64,000 nucleotides of DNA from Leucoraja ocellata. Taxonomy: Eukaryota. The translations under genes and the position numbers were made by a program. The notes under the pieces are model-generated. The model was not told the origin of the DNA, ran no database searches, and worked only from the letters and a program-made list of their open reading frames with translations. How positions within the stretch are numbered: the first letter of the stretch is position 1; each line of letters opens with the position of its first letter. This document shows, piece after piece, positions 1 through 64,000 of this stretch. Location: positions 1,488,001 to 1,552,000 of the forward strand of contig JAWMAR010000392.1 of NCBI GenBank assembly GCA_036785375.1, in the 5' to 3' direction.

Positions 1-269
1 CATTCTCTCTGTTTACCCTTTTTCTCATTATGTACTTATAAAATCTCTTGGGATTATCCTTAATGCTATCTACTAGAACTACCTTGTGTCTCTCCTGATT
101 TCCTTGTTTAGCTCGCTTCTTAGTTCCCAAAACTTCTCCAATGATAGCCTTGATCCCAGCCGCTTATTAGTGGCTCATGCCTCCTTACTTTTGACCAGAG
201 CCTCAATTTACCTAGTCATCCAAAATTCCTTCCGCTCACATGCCTTGCCGTTAATTCCAACAGGAACGT

Positions 270-490
270 GCAACCGAAGGTGGGCACAATGTTCCTGCTG
301 TGAATGACTCGTCACAAAGATGTCGTCCAGATAATGAAGACAAAATCAAGACTTGATCAAGATGAAAACCCCGCCCCACAGTGTCCATCAGGCATTGAAA
401 TGCCTGTGCGTCGTTCTTAAGGCCGAAGGGTACACGCACAAATTCGAAAAGTCCGAAGGGAGTGATGGTTGCTGTTTTGGGCACATTCTC
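270..490 (-). mobile_element. Ty3/Gypsy RT fragment
   Basis: VPKTATITPFGLFEFVRVPFGLKN.AQAFQ.LMD, characteristic Gypsy RT motifs, degenerate. Confidence 0.8.
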
Positions 491-1410
491 CCTTAAATAC
501 TCCCCAAGGGCACCTGTGACCCCTACCACTCGTGACCCCCCCCCCCCCCCCCCCCCCCCCCCAAGAGCCGAAGTGCATGGCCCACCACCAGGTGCCGCCA
601 TATTACTAAGCTAAAAATGTGCAAAGTAAATAGGAGTTAAATATAAAAGAAAAAGACGAGGAGCGACTGTTGGCTGGCTGCTGTGCGCACAGTGCCGGAA
701 CCAAGAAGGTTCCTTGAGCCAAAGATTTGCACTGGACCTTCACACAGCCTTTCCCCATCACAGCCGCTCTGCTACACCTTGGCCATTTTTATTTGCCACT
801 CAACTAACCAATTGGGGTGCTGCAACCCATCAGCCGACTTGATGCTCCTAACTGCCACTCCTGCTCCAACCACTGGTGTCTTTCCTTTATGTCAGTTTCC
901 TTCAGTTTTACCAGGGTGCCTTGATGCCACACTCGGCTAAATGCAATTTTGATAGCAGAGGTAGTCACTCTTACCTCAAATCAGGGTTCAGCTCTTTGGT
1001 CCAATGTTTGGACCAAGACTGTGATGGGGTGTGTGGAGATGAATTGAGATGGAAAAAACCCAAATTGGCATGTGAGTAGTTGTTGATGTTTGGTTTGGTT
1101 TATTGTCATGTGTACCGAGATACAGTGAAAAGCTTTTGTTTGCATGTATATCCAAGAATACAATCGAGCCATACACAACTACAAAAGGTAAAGCAAAGAA
1201 AAAATAATACCAGAGAGCAGAATAATGTTTCCAGCATTTTAGCATAACAGTTCCACAGAAAATATCCAATATTCAAACCAATGAGGTAGGTTTGAATATT
1301 GGGACTACACTCCAGCTTATGGGAGAATTGTCAGAAGTCTGATAACTGAGGGAAAGAAGCTGTTCCTGAGTCTGGTGTTGCGTGCTTTCAAGCTTTTGTA
1401 TCATCTGGGT

Positions 1411-1839
1411 TATAACCATATAACCATATAACAATTACAGCACGGAAACAGGCCATCTCGACCCTTCTAGTCCGTGCCGAACACATAATCTCCACTAGTC
1501 CCATATACCTGCGCTCAGACCATAACCCTCCATTCCCTTCCCATCCATATAACTATCCAATTTATTTTTAAATGATAAAAACGAACCTGCCTCCACCACC
1601 TTCACTGGAAGCTCATTCCACACAGCTACCACTCTCTGAGTAAAGAAGTTCCCCCTCATGTTACCCCTAAACTTCAGTCCCTTAATTCTCATGTCATGTC
1701 CCCTTGTTTGAATCTTCCCTACTCTCAGTGGGAAAAGCTTTTCCACGTCAACTCTGTCTATCCCTCTCATCATTTTAAAAACCTCTATCAAGTCCCCCCT
1801 TAACCTTCTGCGCTCCAAAGAATAAAGCCCTAACTTGTT
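1411..1839 (-). mobile_element. CR1 LINE family B, 5'-truncated
   Basis: ORF2 end LGLYSLERRRLRGDLIE...GYGLSAGIWD* and (TATGGTTA)n tail. Confidence 0.92.
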
Positions 1840-2767
1840 ATGTATTGCCCAGAACAATAACCACAATGCAGTAAGTAATGTAACAGTAGTTTACCAATTA
1901 ACTTCAAACTTGAAACATCATCGTAACTTAGAAAAGATGTCTATAGCCTTTCAGACCGTGTGTTGCACAAATCCCGCATTACCTCCACCATTAGATGGTG
2001 TTTCCAATCTATCGTGCAAATGCACACCCGTGACTTTCCTGGCCGGCAGTGATGCTGGTGTGTATGCGGGTAAGATGCCAGCACGCATGTGCGGAATAAA
2101 CCGTTCAAAACGGTACACCTTGCCTGACGGAAGTAGGGAGAAGATGTAATGACCAGGGTGAGAAAGATCATTGATTATGGTGGCTTCTTTGTTATGTAAA
2201 GTGTAGATGTAGTCAATGTCTGGTCTGCGTGATCAACAGGACTACGTTCACAACCCTCTGCAGTTTCTTGTAGTTTTGGGCAGCGGTTCTCGCAAATCAA
2301 GCTACGATCAGATCAGATCAGAATTAATGTATTAGCAAGTACGTACACATACAAGGAATAGTAAGATTAAACAAGAACTTACCAGTTTGAAGTTTGATCT
2401 TTATTTTATGAGGAGTTACGATGAGGGATTACGTGAAGAGCCCGTCAGCCCGCATGGGCATCAACCTTCAAAGCAGCGGTGTGGAGTCACAGACAGGAAC
2501 CGATTGACCTGAGAATAGTAAGACTCAAGAAACTAGAAGTACCTGCTAGTTTTATGAAGAGGGGTTGTTCATATTTTACTTCGGAGTCACGTGAGTGACT
2601 ACATGAAGATTTTAAAGCTGTGATTTCATGCCGTGGAAACGAGTCCATTCTTCACGTCTGCCTTGGCTGTGGGAGGAATTGTGTTAACATCATTTGGACA
2701 TGAGTTCGACATTGAAATCATGAAGTTTATTAACACAAATTATAACCTTTTTTTTGGGGGGTTTGAA

Positions 2768-3712
2768 TTAATTTACAGAATTTAAAATTTTTTCTGCAAA
2801 CGTTCCAGGTTTCATTACTGGCTTATTATAAAATAATTGGAATGTTCTTTCCCCGGACCATCCTGCTGCTTCGAGGACTTGGTCTATAGGTACATCCAAT
2901 TGTATTGCTGCCGATGTAGCTGCAGCCCTGGTGGAATGAGATTTAAAAATGTTAGTATCCACCCCAGCCTGTGTAAGCACCTGTTTCAGCCATCTAGAGA
3001 TGGTCTGGACCGTCACTCTTTTGTGTGGTTGCTTGTGGCTGACCAAGAGTCCCTTCTCATTGCCTCTTAGGTTTTTTGTTTTCTCTATGTATAATGACAG
3101 GTGTCTTACTATACAGAGACGGTCATCTGTAGGGTATGACCTAAATTGTATATTAAGTCCTGCTGATCCCTGTCTGTTCTGCTTTACTAGTTCGTAGATA
3201 TGGAACGTAATATTGTCAGGTGTGGAAGTCATGTTGTCCGGTCTAAGTTTGTGCAGTGACTGTACCCTCTGTGCCGTGACCAATGCCATTAGCATGACTG
3301 TTTTTAAAGTCAGTCTGTGTAGTGACAGAGCTGTTGCTGGGGACCAATTTCTTAGCGTCTTCAGGACAATGCTTACATCCCAAATTTGGGAGTACCTGGT
3401 TTTTGGGGGATTTGTATTAAAGATTCCCCTCATGAGTTTTGTTACCAGGGGGTGTGTCCCTACAGAATAACGCTCTGTCCCTTGCCATAGATAAGTCGAT
3501 AAGGTACTTCTGGCGCTGTTGATGGCACTGTAACTGAACCCCTCATCATAGTGGAGGCCTGCCAGATATTCCAGAACAGACGGGATGTTCATGTTCCTGC
3601 TGGTGATGTTGTTTTTGTGGCAGTACATTTCCCACTTCCTGATATAGACCAGATACTGTTTTTTAGTTGATTGTCTTTGGGCCGCCAAGATCATGTTTGC
3701 TGTTTGGTCCAT
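2768..3712 (-). CDS. DIRS tyrosine recombinase (uninterrupted ORF, 314 aa)
   Basis: N-terminal SAM-like region plus catalytic residues R (AQRVQ), K (VKQ), HxxR (HSTR), W (AGWS) and Y (FYNK). Confidence 0.9.
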   Translation of the reverse strand: MDQTANMILAAQRQSTKKQYLVYIRKWEMYCHKNNITSRNMNIPSVLEYLAGLHYDEGFSYSAINSARSTLSTYLWQGTERYSVGTHPLVTKLMRGIFNTNPPKTRYSQIWDVSIVLKTLRNWSPATALSLHRLTLKTVMLMALVTAQRVQSLHKLRPDNMTSTPDNITFHIYELVKQNRQGSAGLNIQFRSYPTDDRLCIVRHLSLYIEKTKNLRGNEKGLLVSHKQPHKRVTVQTISRWLKQVLTQAGVDTNIFKSHSTRAAATSAAIQLDVPIDQVLEAAGWSGERTFQLFYNKPVMKPGTFAEKILNSVN

Positions 3713-3738
3713 TAGTCCCAGTTGTAGCAGTGGTGTTT

Positions 3739-4200
3739 TTAAACTCTACAAATCAATAAGTTCAAGTATTTATGGCATGGGTGGCTATCCCTTGTTACGG
3801 GATGTAGCAATAAGTCTGGTCTATGTGGGATAGTAATACATGGTTCTAATGCCATGTTTTGTACCACCGGAAACCATAGTTGAATAGGCCAATCGGGTAC
3901 TACCAAAATACCAGGCGCAGAGTCTTGTTGTATTTTCCTTAATACCCGACTGATGAGGCAGAAAGGAGGGAATGCGTAAATGATCAATTTCCCCCAATGC
4001 AGCGAAAATGCATCTGTCGCTGCTGCCCCAGGGTCTGGTTCCCATGAAACATAATTTGGTATCTGATGGTTTAGTCTGGATGCGAATCGATATCTGGTGT
4101 TCCATATTTTGCTGTAATATCAGCAAATACTTTTTTGTTCAACATCCATTCAGTGTTTTCATTAAATTTGCGTGACCTGGTGTCTGCCACTAAATTTAGT
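3739..4200 (-). pseudogene. DIRS DNA N6-adenine methyltransferase-like domain, frameshifted
   Basis: YAFPPF motif followed by LxxVLxKI and LVVPxWPxQxW in ORF 3739-3987, located between RNase H and YR as in DIRS1-group elements. Confidence 0.75.
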
Positions 4201-4286
4201 CTTCCTGGTAGGTAAGTGGCTGATATCCAAATATCTCTCTGGATACACTATTGCCAAATTGAATTAGCCAGATTGTCACATGATAT

Positions 4287-5765
4287 CTATTTGTTTCCAC
4301 CCATGTGGTTAATGTATGCTACCATGGTGGTATTGTCTATTTGTAATCTGACATGCTGGTGATATGACCCAGTACAATATGACTTTAGGCCATGGAATGC
4401 ACCCAACATTTCCAAGTAGTTTATGCCAAATGTGAGTAAAAAAGATGCCTCCTGTGCAGTCCATCTACCTCCACAGCTGGTGATGGTATTGGTGGCTCCC
4501 CACCCAAGTGCACTGGCATCAGTTTGTAGTACCATAGAAGGGTTACTGACAATGATTGGGTTGGAACAAAGCCAGATGTTATCTATCCACCAAATTAGTT
4601 CCATTTTGGCTTTGATTGGTGGTTTCATAGGTCTATCAAAGTGCCCTCCATTAATTTTGAACGCTTGTATTTTTGCTCTCTGTAAGTTTTGGTAATGTAG
4701 AGGTCCAAATTGTGTGGCTGGAAAAGCAGCCACCATTTTACCAATTACTTTTGCTACCAATCTGATGGATGGTTTCCTGATGTCAATGAGGTTATTGCAA
4801 GCCTCTATTAAATCTCTAGCCTTCTCCTTAGGTAGTGTCACCGACATGTGAATTGAGCCAATGGTGAACCCCAAATAGTCCATAGTATTGGAAGGCGTTA
4901 GTTTAGATTTAAGTGGATGGATGATAAATCCCAGTTTTTCAAATAATAGTTTTGTGGCTGTTACTGTTTGTATGGCCAATTCCAAAGTTTTGCCCACAAT
5001 GAGTATGTCATCTAAATACGCCATAACCATGTGTTTACGTTTCCGTAGAAATGCTAGGGTTGTTTTTAAAATTTTTGTGAACAGCCTGGGGGCTGATGAT
5101 AGACCGTTTGGCAGTGCTTTATACTGCCAGTTTTGTCCCATCCAGTTAAATTTTAAGTAACATCTGTGGTCACCTCGTATAGGCACTGTATAGTAAGCAT
5201 CTTTTAAATTGATGCTTGCCATGAAGTAACCTTTGGAAATTAATTGTTTAGCAGTAACAAAGGTTTCCATTTTGAAGTGAATATATTGTACAAATGTATT
5301 CAATTTTGTTAGTTCGATGATGATCCGACAACCACCATCTTTTTTGTTTTTGGTAAATATATTAGACACGAATTCTAATGATTCGTGTGATGTTTCCTCA
5401 ATTACACCTTTTTTGTAAAGCCGCTCCAGTTCTGCTTGTGCCTCTGATTTTTCTTTATCAGAGAGTACTAACACTCGGTTTGGTATATGTTGAACTGGAG
5501 GGCTATACTGGTGTATAAACTCTATTGTATATCCCTGGATACTGCTTAAAATGTAAGTATCAGTTGTTAACATGCTCCATGCATTCAGAAAGTAGTGTAA
5601 TCTCCCCCCAACCTCCATGCTCTCCATATTTTTTAGGGAACCAGACCCACCTACCTCCATTGTTACCAGTGGCAGGTTTACTTCTTTTTGTAGTTCCTTC
5701 GTTGTTGTTGCGCTGGTGTCTGGTTTTTCTGTTTGGTTGGCGTTGGAGGTCCCCGCATCTTCCAA
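4287..5765 (-). pseudogene. DIRS reverse transcriptase/RNase H
   Basis: Motifs LKDAYY, LPNGLSSAPRLFTK, YLDD, TDAS.GWG, INYLE and DNTT. The frame terminates prematurely at HMGGNK. Confidence 0.9.
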
Positions 5766-5799
5766 GAAGGCTGGCCTGTGTCATGGCCTAAAAAAGACT

Positions 5800-6702
5800 C
5801 ATGTTTGGAATACCGTGCCTTCGAGCTTTCACCAGTTCTACTGGTGGGTGCGTAGGGGTCTTTGGCTGTAGTGGGTTTTCGTTGGTGTTCCTTTTATTGG
5901 TCCCAGGGTTTTGGCTTCCTCATCGAGTTCTTTTACTTGTTTCGACAGGTTGCCTCCAAACAAGAGTATAGGTGGTTTTGAGGTCCCTAAAGGTTGAGGT
6001 CCCTGAGGGTTTGCATAGTCCTGCGAATTTTGGGTTCAGTGTAGGTTGTATGGCACTTTTCCTGATGTTGTTTATCTCTTACTGGGTATTACAGAATAGT
6101 GCCAGTGCATCTTGTTGGTCCTGGGACATGTCCTTTTCGTCCACTGTCCGGGCAAATGCTGTTATCCCTGAGGTCAGTAATTTCAGTACTTTATGCAATT
6201 TTACATCCATACTCCTGACTCCTGTTCCAATGTGTTTCCATATGCAGTTGTTTACTATTGGAACGTTTAGAGATATGCAATTGCCCGGTGCCTGGTGTCT
6301 CGCTGTGGTGTCCAGTACAGCCTGCTCTTGTAGCTGGTTTAGAGACATGTAGTCTATGCTGGCAGCAAGCTTTGGCTCCAGATTTTTACCAGTCTGATCC
6401 TGCTGTATAAAATTGGACACCATGTCCAGTAGGTTCTCTTCCTGCACCCCATGCACACTTATCTTTTCATCTGCGGACTCCTCTGAGTCCACAACCTTGT
6501 TCGTTTTGTGTCTAGCCTTGCCGCCCGGCCGCGTGGATTTGGCCGGTGCGGAGGCGACATCTGGCACAGCTGATCCCACTATGGGTGATCCAAGTGCCGT
6601 CGGCTGCTGCTGCTGGCTGCGCGGTCCTCCCTCCCCAGCTTTGTCGCAGCCCTCGTCTTCTTTGTTTTGTCTATTTCTACCTGTAGCGGGAAATGGGAAC
6701 AA
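5800..6702 (-). pseudogene. DIRS gag-like ORF1, disrupted
   Basis: Positioned upstream of RT. Low-complexity N-terminus followed by P.NC..L.VP.VN..IW; stop at 6079. Confidence 0.65.
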
Positions 6703-6870
6703 AAAAGACCGCAGAGTAAACGCTTACCTGCTATTAGCGGCTTTTAAACTGCCGCTGCGGGGGAACGTCTTTCCACCGCGTCTGACGTTTCGCAATGCGT
6801 GTAGCGTAATGTCACGCATGCGTCCTGGCGGGTTTCTTCACGTAGTCACACACGTGACTCCAAAGTAAAA

Positions 6871-9800
6871 TACCCTCTCTGCGTCATCGTTGCTATGTGG
6901 CATACAGAGGACAAGTTGTGCAACCTTAGGCACTCAAAGAAACTTGTGTTGACCAGTCACAGGGTTCTTGAGTGTTGACAGATGGGCCCACAGCTTGTCA
7001 GTCCTACTGAACTCGTGGTCCTCTCTGTCTCTGGACACCCACCCTTTCCACTTGCTGGCTGAGATCTCTGTGTCATCCATTAAGTGATAGACAGAGAACT
7101 CCTCTCCAACCTGGTCCTGTTCTCTGGGGTCCAAGAAAGGTAGGAGATGCTTGTACCTAAAAACAAGAACACAATTGTGGCCCTTAATTAGTAACTCTGC
7201 TATCATAAGATCAATGTACACATTTTTGTAGTTGAAGATGTTTTTAGCAAAAGTCATCTGCAGGGTTTGATGTATATGTAACACCAGCAATCACTTCATA
7301 TGCTGCAACGCATTGGAGTACATGACTAAATTTTAAATGGTTTTAAAATGTGGAAGTCTTATCAAACATTTATAAGTTTTTTCATCGATTAGTTACCTGC
7401 TTTTATAGTTTAGTTAAACATATACCTGTCTATGAGGTAGAGTATGTCACATACTAACACTACCATCTTCTGGTGCCAGTCAACAAAGGAAGCATGCCTC
7501 AGCACAGGCTCATCCAGGGTAGTCACTCCAGAGCATAGCCAACTGCCTCGCAGAAAAAGCCCCTCACTGCCATGAAGAACTTCTTGACCTGTTGAGGACT
7601 GATGTCACCGCCCTCCAACAAACGATTCAGTGTTGTCCTAGTTGTAAAGCCAATACTAAGCTTGTCATCTTCAATGAGAAATAAAGTACAAGACATTTGT
7701 ATTGATCACTAACTATTTGTTTAATTCTACACAGAGTTTGAGAAATATACATTTCATATTAGATTAAATATACTGATAACCTTGTCCTTCTCCGCATGAC
7801 CTTTGCTGGCAATGTGTCGCTTGATGTCGCTCTGTCCTTGATGAGCACACGAGACTTGAAGCCTGCATACTTCATTTCCAGAAATGGAAAGACGTGCTAT
7901 CCTTCCTGATGAATGGCCACAATTCAGACTTGAATGTGCATTTATAAAATGCTCACCAGCTCTGGCCTTTGGCCTGACCTTCTTTAGCTTCTTGACACAA
8001 GCTTCACTGCTATCACTGCTTTCTGTGTTCGAAGACTCTGTTCCTCTTCTGTTGTTCACCTTCATTACCTGGCATCTACAAAATGACAGGAATTAAGAGC
8101 ATCATCACTTTGGGTTGTTTTTCAGTTATCCTGGCTCATGAAATATTAAATTTAATGGCCTGTTCTACTTGCATGCGTTTGGCGCGACCAAACGGAAGAG
8201 GAGTTTGCGCTAAGTACGCGCGTGACGTCATTTGCGTCGTACTTACCAATCAGCTGGGCAGGAGGCGGGCCGACTGATTTGGGCATCGCACAGCGTCAGG
8301 CGGTGACGTCATCATGCAACGCCACGCCGGGCGGTGATGTCATCACGGAAAAACAACACGCGCTAGGCGTACAACATCAAGATGCTGCGTCCGCCCGCAA
8401 TGCGCCTGCATGCGTACGCGGGCTGACAGGCCGTTGGCGCGCAAAACTTTCAAACATTGCAGGAATTTCGGAGCCACGCGCGATGTCGGGACCAGCCCCG
8501 CACAACTCCTTACGCCTCCGCGCTCCTAAGTGGGACTGGCCCCGCGAGGTCCATAATAATAATAATAATAATAAATTTTATTTATGGGCGCCTTTCAAGA
8601 GTCTCAAGGACACCTTACAAAAATTTAGCAGGTAGAGGAAAAACATGTAAGGGGAATGAAATAAATAGTAGAGACATGACTAGCACACAAAGTAAAGACA
8701 GAATTCAATACAAAACACAACATGAGGCAATTAATGCACAGATGAAAAGGGAGGGGGACGTGGGGCTAAGGATAGGCAGAGGTGAAGAGATGGGTCGAGG
8801 CGGGACTGGAAGATGCCGTACGCCTCAAACGACCACGAGGTCGCTTAATTTGCGAGCCAAGGTTACGTAAGTGGGACAGTCCCTTTTGTCTTGACATGCT
8901 ACAAAAAAAATGTAGGCTCTACAATAAATTTTCTCCATACCCCCTGATCCCTTTAGCCACAAGGGCCACATCTAACTCCCTCTTAAATATAGCCAATGAA
9001 CTGGCCTCAACTACCTTCTGTGGCAGAGAGTTCCAGAGACTCACCACTATCTGTGAAAAATGTTTTCCTCATCTCAGTACTAAAGGATTTCCACTTTATC
9101 CTCAAACTGTGTCCCGCTTGTCCTGGACTTCCCCAACATCGGGAACAATCTTCCTGTTTCAGACAAATGCAATTCAGGACTTTTCTCTTCACAAGCAAAG
9201 TCAGAATGACGGTTAGTGAAGAATTCAAATAATCGCTGAGCGTTCTCTATGGCAACAATGTATACCTCTACCGAAATGGAAAAGATGTTGGCGATGCATA
9301 CTAGTCTACTTGATCGTCAGAGTAGATTCATATCTAACTTAAACTAATATAACTTCTACCACTTGTTACTAAACATTGCACACCGTATGGGAGCTCTATG
9401 ACAGCTGTTTTACTTCAGATCGATGGTTGTCGGTAGGTGCTTGGTTTCTTACTGCAGAGACGTTTCAGTTTTGCCGAAAACCAAGGAGGACGCATACGGC
9501 CCTTAATGATATTTTGAGGAACATGATTTGTGACAATATTATTTAAGGTGTTTCTCAGCCACACCTAGTTGTCTTTTACGGATCTTTTATCTGGTTGCAG
9601 GTTGAAGAAATCTTTTTCCAGTTTTTTTGCTAAGACTTTAAATTCCTTATGCATTATTATTATGCTTATGCATATTAATAGTGTGCAATGGGCTTAAGCC
9701 AATCAAATTGCTCGTTCTTTACGGGAAACCCGCCCACAGAAAACTATTCTCATTGGTGAGTGTGGATGAGATCAGGAAGCCTTGGGTGAATTGAATCGTT

Positions 9801-9933
9801 CGTGACTTTCTTTATCATCATCTCTATTTATTTATTCATTTGAGCGCGAGAAATTCTGTGATCAGCGTGACAGCATGAGAATTGCGTGGAATGCGTGAGT
9901 CTCACGCTTAACGCGTGAGAGTTGGCAGCCCTG
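6871..9933 (-). mobile_element. Decayed intron-containing hAT-superfamily DNA transposon
   Basis: Minus-strand remnants: zinc-finger-like VCRLQVSCAHQGQSDIKRHIASKGH (about 7790-7870), middle segment DDKLSIGFTTRTTL...FFMAVRGFF (about 7470-7670) and dimerization motif KFL*VPKVAQLVLCMPHSNDDAERV (6871-6945). TIR-like end cagggctgccaactctcacgc at 9913-9933. The other end is not visible. Confidence 0.72.
8156..8885. mobile_element. Non-autonomous TIR element (PIF/Harbinger-like MITE) with a nested LINE 3' tail
   Basis: Ends ggcctgttctactt / aagtgggacagtccc and a CpG-rich quasi-palindromic body. An (AAT)n-tailed LINE-type 3' end is inserted at about 8553-8790. Confidence 0.55.
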
Positions 9934-10124
9934 TGTTCATACCACTGGGGTGTAAACTACCAAAACGAAATATGAGGTGCTGTTCCTCCAATTTGCGCTG
10001 GGCCTCACTCTGACAATGGAGGAGGCCCAGAACAGAAAGGTCAGATTGGGAGTGGGAAGGGGGAGTTGAAGTGCTGAGCCACCGGGAGATTAGGTAGGTT
10101 AAGACGGAATGAGCGGAGGTGTTC

Positions 10125-10366
10125 AGTTTATGGGAGTGACAGGAATGGCGGGTGTCCCTAACTTGCCTTTCTGTTATACCGGCAACTGATCTGCGGATTC
10201 CTGGTAGAGCAACACTGGCCAAGACATGCAAGCTATCCACATCCGTTGGTTTTAGTCAGCCACTAATGCATCTGCAGCTGTCATTAAGGGCGATATCAAC
10301 TTTTTTCGCATGAGACGATCTCTCCCAAACAGGACAAGCATACTCTGTTGCAAAGTCGCACCACCA
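10125..10366 (-). mobile_element. Vingi/Ingi-type LINE fragment inside Penelope
   Basis: Minus-strand translation KVDIALNDSCRCISG*LKPTDVDSLHVLASVALPGIRR resembles the post-RT region of Vingi LINEs. Confidence 0.55.
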
Positions 10367-11561
10367 TCATCTATTGTATCTACCTAGAAACGGTAGGGAG
10401 ATGTCGGAGATGGTCCAAGTGAATTTAAGTGCAGGATGGAAATTAGTGTTGAAGTTGAAGTCAGTGAGTTCTGCATGGGTGCAGTCGTCAATGTAACAGA
10501 GGTAAAGTTTGGGAATAGGGCCAGTGCACACCTGGAACAGGGATTGTTCGACGTACCCTACAAAGAGGCAGGCATAGCTAGGGCCCATGTGAGTGCCCAT
10601 GGGAGCAGTCGAAGGAGAAGTTGTTGAGCGTAAGGACCAGGTCTGCTAGGCGTAGAAGGAAATTGAATGGTTCAGCGGTTGAGGAAGAAAGGGAGGGCTT
10701 TAAGACCCTCCTGGTGGGGGTGGAAGTGTAGAATGACTGGACATCCATAGTAAAGGTGAGGGAGTGGGGGTCTGCAAAATGGAAGTCATTGAGGAGACGA
10801 AGAGCATGTGAGGTGTCTTGGACATAGGTAGGGAGGGATTGGACTGGGTTATGCAGTTGAGTTATGTGGAAATTAATTTGGTGGGACATGAACAAGCAGA
10901 AACAATGGGTCTGCCAGGACAGTTCTGTTTGTGGATTTGGGGAGATGATAAAATTGGGCCATGCGGGGCTGGAGAACGATAAGGTTGGAGGCTTTAGACG
11001 GCAGAGAGCCGGAAGTGATGAAATCAGTAATGGTGCTTCAGATTAAGGCCTGGAGCTCGGCTGTGCGGTGATGGTCCAAGGACAAGTAGCAGGAGGTGGG
11101 TGAAAGTTGTCGCCTGGTCTCAATTTGGTCGAGGTCAGCGTGCCAGACTACCACGGCACCTCCCTTGTTGGCGGGTTTGATTAACCTGTTGGGGTTGCCA
11201 CAGAGTGAGCGGAGGGCTGTATGTTCGGGGGGGGGGGGAGATTAGAGTGAATAAGGGTGGTGGAAAACTCGAGGCGGTTGATGTCTCGCCGGCATGTGGA
11301 AACGAAAAGTTCTAAAGAAGGTAGAGGGCCATCTGGGAGAATCTAACAGGAGGGGGTCCGTTGGAGACGGGAGAAGGGGTCATCATTGGCTGATGAGGAC
11401 TCCTTCCCATAGAAAAAGGCCCGGAGGCGATGGAAGAAGAGCTCTACATCGTGGCTGACCCGGAACTCATTGAGGTGGGGGCGGAGGGGAACAAAGGTGA
11501 GGCCTCTGCTGAGGACAGACCGTTCCATATCAGAAAGGGGGAGGTCAGGGGGGATGGTCAA

Positions 11562-13400
11562 TAGACAATAGGTGCAGGAGGGCCATTCGGCCCTTCGAGC
11601 CAGCACCGCCATTCAATGTGATCATGGGTGATCATCCCCAATCAGTATCCCGTTCCTGCCTTCTCCCCATATCCCCCGACTCCGCTATAACCATATAACC
11701 ATATAACAATTACAGCATGGAAACAGGCCATCTCGACCCTTCTAGTCCGTGCCGAACACATAATCTCCCCTAGTCCCATATACCTGCGCTCAGACCATAA
11801 CCCTCCATTCCCTTCCCATCCATATAACTATCCAATTTATTTTTAAATGATAAAAATGAACCTGCCTCCACCACCTTCACTGGAAGCTCATTCCACACAG
11901 CTACCACTCTCTGAGTAAAGAAGTTCCCCCTCATGTTACCCCTAAACTTCAGTCCCTTAATTCTCATGTCATGTCCCCTTGTTTGAATCTTCCCTACTTC
12001 CACGTCAACTCTGTCTATCCCTCTCATCATTTTAAAAACCTCCATCAAGTCCCCCCTTAACCTTCTGCGCTCCAAAGAATAAAGCCCTAACTTGTTCAAA
12101 GCCCTATCTTTAAGAGCCTTATCTAGCTCTCTCTTGAAAATATCCAGAGAACCGGCCTCCACTGCCATCTGGGGCAGAGAATTCCATAGGCTCAACACTC
12201 TGCGAAAAAATGTTTCCTCATCACCGTTCTAAATGGCTTACCTCTTAATCTTAAATTGTGGCCCCTGGTTCTGGAATGCCCCAACATCGGGAACATGTTT
12301 CCTGCCTCTAGCGGGTCTAAACCCTTTAAAATCTTAAATGTTTCAATAAGATTCCCTCTCATCCTAAATTCCAGAGTATACAAGCCCAGCCGCTCCATTC
12401 TCTCAGCATATGACAACCCGCCATCCCGGGAATTAACCTTGTAAACCTATGCTGCACTCCCTCAATAGCAAGAATGTCCTTCCTCAAATTAGGTAACCAA
12501 AACTGCACACAATACTCCAGGTGTGGTCTCACTAGAGCCCTGTACAACTGCAGAAGGACCTCTTTGCTCCTTTACTCAACTCCTCTTGTTATGAAGGCCA
12601 ACATGCCATTCACTTTCTTCACTGCCTGCTGTACCTGCATGCTTACTTTCATTGACTGATGAACAAGGACCCCCAGATCCCATTGTACTTCCCCCCCCCC
12701 TTTTCCCAACTTGACGCCATTTAGATAATAATCTGCCTTCCTGTTTTTGCTACCAAAGTGGATAACCTCACATTTATCCACATTAAACTTCATCTGCCAT
12801 GCATCTGCCCACTCCCCCAACCTGTCCAAGTCACCCTGCATTCTCATAGCATCCTCCTCACAGTTCACACTGCCACCCAGCTTTGTGACAACTGCAAAGT
12901 TGCTAATGTTACTTTGAATCCCTTCATCCAAATCATTGATGTATATTGTAAATAGCTGCGGTCCCAGCACCGATCCTTGCGGTACCCCACTAGTCACTGC
13001 CTGCTTTTCTGAAAGGGAACCATTAATCCGTACTCTTTGTTTCCTGTCTGCCAACCACTTCTCTATCCATGTCAACACTCTACCCCCAATACCATGTGCC
13101 CTAATTTTGCCCACTAATCTCCTATGTGGGACCTTATCAAATGTTTTCTGAAAATCCAGTTACATCACATCCACTGGCTCTCTCTTGTCCATTTTCCTAG
13201 TTACATCCTCAAAAAATTCCAAAGATTAGTCAAGCATGATTTCTCCTTCGTAAATCCATGCTGACTAGGACCGACCCTGTTACTGCTATCCAAATGTGCC
13301 GCTATTTCATCTTTTATAATTGACTCCAGCATCGTCCCCACCTCCGATGTCAGGCTAACTGGTCTATAATTCCATTTTTCTCTCTCCAGCCTTTCTTATG
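11562..13400 (-). mobile_element. CR1 LINE (third family, (CTATTGT)n-type tail) with a younger CR1 nested at 11687-12099
   Basis: RT motifs GVPQGSVLGP and DKCEVIHFG in ORF 12572-13114, with frameshifts. Confidence 0.9.
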
Positions 13401-14499
13401 TAGTGCTTCTTTGCCCTCTACATGAGCTGCGCCCCAGGTTCGTAAACTTTAATTCCCTTATAGGTGTTAGTTAACCCTTAATTTAAGTATTTATGCACTC
13501 TTTTAATTTGGACAATAGGGCACCTTTAATTTCAATATTAAATGGTATACCTTACTGTAGAAACAGTTAAAATAAATCAACTGACAACTATGTTCCAATG
13601 AATTACCTTCACATTTATTCTATTAATTAAAATAAAAAATATGTTGGCCAAGGAAATACAAAATAAAATGTCAATAACCAAAATATGGTGTTTTACTGGA
13701 GTTTCTCACACAGATATTCAAACAACATCACTCAATAAATCAATCTTTTATAGTACCTTTAAGTATTAATTGCTATGTGGGCCTACACACTCACTCACTT
13801 AATTGCTATGTGGGCCCACACACTCACTCACACAAGCCGGCAACATGAAAAACAAAACAAGAATAACCCCACGTTGCAGGCCTGGTTGAAGCTGGAGAGC
13901 GTCGCGGCCAAATACAATTGAAGCCGACAAGTGCACAGTGCAGAAGCTCACAAGATGGCGGGCGAAAGGCACGTTGCTGGTGATGACGGCTGGCGGGCGA
14001 ATGGCGAGCTGCTGGCGAGTTGGCTGACCAGAGAGGACCCCATGTGGCAGAAATCTTCCTTCTCCCTCGTTATCTCCAGGGCTCAGCTAACCACTGCTCT
14101 CACTCTCCCCGTAATCACAGTCCAAACAGCGACAGTCTTTAATCCACACCTCCGAACTGAAGGGGTAGCAGCTAGGCTACGGCTAACTACGCTAATGACG
14201 GAAGGCAGCGGCAGAGGAAAAGCATTCAGCTCACAGTCCAATTACCACGTTCTCTGTAAAAGTCTTTATCTTACCTCACCGCGAGGAAAGATATTTAAAC
14301 TGTTTACTGACCGAGTAGGACAGTCAAAACTTATTTTTCTCAGTCTCTGTTCTTCGTATTTCTCTCTGCGCCGCCCGCGGACTTCTTCTGTCACTCTTCC
14401 ATTCACCGATCACCCACAATCCCCAGCTCCCGCCCCCAAACCAATCACCACACAGGAAAAATGATCTAACTCATTAACAACAAATCAAATGCATTTAAA

Positions 14500-15420
14500 T
14501 AATAATAATAATAATAAATTTTATTTAATGGGCGCCTTTCAGACATCTCAAGGACACCTTACATAGTAATCGGAATAAAAACATAATCGGAATAAAATAA
14601 GTAATAAAGACATCACAGAGACACAAATTAAAAACAGAATTCAATCCGAAAACAGAAAATCAAAAACACAGTGTGAAGAGAGAGCAGCGGCAGCCAAAGC
14701 GCGCCAGCGTCCACTCTCTCTTCACGGCAGCCATCATGAACACAGACTTACAGGATTACAATTAGACAAAAAAATCATCCCCCCCACAGTGGATAGCACT
14801 GGGGGAAGGCCCAATGTCCAGTCCCCAACCCCATGTTCACCCCAAAGTCAGGCCTATTGAGGCCACCGCAATTACCTCTACAGAGGCCCGATGTCCCTGG
14901 CCGTTCTCACCCGGTGGTCTTGCCAGGCGTCGGGAGAGTCCTTTCAGCGGCTGAGCCACCTGGAACGGCCGCTTCCTGGTTGGAGCCCGCGGCTGTCGAA
15001 GCCGAGCGCCGATGAAAAAGTCGCCTCTCCGCACGCCCCCTCTCCGCTCCGCAGCCCGGAGATGTTGCTCTCGGCGGTCCAGCTCACCGGAGCTCCAACG
15101 CGGTGACCCAGGCAAGGCACCGCCTGCTCCGCTCCAGCGCCCCAGCGCTGTGCCGAGGCCGAGGTGCTGGGCGGTCCCCGCCAGGAAACGGCGCTCCAAG
15201 CCCGCTGGTAGGCCACGAGGACGGGTCGACGGGCAGCCCGGAGAAAAGGCTGCCACACCGACCAGGTAGGGACCTAGAAATAAAGTTACACCTACCCCCC
15301 ACATTAAAAAGACCATATCCCCTACAAACAAAAAACAGGACTCACTAAAAACTATTAAAAAAAAACGAATTTAAAACGGACGGCTGCTGGCTAGCAGCCG
15401 TTCACCAAGATGGCTCCTCC
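14500..15420 (-). mobile_element. Non-autonomous GC-rich retroelement with an (ATT)n LINE-type tail
   Basis: Head ggaggagccatcttgg at 15420. Its 3' end matches the tail at 8553-8620 (aataaattttattta..gggcgcctttca...tctcaaggacacctta). No credible ORF. Confidence 0.55.
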
Positions 15421-16859
15421 ATCCATATAGGTTGTATGCTGTTTACCACACATGTTCACCAAGTACACTGCAGAAAACTATGTAAAGGGGCAGTAGTGCA
15501 TATCAATGTGAACCCGCTAATGACATCAAAACACATATTCACAGCAAAACTTATATAAATCTCTTAATAAGAAAAACTAATGAAATAGTCATGGATATGA
15601 AGTTACACAGGGCTACACTTAAAAAGTGAACACACAGCAGGGGTGAGGTTTGGGGTCGGATGAGGGCAGGTGTGTAGATGAAGGCCGAGGCGATGTCTGG
15701 TGGGTGGATGGTGGGTGTTAAGAGAGATGGGGGGCTTGAGGACTATTGTATGGGTGGGGAGTAGCTGCGGTCACCCGGCTAAAAGAGGCGGGGAAGACCC
15801 AGTGGAACCCGCACTGAGGTTCCCTGTGGGAAGGGGGAGCAGTAAGACCCAGTACAGTCAGGCACCGTGGTGTGAGAGTCTACATCGTGGAGACTGTGGG
15901 CCTGGTGCTGAGCCTGGGACTCAGGTAGGGCAACGGCTGCAGCCCACTGGTGGGCAGTGGAGTTGCGATGGTCAGCAGAGTTGCTGATGGAGGCCCGCGA
16001 GGTGTGTCGTCCAGGTCAGCGGATGAAGCGTTGGTAGTCCCGGTCAGCAGGAGGCAACGAGTGAGGCGATAAAGGTCGGTGAATCGGTGAATGTGAACGA
16101 CGGCGGCATTTTCAGTGGTCCGAGCCTGGGATGGGCTGGGGAGGCGGTGAAGGTTGACGGCAGCAGCATCTTCAGCGGTCTGAGCCTAGGGTGGGCCGGT
16201 CTGGAGGCGAGCAAGTTTGTGATCCTTTGTGGAGTCCAGGTAGGAAAGGAAGCGTTTGTTGAAGGCGTGGATCTGGCGTTGGATAATGTGCAGTTGGGGG
16301 TCTCTTGCAGGTGTGGATGAATGAGCTTTGGGAGTCAGATTGAGGGCCTGTTTGTGTTGGCGCATCGCAGGCGGTGTAGAACGCAGGGCACGGAATGAGA
16401 ACTGTTGTGAAAAATGGTAGATCGACTGTCGGAACCTATAGTCCGGGTTGGGTCCAAGCTGGAATTTCTGGAACCGGAGCTGGAATCCACGAGGTAATAG
16501 AGGCGCAAGTATGTCCCGAGAAAACAAATGTGGCCGTGGTAATGGGTGTTGGTTAAGATGTGGTCGTAGAGTCGGAGGGAAGGAGGAATCACAGAGGGGG
16601 AGCAGTGGTTGTTGAACTCTCGACGGACAGAGGAGGAAATCTTCGTCAAAGTGGACACACCTTGAGGAGATTTCGCAGTGGAGTGGACAAAATGTGTATG
16701 AAAGTCTGATAATGTTCTGAACGCTCAGAATGGCCCTGGGTATGATGATGTAAACAAAATTCAATTATTAAAAGTAATAATATTTACAAAACAAATGCCC
16801 ACTACCAGATGCAAAAATGCCAAATATTCTTTACACTAAATATTAAATAAGTATTTTAC

Positions 16860-17570
16860 AATCCTGGTCCAGGATGTATTCATTCCCCCGCAGTCCCCAG
16901 CGGTCCCGGAATCCCCCCACGGTGCCCGTGGACACCGCGTGTTCCTATTCGAGGGACAACCTCAGGCACAGGCGTAAAGAGGCCGGCAGTCGGCTTGGAC
17001 CGAGCCCTCTTCTTCCTGGTGCCGTGACCCATGAATGGTCAGCTTGACCAGGCCCAGAGGCAAACCAACTAGGACATCCTCTGCTCCATCCACTCCCCTA
17101 TGCACTGGGTGGCCAAAGTGAGGATGGTGGGACTGAAGTATAGCCAGAGGCAAGGAGCAGCCCCCTCAAATACTCAAACTGGGCCTGCAACCTCACACAC
17201 TCCGTGCACATGGAACACAGACCGCAGAAGTGGCAGGCGGCTGGCGAGTCTATGAACCGGCTCAGGAATTGGTTGCATGGGACTCCTCAGTGTAGTACAG
17301 CGTATATATCAGGTCCCCGATATATAGAGGAAGAATCCCTCTATAGAGAGGCCTCCACTGGGGGTTCTTCTCGCAACTGGATGGTAAAATGGACTGCCAC
17401 TTTGGATTGGGGCAGTGGGCAAGGGTGTGGAATGAATGGTGTGGAGGAGTCGGTACAGAGGGTGCCTCCCTCGTCTCGGAAGGGTATGAAAGGTGCCGGT
17501 GAAAGACAGCTCAGGTTGTGTGGGACTGGCTCCCGAGGTGTGGGTCCAACCAGTACATCGGGCTGAGCCT
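16860..17570 (-). mobile_element. L1/Tx1-like LINE 3' fragment, degenerate
   Basis: Minus-strand cysteine-rich C-terminal-type remnants (PCNQFLSRFIDSPAACHFCG; LVGLPLGLVKLTIHGSR). Confidence 0.5.
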
Positions 17571-19500
17571 GAAATACACCATCTGATGGCCGCCAGTGGA
17601 GTTAGCTAATAATGAGTTTGCGCCTGACTGATGGCCTGAGATACACAATTAACAAACACACGGGACGTTGATCACCCTTTCATCCTGGCACGGTGCTCCA
17701 TGCAGCTACTTTGGATTAAGAACTGGACTCCCTGCACCCCCAATATCATCTGTGCCCTGGGCACCCCCAGCGCCAGGCTCTTTCTCAGACACACCAAGTA
17801 TTAATGTCTGTCCCTGGACTTCTCCACAACATCAGGCTCTGTCCCTGGTGCCCAGGATATTTCTGCAATAACACCTTTCTTTATTACTGTGACATTTATT
17901 CCTCTTTCTACTTTACTGCAGCATAAACCTTGGCTGGTCAGGAGCCAAGGAACTGTGCAGATGGCCTAAAGGGTATCTGTTAGTTGCTCCACAATTGGAA
18001 ATGTACTGTGTGGATTTTAGGTGAAGTCTCTTTGGGTCAGCTGGATGTTTGCAGAGAGGCAACCCAGTGAATCCAGATAATCTCTCATGGTCTATTGCCA
18101 GTGAGTGAAATATGCAAATCAATGTATTACTTAATACATCATCCAGTAACGATCATCATTGTCCTAACAGTTAATTTGTTTAACAATAAATAAAAACAGT
18201 CCATTGATAACAAGTTTATAGAATAAGTTTAATTTAATTGACAAGTATACTTGATTTTCTGCACTGTTCCAACGTGTTATAGTGAAAACAAGGAACTTAC
18301 GAATATGCATTTGGCAGGATCTTTGACAAAATCACACTCAAAACAGCCATTGAAAATTTAAAACCCTAATTCAGAGTTTGTGCACAATGTGGGCTAAACG
18401 TTTTGCCTGAAGCCATTCAGAGCAATTTATTTTCTTCTCAGACTGAGAATATGGGTGGGGACATCTAGATGTGCCCATTGGAAGCATTACCATCTCTAAT
18501 GTAAAAGAATCAAGGGCAAGAATCACTGATTTCTGAAATTGCAATGCATGAGAAACTTCAACATAAATTACTGTTTAAAGCATTTGAAAAGGGAAAATTG
18601 GTCAGGTCTATAAGGGGATAATTATATTTTCCTTAAAAGGAAATAGTGGAAAACAATATTGATTTTCTTGCTTATTATAAGGAAGTAAGTTTTGAGGAAG
18701 TGAATTTTGACAGTGACAATTCCTCTCAGCCCATTAATATTGCTTGCTGGATTCTTGTTCAGTTTCAAAGAATGAAACAGGCATAATATTTTAACAAAGT
18801 CAGCGTGCTGCAATGAAGAGACACCGTGCCAATAAACAGAACCACATGAGAGCACCTAATTTTGTATTGGACAATAAAGTTTCTCCAGGGCTCAGGATAA
18901 AGAGAAAATGCCAATTAAAAGAAAATGTACATTGAACAGTATGAAGAGACTGAGGACATAAGGTAACAAAAAATACACTATCAAATGGAATTTAAATATT
19001 TCTTTTTAGCAGAGTCAGTAAAGTGTAGGTCAGAATTGTAATTTGACTGCCCTCTCTTGGAGATAGATAGATAGGTAGGTAGAGAGAGAGTGAAAGAGGT
19101 AGAAAGGAAGGGAGAGAAAGAATGAAAGAAAATATTTTGGTGCCATTTCTGTCTCCCCAGCACAGGTGCCTATTGTTCTCCGGGGGGGGGGCACCGGTTC
19201 CCCTTTCTCCTTCGTGACCTTGGTGCCCAGGTACTCCGACCTCGATGTTCCATGTCCCTCCTCATTCTTGGTCAATGCCGGTGGCTTGGGGCCGGGTTCG
19301 GAGCCCATGGTGCACGGGCCTACCAGTCCTACCTGTAGGTCTTCCGTCTATGGCCTTCGGCAGGCGATTCTCCGTCCGCGGCGGACGGCCATGTGTCGTC
19401 ACACCACGGTGAGCGATCTGCGAGGGGCAATCCGCCGTGACCGTTTCACCTCGGCTGCCTTGAAGATTGCAGCACACTGTGGGAAGTGTGGTCGTGGTCT

Positions 19501-20252
19501 TAGAAACATAGAAACATAGAAATTAGGTGCAGGAGTAGGCCATTCGGCCCTTCGAGCCTGCACCACCATTCAATATGATCATGGCTGATCATCCAACTCA
19601 GTATCCCGTACCTGCCTTCTCTCCATACCCCCTGATCCCCTTAGCCACAAGGGCCACATCTAACTCCCTCTTAAATATAGCCAATGAACTGGCCTCAACT
19701 ACCCTCTGTGGCAGAGAGTTCCAGAGATTCACCACTCTCTGCGTGAAAAAAGTTCTTCTCATCTCGGTTTTAAAGGATTTCCCCTTTATCCTTAAGCTGT
19801 GACCCCTTGTCCTGGACTTCCCCAACATCGGGAACAATCTTCCTGCATCTAGCCTGTCCAACCCCTTAAGAATTTTGTAAGTTTCTATAAGATCCTCTCT
19901 CAATCTTCTAAATTCTAGAGAGTATAAACCAAGTCTATCCAGTCTTTCTTCATAAGACAGTCCTGACATCCCAGGAATCAGTCTGGTGAACCTTCTCTGC
20001 ACTCCCTCTATGGCAATAATGTCCTTCCTCAGATTTGGAGACCAAAACTGTACGCCAGGTGTGGTCTCACCAAGACCCTGTACAACTGCAGTAGAACCTC
20101 CCTGCTCCTATACTCAAATCCTTTTGCAATGAAAGCTAACATACCATTCGCTTTCTTTACTGCCTGCTGCACCTGCATGCCTACCTTCAATGACTGGTGT
20201 ACCATGACACCCAGGTCTCGCTGCATCTCCCCCTTTCCCAATCGGCCACCAT
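19501..20252 (-). mobile_element. CR1 LINE family A, 5'-truncated
   Basis: ORF2 end ...GYGEKAGTGY* and (TTTCTATG)n tail. Confidence 0.92.
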
Positions 20253-22809
20253 TGAGTCTTGTTATTAAGAGACTAGCATTAGGCAGACCAACCCCTTTCC
20301 AGGATGAAGATGGGGAAGATTAAATAGTAAAAGTCTTTAAGCACTCACGATTTGTTGACAAAGTTAGTTGAAAACTCAATCAGGGCCTGCATTGGAAGTT
20401 GCATGTGGTATTATATCTGGGTACCAGTGTGTACATGTGTGGAAAAGTAATGCTACCAGAATGCAGAAATCCAAGTCAAATTTGCAATGAAGAGCAGATT
20501 CTCTGACACATTCCATGAGATGGCAAGTCACCAGATGGACACAAAATGATGGAGTAACTCAGCGGGACAGGCAGCCACAAGCAACTGACATATTCTCCAC
20601 AGTGGAGCAATCAAAGTAATGAATCACGCGGAAAGTGTAGCAACAAGCTGTTAATTTACAGGGCTTGAAGTTGAGCTCTGGTGGTCTGGGGCTTTTGAGA
20701 GCTGGAGTAACTTTGTCCACAATTACTTAATAATATAGTACACTGTAACTTTTTTGTACAATATGATCTCCTCTGTATGATATATATGTAACCAAATGCA
20801 ACCCAGATTACTTGTGTGTTTTTGGGTAAATATATTAATTGACTGTGAACTTCAAAAATGATCTAAAATAAAATCAGAAAGATGCATGTCAGTTTCACTC
20901 AAAATAAAATGTTTTAATATCTAAGAAATGCAAAGCAAACCTAGTCGTTTCTTTATCATCATGTAGGGGCAGATGAACTCGGGATAAAGGGAAATCTTAA
21001 ACTTATTCCCAATTGTGGACAACAGCTCAGATTAAAAATAAAAGAGCAAAGAATTGATATATCCAGGTCAAGGTTCATATCCATACTATAAGAGATGGAT
21101 TCTCAAACTTTCACATTGCACAATTGGAGTTAAATGTTAATCCTCCACATTAACTAAACAAACAAATATTTGCTGAATCTTGTGATCATAAGTGATAGGA
21201 GTACAATTAGGCCATTCGGCCCATTAAGTCTACTTCGCCATTCAATCATGGCTGATCTATCCTTCCCTCCTAAACCCATTCTCCTGCCTGCTCCCCATAA
21301 CCTCTGGCACCCATACTAATCAAGAATCTATCTGTCTCTGCCTTAAAAAATATCCACTGATTTGGCCTTCTGTGGCAAAGAATTCCACAGATTCACCTCC
21401 CTCTGACAAAATAAATTTCTCCTCATCTTCCTAAAAGAACGTCCTTTAATTCTGAGGCTATGGCCTCTAGTCTTAGACTCTCCCACCGTGGAAACAAAAT
21501 CTCTACATCCACTCTATCCAAGCTTTTATTCAGTATGTTTCAATGAGGCCTCTTTCCACATTCTTCCAAATTCCAGTAAGTACAGGCCCAGTGTCGATAA
21601 ACGCTCATCATAGGTTAACCTACTCATTCCTGATAATCTAAAATCATGCCGTCAGCTATGCATACAAGATTGCAAACTACTTAATGCACTCGCTGCCCAC
21701 ATAAGTAATAAGCATAGAACCTATTCCCCTTTTAAGGATAGACACAAAAAGTTGGAGTAAATCAGCGGGTCAAGCAGTGTCTGGTGTCGACCCGAATAGT
21801 TACCTATTCCTTTTCTCTAGAGATGCTGCTTGACCCGCTGAATTACTCCAGCTTTTTGTGCCTATCTTCGGTTTAAATCAACAACTACAGTTCCTTTCTA
21901 CACTGCCCCTTTTAAGGAATTGTGTTCTTGACATGCACAGACAAGCTGGCCTCTCCACACCTTGCAAATAGAGGCTGTGCGATTCTATGAGAACACTCCC
22001 CAGGTCAGTTGAAAGCCCCTAGGCAAAGGCAGCCTGGAACATGAAAGCGCTTACTCCAGCTCTACATATCCTGATGTTGTCACATCATAAACCACTGTTT
22101 GACACATTATATAAATGTAATATTGGTATTGTTCAACAATATTCCCAAAGAAACACCAGTGCCTGCAGAGGATAGACACAAATTGCTGGAGTAACTTCGC
22201 GGGTCAGGCAGCATCTCTGGTGAATGGATGATGGGTGACGTTTTGGGCCGAGACCCTTCTTCATCTCTGTTTGCTTTGTTGTTACCTTGTCCAAACTAAC
22301 AATGATCTATTCTACATTATCCTTGATCTCCATTCCCTTTATCCCATTTTCACACCTGACACTTCATTATCTATACACTCCTTACCTATGTACATCCCTC
22401 TCCCTGATATAAAAACTTAAAAAAAATAAAATAAAATAAACCCTGGATTACGGGCAGAGGAATTGTTGCCAAAATGGCAACCTGTGTTTTCAATTTTATT
22501 GAGGAGTCCAGTAAACTAGTTCAATAGCTTTACAGGAGAATAAGTGTACACCACTGTATTAATTTTTAGTTTAGAGGTACAGCTCCGAAACAGGCCCTTT
22601 GGCCCACTGAGTCTATGCCATTTGCCGATCCCCCATTCATACTAAATCTATGTGTTACCCAACTTTCTCATCCACCCACTACACACGAGGAGCAACTTAC
22701 TGCGGCCAATTGGCCAATTAACCTACAAACCGGCATATCCTTGAGATGTTGGATGAAACCAGAATACGCACGTGGTCACAGGGAAAACATGCAAACTCCA
22801 CACAGGCAG

Positions 22810-23135
22810 CAGAGAATAGGATTGACCTGTTTTTACAAAATGTTAAATGGTCAGCTCGACATAGATTACAAGACCTACACCAAACCCAAACCAATTAGGA
22901 GCAGACGAGGGCATTCGATCCAATTTGTGATCCCAGCTACAAAGTGTACAGCAATTCATTCTTCCCCCGCACAATTAAAGCATGCAATAATCTCCACCCT
23001 TCTATTGTTACCCAACCAGATGCAACTAAATTTAAAGTAGCTCTTCTTCCCAATAACCCTTTCTGGCTTAAGCCCTCCCTTCACCACCTCCAGTTTAAAT
23101 TCCATTTGGAGGACCAAGAAACCAAGAACCAAGAA
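22810..23135 (+). mobile_element. LINE 3' fragment (CR1/L2-group or RTE-X-like)
   Basis: LTCFYKMLNG...RRGHS...YSNSFFPRTIK and a (CCAAGAA)n tail. Confidence 0.6.
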
Positions 23136-23685
23136 TGGTACAGCACAGGAAGAAGCCTTTTGACCTACAATGTCTGTGCCCAACATGCTGCTACGATAAA
23201 CTAATCTGCTCTGCCTGCACATGATACCTATCCCTGCATAACCACGTGCCTATCTAAAAGCCTCTTCAACGCCACTATCATATCTGCCTCCACCACCACC
23301 CTTGGCAGTGAATTGCAGGCACCCACCGCTCTGTAAAAAGCTTGTCCCACTCATCTATAAAATGTGCCCATTTCACCTTAAAGCTGTGCCCACTAGTCTT
23401 TGACATTTCCACCTGAAGAAATGGGTTCTGACGATCAATCCTATCTATTCCGTTTACTAATATACTCTGCAAGCTCTCTAGTGCTACCTTACTGCTTTAG
23501 TTGAATTTAGTTTAGAGATACAGTGTGGAAACAGGCCCTTTGGCCCATCAGGTCCGCACCAACCAATGATCCCCGTGCACTAGATCAATCTTACACACTA
23601 GGGACCATTTACAAAAGCCAATAATCTGCAAACCTGTACGTCTTTTGAATGTGAAAGGAGACCGGAGCACCCGGAGAAAACCAAC

Positions 23686-24286
23686 ATAACCATATAACCA
23701 TATAACAATTACAGCACGGAAACAGGCCATCTCGACCCTTCTAGTCCGTGCCGAACACATAATCTCCCTTAGTCCCATATACCTGCGCTCAGACCATAAC
23801 CCTCCATTCCCTTCCCATCCATATAACTATCCAATTTATTTTTAAATGATAAAAACGAACCTGCCTCCACCACCTTCACTGGAAGCTCATTCTACACAGC
23901 TACCACTCTCTGAGTAAAAAAGTTCCCCCTCATGTTACCCCTAAACTTCAGTCCCTTAATTATCATGTCATGTCCCCTTATTTGAATCTTCCCTACTCTC
24001 AGTGGGAAAAGCTTTTCCACGTCAACTCTGTCTATCCCTCTCATCATTTTAAAAACCTCTATCAAGTCCCCCCTTAACCTTCTGCGCTCCAAAGAATAAA
24101 GCCCTAACTTGTTCAACCTTTCTCTGTAACTTAGTTGCTGAAACCCAGGCAACATTCTAGTAAATCTCCTCTGTACTCTCTCTATTTTGTTGACATCCTT
24201 CCTATAATTAGGCGACCAAAATTGTACACCATACTCCAGAATTGGCCTCACCAATGCCTTGTACAATTTTAACATTACATCCCAAC
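23686..24286 (-). mobile_element. CR1 family B inserted in a V-SINE
   Basis: ORF 23892-24275; SINE halves lie at about 23500-23685 and 24288-24395. Confidence 0.9.
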
Positions 24287-24544
24287 ATAGTCACAATGAG
24301 AACATACAAACCTCCATATAAACAAGCACTCGTCGGCAGGATTGAACCCGGGTTTCTAATGCTGTAAGGCAGCACCTCTACCGCCACGCCACTGTATTGC
24401 CCACTTTGCATGGTTCTTGACAATGACCTGCTACAAACATCAATTAATTTGCAATTCCAAACTGCAAAATCTCCTGTGTGCAGGTGTGGCATTTGTCACA
24501 TTCTGTGCCAACTTTGTTCTCATTAAAGATGGAGTAAATGACTA

Positions 24545-24928
24545 ACACTTTCATTCCCATTCCCACACAGTCCTTTCTGTCCTAGGTCTCCTCCATTTTC
24601 AGAGTGAGGCTAAACGCAAATTGGAGGAACATCATCTCGTATTTCGCTTGGGCAGCTTACAGCCAGTGGTATGAGTTTTGATTTCTCTAACATCAATTAA
24701 CCCCAGCATTCCCTCTCCCATTATCCCTCCCCCACTAGCTTCTTGGTTTCACCCAACAAACAGCCAACAATGGCCTGTTTCCTTTATCATCGTTACCTTT
24801 GTGCATATGTTTAATTCATTGTTCTTGATCTCTCTACATTATCGTTTATATAATTTGTTTCCCTTATCCATAACCAATCTGAAGAAGGTCTCGACCCGAA
24901 ACGTCACCCATTCCTTCTCTCTAGAGGT
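24545..24928 (+). mobile_element. Penelope 3' fragment with a hammerhead-like motif
   Basis: GIY-YIG end (cgcaaattggaggaacatcatctcgtatttcgcttgggc) followed by ctgaagaaggtctcgacccgaaacgtc at 24879-24905. Confidence 0.7.
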
Positions 24929-25268
24929 ATAACCATATAACAATTACAACACGGAAACAGGCCATCTCGGCCCTACAAGTCCGTGCCGAACAAATTTTTT
25001 TTTTCCCCTTAGTCCCACCTGCCTGCACTCATACCATAACCCTCCATTCCCTTCTCATCCATACGCCTATCCAATTTATTTTTAAATAACACCAATGAAC
25101 CTGCCTCCACCACTTCCACTGGAAGCTCATTCCACACCGCTACCACTCTCTGAGTAAAGAACTTCCCCCTCATATTACCCCTAAACTTCTGTCCCTTAAT
25201 TCTGAAGTCATGGCCTCGTGTTTGAATCTTCCCTATTCTCAAAGGGAAAAGCTTGTCCACATCAACTA
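24929..25268 (-). mobile_element. CR1 family B
   Basis: ORF2 C-terminus ...GYGMSAGRWD* and tail. Confidence 0.9.
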
Positions 25269-25795
25269 TCAAGGTATCTATGGAGCAAAGGAAATAGGCA
25301 ACGTTTCGGCCCAAAACGTTGCCAATTGCCTTCGCTCCATAGATGCTGCTGCACCCGCTGAGTCTCTCCAGCATTTTTGTGTACCTTTGATTTTCCAGCA
25401 TCTGCAGTTCCTTCTTAAACACCTTCTCTCCAGTAATGCTGCCTGCCCCACTGAGTTACTCCAGCTTTTTGTGTGTACATGTAAATTACTTGTTGCTTTG
25501 GAAACTGCTCAACCACGGAATGCAGCCACTAGAGGACTCGGCAATCTTCCATATTAACACTTGGCCAAACTTTCGAAAATCTGCCAGGGAATGGGCCTGG
25601 AAATGATTTATTCCCAAAGCTGGGGAAATTATGCACACTTCTGATTCAGACTACTAATTCCAGGGCATGTTCTTCAGCGATATGTACAACAGACCATTTA
25701 CACGAATGGGAGAAATGAACTGTCTGCAGAAAGGTAAGAACAACTTTCCTTTTAATTTAATGAATATATGTTTGAAATTATTTTTGTGTGTGCAT

Positions 25796-26704
25796 CCATA
25801 TAACCATATAACAATTGCAGCACGGAAACAGGCCATCTCGGCCCTACAAGTCCATGCCGAACAAATTGTTTTTTTCCCCTTAGTCCCACCTGCCTGCACT
25901 CATACCATAACCCTCCATTCCCTTCTCATCTATATGCCTATCCAATTTATTTTTAAATTATGCCAATGAACCTGCCTCCACCACTTCCACTGGGAGCTCA
26001 TTCCACACCGCCACCACTCTCTGCGTAAAGAAGTTCCCCCTCATATTACCCCTAAACTTCTGTCCCTTAATTCTGAAGTCATGTCCTCTTGTTTGAATCT
26101 TCCCTATTCTCAAAGGGAAAAGCTTGTCCACATCAACTCTGTCTATCCCTCTTATCATTTTAAAGACCTCTATCAGGTCCCCCCTCAACCTTCTGCGCTC
26201 CAGAGAATAAAGACCTAACTTATTCAACCTATCTCTGTAACTTAGTTGTTGAAACCCAGGCAACATTCTAGTAAATCTCCTCTGTACTCTCTCTATTTTG
26301 TTGACATCCTTCCTATAATTGGGCGACCAAAATTGTACACCATACTCCAGATTTGGTCTCACCAATGCCTTGTACAATTTTAACATTACATCCCAGCTTC
26401 TATACTCAATGCTCTGATTTATAAAGGCTAGCATACCAAAAGCTTTCTTTACCACCCTATCTATATGAGATTCCACCTTCAAGGAGCTATGCACGGTTAT
26501 ACCCAGATCCCTCTGTTCAACTGTATTCTTCAATTCCCTACCATTTACCATGTACGTCCTATTTTGATTTGTCCTGCCAAGGTGTAGCACCTCACATTTA
26601 TCAGCATTAAACTCCATCTGCCATCTTTCAGCCCATTTTTCCAAATGGCCTAAATCACTCTGTAGACTTTGGAAATCCTCTTCATTATCCACAACACCCC
26701 CTAT
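25796..26704 (-). mobile_element. CR1 family B
   Basis: ORF 25958-26692 (RT C-terminal half) and tail. Confidence 0.92.
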
Positions 26705-27639
26705 CCAGCCTTTCTAATTACAGTGAAACTCCAATAATTCGGAAACCGTACAACTTTCTTGGTACCTAGTGGATTTTTCAGAGAATTTCCTATTATCGCA
26801 GGAATGAGAGGGTTAACATATGATGAACGTTAGATGGCGCTGGACCTGGACTCGCTGGAGTTTAGAAGGATGAAGTGTGACCTTATTGAAATTTACCGAA
26901 TAGAGTGGATGTGGAGAGGACGTTTACACTAGTGGGAGAGTTGAGGACAGAGGCCATAGCCTCAGAATAAAAGGACTTACCTTTCGGAAGGAGATGAGGA
27001 GGAATTTCTTTAGTCGGAGGGTGGTAAATCTGTGGAATTAATCGCCACAGAAGGCTGTGCAGGCCGACAATTGATATTTTTAAGGAAGACATTGATAGAT
27101 TCTTGATTGGTACGGGTGTCAGAGGTTATGGAGAGACACTCTTCCATTATTTATTATGTAAAAGAATATGTGTGTTATGATTGTGTTTATAGTTTGTTTG
27201 GTTGTTTGTCTTTTGCACAAAAGTCCGCGAGCATTGCCACTTTCATTTCACTGAACACCTCGTATGTGTATGTGACAAATAAACTTGACTTGACTTGACT
27301 TGACTTGACTTGACGGGCAGGAGAATGGTGTTGCGAGGGGAAGATAGATGGGCCATGATTGAATGGTGGAGTAGGCTTAATGGGCCGAATGGCCTAATCC
27401 TGCACCTCTAACATGAACTTAAGATCATCAAATGCAATTTTTTAAAATATGTTTGCGATATGTTTATGTCTGAGATCCTGGCTCCTGTCCTAAACCAAAA
27501 TCAGTGATGACGCAAGAAACTGCAGCTGCTGGAATCTAGAGCAAAACACAAACTGCTGGAGGAAGCCTACAGGTTAGGCAGCATCTGGGGAGCAAATTGA
27601 CAGATGACGTTTCAGGTCAAGGCCCTTCTTCAGACGGAT

Positions 27640-28074
27640 AGGAGAGAAAGGTTGAACAAGTTAGGGCTTTATTCTTTGGAGCGCAGAAGGTTAAGGGGGG
27701 ACTTGATAGAGGTTTTTAAAATGATGAGAGGGATAGACAGAGTTGACGTGGAAAAGCTTTTCCCACTGAGAGTAGGGAAGATTCAAACAAGGGGACATGA
27801 CATGAGAATTAAAGGACTGAAGTTTAGGGGTAACATGAGGGGGAACTTCTTTACTCAGAGAGTGGTAGCTGTGTGGAATGAGCTTCCAGTGAAGGTGGTG
27901 GAGGCAGGTTCGTTTTTATCATTTAAAAATAAATTGGATAGTTATATGGATGGGAAGGGAATGGAGTGTTATGGTCTGAGCGCAGGTATATGGGACTAGG
28001 GGAGATTATGTGTTCGGCACGGACTAGAAGGGTCGAGATGGCCTGTTTCCGTGCTGTAATTGTTATATGGTTAT
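27640..28074 (+). mobile_element. CR1 family B
   Basis: ORF2 C-terminus and tail. Confidence 0.9.
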
Positions 28075-28269
28075 AAAGCTAGAAAAGAGATGTGGGGAAG
28101 GGACAAAGTTTGGCAAGTGATTGGTGGGTGTAATAGGTCATGTAATTGGAGGAGAATTAGGCCATTCGGCCCATCAAGTCTATTCCACTATTCAATCATG
28201 GCTGATCTATCTCTCCCTCCTATCCCCATTCTCCTACTTTCTCCCTATAACCCCTGACACCTCTACAGG

Positions 28270-28465
28270 TCTTCTTATTGAGTCCACATCACATGATTAG
28301 ATATTGTTCAGCCAGAGCTGAACACACTTCACGGCATCTTCAGTGTAGGCAGTGAGATCGGCAGCTGTGCATTGGTTTTCCAGTTGAGGACATTTCAGCA
28401 GGTGTTCCATTGTTTGTGATTCAATACCACATTCGCAGGTGACATCGTTGGAGTTGTACCTGTAC
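28270..28465 (-). mobile_element. Vingi/Ingi-type LINE 3' end
   Basis: Manual translation TCECGIESQTMEHLLKCPQLENQCTAADL...WLNNI* (C-x-CG...QT..H...CP zinc knuckle), then a short 3'UTR ending in aataagaaga. Confidence 0.65.
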
Positions 28466-28640
28466 AGGTGAGCTGGGTAGAGGGGGTGGAGTAACTAACA
28501 AAGGCCAGAGGTGAAAAGGGGTCAAAAGAATAAGGAGAAAAGAAGAGGAGTGCAACGCAAAGCCGAAGGGAAGGATGTGGATGGATGGGGGCAGGGGAAA
28601 GGGAAAACAGTGAGGATAAAGGGGAATTAGGAGACATGGA

Positions 28641-28955
28641 TAGAAACATAGAAATTAGGTGCAGGAGTAGGCCATTCAGCCCTTCGAGCCTGCACCGCCA
28701 TTCAATATGATCATGGCTGATCATCCAACTCAGTATCCCATACCTGCCTTCTCTCCATACCCTCTGATCCCCTTAGCCACAAGGGCCACATCTAACTCCC
28801 TCTTAAATATAGCCAATGAAATGGCCTCGACTACCCCCTGTGGCAGAGAGTTCCAGAGATTCACCACTCTGCGTGAAAAAGGTTCTTCTCATCTCGGTTT
28901 TAAAGGATTTCCCCCTTATCCTTAAGCTGTGACCCCTTGTCCTGGACTTCCCCAA
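28641..28955 (-). mobile_element. CR1 family A, cut by assembly gap
   Basis: Family A tail and 3' sequence running into the N block. Confidence 0.88.
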
Positions 28956-29155
28956 NNNNNNNNNNNNNNNNNNNNNNNNNNNNNNNNNNNNNNNNNNNNN
29001 NNNNNNNNNNNNNNNNNNNNNNNNNNNNNNNNNNNNNNNNNNNNNNNNNNNNNNNNNNNNNNNNNNNNNNNNNNNNNNNNNNNNNNNNNNNNNNNNNNNN
29101 NNNNNNNNNNNNNNNNNNNNNNNNNNNNNNNNNNNNNNNNNNNNNNNNNNNNNNN
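28956..29155. other. Assembly gap (200 N)
   Basis: Run of N; true length unknown. Confidence 0.99.
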
Positions 29156-29164
29156 GAATGAGTG

Positions 29165-29630
29165 AGGATTGGGATGGAGGGGATTGGGATGGAGGGGATT
29201 GGGATGGAGGGGAGTGGGATGGAGGGGATTGGGATGGAGGGGATTGGGATGGAGGGGAGTGGGATGGAGGGGTTTGGGATGGAGGGGATTGGGACGCAGG
29301 GGTTTGGGATGGAGGGGAGTGGGATGCAGGGGTTTGGGATGGAGGGGTTTGGGATGGAGGGGATTGGGATGGAGGGGAGTGGGATGGAGGGGTTTGGGAT
29401 GGAGGGGATTGGGATGGAGGGGAGTGGGATGGAGGGGAGTGGGATGGAGGGGTTTGGGATGGAGGGGAGTGGGATGGAGGGGAGTGGGATGGAGGGGTTT
29501 GGGATGGAGGGGAGTGGGATGGAGGGGTTTGGGATGGAGGGGTTTGGGATGGAGGGGAGTGGGATGGAGGGGATTGGGATGGAGGGGATTGGGATGGAGG
29601 GGTTTGGGATGGAGGGGTTTGGGATGGAGT
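29165..29630 (+). repeat. 15-bp G-rich minisatellite GGGATGGAGGGG(ATT/AGT/TTT), about 31 units
   Basis: Visible tandem array that produces spurious open frames on both strands. Confidence 0.97.
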
Positions 29631-29759
29631 GGAGTGGCAGGGTAGGGATGGCAGGGAGTGGCAGGGTAGGGAGTGAGATGGAGGGTTCAATGCTGTAAGA
29701 ATGTGGGACAGGGGAGTGGGGTGTAGGCAGTTGTGTAAAGGTGAGTGGATAGAATGGGA

Positions 29760-30147
29760 GCGGAGTGGGATTGTCGGCGGGGTCACGGCTGTGGATTATG
29801 GTGACAGCGTTAGTCACCGGGCGCTGCCTCCCTCCCGCTCACCGCACATTGATGCAATCTGACCTGATCCACCCGCAAGGCGGACTTGTATGCGTTTCCT
29901 CTACACACCCTCTCCCTCCCTCTCCCTCCCTCTCCCTCTCCCTCCCCTCCCTCCCACTACTACACTCCCCGAGCGGGGGGTGGCGAGCACTGCAGGGAAA
30001 TTGTTTCTCAGTCCGACTTTCTCCTGCTGTCTGCTTCCTGCTTTCTGTCGAGAGCTCTGCTCATTATCCACCCAGTCGATTTTAATTCCGCCCTCAGCAC
30101 TTCACGGAACAGCAGAGACGGTTCAGTCGGTGTGAGGAGCGGCCAAG
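29760..30147 (+). promoter_or_regulatory. Putative proximal promoter/5'UTR of the class I-like gene
   Basis: CpG-enriched non-repetitive stretch directly upstream of the ATG, with a pyrimidine tract at 29908-29955, GC box ccgccc at 30088-30093 and GAS-like TTCACGGAA at 30101-30109. Confidence 0.4.
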
Positions 30148-30223
30148 ATGGAAAGCTGTAACGTAGCTGTATCACTCCTGCTCGCCGTCTTGTCTCTCTG
30201 CTCTGTGTCGGGAGACCACGCAG
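30148..30223 (+). CDS. MHC class I-like heavy chain, exon 1 (signal peptide)
   Basis: Strong Kozak context ccaagATGG. Encodes MESCNVAVSLLLAVLSLCSVSGDHA plus 1 nt, a hydrophobic leader. Donor cag|gtaag, phase 1, joins in frame to the alpha1 exon. Lies at the end of a CpG-rich unique region. Confidence 0.8.
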
Positions 30224-30257
30224 GTAAGACAGTGTCATTTGGAAAACCAAATTATAT

Positions 30258-30583
30258 TGGATAAGCTTTTCCCACTGAGAGTAGGGAAGATTCAAACAAG
30301 GGGACATGACTTGAGAATTAAGGGACAGAAGTTTAGGGGTAACATGAGGGGGAACTTCTTTACTCAGAGAGTGGTAGCTGTGTGGAATGAGCTTCCAGTG
30401 AAGGTGGTGGAGGCAGGTTCGTTTTTATAATTTAAAAATAAATTGGATAGTTATATGGACGGGAAAGGAATGGAGGGTTATGGTCTGAGCGCAGGTATAT
30501 GGGACTAGGGGAGAATACGTGTTCGGCACGGACTAGAAGGGTCGAGATGGCCTGTTTCCGTGCTGTAATTGTTATATGGTTAT
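30258..30583 (+). mobile_element. CR1 family B (intron 1)
   Basis: ORF2 C-terminus and tail, about 35 nt downstream of the exon 1 donor. Confidence 0.9.
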
Positions 30584-30982
30584 ATTCTTCGGGAAAGTAA
30601 CAGGGGAAACTCAGCGGGTCGGGCAGCACCCGTGGAGGGAAGTGGACAATCTTTGTCCCAGGGAGGGAAATCGGCAGCCAGAAGGCATAGGGTGAGAGGG
30701 GAAAGATTTAATAGGAACATTTTCACTCAGATGGTGTGTGGTGGGAACACGGAATGAGTTGCCAGGGGAAGTATGTAGGAAGAAACTGCAGATACCGGTT
30801 TAACCTGTAGACACAAAATGCTGGAGTAACTCAGCGGACAGGCAGCATCGCTGGAGAGAAGGAACGGCTGACGTTTTGGGTCGAGACCCTTCTTGAGACT
30901 GCGGAGGTAGATGAGGCAGAATCAGTAACAACATTTAAAAGACACATGGACAGGTGCGTGGGTAGGGTAGATAGGTGGAGAG

Positions 30983-31436
30983 TCAACAACTAAGTTACAG
31001 AGATAGGTTGAATAAGTTAGGTCTTTATTCTCTGGAGCGCAGAAGGTTAAGGGGGGACCTGATAGAGGTCTTTAAAATGATGAGAGGGATAGACAGAGTT
31101 GATGTGGACAAGCTTTTCCCTTTGAGAATAGGGAAGATTCAAACAAGAGGACATGACTTCAGAATTAAGGGACAGAAGTTTAGGGGTAATATGAGGGGGA
31201 ACTTCTTTACGCAGAGAGTGGTGGCGGTGTGGAATGAGCTCCCAGTGGAAGTGGTGGAGGCAGGTTCATTGGTATCATTTAAAATAAATTGGATAGGCAT
31301 ATGGATGAGAAGGGAATGGAGGGTTATGGTATGAGTGCAGGCAGGTGGGACTAAGGGGAAAAAAAAATTGTTCGGCATGGACTTGTAGGGCCGAGATGGC
31401 CTGTTTCCGTGCTGTAATGGTTATATGGTTATATGG
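30983..31436 (+). mobile_element. CR1 family B (intron 1)
   Basis: ORF 30975-31334 and tail. Confidence 0.9.
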
Positions 31437-32295
31437 AGAGGGATATGGATCAAATGCGGGCAAATGGGAATAGCTGAGATGGCACATCTTGGTCGGCATG
31501 GCGTGGACGAATTGGGTCGAATGGCCTATTTCTGTACAGTATGATTCTAGGAAGGTTCCCAATCAGAAACGTTGCCTGTCCATTCTCTCTTTGTTATTTA
31601 GACACCAGACGTGCGGGTTTGTAGGTCAATTGGTGGGATAACATAGAACTAGTGCAAACGGATGATCAATGGACAGTATCGACTCGATGGGCCGAATAGC
31701 CTGTTTCCATGCTATATCTTTCAATTCAATTCAGAATATGAGGGATGAGGCTATTTGTAGTTTGTTTGGTTGTTTGTTTGTTTGTCTTTTTGCAGGAGCA
31801 TTTGCCACTTTTCATTTCACTGCACACCTCGTATGTGTATGTGACGAATAAACTTGACTTGAAAAGAGACACAAAAAGCTGGAGTAACTCAGCGGGACAG
31901 TTAGCATCTCTGGAGAGAAGGAATGGGTGACGTTTCGGGTCAAGACCATTCTTAGCCCTAACCCTAACCCATTTCTTAAAATGCTTATTTTAGAGTCAAA
32001 CAGGCCCTTCAGCCCAACTGGTCCATGCTAACCCAGATGTCCCATCTAAGTTAGTCCCACCTGCCCACATTTTGCCTATATCCCTCTAAACCTTTCCTAT
32101 CATGATCACAGTGAATGGCCGTGCTGGCTCGACGGGGCGAATGGCCTCCTCCTGCACCTATTGTCTATTGTCCATCTGTCTATGTGTGTTCAGGGAGGTT
32201 GCTTTGTACACTGCACCTGTGCTGGTGCTTATGGTGAATGGAATATTTCCTGGCCTGTTATGCAATTTTAGCTTAGTTTAGTTTATTATTGTCAC

Positions 32296-32764
32296 ATAAC
32301 CATATAACAATTACAGCACGGAAACAGGCCAACTCGACCCTTCTAGTCCGTGCCGAACACATAATCTCCCCTAGTCCCATATACCTGCGCTCAGACCATA
32401 ACCCTCCATTCCCTTCCCATCCATATAACTATCCAATTTATTTTTAAATGATAAAAAACGAATCTGCCTCCACCACCTTCACTGGAAGCTCATTCCACAC
32501 AGCTACCACTCTCTGAGTAAAGAAGTTCCCCCTCATGTTACCCCTAAACTTCAGTCCCTTAATTCTCAAGTCATGTCCCCTTGTTTGAATCTTCCCTACT
32601 CTCAGTGGGAAAAGCTTTTCCACGTCAACTCTGTCTATCCCTCTCATCATTTTAAAGACCTCTATCAAGTCCCCCCTTAACCTTCTGCGCTCCAAAGAAT
32701 AAAGCCCTAACTTGTTCAACCTTTCTCTGTAACTTAGTTGCTGAAACCCAGGCAACATTCTAGT
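32296..32764 (-). mobile_element. CR1 family B (intron 1)
   Basis: ORF 32444-32758 and tail. Confidence 0.9.
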
Positions 32765-32912
32765 ACTGAGGTACAGTGAAAAGTTATGTTTGCATGCTAT
32801 CCAATCAAAGTAAAGAATATTACTTTGGGCGGCATGGCTTCACAGCAGTAGACTTGCTTGTCTTACAGCGCCAGAGACCCGGGTTGGACCCTGAGCACGG
32901 GTGCTGCCTGTC

Positions 32913-33673
32913 CATAGAAACATAGAAATTAGGTGCAGGAGTAGGCCATTCGGCCCTTCGAGCCTGCACCGCCATTCAATATGATCATGGCTGATCATCC
33001 AACTCAGTATCCCGTACCTGCCTTCTCTCCATACCCCCTGATCCCCTTAGCCACAAGGGCCACATCTAACTCCCTCTTAAATATAGCCAATGAACTGGCC
33101 TCAACTACCCTCTGTGGCAGAGAGTTCCAGAGATTCACCACTCCTCTGCGTGAAAAAAGTTCTTCTCATCTCGGTTTAAAGGATTTCCCCTTTATCCTTA
33201 AGCTGTGACCCCTTGTCCTGGACTTCCCTAACATCGGGAACAATCTTCCTGCATCTAGCCTGTCCAACCCCTTAAGAATTTTGTAAGTTTCTATAAGATC
33301 CCCTCTCAATCTTCTAAATTCTAGAGAGTATAAACCAAGTCTATCCAGTCTTTCTTCATAAGACAGTCCTGACATCCAGGAATCAGTCTGGTGAACCGTC
33401 TCTGCACTCCCTCTATGGCAATAATGTCCTTCCTCAGATTTGGAGACCAAAACTGTACGCAATACTCCAGGTGTGGTCTCACCAAGACCCTGTACAACTG
33501 CAGTAGAACCTCTCTGCTCCTATACTCAAATCCTTTTGCAATGAAAGCTAACATACCATTCGCTTTCTTTACTGCCTGCTGCACCTGCATGCCTACCTTC
33601 AATGACTGGTGTACCATGACACCCAGGTCTCGCTGCATCTCCCCCTTTCCCAATCGGCCACCATTTAGATAAT
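32913..33673 (-). mobile_element. CR1 family A inserted in a V-SINE
   Basis: The SINE tRNA-like head at 32827-32912 and body at 33676-33903 flank the LINE. Confidence 0.9.
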
Positions 33674-34644
33674 ATGGTGTTCCAGAGTTTGTACGTTCTC
33701 CCCGTGACCTGCGTGGGATTACTCCGGGTGCTCTGGTTTCCTCCCGCCCTCCAAAGACGTATAGGTTTGTGGGCCAATTGGCTTGGTAAAATTGTACATT
33801 TCCCTAGTATGTGTAGGGTGGTGTTAGTGCTTATCGGCACGGACTTATTGGGCCAAAGGGCATGTTTCCGCCCTGTATCTCCGAACTAAACTAAACTAAA
33901 CTACACATGGATACATTCAAACAATCCACAGTGCATAGACAAGGACAGTGTACTCGAATTGGGGTGGAAGTGAAACCCGTTGATACAGATGGGCAGTGTG
34001 AACGTTATTGTGAAATGCTGACCCTGGCCAGGCAGCTGATTTCTCATCATCTGTAAGGAAATGAAATCAAGGTTTCAAAAAAGAAAATGTGTATTGTGCA
34101 ATTTCCATATATGCCCTCATTGTGCAGAGGAGGCCATTTGGCCCATCTACTAGCTACTCCAGCAACCTGTGTGAAATTTAAAAAAAATTCAATTCATGGA
34201 AATTTTAAATAAGCACGGTGAATGCTGGATACACTGAAGAAATGTCACAACCTAGGGCAGGGACCTACAAAGTGAAGGGTTGGGCTCTGGGGAGAGTTGT
34301 AGAGCAGAGGGGTCCCATACTTCCTCAAAAGTGACTTCACAGGTAGATAAGGTGGTCAAGAGGACTTTTAGAACACTGGCCTTCATCAGTCAGGGTTTTG
34401 AGTACAGAGGTTGTGATGTTATGTTATGTTACAAGGCACAAGTGCCGTATTATGTTCAGTTTTGCTCATCCTTTTGTGTGGAAAATGTTAGTTTATTTAG
34501 AGATAGAGTATGGAAATGGATCCTTCAGACCACACTGAGTTCCCTGGCGCTCTAAACCTGCTGCCAGCCCAGCTTGTACAGCTTCTTTAACAAGGGGTGT
34601 TAGTGATAGTGGGGCACAGACAGCAAACAAGTGGAGGTGGGTTT

Positions 34645-35275
34645 TTTAAGAAGGAACTGCAGATGCTGGAAAATCAAAGGTACACAAAAATGCTGGAGAA
34701 ACTCGGCGGGTGCAGCAGCATCTATGGAGCGAAGGAAATAGGCAACGTTTCGGGCCGAAACCCTTCTTCAGACTGATGGGGGTAGAAGAAAGGAAAAAGG
34801 AGGAGGAGGAGCCCGAGGGCTGAGGAAGGGGAGGAGACAGCAAGGGCTAACAAAATTGGGAGAATTCAATGTTCATGCCCCCAGGATGCAGACTCCCCAA
34901 GCGGAATATGAGGTGCTGTTCCTCCAATTTCCGGTGTTGCTCGCTCTGGCCATGGAGGAGACCCAGGACAGAGATGTCGGATGGGGAATGGGAGGGGGAG
35001 TTGAAGTGCTGAGCCACCGGGAGGTCAGGTAGGTTCATCAGGGCCAAGCGGAGGTGTTCGACAAAACGATCACCCAGCCTCCGCTTGGTCTCACCGATGT
35101 AGATCAGCTGACATCTAGAGCAGCAGATGCAGTAGATGAGGTTGGAGGAGATGCAGGTGAACCTCTGTCGCACCTGGAACGACTGCTTGGGTCCTTGAAT
35201 GTAGTCGAGGGGGGATGTAAAGGGACAAGTGTTGCATCTCTTGCGGTTGCAAGGGAAAGTGCCCGGGGAGGGAGT
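34645..35275 (-). mobile_element. Penelope 3' fragment (GIY-YIG endonuclease plus terminal repeat)
   Basis: ORF 34847-35173 NLIYCICCSRCQLIYIGETKRRLGDRFVEH...EQHLIFRLGSLHPGGMN. Confidence 0.9.
34744..34773 (-). ncRNA. Minimal type I hammerhead-ribozyme-like motif in the Penelope terminal repeat
   Basis: Minus strand gtCTGAAGAagggt-ttcg-gcccGAAAcgtt: CUGANGA core, stem II with UUCG loop, GAAA and palindromic AACGTT. Stem I is weak. Confidence 0.6.
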
Positions 35276-35877
35276 CGTTTTCCGAGGGGAGGTGGGTGTT
35301 TATTCTGGGATGGTGTCTGCAGGTTGCAGGTGCGTTCATTCTGCCAGAGGAGGTAGTTGATGCAGGAACAACAACATATAAAAGGCATTTGGATAGGAAC
35401 GTTGGTGAGACCACATTTAGAGTATTGTGTTCAGTTCCGGGCACCATGTTATAGGAAAGATATTGTCAAGCTTGAAAGGGTTCAGAGCAGATTTACGAGG
35501 ATGTTGCCAGGACTAGAGGGCCTGAGCTATATGGAGTGGTTGAGTAGGCTGGGTCTCTATTCCTTGGAGGGCAGGAGGATGAGGGGTAATCTTATAGAGG
35601 TGTACAAAATCATGAGGGGAATAGATCAGGTAGATGCACAGTCTCTTGCCCAGAGTAGAGGAATCGAGGACCAGAGGACTTAGGTTCGAGGTGAAGGGGA
35701 AAAGATTTAATAGGAAACTGTAAAGAAGTGATAATGACACACTGTAACTTTACTTCATTTTATTCATACTGTATCTTATACAAAGAGCACTAGCTGGTAT
35801 GTGGTCTGTCACGGAAACTAGAGAGCGATATGTGGGTGGGGAGGTTGTAATTATACTTGTGATATGGGGAGTGGTTA

Positions 35878-36482
35878 GTAACCATATAACCATATAACAA
35901 TTACAGCACGGAAACAGGCCATCTCGGCCCTACAAGTTTGTGCCGAACAAATGTTTTTCCCCTTAGTCCCACCTGCCTGCACTCATACCATAACCCTCCA
36001 TTCCCTTCTCATCCATATGCCTATCCAATTTATTTTTAAATGATACCAATGAACCTGCCTCCACCACTTCCACTGGGAGCTCATTCCACACCGCCACCAC
36101 TCTCTGAGTAAAGAAGTTCCCCCTCATATTACCCCTAAACTTCTGTCCCTTAATTCTGAAGTCATGTCCTCTTGTTTGAATCTTCCCTATTCTCAAAGGG
36201 AAAAGCTTGTCCACATCAACTCTGTCTATCCCTCTCATCATTTTAAAGACCTCTATCAGGTCCCCCTTAACCTTCTGCGCTCCAGAGAATAAAGACCTAA
36301 CTTATTCAACCTATCTCTGTAACTTAGTTGTTGAAACCCAGGCAACATTCTAGTAAATCTCCTCTGTACTCTCTCTATTTTGTTGACACCCTTCCTATAA
36401 TTGGGCGACCAAAATTGTACACCATACTCCAGATTTGGTCTCACCAATGCCTTGTACAATTTTAACATTACATCCCAGCTTC
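35878..36482 (-). mobile_element. CR1 family B (intron 1)
   Basis: ORFs 35963-36241 and 36256-36468, and tail. Confidence 0.9.
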
Positions 36483-37199
36483 TGTGATGAGGTAACTATA
36501 TTAAAGGCACATGCATATCTCATCTACAGAAACTGAGGAATAACCTTTTCACACAATGGGTGGTGGGTGTATGGAACAAGCTGCCAGAGGTAGTTGAGAC
36601 TGGGACTATCCCAATATTTAAGAAACAGTTAGACAGGTACATGGATAGGACAAATTTGGAGGGATATGGGCCAAGCGCAGGTAGGTGGGACTAGTGTAGC
36701 TGGGACATGCTGGCCGGTGTGGGTGAGTTGGGCCGAAGGGCCTGTTTCCACACTGTATCACTCAATGACAATGAAAGGTTTGTTAGGATATGGTCGCCCA
36801 ATTATAGGAAGGATGTCAACAAAATAGAGAGAGTACAGAGGACATCCCGCCCGATCAAACCTTTCATATCCACCTTCTCCCAGCTCACATCTGGCAGAAG
36901 GTACAGAAGTTTGAAAGCGCGCACCACCAGACTCAGGAACAGCTTCGTCCCCTCTGTTATCAGGTTTCTGAGCGGTCCTTCCATAAACTAGGGTACTGTC
37001 CGATTCACCATTACCACGTTGCATACGTTCAACTTTGTTCATGGAACTGTTACACTTACAAGAGAGTCAAGAGAGTTTCATTGTCACGTGTCCCAGATAG
37101 GACAATGAAGTTCTTGCTTGTCAATGCCAAGAACTAAAGATAGACCATTCTTGCCAACATTTGGCCTATCAGGGAACCACCCTGCCTAAGGTCATACGT

Positions 37200-37440
37200 T
37201 TAAGAAGGAACTGCAGATGCTGGAAAATAGAAGATAGACAAAAGTGCTGGAGGAACTTAGCGGGTGCAGCAGCATCTATGGAGCGAAGGAAATAGGCAAC
37301 GTTTCGGGCTAAAACCCTTCTTCAGACTCCCGCTGAAGTTCAACGTCTGAAAAAAGGTTTCGGCCCGAAACGTTGCCTATTTCCTTCGCTCCATAGATGC
37401 TGCTGCACCCGCTGAGTTTCTCCAGCATTTTTGTCTACCT
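37200..37440. repeat. Palindromic Penelope terminal-repeat derivative
   Basis: Arms at about 37232-37327 and 37345-37438 are inverted copies, each ending in the hammerhead-like motif. Confidence 0.75.
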
Positions 37441-38042
37441 GAGGTTATATATTGCCAGCCCTGATTTGTCCTGGTGTTTTCTTGCTTCCAGTGTCCCCAC
37501 CCCCCCCCCCCCCCGTACCCCACTCCACTTAGAATCAGTCTAAAGAAGGGTTCCGATCCGAAACATCACAATCCATTTTCTCCAGAGATGCTCCCTGATC
37601 TGCTGAGTTACTCCAGCAATTTTCTGTCTCTCTTTGGTATAAACCAGCATTTGCAGTTCCTTTTTATGACATCAATGCCTTGCAGCACCAGAGACTGACT
37701 ACGGGTGTTGTCTGTACGGAGTTTGTACGTTCTCCCTGAAACCACGTGGGCTTTTTTCGGGTGCTTTGTCAGTTCATTGACTTTGGTAAAATTGAAAATT
37801 GTCCCTAGCATGTAGGATACTGCGAGTGTATGGGGTGATTGCTGGCCGGCACAGAAGGGCCTGTTTCCTAAAAGGGCTATATCTCTAAAATGTAAAGCAT
37901 ATTTTCTGCATTTTCCCCTATGCTCTATCTATTGTACTCAACTTGAATTAATTTTATTTATGTATAGTATGTCCTGTTTGCATAGCATACAAAACAAAAC
38001 TTGTTGCTGTACCTTGGTACATGGGACAATGATAAATCTATA

Positions 38043-38562
38043 CATTATTGCCATAGAGGGAGTGCAGAGAAGGTTCACCAGACTGATTCCTGGGATGTCA
38101 GGACTGTCTTATGAAGAAAGACTGGATAGACTCGGTTTATACTCTCTAGAATTTAGGAGATTGAGAGGGGATCTTATAGAAACTTACAAAATTCTTAAGG
38201 GGTTGGACAGGCTAGATGCAGGAAGATTGTTCCCGATGTTGGGGAAGTCCAGGACAAGGGGTCACAGCTTAAGGATAAGGGGAAAATCCTTTAGAACCGA
38301 GATGAGGAGAACTTTTTTCACACAGAGAGTGGTGAATCTCTGGAACTCTCTGCCACAGAGGGTAGTTGAGGCCAGTTCATTGGCTATATTTAAGAGGGAG
38401 TTAGATGAGGCCCTTGTGGCCAAGGGGATCAGAGGGTATGGAGAGAAGGCAGGTACGGGATACTGAGTTGGATGATCAGCCATGATCATATTGAATGGCG
38501 ATGCAGGCTCGAAGGGCCGAATGGCCTACTCCTGCACCTAATTTCTATGTCTATGTTTCTAT
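38043..38562 (+). mobile_element. CR1 family A (intron 1)
   Basis: ORF 37960-38466 C-terminus and tail. Confidence 0.92.
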
Positions 38563-38855
38563 ACCCTAACCTATTCCATCAGGCTCTGGAGGTTTAGTTA
38601 AGTTTAGAGATACAGCGTAGAAACAGGCCCTTCAGGGCACCGAGTCCGCACCGACCAGCGATTCCTCGCACATTAAGACTACCCTACACACATTAGGGAT
38701 CATTTTATATTTATACCAAGTCAATTAACCTACAAACCTGTCCGTCTTTGGATGGTGAGAGGAAACCGAGGATATCGGAGAAACCCCACGCAGGTCACAG
38801 GGTGAACGTACAAATTCCGTACAGCCAGGATCGAACCTGGGTCTCTGGGGCTGTA

Positions 38856-39352
38856 GATTCAGATTCAGATTCAATTTTAATTGTCATTGTCAGTGTACAG
38901 TACAGAGACAACGAAATGCATTTAGCATCTCCCTTGAAGAGCGACATAGCAAACGATTTGAATAAAAAAAATAATAAGTGTCCGGGGGGGGGGGGGTGGT
39001 GATTGGCAGTCACCGAGGTACGTTGTTTAGTAGAGTGACAGCCGCCGGAAAGAAGCTGTTCCTCGACCTGCTGGTTCGGCAACGGAGAGACCTGTAGCGC
39101 CTCCCGGATGGTAGGAGGGTAAACAGTCCATGGTTGGGGTGAGAGCAGTCCTTGGCGATGCTGAGCGCCCTCCGCAGACAGCGCTTGCTTTGGACAGACT
39201 CAATGGAGGGGAGCGTGGAACCGGTGATGCGTTGGGCAATTTTCACCACTCTCTGCAATGCCTTCCGGTCGGAGACAGAGCAGTTGCCATACCATACTGT
39301 GATGCAGTTGGTAAGGATGCTCTCGATGGTGCAGCGGTAGAGGTTCACCAGG
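38856..39352 (-). mobile_element. Rex1/Babar-type LINE 3' fragment
   Basis: YRCTIESILTNCITVWYGN...LLPSGRRYRSLRCRTSRSRNSFFP and a (TCTGAA)n tail. Confidence 0.85.
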
Positions 39353-39354
39353 AA

Positions 39355-40902
39355 AAGCCCTGTCCCACAGTACGAATTCATTCCAAGGGCTCTCCCGAGT
39401 TTAAAAAAATTCAAACTCGCGGTAAGCACGGAGAATGAACGTAGCGGGTACGTCGGAGCTCGGGGACGTCTCTTAGCGGCTCGTAACGCTAACGGCAGGT
39501 ACTCGGGAATACTTGCTAACGGCAGATAAGCACGGGAAGACTCGTGGAGATTTTAAAACACGTTGAAAAATGTCCACGAGAGCCCCGAGTACCGACGAGT
39601 GGCCATTACTGTAAATCTCCAAGATCGAATCGGGGCAAACTCGGGAGAGCTCTTAGAAACATAGAAACATAGAAAATAGGTGCAGGAGTAGGCCATTCGA
39701 GCCTGCACCGCCATTCAATATGATCATGGCTGATCATCCAAATCAATATCCCATACCTGCCTTCTCTCCATACCCCCTGATCCCTTTAGCCACAAGGGCC
39801 ACATCTAACTCCTTCTTAAATATAGCCAATGAACTGTGGCCTCAACTACTTTCTGTGGCAGAGAATTCCACAGATTCACCATCTCTGTGTAAAAAATGAT
39901 TTTCTCGTCTCGGTCCTAAAAGATTTCCCTCTTATTCTTAAACTGTGTGACCCCTTGTTCTGGACCCATGATCGGGAATAATCTTCCTGCATCTAGCCTG
40001 TCCAACCCCTTAATAATTTTGTAAGTTTTTATAAGATTCCCCCTCAATCTTCTAAATTCTAGCGAGTACAAGCCGAGTCTATCCAGTCTTTCTTCATATG
40101 AAAGTCCTGACATCCCAGGAATCAGTCTGGTGAACCTTCTCTGTACTCACTCTATGGCAAGAATGTCTTTCCTCAGATTAGGAGTCAACAAAATAGAGAG
40201 AGTACAGAGGAGATTTACTAGAATGTTGCCTGGGGTTCAGCAACTAAGTTACAGAGAAAGATTGAACAAGTTAGGGCTTTATTCTTTGGAGCACAGAAGG
40301 TTAAGGGGGGACTTGATAGAGTTCTTTAAAATGATGAGAGGGATAGACAGAGTTGACGTGGATAAGCTTTTCCCACTGAGAGTAGGGAAGATTCAAACAA
40401 GGGGACATGACTTGAGAATTAAGGGACTGAAGTTTAGGGGTAACATGAGGGGGAACTTCTTTACTCAGAGAGTGGTGGCTGTGTGGAATGAGCTTCCAGT
40501 GAAGGTGGTGGAGGCAGGTTCGTTTTTATCATTTAAAAATAAATATGGATGGGAAGGGAATGGAGGGTTATGGTCTGAGCGCAGGTATATGGGACTAGGG
40601 GAGATTATGTGTTCGGCACGGACTAGAAGGGTCGAGATGGCCTGTTTCCGTGCTGTAATTGTTATAAGATTCCCCCTCAATCTTCTAAATTCTAGCGAGT
40701 ACAAGCCGAGTCTATCCAGTCTTTCTTCATATGAAAGTCCTGACATCCCAGGAATCAGTCTGGTGAACCTTCTCTGTACTCACTCTATGGCAAGAATGTC
40801 TTTCCTCAGATTAGGAGAGCAAAACTGTACTTGGGACTGTACTTTCCTCAGATTAGGAGACCAAAGCTCTTGGAATGAACTCGCACCGTGAGACAGGGCT
40901 TT
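39355..40902. mobile_element. Harbinger-like MITE split by nested CR1s
   Basis: Inverted ends aagccctgtcccac.gtacgaattcattccaag / cttggaatgaactcgcaccgtgagacagggctt. A CR1-A (-) at 39655-40864 is flanked by duplicated agctctt, and a CR1-B (+) at 40185-40665 lies inside that. Confidence 0.78.
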
Positions 40903-41022
40903 AAGGCAGTAGCTCTACCGCTATGCCACCGTGAAGCCCTTGAGCTGATGTGTATTCTCTGGGCATTCGACCCTTTTCGTTTGGTCTGCTTCTAACACTC
41001 TCCCATTGTCTCCTTTGATCAG

Positions 41023-41271
41023 ATTCCCACAGCTTGATATATTTCGCCACCTCCTCCCTCAGTGTCCCTGACCTGCCAGACTTCGCCAGGGTTGGGATGT
41101 TGGATGATCTGCAGATAGATTACTACGACAACTCCCTCGAAGAAGTGGTACCCAGGCAGCAGTGGATTGCGAGCGGCTTCATGGCTGAGTACTGGGCACG
41201 GCAGAAGATGATCGCAGACATCATTCACACGATTGTGTCTAAACAATTGGGAACACATGCCCAATTGCTCG
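41023..41271 (+). CDS. MHC class I-like heavy chain, exon 2 (alpha1 domain)
   Basis: Pyrimidine tract and cag acceptor at 41020-41022; donor g|gtatgt; phase 1/1. Encodes DSHSLIYFATSSLSVPDLPDFARVGMLDDLQIDYYDNSLEEVVPRQQWIASGFMAEYWARQKMIADIIHTIVSKQLGTHAQLL, matching class I alpha1 motifs (SHSLxYF, PxFxxVGxLDDxQIxYYD, PRxxW, EYW). Confidence 0.93.
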
Positions 41272-41559
41272 GTATGTGTCATTGTACCCCTCTCAGGCTC
41301 ACAGTAAATTTCACCTTGCCAAAATATCCGCTATCAGATGGATCCGATGAAGCAGCAGAAATTCCGTCCCCTGCTTTGGAATATGGGAGGAAACTGGACG
41401 GAGGCACCCGGAGAAAACTCATGCTGCGTGGTCATAGTGAGCATGTACAAATTCCGTGCAGTGTGCCCATTGCCCTCATTGTCAGGATCGAACCCGGGTC
41501 TCAAGGCAGCAATTCTACCGCTGCCCCATCATGCCAACAACTTTGGTCTCAATGCGATC

Positions 41560-44090
41560 GCCCTGCTCTACATACACACTGATGCACACTACACCATCTC
41601 ACACTGTGATTCCCCTGCTCTATATACACACTGATGCACACTACACCATCTCTCACTGTGATTCCCCTGTTCTATATACACACTGATGCACACTACACCA
41701 TCTCACACTGTGATTCCCCTGCAGTATAAACTGATGCACACTACACCATCTCACACTGTGATTCTCCTGCTCTATATACACACTGATGCACACTACACCA
41801 TCTCACACTGATCGCCCTGCTCTATATACACACTGATGCACACTACACCATCTCACACTGTGATTCTCCTGCTCTATATACAAACTGATGCACACTACAC
41901 CATCTCACTGTGATTCCCCTGCACTATACAAACTGATCCACAGTACGCCATCTCTCACTGTGATTCCCTTCTCCGCCCATGATGATGCACTGTACACTCT
42001 CTCTCACTATCGCCTGCACTATACACATACTGATGCACAGTACATCATCGCTCACTGTAACCCCTGCTCTATGCACACTGATGCACAGTAAACCATCTCA
42101 CTGTGATCCCCTGCTTTGCCCATACTGATGCACAGTACACCATCTCTCACTATCCCCAACACTATATAAACTGATGCACAGTACACCATCTCTCACTGTC
42201 CCCTGCATTGTACACACAATGGATTAACACCGGGTGGCAGTGTACGATGGCAGCCTCGCCAACAGTCTGTGATGTCCTTTTCTTCTTTTGTTGTTTTTAG
42301 TCCGTTATCAAATGCATATTTTAGTGTATTTTCAATTTTGTATTATGTTGGGGGGGGGGCTTTAAAAAATCTCTTTCCTCGACGGAGATGCAACTTTTTC
42401 TGTATCGTAAATCCGTCCACACTGCAGCCTAACATCGTGCAGCTGACGGTCTCTTGGTTTGGGGTCGACTTCGGGAGCTCAAACCGCAGGAGATTCGACC
42501 GCCCCGATGCGGGAGCTTCATCTCCGGCTGCGGGAGCTTCCATCACCCCGACTGTGGATGGTTCAACTGCCCCGCAACCGCGAGGGAAAAGCAGGGAAGA
42601 AGATAATACGCTATTGCCTTCCATCCCATCACAGGGGTGGATGTATATGTGAATTTCTATGTTGTTTTATGATTTTTTTTGTAAGACTGTATGGAAAATC
42701 AAATTCTTTGCATGTTTTTACATACTTGGCGAATAAATTAATTACAACTAGAATTACAATGATGCAATGCACACCATCTCACTGTAATCCCTTGCTTATA
42801 CACACCCTGACACACAGTACACCATATAACCATATAATATAACCATATAACAATTACAGCACGGAAACAGGCCATCTCAACCCTTCTAGTCCGTGCCGAA
42901 CACATAATCTCCCCTAGTCCCATATACCTGCACTCAGACCATAACCCTCCATTCCCTTCCCATCCATATAACTATCCAATTTATTTTTAAATGATAAAAA
43001 CGAACCTGCCTCCACCACCTTCACTGGAAGCTCATTCCACACAGCTACCACTCTCTGAGTAAAGAAGTTCCCCCTCATGTTACCCCTAAACTTCAGTCCC
43101 TTAATTCTCATGTCATGTCCCCTTGTTTGAATCTTCCCTACTCTCAGTGGGAAAAGCTTTTCCACGTCAACTCTGTCTATCCCTCTCATCATTTTAAAAA
43201 CCTCTATCAAGTCCCCCCTTAACCTTCTGCGCTCCAAAGAATAAAGCCCTAACTTGTTCAACCTTTCTCTGTAACTTAGTTGCTGAAACCCAGGCAACAT
43301 TCTAGTAAATCGCCTCTGTACTCTCTCTATTTTGTTGACATCCTTCCTATAATTAGGCGACCAAAATTGTACACCATACTCCAGAATTGGCCTCACCAAT
43401 GCCTTGTACAATTTTAACATTACATCCCAACTTCTATACTCAATGCTCTGATTACCATCTCACTGTAATCCCCTGCTTATACACACCCTGACACACAGTA
43501 CACCATCTCACTGTAATCCCCTACTCTATATACACACCCTGACACACAGTACACCATCTCACTGTAATCCCCTGCTTATACACACCCTGACACACAGTAC
43601 ACTATCTCACTGTAATCCCCTGCTCTATATACACACTCTGATCCACAGCACACCATCTTACTGTAATCCCCTTCTTATACACACCCTGACACACAGTACA
43701 CCATCTCACTGTAATCTCCTGCTTATACACACCCTGACACACAGTACACTATCTCACTGTAATCCCCTGCTCTATATACACACCCTGACACACAGTACAC
43801 CATCTCACTGTAATCCCCTGCTTATACACACCCTGACACACAGTACACTATCTCACTGTAATCCCCTGCTCTATATACACACCCTGACACACAGTACACC
43901 ATCTCACAGTAATCCCCTACTCTATACACACCCTGACACACAGTACACCATCTCACTGTAATCCCCTGCTCTATACACACCCTGACACACAGTACACCAT
44001 CTCACTGTAATCCCCTGCTCTGCCCACAATCATGCACGGTGTACCCTCTCCTATTTGATCCCCTGCTCTGCACACAATGATGTGAGTGCA
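41560..44090 (+). repeat. 48-52-bp minisatellite in intron 2, interrupted by two insertions
   Basis: Units ctgatgcacactacaccatctcacactgtgattcccctgctctatatacaca (41560-42215) and ccctgacacacagtacaccatctcactgtaatcccctgcttatacaca (42760-44090). Inserts at about 42232-42740 and 42821-43453. Confidence 0.92.
42821..43453 (-). mobile_element. CR1 family B inside the minisatellite
   Basis: ORF 42914-43420 and tail. Confidence 0.92.
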
Positions 44091-44305
44091 CACACAGCCC
44101 CTCTCCATGATCATTCCCCTGTGTACCCACTCACCCTGGCTGTACACATTTGCTCACCGTGATCACAGATTGTTTGAGACACTTTGTGCTGTACCACCAC
44201 CCACGATGCTGCATTCACTCCACCCTCAGCCCCCGCTCTAGCACCATACCCTCACTACAGTCTGCTGCCCCCTGCATCTCGTGGTGACACAGTGCAGGTC
44301 GCATT

Positions 44306-44673
44306 TAGAAACATAGAAAATAGGTGCAGGAGTAGGCCATTCGGCCCTTCGAGCCTGCACCTCCATTCAATATGATCATGGCTGATCATCAAACTCAGTA
44401 TCCTGTACCTGCCTTCTCTCCATACCCCCTGATTCCTTTAGCCACAAGGGCCACATCTAACTCCCTCCTAAATATAGCCAATGAACTGTGGCCTCAACTA
44501 CCTTCTGTGGCAGAGAATTCCACAGATTCACCACTCTCTGTGTGAAAAATGTTTTTCTCATCTCGGTCCTAAAAGATTTCCCCCTTATCCTTAAACTGTG
44601 TGACCCCTTGTTCTGGACTTCCCCAACATCGGGAACAATCTTCCTGCATCTAGCCTGTCCAACCCCTTAAGAA
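44306..44673 (-). mobile_element. CR1 family A (intron 2)
   Basis: Family A tail and 3' sequence. Confidence 0.9.
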
Positions 44674-44951
44674 CCCCTTCCGTGTTTGGTATGTGTAAAA
44701 TGATTATGTTGCACAGATCTGGAGTTTAAAGCCATCTCTAATTGTAACACACAGTATAGGGGTACAGCAGGTTGGTAGTTGTTAGTTCATCACTACCACT
44801 TCCAAGACTACTTAATGTAGGAAGTGGGTGTTAATATAAAGCATACAGTAAGGTGGGGTTAGTGTTGCTACTCTACTATGCTTGGTTCACATGCATTAAC
44901 CAATCTACAGTAGGGAATAGCTTCTCATACATGACAAATGGTTCTTTACAG

Positions 44952-45221
44952 GTATCACCTACTTCCAGACGATTTGGGGCTGCACACAGTCTGAAAATAT
45001 GAACCATCTGTTTGTAAAGTTTAACATCCAAGACCTCGGTGCGATTGAGTGTGATCTGGTCACAGTGAACTGTTCCGCCACTGGTATCTTTATAATCTTG
45101 AACGATCCAAGCACCTTACAGCCTTTCGTTAATAATGCTGCGGTTCAAGCAGTGAACAACAGCTGCATTCCAGACTTACAGGAAGCTCTTCAGCTTGGTG
45201 AGGCGGCACTCGAGAGGAGAG
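44952..45221 (+). CDS. MHC class I-like heavy chain, exon 3 (alpha2 domain)
   Basis: Acceptor tttacag, donor g|gtaggt, 270 nt, phase 1/1. Encodes GITYFQTIWGCTQSENMNHLFVKFNIQDLGAIECDLVTVNCSATGIFIILNDPSTLQPFVNNAAVQAVNNSCIPDLQEALQLGEAALERR. Retains QxxxGC (C101), C164 and the terminal GxxxLERR. Confidence 0.88.
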
Positions 45222-45450
45222 GTAGGTAGGACGGACTTCTCAGTACTTAAGCCCCTGTGTGTGACAGAGTGGGAGCTATGATCCGGGAAGGTGTGGGTGC
45301 TCCCTTTCCGGGACAGTCTGGGGCAGCAATAGAGCGCCCATTTGAGGCAGTGAGGGAGCCCAGGGAGGTGAGGGAGCTTCCACTCTGGGACTGTGAGATG
45401 TCTCTTGACCCAGACAACAAGGGAGCTCACATCGGCTATATTTAATTCCC

Positions 45451-45629
45451 ATTGGCTATATTTAAGAGGGAGTTAGATGTGGCCTTTGTGGCTAAAGGGA
45501 TCAGGGGGTATGGAGAGAAGGCAGGTACGGGATACTGAGTTGGATGATCAGCCATGATCATATTGAATGGCGGTGCAGGCTCGAAGGGCCGAATGGCTCT
45601 ACTCCTGCACCTAATTTCTATGTTTCTAT
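45451..45629 (+). mobile_element. CR1 family A, short 3' end (intron 3)
   Basis: attggctatatttaagaggg...aatttctatgtttctat. Confidence 0.88.
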
Positions 45630-45691
45630 CCATGATGGTGAGGGAGCACTGATCTGGGACGATTTCCCAATCACGGATGGTGAGGGAGCTT

Positions 45692-46397
45692 CTGAGTCAA
45701 AATTATTAAAATGAGAAGATTTGGTTACATTCAAAACAGCTCAGATAATGTCTAGGGCCAAAAATAAAAATTTACCTGGAAACATTCAAAAATTATTTAA
45801 CGAGCGTGTGGGGGGTTACAATTTAAGAGGAATATTTAATTTTAAGAAACAAAGAGTCCGTACGACTAGAAAAACCTTTTGTATTTCGGTTTGTGGAGTG
45901 GGAGTGTGGAACAAATTGAACGAGGAATTAAAGCAATGTACAAACATGAATCATTTTAAAATGATATATAAAAAAATAATTTTCAAGGGGGATGGTTGAC
46001 AAGTGGGGGTTAATGTTTATCTATTGCTTTACAATTGTTTACTTATGTTTGGTTACTTCATATATGAAGTTTGTATGTGTATAATAGCTGTATGTCTGTA
46101 GGTATCATGGGAAATTGCCTGGGGTAGTATTATTATTATTAATTAATTGATTTTTAAATATGGTAGAAGTGTTGGGGAAAAGGGGGGAGATTTAATAAGT
46201 TATTCTTCTTCTCACTCCTTTTCGAGCTTGTACAGACACAGAGTTGGACATTGGAAATTTGCTTTTTGTTCTTTTCATTGCTTGTAAATATTGTTTGTAA
46301 TGTCCAATTGTGTGATAATTTCGATTTTGTTACTATTAATGTCTTTAATGTCTTTACTTGTTCGGAATAAATAAAACAAATAAATAAATAAATAAAA
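45692..46397 (+). mobile_element. L2/Crack-type LINE 3' end
   Basis: FKTAQIM...LPGNIQKLF...YNLRG...RTTRKTFCISVCGVGVWNKL, with an AT-rich 3'UTR and (TAAA)n tail. Confidence 0.7.
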
Positions 46398-46559
46398 AGG
46401 CAGGAGAATGGGGTGAGGAAGGAGAGATAGATCAGATTATACTGTACATAAATATAACAATGTTAAACTCAAGTACAATAGATAGTGCTAAGGGGAAGAT
46501 AGTTCATCAGTCCAATAGGCAGAATCCAATGTGGTAGAGGTGAATTGGACAGTACCTTA

Positions 46560-47090
46560 GCTCAGAAACCTGGTAGCAGAGGTGGTGGTGGTGCAAGCTT
46601 TCAAGCTTCTATACCCTTTGCCCGACTGGAGCAGGGAGAAGAAGGAATGACCGGGGATGGGACAAGTCATTGATTGTGTTAGCTGCTTTTCTGTGGCAGC
46701 GTGAAATGTAGGTGGAGTCAGTGATGGGGAGTCTGGATGCGTGATGGTCTGGGCTACATCTACAACTCTTCGCAATTTTTTTGTGGTCTTGGGTAGAGCT
46801 GTTCCCAAACCAAGCAGTGACAGTATGGAGCTTCTGCAGAGGACTGTAAGAATCATTGGAGTCATGCCAAATTTCCTGCGTCTCCTAAGGTAGTAGAGGC
46901 CTTGGTGTGCCTCCTTGGCTGCTGTATCAATGTGGTAATATTAACGCCAAGGAACTTGAAGATCTGAACCATTTCTACTTTGGCACCATTGATACTGAGT
47001 GGGGCATGTACTCCACTATGTTTCCTGAACGAGCTAACTAGTTTGTGAGTGAAACGGTGAGACAGCAAGGCTGGTGTGCATAATCTCCAT
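46560..47090 (-). mobile_element. Older Rex1-type LINE fragment
   Basis: PLSINGAKVEMVQIFKFLGVNIT; KKLRRVVDVAQTIT; SGKGYRSLKACTT. Confidence 0.65.
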
Positions 47091-47092
47091 CT

Positions 47093-48327
47093 GTAAGTTA
47101 CTAGGGAAATTGACGAGGGTAAAGCAGTGGTTGTTGTCTATATGGACTTTAGTAAGGCCTTTGACAAAGTTCCTCATGGAAGGTTGGTTAAGAAGGTTCA
47201 ACTGTTGGGTATAAATGCAGGAATAGCAAGATGGATTCAACAGTGGCTGAATGGGAGAAGCCAGAGGGTAATGGTGGATGGCTGTTTATCGGGTTGGAGG
47301 CAGGTGACTAGTGGGGTGCCTCAGGGATCTGTGTTGGGTCCTTTGTTGTTTGTCATGTACATCAATGATCTGGATGAAGGTGTGGTAAATTGGATTAGTA
47401 AGTATGCAGATGATACCAAGATAGGGGGTGTTGTGGATAATGAAGAGGATTTCCAAAGTCTACAGAGTGATTTAGGCCATTTGGAAAAATGGGCTGAAAG
47501 ATGGCAGATGGAGATTAATGCTGATAAATGTGAGGTGCTACACCTTGGCAGGTCAAATCAAAATAGGACGTACATGGTAAATGGTAGGGAATTGAAGAAT
47601 ACAGTTGAACAGAGGGATCTGGGTATAACCGTGCATAGTTCCTTGAAGGTGGAATCTCATATAGATAGGGTGGTAAAGAAAGCTTTTGGTATGCTAGCCT
47701 TTATAAATCAGAGCATTGAGTATAGAAGCTGGGATGTAATGTTAAAATTGTACAAGGCATTGGTGAGACCAAATCTGGAGTATGGCGTACAATTTTGGTC
47801 GCCCAATTATAGGAAGGATGTCAACAAAATAGAGAGAGTACAGAGGAGATTTACTAGAATGTTGCCTGGGTTTCAACAACTAAGTTACAGAGATAGGTTG
47901 AATAAGTTATCTTTATTCCCTGGAGCGCAGAAGGTTAAGGGGGGACCTGGTAGAGGTATTTAAAATGATGAGAAGGATAGACAGAGTTGATGTGGACAAG
48001 CTTTTCCCTTTGAGAATAGGGAAGATTCAAACAAGAGGACATGACTTCAGAATTAAGGGACAGAAGTTTAGGGGTAATATGAGGGGGAACTTCTTTACGC
48101 AGAGAGTGGTGGCGGTGTGGAATGAGCTCCCAGTGGAAGTGGTGGAGGCAGGTTAATTGGTATCATTTAAAAATAAATTGGATAGGCATATGGATGAGAA
48201 GGGAATGGAGGGTTATGGTATGAGTGCAGGCAGGTGGGACTAAGGGGGAAAAAAAATTTGTTCGGCATGGACTTGTAGGGCCGAGATGGCCTGTTTCCGT
48301 GCTGTAATTGTTATATGGTTATATGGT
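47093..48327 (+). mobile_element. CR1 family B, longest copy (intron 3)
   Basis: RT motifs DFSKAFDKV, GVPQGSVLGP, YADD; frameshift near 47915; tail ends about 50 nt before the alpha3 acceptor. Confidence 0.95.
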
Positions 48328-48380
48328 AAGGTAATGTCCTCTGTGTTAAATTAGTGACGTTACTCTCCATTCTTCCCCAG

Positions 48381-48650
48381 TTGTTCCAGGGGTGACAGTG
48401 TTGAAAAGGGACAAAGGCGAGGGGCTCCGGTGTGTCATCACTCCCTTTTACCCCCGCACCATCAACGCCACTTGGCTGAGGAATGGGCAGGCCGTCTCCA
48501 ATGCCATAAACAAGATCCTTCTACCAAACCACGATGACACGTACAGGATGGAACTGCTCATCGAGCTCCACGGCCAAGATCCAAAGATGTACAGCTGTCA
48601 GGTCCAGCACAGCAGCCTGCCAGAGACGCTGACAATGACACTGAGGGGAG
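48381..48650 (+). CDS. MHC class I-like heavy chain, exon 4 (alpha3, Ig C1-set)
   Basis: Acceptor tcttccccag, donor g|gtaagt, 270 nt, phase 1/1. Encodes VVPGVTVLKRDKGEGLRCVITPFYPRTINATWLRNG...LLPNHDDTY...YSCQVQHSSLPETLTMTLRG with C1-set hallmarks (C-x4-FYP, W, PNxDxTY, YxCxVxHxxL). Confidence 0.95.
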
Positions 48651-48873
48651 GTAAGTCACTGTATGTTGTCTACAATCTGTTTCACTCCTGCTGGTAGAAA
48701 GGAGATGAGGAGTTTCTTTCGTTGGAGGTTCATTGACACAGAAGGCTGTGGAGGCCGCTAATGGATATTTTTAAGGAATTATCGCTTCCTCTGAAGAAGG
48801 ATGTGCTGGCGTTGGTGAGGGGCCAGAGGAGGATTACGAGAATGAGTCTAGGAATGATTGGGTTCACATATGA

Positions 48874-49305
48874 TAGAAACATGGAAACAAAGAAAATAGG
48901 CGCCACTCTCTGTGTGAAAAATGTTTTTCTCATCTCGGTCCTAGAGGATTTCCCCTTTATCCTTAAACTGTGACCCCTTGTCCTGGACTTCCCCAACATC
49001 GGGAACAATCTTCCTGCATCTAGCCTGTCCAACCCCTTAAGAATTTTGTAAGTTTCTATAAGATTCCCCCTCAATCTTCTAAATTCTAGCGAGTACAAGC
49101 CGAGTCTATCCAGTCTTTCTTCATATGAAAGTCCTGACATCCCAGGAATCGGTCTGGTGAATCTTCTCTGCACTCCCTCTATGGCAAGAATGTCTTTCCC
49201 CAGATTAGGAGACCAAAACTGTACACAATATTCCAGGTGTGGTCTCACCAAGACCCTGTACAACTGCAGTAGAACCTCCCTGCTCCTATACTCAAATCCT
49301 TTTGC
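48874..49305 (-). mobile_element. CR1 family A, internally deleted (intron 4)
   Basis: ORF 48730-49263. Confidence 0.85.
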
Positions 49306-49907
49306 TGATTGTTTTAAGGCACTGGGCCTATACTCGCTGGAGTTTAGATGGATGAGGGGGGACCTCGTTGAAACTTACTGAATTATGAAAGGTCTGGATA
49401 GAGTGAATGTGGAGAGGATGTTTCCACTATTGGGAGAGTTGAGGATCAGAGCCCATACCCTCAGAATAAAAGGACGTGCCTTTAGGAAGGAGATGAGGAG
49501 GAATTACTTTAGTCAGAGGGTGGTGAATCTATGGAATTCATTGCCACAAACGGCTGTGGAGGTCGTCAATGGATATTTTTAAGGCGGAGATTGACAGATT
49601 CTTGATCAGTAAGAGTATCAGGGGTTATGGGGAGAAGGCAGGAGAATGGGGTTGAGAGGGAAAGATAGATTAGCCATGATTGAATGACAGAGTTGACTTG
49701 GTGGGCCATTGGCCTAATTCTGCTCCTCGGAACTTATGAGCTTAGTGTGAACGGGACCGATAGTCGGCATGGACTCGGAGCATCTTTTGTGGAAATCTTC
49801 TTCGCTGCTGTGTGCTGGGAAGGCTGGCTCCATCCTGGGGGCGGAGTTGGATTCGTGGGAGGAGGTCTTGGTGGGATGTTCCTCAAACTGCGAAGCATCT
49901 TGTACAG

Positions 49908-50667
49908 TAACCATATAACCATATAACAATTACAGCACGGAAACAGGCCATCTCGGCCCTACAAGTCCATGCCCAACAAATTTTTTTCCCCTTAGTCCCA
50001 CCTGCCTGCACTCATACCATAACCCTCCATTCCCTTCTCATCCATATGCCTATCCAATTTATTTTTAAATGATACCAATGAACATGCCTCCACCACTTCC
50101 ACTGGAAGCTCATTCCACACCGCCACCACTCTCTGAGTAAAGAAGTTCCCCCTCATATTACCCCTAAACTTCTGTCCCTTAATTCTGAAGTCATGTCCTC
50201 TTGTTTGAATCTTCCCTATTCTCAAAGGGAAAAGCTTGTCCTCATCAACTCTGTCTATCCCTCTCATCATTTTAAAGACCTCTATCAGGTCCCCCCTTAA
50301 CCTTCTGCGCTCCAGAGAATAAAGACCTAACTTATTCAACCAATCTCTGTAACTTAGTTGTTGAAACCCAGGCAACATTCTAGTAAATCTCCTCTGTACT
50401 CTCTCTATTTTGTTGACATCCTTCCTATAATTGGGCGACCAAAATTGTACACCATACTCCAGATTTGGTCTCACCAATGCCTTGTACAATTTTAACATTA
50501 CATCCCAGCTTCTATACTCAATGCTCTGATTTATAAAGGCTAGCATACCAAAAGCTTTCTTTACCACCCTATCTATATGAGATTCCACCTTCAAGGAACT
50601 ATGCACGGTTATACCCAGATCCCTCTGTTCAACTGTATTCTTCAATTCCCTACCATTTACCATGTAC
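49908..50667 (-). mobile_element. CR1 family B (intron 4)
   Basis: ORF 49992-50690 and tail. Confidence 0.92.
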
Positions 50668-50981
50668 AGCTCACCCACTCCATGACACACTGGTCAACCT
50701 GAGAAGTACCTTCAGCAACAGACTAGTTCCACCAAGATGCAGTACAGATCGCCACAGATCCTTTTTTTCCTGTGGCTTCCAAACCATAACTCCTGCCCTT
50801 TCTGTCGTATAGTAGACTGACTCCCCTCCCCCCCTCCCCCCTCCATCCATCCCCAAATGTTTGAACATCTCCAATCCTTTCCACTCGTCACCATGTTTCA
50901 TGTGTCTTGTTGTGCTTTATGACTGTTGTCATTCCAATTTCCTTCCTGGGATAAATTAAACTTCTATCGTATTGTATGGCA

Positions 50982-51489
50982 TTAACCATATAACCATATA
51001 ACAATTACAGCACGGAAACAGGCCATCTCGACCCTTCTAGTCCGTGCCGAACACATAATCTCCCCTAGTCCCATATACCTGCGCTCAGACCATAACCCTC
51101 CATTCCCTTCCCATCCATATAACTATCCAATTTATTTTTAAATGATAAAAACGAACCTGCCTCCACCACCTTCACTGGAAGCTCATTCCACACAGCTACC
51201 ACTCTCTGAGTAATGAAGTTCCCCCTCATGTTACCCCTAAACTTCAGTCCCTTAATTCTCATGTCATGTCCCCTTGTTTGAATCTTCCCTACTCTCAGTG
51301 GGAAAAGCTTTTCCACGTCAACTCTGTCTATCCCTCTCATCATTTTAAAAACCTCTATCAAGTCCCCCCTTAACCTTCTGCGCTCCAAAGAATAAAGCCC
51401 TAACTTGTTCAACCTTTCTCTGTTGAAGTTGCTGAACCCAGGCAACATTCTAGTAAATCTCCTCTGTACTCTCTCTATTTTGTTGACAA
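50982..51489 (-). mobile_element. CR1 family B (intron 4)
   Basis: ORF 51065-51448 and tail. Confidence 0.9.
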
Positions 51490-51948
51490 ATTAAACTCCC
51501 CTGCCTGCATGTGAACCACATAGCTCCATTTTCTGCATATCCATGTGCTGATACAAAAGCCTCCTAAATGCCTCTATCACATCTGCCTCACCACCACAGC
51601 CCCTGGCAGTGCATTCCAGGCACCCACCACTTCCCTATGTTTCAAAAAATCCATGCCCCGCACATCTTCTTTAAAGCCTGTCCCTCTCACCTTAAAGCTA
51701 TGCCCTCTAGTCTTTGTCATTTCCATGCTGGGAAAAAACAAATTCTCACTCTCCATCAAATCTAGATCTGTCATAATTTTAGAAACTGCTATCATGCCTA
51801 CACACAGCCTCTGACGTTCCAGACCAGAGAAAACAATCCAAGCTTGTCCAACCTCCCATTACAGTTAATACCCTCGAATCCAGGAACATTATGGCACATG
51901 AAACATGAGGGTAATCTAGTTTAGAGATACAGCACGGAAACAGGCCCT

Positions 51949-52448
51949 TAACATATAACCATATAACAATTACAGCACGGAAACAGGCCATCTCGGCCCT
52001 ACAAGTCCATGCCGAATAAATTTTTTTCCCCTTAGTCCCACCTGCCTGCACTCGTACCATAACCCTCCATTCCCTTCTCATCCATATGCCTATCCAATTT
52101 ATTTTTAAATGATACCAATGAACCTGCCTCCACCACTTCCACTGGGTGCTCATTCCACACCGCTACCACTCTCTGAGTAAAGAAGTTCCCCCTCATATTA
52201 CCCCTAAACTTCTGTCCCTTAATTCTGAAGTCATGTCCTCTTGTTTGAATCTTCCTTATTCTCAAAGGGAAAAGCTTGTCCACATCAACTCTGTCTATCC
52301 CTCTCATCATTTTAAAAACCTCTATCGTCCCCCTTAACCTTCTGCGCTCCAGAGAATAAAGACCTAACTTATTCAACCTATCTCTGTAACTTAGTTGTTG
52401 AAACCCAGGCAACATTCTAGTAAATCTCCTCTGTACTCTCTCTATTTT
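51949..52448 (-). mobile_element. CR1 family B (intron 4)
   Basis: ORF2 C-terminus and tail. Confidence 0.9.
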
Positions 52449-53702
52449 TTTATTTTTTTTATTTTGTTTCCCTTTGTCCCACGCAGACCAGCGATCCCCG
52501 CACATTAACACTATCCTACACCCACTAGGGACAATGTTTACATTTACCAAGCCAATTAACCTACATGTACGTGTTTGGAATGTGGGAGGAAACCGAAGAT
52601 CTTGGAGAAAACATACGCAGGTCACGGGGAGAACGTACAAACTCTGTATAGACAGCCACCTTAATCGGGATCGAACCCAAGACTCTGGTGCTGCATTCGT
52701 TGTAAGGCAGCAACTCTACCGCTGCACCACTGCAACTTTGTTGAAAGGGCTGGTATTCAGCAGACGGAGTCTCCTGTAGGAAGGAACTGCAGATGCTGGT
52801 TTAAAACAAAGATAGACACAAAAAGCTGCAGGAACTCAGACAGCATCTCTGGAGGGGAAGGAATGCGTGATGTTTTGGGTCGAGACCCTTCTTCAGACGG
52901 AATCTGATGCTTGGCCAAACAGCAGGAAACTAGATGACAAAGGGGAAACCCCCATCTTCAAACAGGATAATGCATTGTGAAATAAAATTTACGTGCTGCT
53001 CCTCAGCCTGGGACTACATTTATTGGGGAGGGGCAGAATGCAATTTACATGGTAGCTCAGTGAGTCCTTTGTTTCATGACATTGACTTTCCTTATAGTCC
53101 CAGCATTAACTTTCCTTTGAGCTCTCAGTCAAATATACAGCCCAAAAATAAGAAATATTTTTGACACCAATCTGAGGAAGTGTCTCGACCTGAAACATCG
53201 CCATTCCTTTTCCCCTGGAGGTGCTGCCTGACCCGCTGAGTTACTCTAGCGTTTTGTGTCTATCTTCAGTGTAAACCAGCATCTGCAGTTAATTCTTACA
53301 CTTAACATTTTTAATTGATTGACAGATACAGCATGCAAACAGGCCCTTTGCCTACCGAGTCCATGCTGACCACTCATTCCTCCAATCCTCGGACTATTTT
53401 TAATCAGACTTTATCATGCATCAAAAAGTTTTTCATTCACTGTTTCCCAGACAATATACTAAACATCACTAAGCTAAGCTCAACTAAACTCACTCACGTT
53501 TGTTCCATGTTATCCCATTTTCTCATCCACTCCCTACACACTGGGTGGGGGCAATCCCGCATGTCTTTGGGATGTTCGACGAAACCGGAGCACCCGGAGG
53601 AACCACACTCAGTCACAGGGAGAATGTGCAAACTCCACGCAGATGGCACCAGGTATCAGGATAGAAACCGGGTCTCAGGTGCAGTGAGACAGCAGCTCCA
53701 CC

Positions 53703-53831
53703 CAGTAGCGGACTGGGTCTAAAAATATTGGTTGCCAGGAGACAAAGGGGGCCCACTTCATCAGGGGCCCACTTGATATAGGGGGCCCACTTGCCATCGG
53801 GCAAGCTGACACCCTGGCCAGTCCGCCACTG
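53703..53831. mobile_element. 129-bp hAT-type MITE
   Basis: TIRs cagtagcggactgg / ccagtccgccactg and a perfect 8-bp TSD gctccacc at 53695-53702 and 53832-53839. Confidence 0.9.
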
Positions 53832-53871
53832 GCTCCACCCCATTACCCTGCTATAGGAAGGGTGTCAATTA

Positions 53872-54922
53872 ACATAGAAACATAGAAATTAGGTGCAGGA
53901 GTAGGCCATTCGGCCCTTCGAGCCTGCACCGCCATTCAATATGATCATGGCTGATCATCCAACTCAGTATCCCGTACCTGCCTTCTCTCCATACCCCCTG
54001 ATCCCCTTAGCCACAAGGGCCACATCTAACTCCCTCTTAAATATAGCCAATGAACTGGCCTCAACTACCCTCTGTGGCAGAGAGTTCCAGAGATTCACCA
54101 CTCTCTGCGTGAAAAAAGTTCTTCTCATCTCGGTTTTAAAGGATTTCCCCTTTATCCTTAAGCTGTGACCCCTTGTCCTGGACTTCCCTAACATCGAGAA
54201 CAATCTTCCTGCATCTAGCCTGTCCAACCCCTTAAGAATTTTGTAAGTTTCTATAAGATCCCCTCTCAATCTTCTAAATTCTAGAGAGTATAAACCAAGT
54301 CTATCCAGTCTTTCTTCATAAGACAGTCCTGACATCCCAGGAATCAGTCTGGTGAACCGTCTCTGCACTCCCTCTATGGCAATAATGTCCTTCCTCAGAT
54401 TTGGAGACCAAAATTGTACGCAATACTCCAGGTGTGGTCTCACCAAGACCCTGTACAACTGCAGTAGAACCTCTCTGCTCCTATACTCAAATCCTTTTGC
54501 AATGAAAGCTAACATACCATTCGCTTTATTTACTGCCTGCTGCACCTGCATGCCTACCTTCAATGACTGGTGTACCATGACACCCAGGTCTCGCTGCATC
54601 TCCCCCTTTCCCAATCGGCCACCATTTAGATAATAGTCTGCTTTCCTGTTTTTGCCACCAAAATGGATAACCTCACATTTATCCACATTATACTGCATCT
54701 GCCAAACATTTGCCCACTCACCCAGCCTATCCAAGTCACCCTGCAGTCTCCTAGCATCCTCCTCACAGCTAACACTGCCCCCCAGCTTAGTGTCATCCGC
54801 AAACTTGGAGATATTGCCTTCAATTCCCTCATCCAGATCATTAATATATATTGTAAATAGCTGGGGTCCCAATATATATTAATGATCTGGATGAGGGAAT
54901 TGAAGGCAATATCTCCAAGTTT
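53872..54922 (-). mobile_element. CR1 family A with 5' fold-back
   Basis: ORF 53964-54872 (FADD motif) uninterrupted, with an inverted duplication at the 5' junction. Confidence 0.93.
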
Positions 54923-55567
54923 AAGCTGGAATGTGTACTGAGAAGATTTATGAGGATGTTGCTAGGACTTTGGGGCCAATTATAGGGAGAGATGGGGCAG
55001 GTTAGGACTTTATTCCTTAGAGCGCAGGACTCAGAGGGGTGATCTTACAGCAGTTTATAAGATTATGAGGGGAATAGATAAGGCAAATGCATAATCTGTT
55101 AACCAGAGTAAGGGAATCAAGAGCCAATGGTACCAAGGTGAGAAAGATTTAATAGAATTTGAGGAGTAACTTTTTCACACAGGGGACGGTAGGTATATGG
55201 AAAGAACTACCGGAAGAGGTAGTGGGGGCAGATACCATAACAGATCTTTGGATAGGAAAGGGTTATGCGCCAAACCTGGGCAGGTGGGACGGATGTAGAT
55301 GGGACATCTTGGTTGGCAAGGGCAAGTTGGGCTGAAGGGCCTGTTTCCATGCTCTATGACTATGACTCTACCAGCTGCAACAGAGCCAAATTAGAAATCG
55401 ATAACTTTCTCAAAACTGGTATGCTAAATGAATTTTCCCATTATATTAGTTCATTCTGGAGCCCCAAAATTGTGTTTAAAGATCCCATTGTATTTTCCTG
55501 GTGTTACCTACATAGATCAACAATGTTCTTCCTTACACATGTGGTGGTACCTGTTCAACAGATTTCA

Positions 55568-56229
55568 AGGGTGGTAAAGAAAGCTTTTGGTATGCTAGCC
55601 TTTATAAATCAGAACATTGAGTATAGAAGTTGGGATGTAATGTTAAAATTGTACAAGGCTTGGTGAGACCAAATCTGGAATATGGTGTACAATTTTGGTC
55701 GCCCAATTATAGGAAGGATGTCAACAAAATAGAGAGAGTACAGAGGAGATTTACTAGAATGTTGCCTGGGTTTCAACAACTAAGTTACAGAGATAGGTTG
55801 AATAAGTTAGGTCTTTATTCTCTGGAGCACAGAAGGTTAAGGGGGGACTTGATAGAGGTTTTTAAAATGATGAGAGGGATAGACAGAGTTGACGTGGAAA
55901 AGCTTTTCCCACTGAGAGTAGGGAAGATTCAAACAAGGGGACATGACATGAGAATTAAGGGACTGAAGTTTAGGGGTAACATGAGGGGGAACTTCTTTAC
56001 TCAGAGAGTGGTAGCTGTGTGGAATGAGCTTCCAGTGAAGGTGGTGGAGGCAGGTTCGTTTTTATCATTTAAAAATAAATTGGATAGTTATATGGATGGG
56101 AAGGGAATGGAGGGTTATGGTCTGAGCGCAGGTATATGGGACTAGGGGAGATTATGTGTTCGGCACGGACTTGAAGGGTCGAGATGGCCTGTTTCCGTGC
56201 TGTAATTGTTATATGGTTATATGGTATAT
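55568..56229 (+). mobile_element. CR1 family B (intron 4)
   Basis: ORF 55630-56145 and tail. Confidence 0.92.
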
Positions 56230-56577
56230 GCTGCAAACGTTCAGAAGGTTAAGTTTCATTTGTGGTAAGTGAAACAGAGTAACGAGATCAAATATCCTTC
56301 ATCAGTGTTCTGATGCTAGTTGCAAAACCAGTTTGACTGTTTTACTGGAACTGATGCAACTTGAAAGCTATTTTTGTTCAAAGAATGGAAGTGTTCATGA
56401 CGTAAGAATGGAAGATGCGTTGGTTGGTATGCAGTAAGACTTAGAGATACAATGTGGGCATTGTTACAACATCATTAGTCTCGGATGGTCTGTGTTAACA
56501 CTTGAGCAACCTTGCGTAGAAAGGAATTTCAGATAGATGCTGGTTTAAATCGAAGACAGACACAAAGTGCTGGAGTA

Positions 56578-57029
56578 ACATAGAAACATAGAAATTAGGT
56601 GCAGGAGTAGGCCATTCGGCCCTTCGAGCCTGCACCGCCATTTAATATGATCATGGCTGATCATCCAACTCAGTATCCCGTACCTGCCTTCTCTCCATAC
56701 CCTCTGATCCCCTTGGCCACAAGGGCCACATCTAACTCCCTCTTAAATATAGCCAATGAACTGGCCTCAACTACCCTCTGTGGCAGAGAGTTCCAGAGAT
56801 TCACCACTCTCTGTGTGAAAAACGTTCTCCTCATCTCGGTTTTAAAGGATTTCCCCCTTATCCTTAAGCTGTGACCCCTTGTCCTGGACTTCTCCAACAT
56901 CGGGAACAATCTTCCTGCATCTAGCCTGTCCAACCCCTTAAGAATTTTGTAAGTTTCTATAAGATCCCCTCTCAATCTCCTAAATTCTAGAGAGTATAAA
57001 CCAAGTCTATCCAGTCTTTCTTCATAAGA
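56578..57029 (-). mobile_element. CR1 family A (intron 4)
   Basis: ORF 56670-56975 and tail. Confidence 0.92.
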
Positions 57030-57414
57030 CCATCTCTGGAGAGAATGGGTGATGTTTCGGGTCGAGACCTTTCTTCAGCAACCTTGCTTTGAGAACAGTC
57101 CAACATGTATAGCAGACCGTGTTTATGTCCACAGTTACAGTCATAGAACCATAATGTGTGGAAACAGGCCCTTCGGCCCAGCTTGCCCATGCCAGCCAAG
57201 GTGCACCAACAACTCCATCCTCACCTGCCATGTTTGGTCCATATACCTCTAAACATTTCCTGTCCACGTACCTATCCAAATGTTTTTAAAAGCTGTGATA
57301 ATTTCTGCTAACTACCTCATCCGGCGGCTCATTTCATACCCACCACCTGCTGTCGGGAAAAGTTGCCCCTCAAATTGCTATTAAATCTTTCCCCTCTCAC
57401 CTTAAACCTATCTC

Positions 57415-58290
57415 CTCGCGGTGCGACTCTCGTCAGCAGCGGCCTCTGCAGCCCGTCTGCGTTTTAATTATTTTTTGTCTATGTTTTATGTAGTTTTTGT
57501 TATTTTTGTTGGGGTATGTGTGTGGGGGGGGGGGGGGGGGGGTGGGGGTGGGGGTGGGGTGGGAGGGAGGGGGTAACTTTTAATCTCTCCCTGCACGGGA
57601 GACCCGACCTTTTCTTTGTCGGGTCTCCGTTGTCGTTGGGGCTGCAACGAGGAGCGGCCTCCAACAGGAAGACTGGGGGCTCTGGTGCCGACGACTCACC
57701 TCACCGTCGCGGAGCTGGCCGAGTCCAGAGCGGGTGGAGCGGTGGTGGAGCGCTGCTGCTGCTGCGGCCCGACCTCCGGAGATTCGGAGGCTGCAACTGC
57801 GGGTCTGGCGGACGGCGGCACCGGGAGCCCGCGGGTCCCTGGAGGGAGACTGCTTTTCAGGGCTCCCGCAACGGCGACTTCTCCCGCCCGAGTTGCGGGG
57901 TCGAAGAGCTCCTGGAACGGGGCCTCACAGCACCGCTCCGCGCGGCTTGGAATGGCCGCGGGACTCTGCGAGCGCACGCCGGGGGCTCTAACATCAAGAA
58001 CCCGGTGTGCGACCTTGCATCACACGGCGTGGCTTAAATGGCCGCGGGACAATCGCCATCGCCAGCCGGGGGCTTTGACTTTGACTCTGTCATCGGGGGG
58101 GGGGGGGGGGGGGGGAGTGCAGTGGAGAGATAAGTTTTTTTGGCCTTCCATCACAGCGATGTGATGGATGTTTATGTAAATTATGTTGTGTCTTGGGTCT
58201 AGTTGTTTGTAATGTATGGCTGCAGAAACGTCATTTCGTTTGGACCTCAAGGGGTCCAAATGACAAATAAATTGTATCTTGTATCTGTAT
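57415..58290 (+). mobile_element. Non-autonomous GC-rich retroelement with a LINE-type tail
   Basis: GC-rich head, T-rich tract, G-runs and CpG-rich body, ending aaataaattgtatcttgtatctgtat. Confidence 0.55.
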
Positions 58291-58804
58291 TTTGCTTCCC
58301 CTACTGTGGGTAAAAGACTGTGCATCTTCACTTCCTGAAGCCCATCACAATCTCCTTGTTTGCAGTCAACACAAGAAACTCCAAAAGCTGGGGATGTTGA
58401 GGAAAACAGAAAGGGCTGTACAAGCTCAGGCGGTCAGGTTGCCACTGTGGAGGGAAATGGAACAGGTGGCGTTTGGGGTCGGACACAAGGAAGTGCAGCG
58501 GAATCCTGAACAAAACACAATGTGCTGGAGTAACTCAATGGACTAGGCAGCACCTGTGAAGGGAATGGACTCAAAGAACTTCAGATGCTGTAATCCTGAG
58601 CATGAGATTCGACTCGAAGCGTTGCCTGTCCATTTCCCTCCACAGATGCTGCCTGACCCACTGGGTTCCTCCTCTACTCATTTCATAAGTAACAGGAGCA
58701 GAATTAGGCCATTCAGCCCATCAAGTCTACTCCACCTTTCAATCATGGCTGATCTATATCTCCCTCCTAACCCCATTCTACTGCCTTCGCCCCATAACCC
58801 CTGA

Positions 58805-59563
58805 TAGAAACATAGAAACATAGAAATTAGGTGCAGGAGTAGGCCATTCGGCCCTTCGAGCCTGCACCGCCATTCAATATGATCATGGCTGATCATCCAA
58901 CTCAGTATCCGTACCTGCCTTCTCTCCATACCCCCTGATCCCCTTAGCCACAAGGGCCACATCTAACTCCCTCTTAAATATAGCCAATGAACTGGCCTCA
59001 ACTACCCTCTGTGGCAGAGAGTTCCAGAGATTCACCACTCTCTGCGTGAAAAAAGTTCTTCTCATCTCGGTTTTAAAGGATTTCCCCTTTATCCTTAAGC
59101 TGTGACCCCTTGTCCTGGACTTCCCTAACATCGGGAACAATCTTCCTGCATCTAGCCTGTCCAACCCCTTAAGAATTTTGTAAGTTTCTATAAGATCCCC
59201 TCTCAATCTTCTAAATTCTAGAGAGTATAAACCAAGTCTATCCAGTCTTTCTTCATAAGACAGTCCTGACATCCCAGGAATCAGTCTGGTGAACCGTCTC
59301 TGCACTCCCTCTATGGCAATAATGTCCTTCCTCAGATTAGGAGACCAAACTGTACGCAATACTCCAGGTGGGTCTCACCAAGACCCTGTACAACTGCAGT
59401 AGACCTCTCTGCTCCTATACTCAAATCCTTTTGCAATGAAAGCTAACATACCATTCGCTTTCTTTACTGCCTTGCTGCACCTGCATGCCTACCTTCAATG
59501 ACTGGTGTACCATGACACCCAGGTCTCGCTGCATCTCCCCCTTTTCCAATCGGCCACCATTTA
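58805..59563 (-). mobile_element. CR1 family A (intron 4)
   Basis: ORF 58883-59359 and tail. Confidence 0.92.
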
Positions 59564-60169
59564 GCCTTACTAATCAAGAATCTATCTCTGTCTTACAAAT
59601 ATCCACTGACTTGGCCTCCACAGCCGTATGTGGCAAAGAATTCCACAGATTTGCCACCTATCTGAATAAAGAAATTCCTTCTCATCTCCTTCCTAAAAGA
59701 ACGTCCTTTAATTCTGAGGCTATGACCTCCTCTGTCGTGGGGTAGACTGAGACTGACTCTCACTTCCCACCCTCTCCCCTCCCCAATCTTTACACATCCC
59801 CAATCCTTTCCACTCGTCACTTTAATTTCATGGTTCATATATTTTGTGTTTTTACGACTGTGGGCAGATCAATTTCCTTCCTCGGATGAATAAAGTTCTA
59901 TCGTGTCTTATCGTTCACCCATCTTCGAGCACTGCGTACATAGCTCAGCATTTCAAGTACACATTTAGCCAGCTTAAATGTGGTGCGTGTTTCTAGCTCC
60001 ATCACACTCTACCAGCAATGATTTCTAGACACCTCCCACCTCTGTGTGGAAAATGTTTCAAACTCTCCTCCAAATCCTACCGATCACATCCAATCTTTCA
60101 TTTTGTTTTGACTGCTCTGTTAAGGACAGTAGGTCTTCCCTATTTACTCTGTTCAGGTCCCTTATTAAA

Positions 60170-60986
60170 TAAATGTGGATAAATGTGAGGTTATCCATTT
60201 TGGTGGCAAAAACGGGAAAGCAGACTATTATCTAAATGGTGGCCGATTGGGAAAGGGGGAGATGCAGCGAGACCTGGGTGTCATGGTACACCAGTCATTG
60301 AAAGTAGGCATGCAGGTGCAGCAGGCAGTAAAGAAAGCGAATGGTATGTTAGCTTTCATTGCAAAAGGATTTGAGTATAGGAAGCAGGGAGGTTCTACTG
60401 CAGTTGTACAGGGTCTTGGGTGAGACCACACCTGGAGTATTGCGTACAGTTTTGGTCTCCAAATCTGAGGAAGGACATTATTGCCATAGAGGGAGTGCAG
60501 AGATGGTTCACCAGACTGATTCCTGGGATGTCAGGACTGTCTTATGAAGAAAGACTGGATAGACTTGGTTTATACTCTCTAGAATTTAGAAGATTGAGAA
60601 GGGGATCTTATAGAAACTTACAAAATTCTTAAGGGGTTGGACAGGCTAGATGCAGGAAGATTGTTCCCGATGTTAGGGAAGTCCAGGACAAGGGGTCACA
60701 GTTAAGGATAAGGGAAATCCTTTAAAACCGAGATGAGAAGAACTTTTTTCACACAGAGAGTGGTGAATCTCTGGAACTCTCTGCCACAGAGGGTAGTTGA
60801 GGCCAGTTCATTGGCTATATTTAAGAGGGAGTTAGATATGGCCCTTGTGGCTAAGGGGATCAGGGGGTATGGAGAGAAGGCAGGTACGGGATACTGAGTT
60901 GGATGATCAGCCATGATCATATTGAATGGCGGTGCAGGCTCGAAGGGCCGAATGGCCTACTCCTGCACCTAATTTCTATGTTTCTA
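60170..60986 (+). mobile_element. CR1 family A (intron 4)
   Basis: DKCEVIHFG through to the tail, with several 1-bp indels. Confidence 0.92.
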
Positions 60987-61023
60987 AACCAACCCTCAGC
61001 TTCCTACTTTCCTAAGAGAGAGG

Positions 61024-61290
61024 AACGGTGGTGCAGTGGTAGAGTTACTGCCTTACAGTGCCCGAGACCCAGGTTCGATCCCGACTGTGGGAGTTGGCTG
61101 TATGGAGTTTGTATGTTCTCCCCGTGACCGCATGGGTTTTCTCCTAGATCTTCGGTTTCCTCCCACACTCCTAAGACGTAAAAGTTTGTACGTTAATTGG
61201 CTGGTGTAAGTGTAAAATTGTAAATTGGCTCTCGTGTATGTGTAGGATAGCGTTAATGTGCGGAATTGGCTGTATCTTTAAACTAAAAAT
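61024..61290 (+). mobile_element. tRNA-derived V-SINE (HE1-like); further copies near 22565, 23500, 32827, 37700, 38595, 41300, 52470 and 53310
   Basis: Pol III A box tggtgcagtgg and B box ggttcgatccc, V-domain-like ggagtttgtatgttctccccgtgacc...ggtttcctcccacactcc, and an (ACTAA)n-type tail. Confidence 0.75.
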
Positions 61291-61663
61291 AACCTAAAGA
61301 ACCACAGCCTATTCAAATATTCCTGACATGGGCAATGGGTCATCTTGGTCAGCAAGAACAAATTGGGCCAAAGGGCCTTTTTCTGTGCTGGATGACTATG
61401 GCTAATTTACTCAGCCTCTGTAAATCTCACCTGCATCATTGGCAGGGTCCTGGAGTGTATTATAGAGCAGAGTAATCTTGTACAGGGTTCCATGACAGTG
61501 GCATCAAAGGTATTTAGGGCGGTATAGAAGGCTATTGGTACATTGGTCTTCATCAGACATGGTATTGAGGATAGAAGTTGAGACGTTACATTTGTACAAG
61601 ACGTTGGTGAGGCCACAGTTGGAGTATTGTGTTCAGTTTTAGTCATCCTGCCATAACAAGGAT

Positions 61664-62129
61664 ATAACCATATAAACCATATAACAATTACAGCACGGAA
61701 ACAGGCCATCTCGACCCTTCTAGTCCGTGCCGAACACATAATCTCCCCTAGTCCCATATACCTGCGCTCAGACCATAACCTCCATTCCCTTCCCATCCAT
61801 ATAACTATCCAATTTATTTTTAAATGATAAAAACGAACCTGCCTCCACCACCTTCACTGGAAGCTCATTCCACACAGCTACCACTCTCTGAGTAAAGAAG
61901 TTCCCCCTCATGTTACCCCTAAACTTCAGTCCCTTAATTCTCATGTCATGTCCCCTTGTTTGAATCTTCCCTACTCTCAGTGGGAAAAGCTTTTCCACGT
62001 CAACTCTGTCTATCCCTCTCATCATTTTAAAAACCTCTATTAGGTCCCCCCTTAACCTTCTGCGCTCCAAAGAATAAAGCCCTAACTTGTTCAACCTTTC
62101 TCTGTAACTTAGTTGCTGAAACCCAGGCA
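61664..62129 (-). mobile_element. CR1 family B (intron 4)
   Basis: ORF 61768-62133 and tail. Confidence 0.9.
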
Positions 62130-62608
62130 CCATGTCATTAAGATGGAAAGAGTGCAGAGAAGATAAACAAGGGTGTTGCTAGGACTCAACAGACTGAGCA
62201 TAGGGATGTCTGAATTAGGGTCTTGACCCGAAGCATCACTTATTCCTTTTCTCCAGAGATGCTGCCTGACCCGCGATGTTAGTCCAGCTTTTTACCTGTA
62301 TATTTTGAGCATCGGGAGAGGTTAGATAGGCCAGAACTTCTTAGAGCACAGGAGGCTGAGGGGTGATCTTTTCAAGGTGACTAACTCATGAGGGGAATAG
62401 ATAGGGTGAATGCCCAGTCTTTTATCCAGGATAGGGGAATCAAGAACCAGAGGGTATATGTTTAAGATGAGTGGGACAAGATGTAATAGGAAGCTGAGGG
62501 AGTTTGAGGGTGGTGGGTATATGGAACGAAATGCCAGAGGAGGTAGTTGAGGCAGGTACTATAACAGCATTTAAGATACTTGGACTGATACATGGACAAA
62601 TAGGATTA

Positions 62609-62897
62609 GACATGACTTCAGAATTAAGGGACAGAAGTTTAGGGGTAACATGAGGGGGAACTTCTTTACTCAGAGAGTGGTAGCTGTGTGGAATGAGCTT
62701 CCAGTGGAAGTGGTGGAGGCAGGTTCGTTGGTATCATTTAAAAATAAATTGGATAGGCATATGGATGAGAAGGGAATGGAGGGTTATGGTATGAGTGCAG
62801 GCAGGTGGGACTAAGGGAAGAAAGTTGTTCGGCACGGACTTGTAGGGCCGAGATGGCCTGTTTCCGTGCTGTTATTGTTATATGGTTATATGGTTAT
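62609..62897 (+). mobile_element. CR1 family B (intron 4)
   Basis: ORF2 end and tail. Confidence 0.88.
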
Positions 62898-63287
62898 AAG
62901 ATGGGGCATCATGGTTGGCAAGAATGAATTTTCACTGTACCTCAGTACACGTGACAATAAACCACACTAACTATACCAAAGAGTTGGGAAAGTTAGCTGT
63001 ATGACCCTAAGACATATAAAGAGGGTGGCAAATCTGAGGAATGTTTTGCCACACAAGGCTGTGTAGGCCGTCAGTGGATATATTTAAGGCAGATAAATAG
63101 ATTCTTGATTAGTACAGGTTTCAGAGGTTATGGGGAGAAGGCAGGAGAATTGGGTTAGGAGGGAGAGATAGAGCAACTATGGCAGAGTAGACTTGATGGG
63201 CCGAATGGCCTAATTCTGCTCTTATCGCTTATGATCTTATGATCTATGTTCTTCGCCTAATATCTACTGTATTTGCTTGCTGGGCAG

Positions 63288-63373
63288 GTGTTGGTGGGCC
63301 ACGTGATGCATTTGGAGCTAGTTACATGCTGGTGCTCGTGGCTACGCTTGTGATGATCATTGGAACATGGTAG
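63288..63373 (+). CDS. MHC class I-like heavy chain, exon 5 (linker plus hydrophobic C-terminus and stop)
   Basis: Acceptor ...ttgcttgctgggcag. Phase-1 reading gives GVGGPRDAFGASYMLVLVATLVMIIGTW*(TAG 63371-63373). It sits in one of the few non-repeat islands downstream of alpha3, and the exon continues to a consensus donor ag|gtgagt at 63414/63415. An intervening small exon cannot be excluded. Confidence 0.7.
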
Positions 63374-63509
63374 AGAAGAGCAGCAATGAGGAGAGAGGTC
63401 AGGTGTGATAACAGGTGAGTGAGCGCATAGACTCCTTCACTAAGACTCGATGATGTGACAAACTCTCTTCTCATTTATGATCCAATCTATTCTCATTTCT
63501 CTTTTCCAG

Positions 63510-63585
63510 ATGAACATCTGGTCCTCATCCGAATACTGGATGAAGCTTCTACCTGTTACAATGATGAGTGGCTGTATACCTCATC
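63510..63585 (+). other. Probable terminal (3'UTR) exon start of the class I-like gene
   Basis: Strong acceptor ttctcatttctcttttccag ending at 63509, pairing with donor 63415 (95-nt intron). The 3' end is not determinable; no polyA signal was identified. Confidence 0.45.
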
Positions 63586-63645
63586 AAGAGGGGTCTCCAC
63601 CCGAAATGTCGCCTATTCATTTTCTCCGGAGATGTTGTCTGACTT

Positions 63646-64000
63646 ATAACCATATAACCATATAACAATTACAGCACGGAAACAGGCCATCTCGACCCTT
63701 CTAGTCCGTGCCGAACACATAATCTCCTTGAAGGTGGAATCTCATATAGATAGGGTGGTAAAGAAAGCTTTTGGTATGCTAGCCTTTATAAATCAGAGCA
63801 TTGAGTATAGAAGCTGGGATGTAATGTTAAAATTGTACAAGGCATTGGTGAGACCAAATCTGGAGTATGGTGTACAATTTTGGTCGCCCAATTATAGGAA
63901 GGATGTCAACAAAATAGAGAGAGTACAGAGGAGATTTACTAGAATGTTGCCTGGGTTTCAACAACTAAGTTACAGAGATAGGTTGAATAAGTTAGGTCTT
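63646..64000. mobile_element. CR1 family B: minus-strand tail fused to a plus-strand body, running off the window
   Basis: Tail 63646-63728 (-) joined at tcc to ORF2 sequence (+) from about 63727. Confidence 0.85.

What the first reader, a model, noticed from the sequence alone, without database searches (positions are those of the whole stretch)
30148..63373. Complete, highly divergent non-classical MHC class I-like gene buried in 33 kb of repeats
Seen in sequence: five exons with canonical GT-AG sites, all phase 1, splice to a 951-nt open CDS (316 aa) in the order leader-alpha1-alpha2-alpha3-hydrophobic tail. There are no stops or frameshifts even though the surrounding DNA is decayed repeat. 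Established: this is the class I heavy-chain exon layout, and cartilaginous fish carry classical UAA plus several non-classical lineages (UBA to UGA). Inference: this is a functional single-copy (within this window) non-classical gene whose alpha2 is so diverged that it may belong to a poorly described or unnamed lineage. I cannot assign the lineage from sequence alone.
Basis: partly seen in the sequence, partly recalled or inferred. Interest (0 to 1): 0.9.

Follow-up and report, generated by a model that had tools for sequence, protein, structure and literature searches.

The report
Skate UFA class I gene, intact
This is a correctly read, intact and transcribed skate copy of UFA, an already named MHC class I-like gene of sharks and rays that is thought to present lipids, so it is real but not a new lineage.

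Summary
Five exons (30148-30223, 41023-41271, 44952-45221, 48381-48650, 63288-63373) have AG/GT borders, are all phase 1 and sum to 951 nt without internal stops. Sixteen of 16 independent 316-aa proteins carry the residues predicted at all four junctions and the same C-terminus. They are 14 transcript-derived Logan proteins from contigs of 1,349 nt or less, Leucoraja erinacea XP_055521808.1 and Amblyraja radiata XP_032903622.1. RNA contigs leave the genome exactly at the exon 3 acceptor and the exon 4 donor.

The gene is a functional non-classical class I gene, but its lineage is named. All three ectodomain exons match PDB 8GM8 best, and alpha2 matches nothing else in the PDB. Foldseek titles 8GM8 "shark nonclassical MHC CLASS I, UFA". 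A gene tree of 27 relatives follows the shark/ray species tree, so this is the skate UFA orthologue. Papers call UFA CD1-like and lipid-binding.

Three smaller points may be new. All 25 full-length members end in a short hydrophobic, GPI-signal-like tail. The family has an extra alpha2 cysteine pair. Skate sequences vary mainly in alpha1 and alpha2. I never joined the window's exons.

The parts
30148..30223 (+). Exon 1: start codon and signal peptide (25 codons plus 1 base), donor GTAAGA
   Evidence: 21-23 of 25 residues are identical to the leaders of the 15 listed Leucoraja-type 316-aa proteins.
30224..41022 (+). Intron 1, 10,799 nt, phase 1, repeat-rich
   Evidence: 63% of it matches other places of the window. 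LINE-tail ORFs lie inside it.
41023..41271 (+). Exon 2: alpha1 domain
   Evidence: Pfam MHC_I E=2.5e-9. Best PDB match is 8gm8_A at 1.3e-17. 97% identical to P0025 and 82% to the A. radiata protein.
41272..44951 (+). Intron 2, 3,680 nt, phase 1
   Evidence: 65% repeat. An RNA? contig of run X1 stops matching the genome at 44951, which is the acceptor.
44952..45221 (+). Exon 3: divergent alpha2 domain with four cysteines
   Evidence: No Pfam hit. The only PDB match at E<=10 is 8gm8_A (UFA), 4e-14, over the full length. RNA depth is 0.7-3.1 in X24 and 1-5.3 in X1, and 0 in the next intron bin.
45222..48380 (+). Intron 3, 3,159 nt, phase 1, with a LINE reverse-transcriptase fragment at 47127-47960
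   Evidence: 39% repeat. Pfam RVT_1 E=8.4e-24. Very high two-strand RNA depth on the repeat parts only.
48381..48650 (+). Exon 4: alpha3 Ig C1-set domain
   Evidence: Pfam C1-set E=1.5e-13. 8gm8_A is the best PDB match at 1.8e-26. An X1 contig lies on 48460-48652 and then runs on for 218 letters off the genome, which marks the donor.
48651..63287 (+). Intron 4, 14,637 nt, phase 1
   Evidence: 68% repeat. No other class I-like exon lies inside it.
63288..63373 (+). Exon 5 coding part: Gly-rich connecting piece, 16-residue hydrophobic end and TAG stop, with no cytoplasmic tail
   Evidence: 27 of 27 residues are identical in 9 of the 15 listed cluster members, and the other 6 differ at one residue. 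The same tail-less architecture is seen in 25 of 25 full-length family members.
63374..63415 (+). 14 open codons after the stop, ending at a CAG|GTGAGT donor-like site. Probably 3' UTR.
   Evidence: Its use in RNA was not tested. The stop before it is shared by the whole family.

Best explanation
The window holds the skate orthologue of UFA, from a Leucoraja-type skate whose species was not determined. UFA is a named non-classical MHC class I lineage of sharks and rays.

Shown: the encoded chain has a class I alpha1/alpha2 platform and a C1-set alpha3 domain. It has lost most of the residues that hold peptide ends in classical class I molecules. It carries a second, family-specific cysteine pair in alpha2. 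It ends in a short hydrophobic segment with no cytoplasmic residues.

Inferred: like nurse-shark UFA, it pairs with beta2-microglobulin and holds a lipid in a hydrophobic groove for display to T cells. This rests on the papers' statements, not on my data. Also inferred: the C-terminal segment is a signal that is cut off and replaced by a GPI anchor. The molecule would then sit in the outer leaflet without the tail-borne endosomal sorting that CD1 uses.
For: Gene model.

Transcripts: a cluster of 42 proteins was found, 15 were listed, and all 15 are 316 aa. Fourteen come from Logan contigs of 1,116-1,349 nt. Together with the A. radiata protein, all 16 have the predicted junction residues and end.

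Reads: an X1 contig of 359 nt lies on 44951-45177 with 130 letters running off at the acceptor. An X1 contig of 411 nt lies on 48460-48652 with 218 letters running off at the donor; the 2 extra letters 'GT' fit the start of exon 5. X24 raw RNA gives depth 0.7-3.1 on exon 3, with first mates on one strand only, and 0 in the intron bin 45281-45407.

Lineage: 8gm8_A is the best PDB match for alpha1 (1.3e-17) and alpha3 (1.8e-26) and the only match for alpha2 (4e-14). Its PDB title names UFA, and it ranks first for the AlphaFold model of the near-identical P0031 (E=1.5e-26, TM 0.79 on target length). P0044, the 8GM8 chain, is from Ginglymostoma cirratum. The tree of 27 proteins splits sharks from batoids with 100/100 support, and skates form one clade.

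Constraint: window versus A. radiata shows 25 of 171 differences in alpha1+alpha2 against 3 of 89 in alpha3 (Fisher p=0.005).

Peptide anchors: in the alignment to the classical-type chain 6a2b, the helix motif T..KW aligns with N..ST, and the two alpha2 tyrosines align with T and A. The Y of 'SHSLxY' and of 'EYW' are kept. Which positions count as canonical is recalled.

Tail: 25 of 25 full-length members end in a hydrophobic run (mean Kyte-Doolittle 1.9-2.8 over the last 15 residues, 0-1 charged residue). It is preceded by small residues (GGVG...) 7-10 residues upstream.

Lipid binding and CD1-likeness: passages of PMC10751288 and PMC12562908.
Against: No read or contig shown by read laying spans the joint 45221/48381. 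Only 15 of 64 joints were printed, and exon depth is low. Two of the four runs laid (X7, X21) show no depth on the exons.

None of the 15 listed proteins is identical to the window: they differ at 6-13 of 312 compared residues. The transcripts therefore come from other alleles, individuals or closely related species.

By sequence UFA is not closer to CD1 than to other class I molecules. In the profile search CD1 scores 1.2e-29, behind a classical-type chain (2.5e-42), MR1 (7.7e-40) and ZAG (4.5e-33). No CD1 chain is among the rows shown of the Foldseek list, which run to rank 50.

The model's alpha2 region has low confidence (pLDDT 55-70). No GPI predictor was available, and a tail-less membrane anchor is not excluded.
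Confidence: 0.9

Rival explanations
1. It belongs to a new, unnamed non-classical class I lineage.
For: Alpha2 is unrecognisable to Pfam. It has only 3 real relatives at E<=0.001 among 1.84 billion representatives. RefSeq names for family members are inconsistent: MR1-like, CD1d-like, HFE homolog, ZAG-like.
Against: All three ectodomain exons hit nurse-shark UFA best. The Leucoraja protein scores 1.1e-71 to UFA against 1.4e-35 to UGA and about 2e-27 to other class I chains. The gene tree follows the species tree, with the UFA chain inside the shark clade.
Confidence: 0.03
2. It is a recently dead or dying pseudogene that only looks open.
For: Expression is low in the runs laid, and 2 of 4 runs show none on the exons. 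The window's sequence equals none of the 15 listed proteins. No canonical AATAAA or ATTAAA lies between the stop and the window's end.
Against: The 951-nt frame is open across five exons that sit in 61% repeat DNA. The same 316-aa length holds in A. radiata and in 15 of 15 listed cluster members. Alpha3 is much more conserved than alpha1/alpha2. All eight cysteines of the reference row P0031 are present in the window's exon pieces, and all splice sites are intact.
Confidence: 0.03
3. It is UFA, but the C-terminal hydrophobic run is a tail-less transmembrane anchor, or is combined with an alternative 3' exon or read-through that gives a cytoplasmic tail. It would then not be a GPI signal.
For: The skate run is 16 residues and could just span a membrane. 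After the TAG there are 14 open codons rich in Arg that end at a good donor, with an acceptor 95 nt on. Narcine has RefSeq isoforms with other C-termini.
Against: The stop lies at the same place in 25 of 25 full-length members from sharks and rays, so a 'fossil' tail would have to be older than that split. Fourteen open codons are expected by chance about half the time (my arithmetic: (61/64)^14). Small residues sit at the expected distance upstream of the run; the GPI rule itself is recalled.
Confidence: 0.35
4. It is UFA, but it does not present lipids. It would be either an empty or closed-groove molecule with another job (like ZAG, HFE or FcRn) or a binder of small metabolites (like MR1).
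For: Profile matches to MR1 and ZAG are stronger than to CD1. I saw no ligand data myself. The lipid claim rests on 'unpublished data' and a personal communication.
Against: The 2025 review states that crystal structure and mass spectrometry suggest lipids like those of human CD1d. The residues that hold peptide ends are lost.
Confidence: 0.15

Closest known systems
Nurse shark UFA (PDB 8GM8, UniRef A0ABF7PPZ1_GINCI)
   Same: It is the best match of every ectodomain exon. It shares the divergent alpha2 with its four cysteines, the INATW sequon and the alpha3 motifs. About half of the residues are identical. In the tree it lies in the shark clade that is sister to the batoid clade, which holds the skate gene.
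   Different: The species belongs to another elasmobranch superorder. Identity in alpha2 is only about 40-45%. The crystallised chain lacks the leader and tail, so the tail cannot be compared with it.
RefSeq models XP_055521808.1 (Leucoraja erinacea) and XP_032903622.1 (Amblyraja radiata), both named 'MHC class I-related gene protein-like'
   Same: Both are 316 aa, with the same junction residues (A. radiata has E instead of D at junction 1) and the same tail-less hydrophobic C-terminus; L. erinacea ends ...IIGTW like the window, A. radiata ...IVGTL.
   Different: The window differs from the L. erinacea model at 10 of 312 compared residues and from A. radiata at 36 of 312. The RefSeq name points to MR1, which the data do not support as the nearest relative.
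Shark UGA (PDB 9CH4)
   Same: It is the second-best PDB relative of alpha1 and of the whole family profile (8.8e-13; 2.2e-48). The 2025 review also calls it CD1-like.
   Different: It gives no match to the alpha2 exon at E<=10. It lacks the extra cysteine pair in the alignment shown.
CD1 (chicken CD1 3JVG, human CD1c 9QWJ)
   Same: It is a class I-like heavy chain with a C1-set alpha3 domain. The papers claim a functional likeness, namely lipid binding.
   Different: It is not the nearest by sequence or fold. UFA has no cytoplasmic tail, so it lacks the tail-borne sorting that sends CD1 to endosomes (passage; the tyrosine motif is recalled). UFA is MHC-linked according to PMC10751288.
GPI-linked class I-like molecules of mammals (mouse Qa-2/Q7, ULBPs; recalled, not tested)
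   Same: They share the C-terminal architecture: ectodomain, small residues, then a short hydrophobic end with no cytoplasmic residues.
   Different: There is no specific sequence relationship. The RefSeq name 'Q7 alpha chain-like' for one Hypanus member is an automatic label.

Membership tests
MHC class I heavy-chain superfamily | Exon-per-domain layout leader/alpha1/alpha2/alpha3/anchor with phase-1 introns | tested here: met
MHC class I heavy-chain superfamily | Alpha1 matches the class I profile and alpha3 is a C1-set Ig domain with its cysteine pair | tested here: met
   MHC_I 37.4 bits (cut-off 28.3) and C1-set 51.3 bits. C216 and C271 are present in 27 of 27 family rows.
MHC class I heavy-chain superfamily | Alpha2 disulfide (the equivalents of Cys101 and Cys164) | tested here: met
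   C119 is present in 27 of 27 rows and C180 in 25 of 27. Both are present in the window's exon 3. That they bond is inferred.
MHC class I heavy-chain superfamily | Association with beta2-microglobulin | not testable with these tools
   No complex was modelled.
UFA lineage of elasmobranchs | Closest relative is the reference UFA chain in every domain, including the lineage-specific alpha2 | tested here: met
   The alpha2 exon hits only 8gm8_A.
UFA lineage of elasmobranchs | Orthology: the gene tree is congruent with the species tree, with skate genes in one clade | tested here: met
   using the 97-98% identical Leucoraja proteins as stand-ins for the unjoined window exons. No outgroup lineage was included, so the root is at the midpoint only.
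UFA lineage of elasmobranchs | Location in the MHC class Ib cluster (with UDA/UEA, near b2m and brd2) as stated in PMC10751288 | not testable with these tools
   The window holds no other gene. Unchecked scan notes place two other class I genes 101 kb and 124 kb upstream on the same piece.
UFA lineage of elasmobranchs | Single or low copy number (PMC12562908) | tested here: inconclusive
   There is one copy in the window and one RefSeq protein per skate was found. Mobula birostris and Hemitrygon akajei, however, each have 6 distinct 90%-identity clusters, which counts isoform models too.
UFA lineage of elasmobranchs | Lipid ligand | not testable with these tools
   This rests only on statements in papers.
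CD1 | Closer in sequence or fold to CD1 than to other class I families | tested here: not met
   CD1 scores 1.2e-29, behind a classical-type chain at 2.5e-42, MR1 at 7.7e-40 and ZAG at 4.5e-33. No CD1 chain is among the rows shown of the Foldseek list, which run to rank 50.
CD1 | Cytoplasmic tail with a tyrosine-based endosomal sorting motif (recalled) | tested here: not met
   The chain ends with the hydrophobic run.
Classical class I (UAA type) | Conserved residues that bind the peptide's two ends (recalled set of eight) | tested here: not met
   In the alignment to 6a2b only the two alpha1 tyrosines are kept. The T..KW motif and both alpha2 tyrosines are replaced.
GPI-anchored proteins | C-terminal hydrophobic run with nothing after it, and small residues 7-10 positions upstream (recalled rule) | tested here: inconclusive
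   The pattern is present in the window and in 25 of 25 full-length relatives. No trained predictor and no experiment were available.

The most novel reading that the evidence does not exclude
UFA, the oldest known CD1-like lipid presenter, is GPI-anchored in all sharks and rays. It therefore lacks the tail-driven endosomal recycling that defines CD1 biology. In skates it is also polymorphic, mainly in alpha1 and alpha2. That would make it a lipid-raft-resident, allele-variable presenter rather than a monomorphic CD1 analogue. I found no mention of either point in the searchable papers. The primary UFA paper was not in the library and may already say so.
Probability: 0.4. Interest if true: 0.5.

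Novelty: already known. Interest (0 to 1): 0.3.

Why it matters
The finding shows that a tool-less reader can reconstruct a 33-kb, five-exon immune gene correctly from raw sequence. The gene itself adds little, because the UFA lineage is named, has a crystal structure and is modelled in RefSeq for two skates.

Three family-wide observations might interest a comparative immunologist. The first is the tail-less, GPI-signal-like C-terminus, conserved from sharks to rays. The second is an extra cysteine pair that is mostly kept or lost together. The third is many copies in stingrays and mantas, against the 'single- or low-copy' description.

If UFA really is the ancestor-like counterpart of CD1, the lack of a sorting tail bears on where early lipid presentation took place in the cell.

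Tried and rejected
Pfam and the ESM Atlas on the alpha2 exon alone gave nothing useful. Pfam found no family. The Atlas recognition value was 1772, below the 2300 mark, and the nearest clusters were bacterial hypothetical proteins at 0.89-0.90.

The fourth hit of the representative search (P0004, 1,295 aa, nine repeated stretches, unnamed) was set aside as a repeat-driven chance match. It was left out of every alignment and count.

A bacterial-type promoter and terminator scan upstream of the ATG was the wrong tool for a vertebrate gene and found nothing.

I looked for a second copy or an alternative anchor exon in the window and found none.

I considered the open codons after the stop as a relic cytoplasmic tail. 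I rejected that as the main reading because the stop is family-wide.

I tested 'CD1 family member' by sequence profile and by fold and rejected membership.

I could not compute dN/dS, see tissue distribution, see the letters of the contigs' overhangs, or read the two J Immunol papers on shark class Ib lineages (not held).

Paper searches for a primary UFA report found none: '8GM8' (0 papers); UFA+shark+CD1+lipid (8 papers, 2 relevant); CD1-like+elasmobranch+nonclassical+crystal structure; shark+MHC class I+lipid+crystal structure+nonclassical; UFA+UGA+shark+MHC. GPI-anchored+MHC class I+elasmobranch returned 2 irrelevant papers. For PMC10751288 and PMC12562908 I saw search listings and passages only. 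Supplements were closed and I did not ask for them. The supplementary files of PMC10751288 may list UFA coordinates in elasmobranch genomes.

Rows left out: P0006, P0020, P0022 and P0024 (short isoforms or fragments), P0003 (superseded by P0043), P0023 and P0041 (other Narcine isoforms) and P0028-P0040 were not put into alignment A1 or the tree.

Full report
What is there. Each of exons 2-5 is preceded by AG. Exons 1-4 are followed by GTAAGA, GTATGT, GTAGGT and GTAAGT. The lengths add up to 951 nt, every intron splits a codon after its first base, no exon piece contains a stop, and a TAG ends the frame at 63371-63373. I translated and searched the exons one by one.

Domains. The alpha1 piece passes Pfam's MHC_I threshold (37.4 bits against 28.3). 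The alpha3 piece is a C1-set Ig domain (51.3 bits). The alpha2 piece, the leader and the tail match no Pfam family at E<=1. A tblastn of the five pieces against the whole window finds only themselves, and the next best E-values are 0.5-0.9. There is therefore one copy and no hidden alternative anchor exon. The gene span is 61% intra-window repeat, while each exon is 0%. The introns hold reverse-transcriptase fragments.

Is the model real? An open frame that runs from exon 2 into intron 2 (41034-41579), scored over its first 79 residues, found two proteins among 4 candidates. One is P0025, from Logan assemblies, 97% identical. The other is the Amblyraja radiata RefSeq protein P0026, 82% identical. 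P0025 stands for a cluster of 42 sequences. Of these, 40 were read and 15 listed, and all 15 are 316 aa. Fourteen come from contigs of 1,116-1,349 nt, and one is Leucoraja erinacea XP_055521808.1. A contig that short can hold the 951-nt frame of a 33-kb gene only if it is spliced RNA.

All 16 proteins carry G, V, G at junctions 2-4, as the split codons predict. Junction 1 is D in the 15 cluster members and E in A. radiata. All 16 end at the same place, the 15 cluster members with ...IIGTW and A. radiata with ...IVGTL. None is identical to the window, which differs from the 15 cluster members at 6-13 of 312 compared residues. The members differ from each other by 1-15 residues, median 9. Only one window residue, A7 in the leader, is private. 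The window therefore lies inside the diversity of this cluster. It comes from a Leucoraja-type skate, but not from the assembly behind the RefSeq model. I could not name the species.

Reads. I laid four runs on 44900-48700. In X1 (contigs, guessed RNA, organism A), a 359-nt contig lies on 44951-45177 with 4 differing letters, and 130 further letters do not continue into the intron. That is what splicing at the 44952 acceptor gives. A 411-nt contig lies on 48460-48652 with 2 differing letters and runs on for 218 letters off the genome. The two extra matching letters, GT, are also the first two letters of exon 5.

In X24 (raw oligo-dT RNA, organism A, about 5% of the run read), exon 3 has depth 0.7-3.1, with first mates on one strand only. 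The neighbouring intron bin has 0, and the exon 4 bins have 0.3-1.9. X7 and X21 (organisms B and C) show nothing on the exons. No joint 45221/48381 was among the 15 joints printed, and 49 more were not shown. The reads thus support two splice sites and low expression, while the protein cluster supports all four junctions.

Which lineage. Against all PDB chains, 8gm8_A is the best match of alpha1 (1.3e-17) and alpha3 (1.8e-26). It is the only match of alpha2 at E<=10 (4e-14, end to end, sharing all four cysteines). Against 1.84 billion cluster representatives, alpha2 has four hits at E<=0.001. Three are class I-like proteins of a stingray, a basking shark and a bamboo shark. The fourth is a repeat protein that I set aside.

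Searches from those proteins gave 19 batoid relatives and 11 relatives, mostly from sharks. Among the latter is P0044, a 265-aa 'MHC class I protein' of Ginglymostoma cirratum that corresponds to the 8GM8 chain. I aligned 27 of them (A1) and folded the Leucoraja protein P0031, which differs from the window at 6 residues. The model has mean pLDDT 72 and is weak in alpha2.

Foldseek ranks 8gm8_A first (E=1.5e-26). It prints its title as 'Crystal structure of shark nonclassical MHC CLASS I, UFA', released 2024-11-27. 9ch4 ('...UGA', released 2026-03-18) is rank 8. The maximum-likelihood tree splits sharks from batoids (100/100). It puts the skates in one clade (100/100) beside Narcine and a Pristis-plus-stingray group. 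The nurse-shark UFA pairs with Chiloscyllium. The root is at the midpoint only, because I had no outgroup sequence as a stored protein. The gene is the skate orthologue of UFA.

What is known about UFA. [quoted passage not shown] According to that review, crystal structure and mass spectrometry suggest lipids like those of human CD1d. Five searches found no primary UFA paper in the library. It may exist in a journal that is not held.

How it probably works. Shown here: a class I platform plus a C1-set domain. Alpha3 is much more conserved than alpha1/alpha2 between the window and A. radiata (3 of 89 against 25 of 171 differences, Fisher p=0.005).

The alignment with the classical-type chain 6a2b shows loss of the alpha2 motifs that hold peptide ends. 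T..KW aligns with N..ST, and the two tyrosines around the helix cysteine align with T and A. The two alpha1 tyrosines are kept. The list of canonical positions is recalled.

A second cysteine pair in alpha2 is present as a pair in 22 of 27 rows. Both cysteines are missing in 4 rows and one is missing in 1 row, all in one stingray subclade. This pattern suggests a disulfide.

Inferred from the papers: the groove holds a lipid, and the complex with beta2m is shown to T cells.

By my own tests UFA is not a CD1 family member. The family profile scores UGA at 2.2e-48, a classical-type chain at 2.5e-42, MR1 at 7.7e-40 and ZAG at 4.5e-33, and only then chicken CD1 at 1.2e-29. No CD1 chain appears among the rows shown of the Foldseek list, which run to rank 50. 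'CD1-like' is thus a statement about function, not about descent, as far as these tools can see.

The tail. The window's last exon encodes a Gly-rich stretch and a 16-residue hydrophobic end, with nothing after it. The same architecture is seen in 25 of 25 full-length members from six shark and eight batoid species (the skate counted once). The two remaining rows are the crystallised ectodomain and a partial Scyliorhinus model. Mean hydropathy of the last 15 residues is 1.9-2.8, with 0-1 charged residue.

By the recalled rule for GPI signals, this is a GPI-attachment signal. The rule asks for a small residue site, a spacer of about 7-10 residues, and a hydrophobic end with no cytoplasmic residues. 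I had no predictor and no experiment, so a tail-less membrane anchor remains possible. I put it at about one third.

The open codons after the stop (RRAAMRREVRCDNR, then CAG|GTGAGT) were noted by the scan as a possible fossil tail. Since the stop is shared by the whole family, I read them as 3' UTR that is open by chance. The review does not mention GPI (0 occurrences). A search for GPI-anchored class I in elasmobranchs gave only 2 irrelevant papers.

Verdict. The gene is a real, working non-classical class I gene, but it belongs to UFA, a lineage that is named, crystallised and already modelled in RefSeq for two skates under an MR1-like label. What remains of interest are family-wide features that I could not find in print: the GPI-type end, the extra cysteine pair, the many copies in stingrays and mantas, and variation concentrated in alpha1/alpha2 among skate sequences. 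In the last case, 17 of 28 variable sites among 16 sequences lie in alpha1/alpha2 and 3 in alpha3. These sequences may mix alleles and species.

Noticed in passing
window 41023-45221 (as protein positions 26-198 of the 316-aa cluster): Among 15 listed cluster members plus the window there are 28 variable residues: 10 in alpha1, 7 in alpha2, 3 in alpha3, 6 in the leader and 2 in the tail. Combinations look shuffled (for example S/N/K at 76, M/T at 79, A/V at 171, A/T at 175). This could be allelic polymorphism with recombination, a mixture of species, or chimeric contigs.
   Followed up: partly
relatives P0007-P0021 (Mobula, Hemitrygon, Hypanus): UFA-type genes are multi-copy in stingrays and mantas. 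Mobula birostris and Hemitrygon akajei each have 6 distinct 90%-identity clusters, some of which may be isoform models. They fall into two old paralogous groups, unlike the 'single- or low-copy' description in PMC12562908.
   Followed up: partly
alignment A1, first-sequence positions 142 and 149: The extra cysteine pair in alpha2 is kept in 22 of 27 rows. Both cysteines are lost in 4 rows and one in 1 row, all within one Hemitrygon/Hypanus subclade. In that subclade a 4-residue deletion removes the second cysteine.
   Followed up: partly
window 63374-63600: After the TAG there are 14 open, Arg-rich codons that end at CAG|GTGAGT, with an acceptor-like site at 63510. No AATAAA or ATTAAA lies between the stop and the window's end, so the 3' UTR may be spliced or may run past 64000.
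   Followed up: partly
window 28956-29953: The upstream region holds a 200-N gap (28956-29155, left untouched). It is followed directly by 31.5 copies of a 15-nt G-rich unit (29166-29637) and by a CCCTCT-type run at 29908-29953, about 200-1,000 nt upstream of the start codon.
   Followed up: partly
window 2771-5765, minus strand: Neighbouring long ORFs encode a reverse transcriptase (RVT_1, 7e-18) and a tyrosine recombinase (Phage_integrase family, 7e-9). This is the gene pair of a DIRS-like retroelement; the class name is recalled.
   Followed up: partly
relatives P0023, P0041, P0042 (Narcine bancroftii): The RefSeq isoforms differ at the C-terminus. The 316-aa form has the hydrophobic end, while the 305-aa form P0023 ends in a charged sequence (the 303-aa form's end was not printed). 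This hints at a secreted splice form.
   Followed up: no
same genome piece, about 101 kb and 124 kb before the window's start: Unchecked scan notes report two further class I genes upstream on the same piece. That would fit a class Ib cluster as described in PMC10751288.
   Followed up: no
window 45408-45661 and 47059-48328: Intron repeats draw very high RNA depth on both strands in all four runs (thousands of reads), with many rearranged joints. These are expressed LINE/SINE copies elsewhere in the genome, not this gene.
   Followed up: no

Follow-up and report, generated by a model that had tools for sequence, protein, structure and literature searches.

A tail-less UFA class I gene from the skate Leucoraja ocellata, with most peptide anchors lost and a putative GPI attachment site

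The locus raises the question of what an MHC class I-like groove carries once most of its peptide anchors are gone, and how the molecule that bears it is held at the cell. It lies in a stretch of 64,000 nucleotides of Leucoraja ocellata DNA (contig JAWMAR010000392.1; hereafter the window), in which an original prediction, made from the letters alone, had placed a hydrophobic groove of possible CD1-like function at 41023..45221. The reading that we favour, and consider fairly probable, is that of an intact UFA gene whose protein has lost seven of nine peptide anchors, has a groove likely to carry lipid, and ends without a tail in a stretch predicted to be exchanged for a glycosylphosphatidylinositol (GPI) anchor.

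Gene structure and relation to UFA

The gene occupies 30148-63373 on the + strand and is intact, with five coding exons (951 nt), a single stop and four introns, all of them GT-AG. Its 316-residue translation reads in the order leader, alpha1, alpha2, alpha3 and hydrophobic end. The exon layout was obtained by placing protein P0001, from which the translation differs at 7 positions, on the window by tblastn, and the borders were set from GT/AG sites and the open reading frame:

30148..30223, + strand: exon 1, coding part, with the ATG and the signal peptide, 25 codons plus 1 nt (tblastn of P0001, GT donor, open frame; leader assigned by eye)
41023..41271, + strand: exon 2, alpha1, 249 nt, 83 codons (Pfam MHC_I, E = 2.5e-9; best PDB match 8GM8, E = 1.3e-17)
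44952..45221, + strand: exon 3, alpha2, 270 nt (8GM8 as sole PDB match at E <= 10, E = 4e-14)
48381..48650, + strand: exon 4, alpha3 C1-set Ig domain (Pfam C1-set, E = 2.7e-13)
63288..63414, + strand: exon 5, hydrophobic end, coding part 63288-63373 including the stop TAG (63371-63373), and 41 nt of 3' UTR (frame; X1 contig)
63415..63509, + strand: 3' UTR intron, 95 nt, GT-AG, with a non-coding exon beginning at 63510 (joint in the X1 contig; borders read from DNA)

The ends of the originally proposed span coincide exactly with borders of the alpha1 and alpha2 exons, both of which have AG/GT flanks and phase 1. The alpha2 exon alone gave no Pfam match, and a homologue search with it returned two matches among 57 candidate proteins (99% and 87% identical). 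In one contig (run X1, taken as RNA by guess), the end of exon 4 is joined to exon 5 and the sequence continues through the stop with the 95-nt intron skipped. The donor of this intron lies 41 nt past the stop codon, a distance within the range that usually spares a transcript from nonsense-mediated decay. UFA genes are expected to lie beside UDA and UEA in the MHC class Ib cluster; no second class I gene was found in the 64-kb window.

Exon 3 encodes the canonical cysteines C101 and C164 plus an extra, lineage-specific pair, numbered 126 and 133 in HLA and 142 and 149 in the precursor, and has sequons at precursor positions 148 and 177. The protein would fold as a class I heavy chain with an additional alpha2 disulfide (126-133), likely together with beta2-microglobulin. 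Pairing with beta2-microglobulin is suggested by the contact residues F8, T10, Q32, R48, Q96 and P235, which are kept, while 117-122 are changed.

The gene almost certainly belongs to UFA. The best PDB match of the full protein was 8GM8, titled as the shark nonclassical class I molecule UFA (E = 2.1e-72), and across its three domains no reference was nearer than UFA. Foldseek also ranked 8GM8 first, with class I molecules of chicken and duck, which bind peptide, next in the list. The extra cysteine pair was invariant in all 11 aligned UFA proteins, and both cysteines occurred in none of the 44 non-UFA rows. The skate protein shares with the labelled UFA sequences this pair and a short alpha1 end without N86, a combination that is our own reading of the alignment and not a published definition. 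In a quick midpoint-rooted tree, which had no identified CD1 row and in which the labelled nurse shark UFA was not included, the shark and ray UFA orthologues formed one clade (14 rows, SH-aLRT 100).

Identity as UGA was rejected. The elasmobranch UGA structure 9CH4 was the second-best match (29-30% identity, E = 1.3e-34 against 2.1e-72 for 8GM8), and UGA-like rows formed a separate tree group that joined UFA at SH-aLRT 97, again in the midpoint-rooted tree without CD1. Four of the five UGA-like rows keep five of nine anchors; the UGA-like proteins have no extra cysteine pair and, unlike UFA, possess a membrane helix and a basic cytoplasmic tail.

The nurse shark UFA (8GM8; Gcirratum_UFA, PMC10751288 supplementary file 10), the best match in both sequence and fold, likewise has the short alpha1 end, the extra alpha2 cysteine pair and lost anchors; it is 43-44% identical to the skate protein and has M24/E34 where the skate has R24/D34. 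Proteins of equal length and C-terminus are found in Leucoraja erinacea (XP_055521808.1; 10 differences in 316 residues) and Amblyraja radiata (XP_032903622.1; 37 differences in 316 residues). The skate gene adds to a lineage that the original prediction did not recognise, and since this lineage already has a name, a crystal structure and reports of lipid binding, the finding as first stated matters little. The gene does offer a test case from batoids in which the groove floor differs (R24/D34).

The C-terminal end and membrane attachment

Exon 5 encodes a candidate GPI attachment site (G-V-G), a polar spacer and 15-16 hydrophobic residues followed by the stop, and the protein has no cytoplasmic tail. 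This tail-less end is a feature that the original prediction missed. It is widespread in the lineage, with 0-3 residues after the hydrophobic window in 12 of 13 UFA rows. In GPI signals, positions omega and omega+2 hold small residues and are located 17-31 residues before the C-terminus. Under a home-made rule, built from general features of such signals after the sequences had been viewed and distinct from a validated predictor, 14 of 17 UFA proteins passed, always with G-V-[G/S] at 22-27 residues from the end, compared to none among 44 class I rows outside UFA. Those that failed were two predicted Narcine isoforms and one bamboo shark gene model.

The skate UFA thus combines an N-terminal leader with a C-terminal hydrophobic stretch, and because no inner tail follows, a GPI anchor is predicted. 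On these features we regard GPI anchoring of the skate UFA as moderately likely. The C-terminal 20-27 residues would be cut and a GPI anchor put in their place, or at least the protein would be left without a sorting tail. The structure 8GM8 is uninformative on the membrane anchor because its PDB chain ends at alpha3.

It is unlikely, in our assessment, that UFA is instead a lipid binder held by a short, uncleaved, tail-less membrane helix, or one shed as a soluble protein. In the predicted model, residues 296-315 form one unbroken helix whose length would suffice to cross a thin membrane, but the hydrophobic stretch comprises 15-16 residues with a mean hydropathy of 2.0-2.8 and no basic stop-transfer, whereas membrane-bound class I rows have values of about 2.6-3.9 plus a tail. 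While the GPI rule is of our own making and the predicted Narcine isoforms P0004 and P0021 are without a hydrophobic end, the G-V-[G/S] motif is conserved, at an appropriate spacing, between shark and skate, which speaks against this alternative.

If the prediction of a GPI anchor holds, the skate UFA would resemble mouse Qa-2, ULBP/RAE-1 and MILL in having a GPI-anchored class I-like ectodomain. No close sequence relation of these molecules to the skate UFA was shown, and they are not known to present lipids. Most CD1 isoforms sort through cytoplasmic targeting motifs (PMC2193123), which are absent in CD1a; the skate UFA, having no cytoplasmic tail, lacks a CD1 endosomal targeting motif. No GPI-anchored or tail-less UFA was found in the literature listings; the tail-less end may already be described in the primary UFA, UDA and UEA papers, which lay outside that search.

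Right after the stop (63374-63414, + strand), the frame encodes two arginines and 12 further residues before a second stop, located at the exon border. This extension resembles a cytoplasmic tail that is vestigial or reached by read-through, but it may have arisen by chance because the DNA is purine-rich.

Peptide anchors, groove and candidate ligands

HLA-A2 numbering was transferred from a published alignment and from the 8GM8 alignment, and nine residues that bind the peptide termini were assumed to form the standard anchor list. The skate UFA keeps two of the nine, Y7 and Y59, as originally proposed. At lost or changed sites it has A123, N143, S146, T147, A159, D167 and A171, so that the absence of T143/K146/W147 equivalents and the A/D/A triplet at 159/167/171 were both recovered. 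Position 84 depended on the alignment: the leucine that had been claimed appears in one, and the published alignment has a gap at that site. The alpha1 exon has only 83 codons and falls there in a 7-column gap of the published alignment, which explains both the ambiguity at 84 and the missing N86 glycan site.

Two anchors of nine are too few for a classical class Ia molecule (UAA). Nor was the groove-focused polymorphism of UAA observed, as 5 of 40 groove positions and 12 of 133 other positions were variable (p = 0.55) among 16 sequences (95.3-99.7% identity). Judged by its anchor residues, the skate UFA is shown to be a non-classical class I molecule, which upholds the status first deduced from the anchor loss.

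The hydrophobicity of the groove was compared over 39 positions between 9 UFA rows and 14 classical-like rows (the 57 rows also included 4 near-duplicates and 30 others, which did not enter the comparison). On the Kyte-Doolittle scale, the means were 0.93 for the skate groove and 0.82 for the UFA rows, compared to 0.09 for the classical-like rows (p = 1e-4 for UFA, 9 vs 14). On the Fauchere-Pliska scale, they were 0.72 and 0.79 respectively, compared to 0.80 (p = 0.83 for UFA, 9 vs 14). The alpha1 helix face was more apolar than in classical-like rows on both scales (0.73 vs 0.06; 0.78 vs 0.55), and on one scale the groove floor was equal (1.00 vs 0.99). On the alpha2 helix, the groove-facing side chains of the skate protein were small rather than greasy (mean = 106 vs 168 cubic angstrom). 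Over the whole groove, UFA rows had fewer Tyr and Trp residues (3.7 vs 9.5) and a smaller mean side-chain volume (143 vs 157 cubic angstrom), contrasts that are partly circular since the classical-like rows were selected by their anchors. The hydrophobic groove of the original prediction was therefore supported on the Kyte-Doolittle scale and on the alpha1 helix face, but not on the Fauchere-Pliska scale overall nor on the alpha2 face. As the label is scale-dependent, the argument from hydrophobicity is weaker than first stated, and the loss of Tyr and Trp together with small alpha2-helix residues is the clearer change.

R24 and D34, absent from the original prediction, form a charged pair at predicted floor positions of the skate alpha1 domain. 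In 9 of 13 UFA rows, D34 is accompanied by a basic residue at 24; in the two stingray UFA rows, the two sites change jointly, to M24 and Y34. The pattern may reflect a buried ion pair peculiar to the majority of batoids.

The suggestion of a CD1-analogous, lipid-binding function agrees with second-hand reports on the lineage, whose shark member was compared above. UFA was called very similar to CD1 in its binding region and biophysical features (unpublished data; PMC10751288), and a review relays, as a personal communication, that its crystal structure and mass spectrometry point to lipids of the CD1d type (PMC12562908); UGA was also reported to be CD1d-like in its lipids (PMC12562908). The suggestion is probably right but not new. 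By analogy with the shark orthologue, the skate UFA quite likely carries lipid in a cavity opened by the loss of Tyr and Trp: the small or aliphatic residues that replace them would leave space that would be filled by self lipid in the endoplasmic reticulum.

CD1 (chicken CD1-1, 3JVG; human CD1d, 6V7Y) and EPCR share with UFA the class I fold, lost anchors, low polymorphism and reported lipid cargo. CD1 differs in having 19-22% identity to the skate UFA and a fold score (Z) tied with that of classical class I, and UFA-CD1 orthology was described as challenging to assess (PMC10751288). P0001 had no Pfam MHC_I_3 match, yet 28 of the 57 rows matched this family at E <= 0.01, including four UFA rows. 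A further mark of CD1 is its deep hydrophobic A' and F' pockets, which the groove comparison above addresses through residue-level proxies.

It seems improbable that the batoid groove is instead partly plugged by R24-D34, the protein serving as a receptor or NK ligand or binding a small amphipathic molecule, with lipid serving at most as structural filling, on the pattern of HFE, FcRn, ULBP or ZAG; the small alpha2-helix residues suggest more room, not less, and CD1d-like lipids are reported in both UFA and UGA. A divergent peptide-presenting molecule with an open-ended groove, to which the retained Y7 and Y59 and the avian class I molecules heading the Foldseek list after 8GM8 would be suited, is very hard to reconcile with seven lost anchors affecting both groove ends, the lack of groove-focused polymorphism and the UFA membership.

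Under the favoured reading of a lipid-carrying, GPI-anchored UFA, the molecule, with a GPI anchor or simply no sorting tail, would remain on the cell surface as its site of lipid exchange and would not cycle through lysosomes; the surface lipids would be shown to innate-like T cells or NK-type receptors. Rather tentatively, UFA may have been a naturally GPI-anchored lipid presenter since the shark-ray split, so that the oldest CD1-like lineage would sample surface lipids without a cytoplasmic sorting signal, whereas its partner lineage UGA keeps its tail. If true, the type of anchor would assign lipid surveillance in elasmobranchs to the cell surface or the interior, a division achieved among CD1 isoforms by tail motifs. 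If the GPI-like end is real, UFA would be a natural counterpart of the engineered GPI-CD1d, which stays at the surface, presents surface-loaded lipid and fails with lysosome-loaded lipid (PMC6876220). It would also bear on whether lipid presentation started at the surface, with endosomal sorting added later.

Related copies and surrounding repeats

The P0001 cluster comprised 42 distinct sequences at >=90% identity, more than a single-copy gene predicts, and shared variants appeared in mosaic combinations among the 15 sequences listed. Allelic variation, paralogous copies or chimeric assembly could each account for this diversity. In sawfish there are two or more UFA copies (P0003, P0005), and chr34 genes sharing product names with them, a match by name only, adjoin among MHC-Ib genes. 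Four ray models (P0032, P0178, P0177, P0062) encode shorter UFA proteins without alpha2 or without both groove domains, which may reflect alternative splicing or faulty annotation.

An array of 15-nt units (29166-29637), located some 500 nt before the start codon, adjoins a gap of 200 N (28956-29155). The alpha1-alpha2 intron contains tandem arrays of about 50-nt units at 41547-42214 and 43454-44021. LINE-type reverse transcriptase pieces, presumably CR1-like, were found at 12572-13159, 47097-47963 and 53964-54878, together with many shorter ones, in introns and flanks. On the - strand, a reverse transcriptase frame lies at 4287-5780 and, downstream of it, one for a tyrosine recombinase at 2768-3745; the element as a whole (2768-5780) looks like a DIRS-type retrotransposon.

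What the first reader, a model, noticed from the sequence alone, without database searches (positions are those of the whole stretch)
63371..63513. Fossil (or read-through) cytoplasmic tail behind the stop codon
Seen: past TAG the frame continues RRAAMRREVRCDN to a consensus donor (ag|gtgagt, 63414/5). Splicing to the strong acceptor at 63509 adds R and then TGA. The basic RR right after a 21-residue hydrophobic run looks like a stop-transfer signal. The TAG lies only 41 nt upstream of that junction, inside the 50-55-nt zone that generally escapes NMD. Inference: a single nonsense change may have converted a type I membrane protein into a tail-less or GPI form. Alternatives are an allele-specific stop or translational read-through giving two anchoring modes.
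Basis: partly seen in the sequence, partly recalled or inferred. Interest (0 to 1): 0.7.

Follow-up and report, generated by a model that had tools for sequence, protein, structure and literature searches.

The report
Ancient GPI-type end of skate UFA
The stop codon is not a recent mutation: this skate immune gene (UFA, a CD1-like MHC class I molecule) ends at the same point in many sharks and rays, in a signal predicted to swap its oily tail for a lipid (GPI) anchor, so the sequence behind the stop is likely just untranslated RNA.

Summary
The sequence facts are right: TAG at 63371-63373, 13 open codons, a donor at 63415, a strong acceptor at 63509, 41 nt from stop to junction. The reading is mostly wrong. 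The exon is the last coding exon of an intact five-exon, 316-residue skate gene of UFA, the CD1-like nonclassical MHC class I lineage (44% identical to nurse shark UFA, PDB 8GM8). 25 of 30 shark and ray relatives, from 11 named genera, stop at the homologous position directly after the hydrophobic run, and none of the 30 has a membrane helix with a basic tail. A recent or allele-specific nonsense change is thus refuted. The conserved end has the anatomy of a GPI-attachment signal (small residues at G289, polar spacer, 13-20 hydrophobic residues; 25 of 30 against 0 of 5 teleost controls, by my own rule). Read-through is unsupported: UAG-A context, no RNA structure. The 95-nt intron looks real and may be a relic of the ancestral tail intron, but its phase (2) and the skate-only W weaken the fossil peptide. 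GPI anchoring is predicted, not shown; I found no paper stating it for UFA.

The parts
30148..30223 (+). Coding part of the leader (signal peptide) exon, ATG at 30148, phase-1 donor
   Evidence: tblastn and exact 6-mer matches to P0001/P0002; sequence; CAG|GTAAGA
41023..41271 (+). Alpha-1 exon (249 nt)
   Evidence: Pfam MHC_I E 2.6e-09; best PDB match 8GM8; AG/GT ends, phase 1
44952..45221 (+). Alpha-2 exon (270 nt)
   Evidence: 99% to P0001, 87% to Amblyraja P0002; AG/GT ends, phase 1
48381..48650 (+). Alpha-3 exon (270 nt, C1-set Ig domain); ends in Gly, not the Trp seen in other class I lineages
   Evidence: Pfam C1-set E 2.7e-13
63288..63414 (+). Anchor exon (127 nt): 83 nt coding, TAG, 41 nt of 3' UTR
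   Evidence: 28 of 28 residues identical to the end of P0001; splice sites
63288..63295 (+). Predicted GPI attachment region: omega = G289 (codon split across the alpha-3/anchor junction), V290, G291
   Evidence: Rule-based scan, only candidate; G-G-V-G or similar small residues in relatives
63296..63316 (+). Polar spacer, residues 292-298 (omega+3 to omega+9)
   Evidence: Mean Kyte-Doolittle -0.83
63317..63370 (+). Hydrophobic C-terminal tail, residues 299-316, predicted to be cut off when GPI is added
   Evidence: Mean Kyte-Doolittle 1.98, no charge
63371..63373 (+). TAG stop, at the homologous position across sharks and rays
   Evidence: 25 of 30 relatives end here
63374..63414 (+). 41 purine-rich nt behind the stop; likely 3' UTR
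   Evidence: 77% purine; no stable fold, z -0.06; no Rfam family at gathering score
63415..63509 (+). Predicted 95-nt 3' UTR intron, phase 2 relative to the coding frame
   Evidence: Only strong donor+acceptor pair in the window; splicing itself not observed
63510..63637 (+). Single-copy part of the predicted last exon (3' UTR); LINE-type repeat from 63638
   Evidence: Self-BLAST of the window; no AATAAA/ATTAAA before the window ends

Best explanation
The TAG is the normal, lineage-wide end of a skate UFA gene (a CD1-like nonclassical MHC class I heavy chain), and the residues before it are predicted to be a GPI-attachment signal, so the mature protein would sit on the cell surface by a glycolipid anchor and the 41 nt behind the stop are likely 3' UTR. 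Shown: intact five-exon 316-residue frame; closest solved relative is UFA; same end point in sharks and rays; small-residue cluster, polar spacer and terminal hydrophobic run. Inferred: the signal peptide takes the chain into the ER; the GPI transamidase cuts after G289 (or a neighbouring small residue), removes about 27 residues and adds GPI; the 95-nt intron is spliced; the mRNA escapes NMD because the junction is only 41 nt from the stop. Inferred origin: a stop arose in an ancestral class I transmembrane exon before sharks and rays split, as happened repeatedly in CEACAM genes, leaving the old downstream intron in the UTR.
For: Gene model without internal stops, four phase-1 introns. 44% identity and top rank to 8GM8, titled shark nonclassical MHC class I UFA, against 29-30% to UGA and 26% to the other shark class I structure 6LUP; clade with nurse shark UFA, support 100, against teleost outgroups. 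25 of 30 elasmobranch relatives end after the hydrophobic run; 21 of these 25 have Pro exactly 16 residues from the end, the 2 skates have Tyr there, and 2 lamniform sharks are 2 residues shorter. The same 25 pass a GPI-anatomy rule based on the region layout in PMC2571997, 0 of 5 teleost class I controls pass, and these carry basic residues behind a membrane helix. In the 23 non-skate tail-less proteins the unbroken apolar run is only 10-15 residues, short for a membrane helix. P0001 comes from a contig of 1,336 nt although the gene spans 33 kb, so a spliced tail-less mRNA exists in a near-identical skate gene. Precedents: GPI-anchored MILL, Qa-2, MICA*008; stop-in-TM-exon origin of GPI CEACAMs.
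Against: No dedicated GPI predictor and no experiment: the rule and its cut-offs were mine, set after seeing the sequences, and it had to allow Val at omega+1. The linker before omega is short: the model puts a beta strand at 282-285, inside the 11 residues that are usually unstructured. The skate run of 21 uncharged residues could itself span a membrane. 5 of 30 relatives lack the signal (a Narcine isoform with a polar end, the crystal construct, two hypothetical-protein models, one short form). Most relatives are RefSeq gene predictions, which stop at a stop codon whatever the ribosome does, so they cannot exclude read-through. P0024 and P0025 are splice forms, and ray paralogues are not independent. 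Splicing of 63415-63509 was not observed.
Confidence: 0.78

Rival explanations
1. The protein ends here in all species but is not GPI-linked: it is held by the uncleaved hydrophobic end (tail-less membrane protein) or is secreted.
For: 21 uncharged residues in skates; short linker before the proposed omega site; pig CEACAM62 is described as spanning the membrane with a stop near the end of its TM exon (PMC13212111).
Against: The apolar run is 10-15 residues in the 23 non-skate tail-less relatives and begins after a conserved Pro; no basic stop-transfer residues; small residues replace the usual alpha-3 Trp exactly where an omega site is needed.
Confidence: 0.13
2. Programmed read-through of the TAG gives a second, transmembrane form with a short basic tail, so the gene has two anchoring modes.
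For: In this skate the product would be a plausible type I protein: 21 uncharged residues, then RR and 5 Arg in 13 codons; window-wide this has about 0.8% frequency. The read-through form loses the GPI anatomy, so it would differ in function.
Against: Context is UGG-UAG-AGA: no C at +4, none of the UAG-CAAUYA, UGA-CUAG or UAG-G-plus-pseudoknot motifs; A is the weakest +4 base in most data sets of PMC4615788. No downstream fold (z -0.06). With base composition held, the basic residues are only 3-10% events. In most relatives the hydrophobic run is too short for the read-through product to span a membrane.
Confidence: 0.05
3. The 41 nt still preserve a readable fossil of the ancestral stop-transfer and tail peptide (compatible with GPI anchoring; differs only on what the UTR shows).
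For: Exon length 127 nt and a real-looking intron just behind the stop fit a converted TM exon. W-stop-RR resembles the W-RRRR exit of the eel controls. The phase-1 frame of the next exon is open for 46 codons (5.7% of 3,000 shuffles).
Against: The W is skate-specific: last residue is M 13, V 7, I 3, L 1 (Amblyraja), W 1 of 25. The donor is phase 2, not 1. The stop predates the shark-ray split (roughly 270-300 million years, recalled), too long for an unselected frame to survive. The 45-codon frame matches no Pfam family and not the Narcine alternative end.
Confidence: 0.2
4. A recent single nonsense mutation, or an allele-specific stop, truncated a type I membrane protein in this animal.
For: Only the local look of the sequence.
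Against: Same end point in a second skate sequence (7 differences in 316), Amblyraja (37 differences) and 10 further named genera of rays and sharks; 0 of 30 lineage members has a helix plus basic tail. Lengths within P0001's 42-member cluster could not be listed, so a rare sense allele is not formally excluded.
Confidence: 0.01

Closest known systems
UFA, CD1-like nonclassical MHC class I lineage of elasmobranchs (nurse shark ectodomain, PDB 8GM8; PMC10751288, PMC12562908)
   Same: 44% identity, top sequence and fold match; same clade; alpha-3 ends in a small residue as in the two UFA-labelled sequences of the PMC10751288 supplement.
   Different: The structure and the supplement cover only alpha-1 to alpha-3; the passages I read say nothing about the anchor. 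Skates have Tyr where most members have Pro 16 residues from the end, which makes the run look like a membrane helix.
GPI-anchored mammalian class I-like molecules: MILL1/2, mouse Qa-2, MICA*008
   Same: Class I fold with a GPI anchor instead of TM and tail (PMC6193965, PMC2483932, PMC8118558).
   Different: Unrelated lineages, so an independent origin. MICA*008 is one allele made by a frameshift and uses a non-canonical route; the UFA end is fixed across sharks and rays and looks canonical.
GPI-linked CEACAM5-8 and pig CEACAM60
   Same: GPI signal made from a transmembrane exon by an introduced stop, with degenerate cytoplasmic exons left behind; CEACAM60 confirmed by phospholipase C release (PMC2832619, PMC13212111). 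The likely model for the origin here.
   Different: Ig-superfamily adhesion proteins; those events are recent enough to align with CEACAM1, whereas no tail-bearing UFA was found for comparison.
CD1 (tetrapods)
   Same: UFA is reported as CD1-like and lipid-binding (PMC12562908, as a personal communication).
   Different: CD1 proteins are type I membrane proteins, most with a Tyr-based endosomal sorting motif in the tail (recalled); UFA has no tail at all. Orthology is stated to be hard to assess.
Programmed stop-codon read-through genes (UGA-CUAG and related contexts)
   Same: A stop followed by a short open frame.
   Different: None of the context motifs in PMC4615788 is present; no structure.

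Membership tests
UFA lineage | Closer to nurse shark UFA than to other shark class I lineages | tested here: met
   8GM8 44%, E 2.7e-72; UGA 9CH4 29-30%, E 5.7e-36; 6LUP 26%, E 6.3e-23, with the Amblyraja orthologue as query
UFA lineage | Falls in one clade with labelled UFA | tested here: met
   28-row elasmobranch clade, SH-aLRT 100, quick tree of 33 rows; outgroups were teleost only, no UAA, UBA, UDA, UEA or UGA rows
UFA lineage | Alpha-3 ends in S/G rather than W (my reading of the labelled sequences, not a published criterion) | tested here: met
   S and G in the 2 UFA rows, W in the UCA, UGA, sturgeon and Xenopus rows shown; no W in 30 of 30 members
UFA lineage | Maps in the MHC-Ib cluster with UDA and UEA | tested here: inconclusive
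   No second class I gene in the window; the long ORFs I identified are transposon-derived
UFA lineage | Binds lipid in the groove | not testable with these tools
   Reported for shark UFA/UGA only as a personal communication
GPI-anchored protein | N-terminal signal peptide | tested here: met
   Leader exon 30148-30223 with hydrophobic core, conserved in relatives; judged by eye, no predictor
GPI-anchored protein | Small residues at omega-1 to omega+2, omega in C/D/G/N/S | tested here: met
   G288-G289-V290-G291; 25 of 30 members have a candidate; Val at omega+1 is less than ideal
GPI-anchored protein | Polar spacer omega+3 to omega+9 | tested here: met
   Mean KD -0.83 here; -1.67 to 0.06 in relatives
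GPI-anchored protein | Hydrophobic tail from omega+10 to the very end, no cytoplasmic part | tested here: met
   18 residues, KD 1.98; 13-20 residues in relatives; 0 of 5 teleost controls
GPI-anchored protein | About 11 unstructured residues before omega-1 | tested here: inconclusive
   Predicted strand at 282-285, low confidence from 289 on
GPI-anchored protein | Release by PI-PLC, dependence on GPI synthesis | not testable with these tools
   Needs an experiment
Programmed read-through | Leaky stop context | tested here: not met
   UGG-UAG-AGA against the motifs in PMC4615788
Programmed read-through | Stimulatory RNA structure behind the stop | tested here: not met
   63371-63414 folds at -2.2 kcal/mol, z -0.06, 88 of 200 shuffles as good; longer-range structure in the spliced RNA not tested
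Programmed read-through | Extension conserved as coding sequence across species | not testable with these tools
   No elasmobranch DNA collection available
Intact fossil of a class I TM/tail junction | Phase-1 intron after the TM exon (the rule is recalled) | tested here: not met
   Donor 63415 is phase 2; the four coding introns are phase 1; the only phase-1 GT (63405) is a weak site
Intact fossil of a class I TM/tail junction | Basic residues after the hydrophobic run beyond chance | tested here: inconclusive
   0.8% window-wide, 3-10% with composition held, chosen after the fact

The most novel reading that the evidence does not exclude
The CD1-like lipid-binding class I molecule of sharks and rays has been GPI-anchored since before the two groups split. 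It would be the oldest GPI-linked MHC class I lineage, would sample lipids without CD1's tail-based endosomal sorting (raft trafficking, phospholipase shedding), and would keep the old tail intron in its 3' UTR as a trace of the conversion; this is not stated in any paper I could reach.
Probability: 0.45. Interest if true: 0.6.

Novelty: new member of a known kind. Interest (0 to 1): 0.38.

Why it matters
UFA is being proposed as the cartilaginous-fish counterpart of CD1. How such a molecule is anchored decides which compartments it visits and so which lipids it can load and show to T cells. A GPI anchor fixed across sharks and rays would mean that the earliest known lipid-presenting class I molecule traffics unlike tetrapod CD1 and could be shed by phospholipases. 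It is cheap to test. The narrower claim in the finding, a recent nonsense change or read-through, is not borne out and deserves little interest.

Tried and rejected
Recent or allele-specific stop: rejected on 25 of 30 relatives. W before the stop as a relic of the W-RRRR membrane exit: rejected, W is in 1 of 25. Alternative donors 63398, 63403, 63405, 63419: all lie behind the stop and are weaker. Skipping the anchor exon to the 63510 exon gives a 46-codon open frame, but it has no Pfam match and no alignment to the Narcine alternative end. Rfam on 63150-63700: one match at E 0.44, 14.6 bits against a cut-off of 45, taken as chance. ESM Atlas with residues 280-316: scores 0.80 or lower, uninformative on anchoring. 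One further unnamed hit (P0181) was left out too. Tree: 3 short rows dropped (P0024, P0025, P0180); only the quick tree finished. The member list of P0001's 42-sequence cluster could not be obtained, so length variation among close alleles is unchecked. Literature: a search for GPI omega-site terms found nothing; the primary MICA*008 paper is not held, and a later paper was read instead.

Full report
1. The observation. The window shows TAG at 63371-63373 after 21 uncharged residues, then 41 nt reading RRAAMRREVRCDN, a donor CAG|GTGAGT (GT at 63415), and an acceptor ending at 63509; splicing gives R then TGA. The acceptor is strong (18 of 20 pyrimidines, 63 nt without AG; 0.07% of 4,025 YAG sites equal it) and this is the only strong donor+acceptor pair 60-300 nt apart on either strand (cut-offs mine, set after seeing the site). 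The donor motif alone is at chance level (3 seen, 2.6 expected). Thirteen open codons follow 49% of 5,941 stop triplets; open plus two leading basic residues follows 0.8%, or 3.1% of shuffles that keep the 77% purine content. The facts stand; the intron is probably real; the basic peptide is only mildly unusual.

2. The gene. Upstream lie a leader exon (ATG 30148-30223), alpha-1 (41023-41271; Pfam MHC_I), alpha-2 (44952-45221) and alpha-3 (48381-48650; C1-set). With the anchor exon they give 316 residues without internal stops, all four introns in phase 1. The nearest relatives are an unnamed skate protein (P0001, 7 differences; a cluster of 42 sequences; longest contig 1,336 nt, hence a spliced transcript of a 33-kb gene) and an Amblyraja radiata RefSeq protein (P0002, 37 differences). 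With P0002 as query, the closest solved structure by sequence (E 2.7e-72) and fold (44% identity) is 8GM8, titled shark nonclassical MHC class I UFA; UGA (9CH4) is 29-30% and the other shark structure, 6LUP, 26%. A quick tree of 33 rows puts the window's protein with nurse shark UFA in a 28-row elasmobranch clade (support 100) against teleost outgroups only. The supplement of PMC10751288 labels the same nurse shark sequence, and a second one that resembles the ray clade, as UFA. UFA is described as CD1-like and lipid-binding, from unpublished data or personal communication.

3. The decisive test: is the codon sense elsewhere? Three searches gave 30 elasmobranch lineage proteins. 25 of 30 end directly after the hydrophobic run: the unnamed skate and 11 named genera (Amblyraja, Pristis, Mobula, Hemitrygon, Hypanus, Heptranchias, Cetorhinus, Carcharodon, Chiloscyllium, Heterodontus, and one whose name is cut off at 'Pristio', taken as Pristiophorus). 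The position is homologous: 21 of 25 have Pro 16 residues from the end, the two skates Tyr, the two lamniform sharks a 2-residue shortening. The five exceptions are a Narcine isoform X2 with a polar end, the crystal construct, two hypothetical-protein models and one short form; none has a helix plus basic tail, while the 5 teleost controls do. Two of the 25 are alpha-2-skipping splice forms and the ray paralogues are related, so the rows are not independent, but the stop is on both sides of the shark-ray split (about 270-300 million years, recalled). The last residue is M, V, I or L elsewhere and W only here and in P0001, so the likeness of W-stop-RR to the eel W-RRRR exit is coincidence. The Pro-to-Tyr change in skates is what makes the run look like a 21-residue helix; in the 23 other tail-less proteins it is 10-15 residues. 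Limit: most rows are gene predictions, which cannot show read-through, and lengths within P0001's cluster could not be listed.

4. How it most likely works. PMC2571997 describes a GPI signal as small residues at omega-1 to omega+2, a spacer from omega+3 to omega+9 and a hydrophobic tail to the end. A rule of my own built on that layout (omega in G/S/N/D/C/A, omega+2 in G/A/S, polar 7-residue spacer, tail of 10 or more residues with mean KD of 1.5 or more and at most one charge; set after seeing the sequences) gives one site here, G289, and passes 25 of 30 lineage members, 0 of 5 teleost controls, and not the hypothetical read-through form. Alpha-3 of UFA ends in Gly or Ser where the other lineages shown in the supplement have Trp, which supplies omega-1. 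Against: Val at omega+1, and a predicted strand at 282-285 within the usually unstructured linker. Inferred steps: ER entry, cleavage after G289, GPI transfer, surface display with beta-2-microglobulin. The NMD argument (junction under 50-55 nt; rule recalled) is reasonable: no strong donor follows before 64000 (two weak donor-like sites inside the LINE), but no canonical poly(A) signal is in the window, so the transcript end is unknown.

5. Read-through and fossil. The context UGG-UAG-AGA has none of the motifs in PMC4615788, and A is the weakest +4 base in most data sets there; that review also warns that context does not predict everything. The 44 nt from the stop fold no better than shuffles. 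For a fossil, the exon length and the intron fit a converted TM exon, and stops in TM exons made GPI signals repeatedly in CEACAMs. But the donor is phase 2, and an unselected frame should not survive since the shark-ray split. I think it likely (about 0.6) that the intron is a relic and unlikely (about 0.2) that the peptide is a readable fossil. One oddity in favour of a coding past: two of three frames of 63510-63650 are open for 45 codons (0.4% of 3,000 shuffles; 5.7% for the phase-1 frame), found after the fact and without any match.

6. What is known. GPI-anchored class I-like proteins exist in mammals: MILL, Qa-2, MICA*008. Searches for a statement on UFA anchoring found only two papers naming this lineage, PMC10751288 and PMC12562908; 'GPI' occurs 0 times in either main text, and once, as an unrelated gene symbol, in the supplement of the first. 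The library lacks most subscription journals, and the primary UFA structure paper was not found, so its authors may already know this. What I saw of each paper: PMC10751288 passages, section 9 and supplement passages; PMC12562908, PMC2832619, PMC13212111, PMC2571997, PMC4615788, PMC2483932, PMC6193965 and PMC8118558 passages only; other titles as search listings only.

7. Verdict. Observation confirmed; interpretation partly supported. This is a skate member of a known lineage with a conserved, probably unreported, predicted GPI anchor. Interest 0.38 overall; 0.6 if GPI anchoring of the shark and ray CD1-like molecule is confirmed and new.

Noticed in passing
window 63510-63650 (+): Two of three frames of the predicted last exon are open for 45 codons (0.4% of 3,000 shuffles). 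Skipping the anchor exon would read a 46-codon polar end, a possible secreted form; a Narcine isoform X2 (P0012) also has a polar end but no similarity to it.
   Followed up: partly
P0024, P0025 (Hemitrygon, Hypanus): Annotated isoforms X2 lack about 80 residues matching alpha-2 but keep alpha-3 and the GPI-type end.
   Followed up: partly
Relatives: UFA is described as single or low copy, yet Mobula birostris and Hemitrygon akajei each gave 5 distinct full-length proteins, suggesting an expansion in stingrays and devil rays.
   Followed up: no
window 44952-45221 (+): Alpha-2 carries an extra Cys pair (142, 149) besides the usual 119/180, also seen in the labelled UFA sequences; three N-glycosylation sequons at 148, 177 and 227.
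   Followed up: no
window 29166-29637, gap 28956-29155: A 15-nt tandem array (31.5 copies, 91% matches) next to a 200-N assembly gap, about 500 nt upstream of the start codon; a consensus donor at 29738-29746 may mark a 5' UTR exon or be chance.
   Followed up: no
window 2768-6723 (-): Reverse transcriptase ORF (4287-5780) and tyrosine recombinase ORF (2768-3745) in tandem: looks like a DIRS-type retrotransposon (family name recalled).
   Followed up: partly
window 34847-35299 (-): GIY-YIG-like ORF (E 0.0018, below Pfam cut-off), probably a Penelope-type element fragment (name recalled); similar-looking frames near 9908-11042.
   Followed up: partly
window 48651-63287: The 14.6-kb intron before the anchor exon, like the other introns, is filled with LINE-type reverse transcriptase fragments; no second class I gene was found in the 64 kb.
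   Followed up: no
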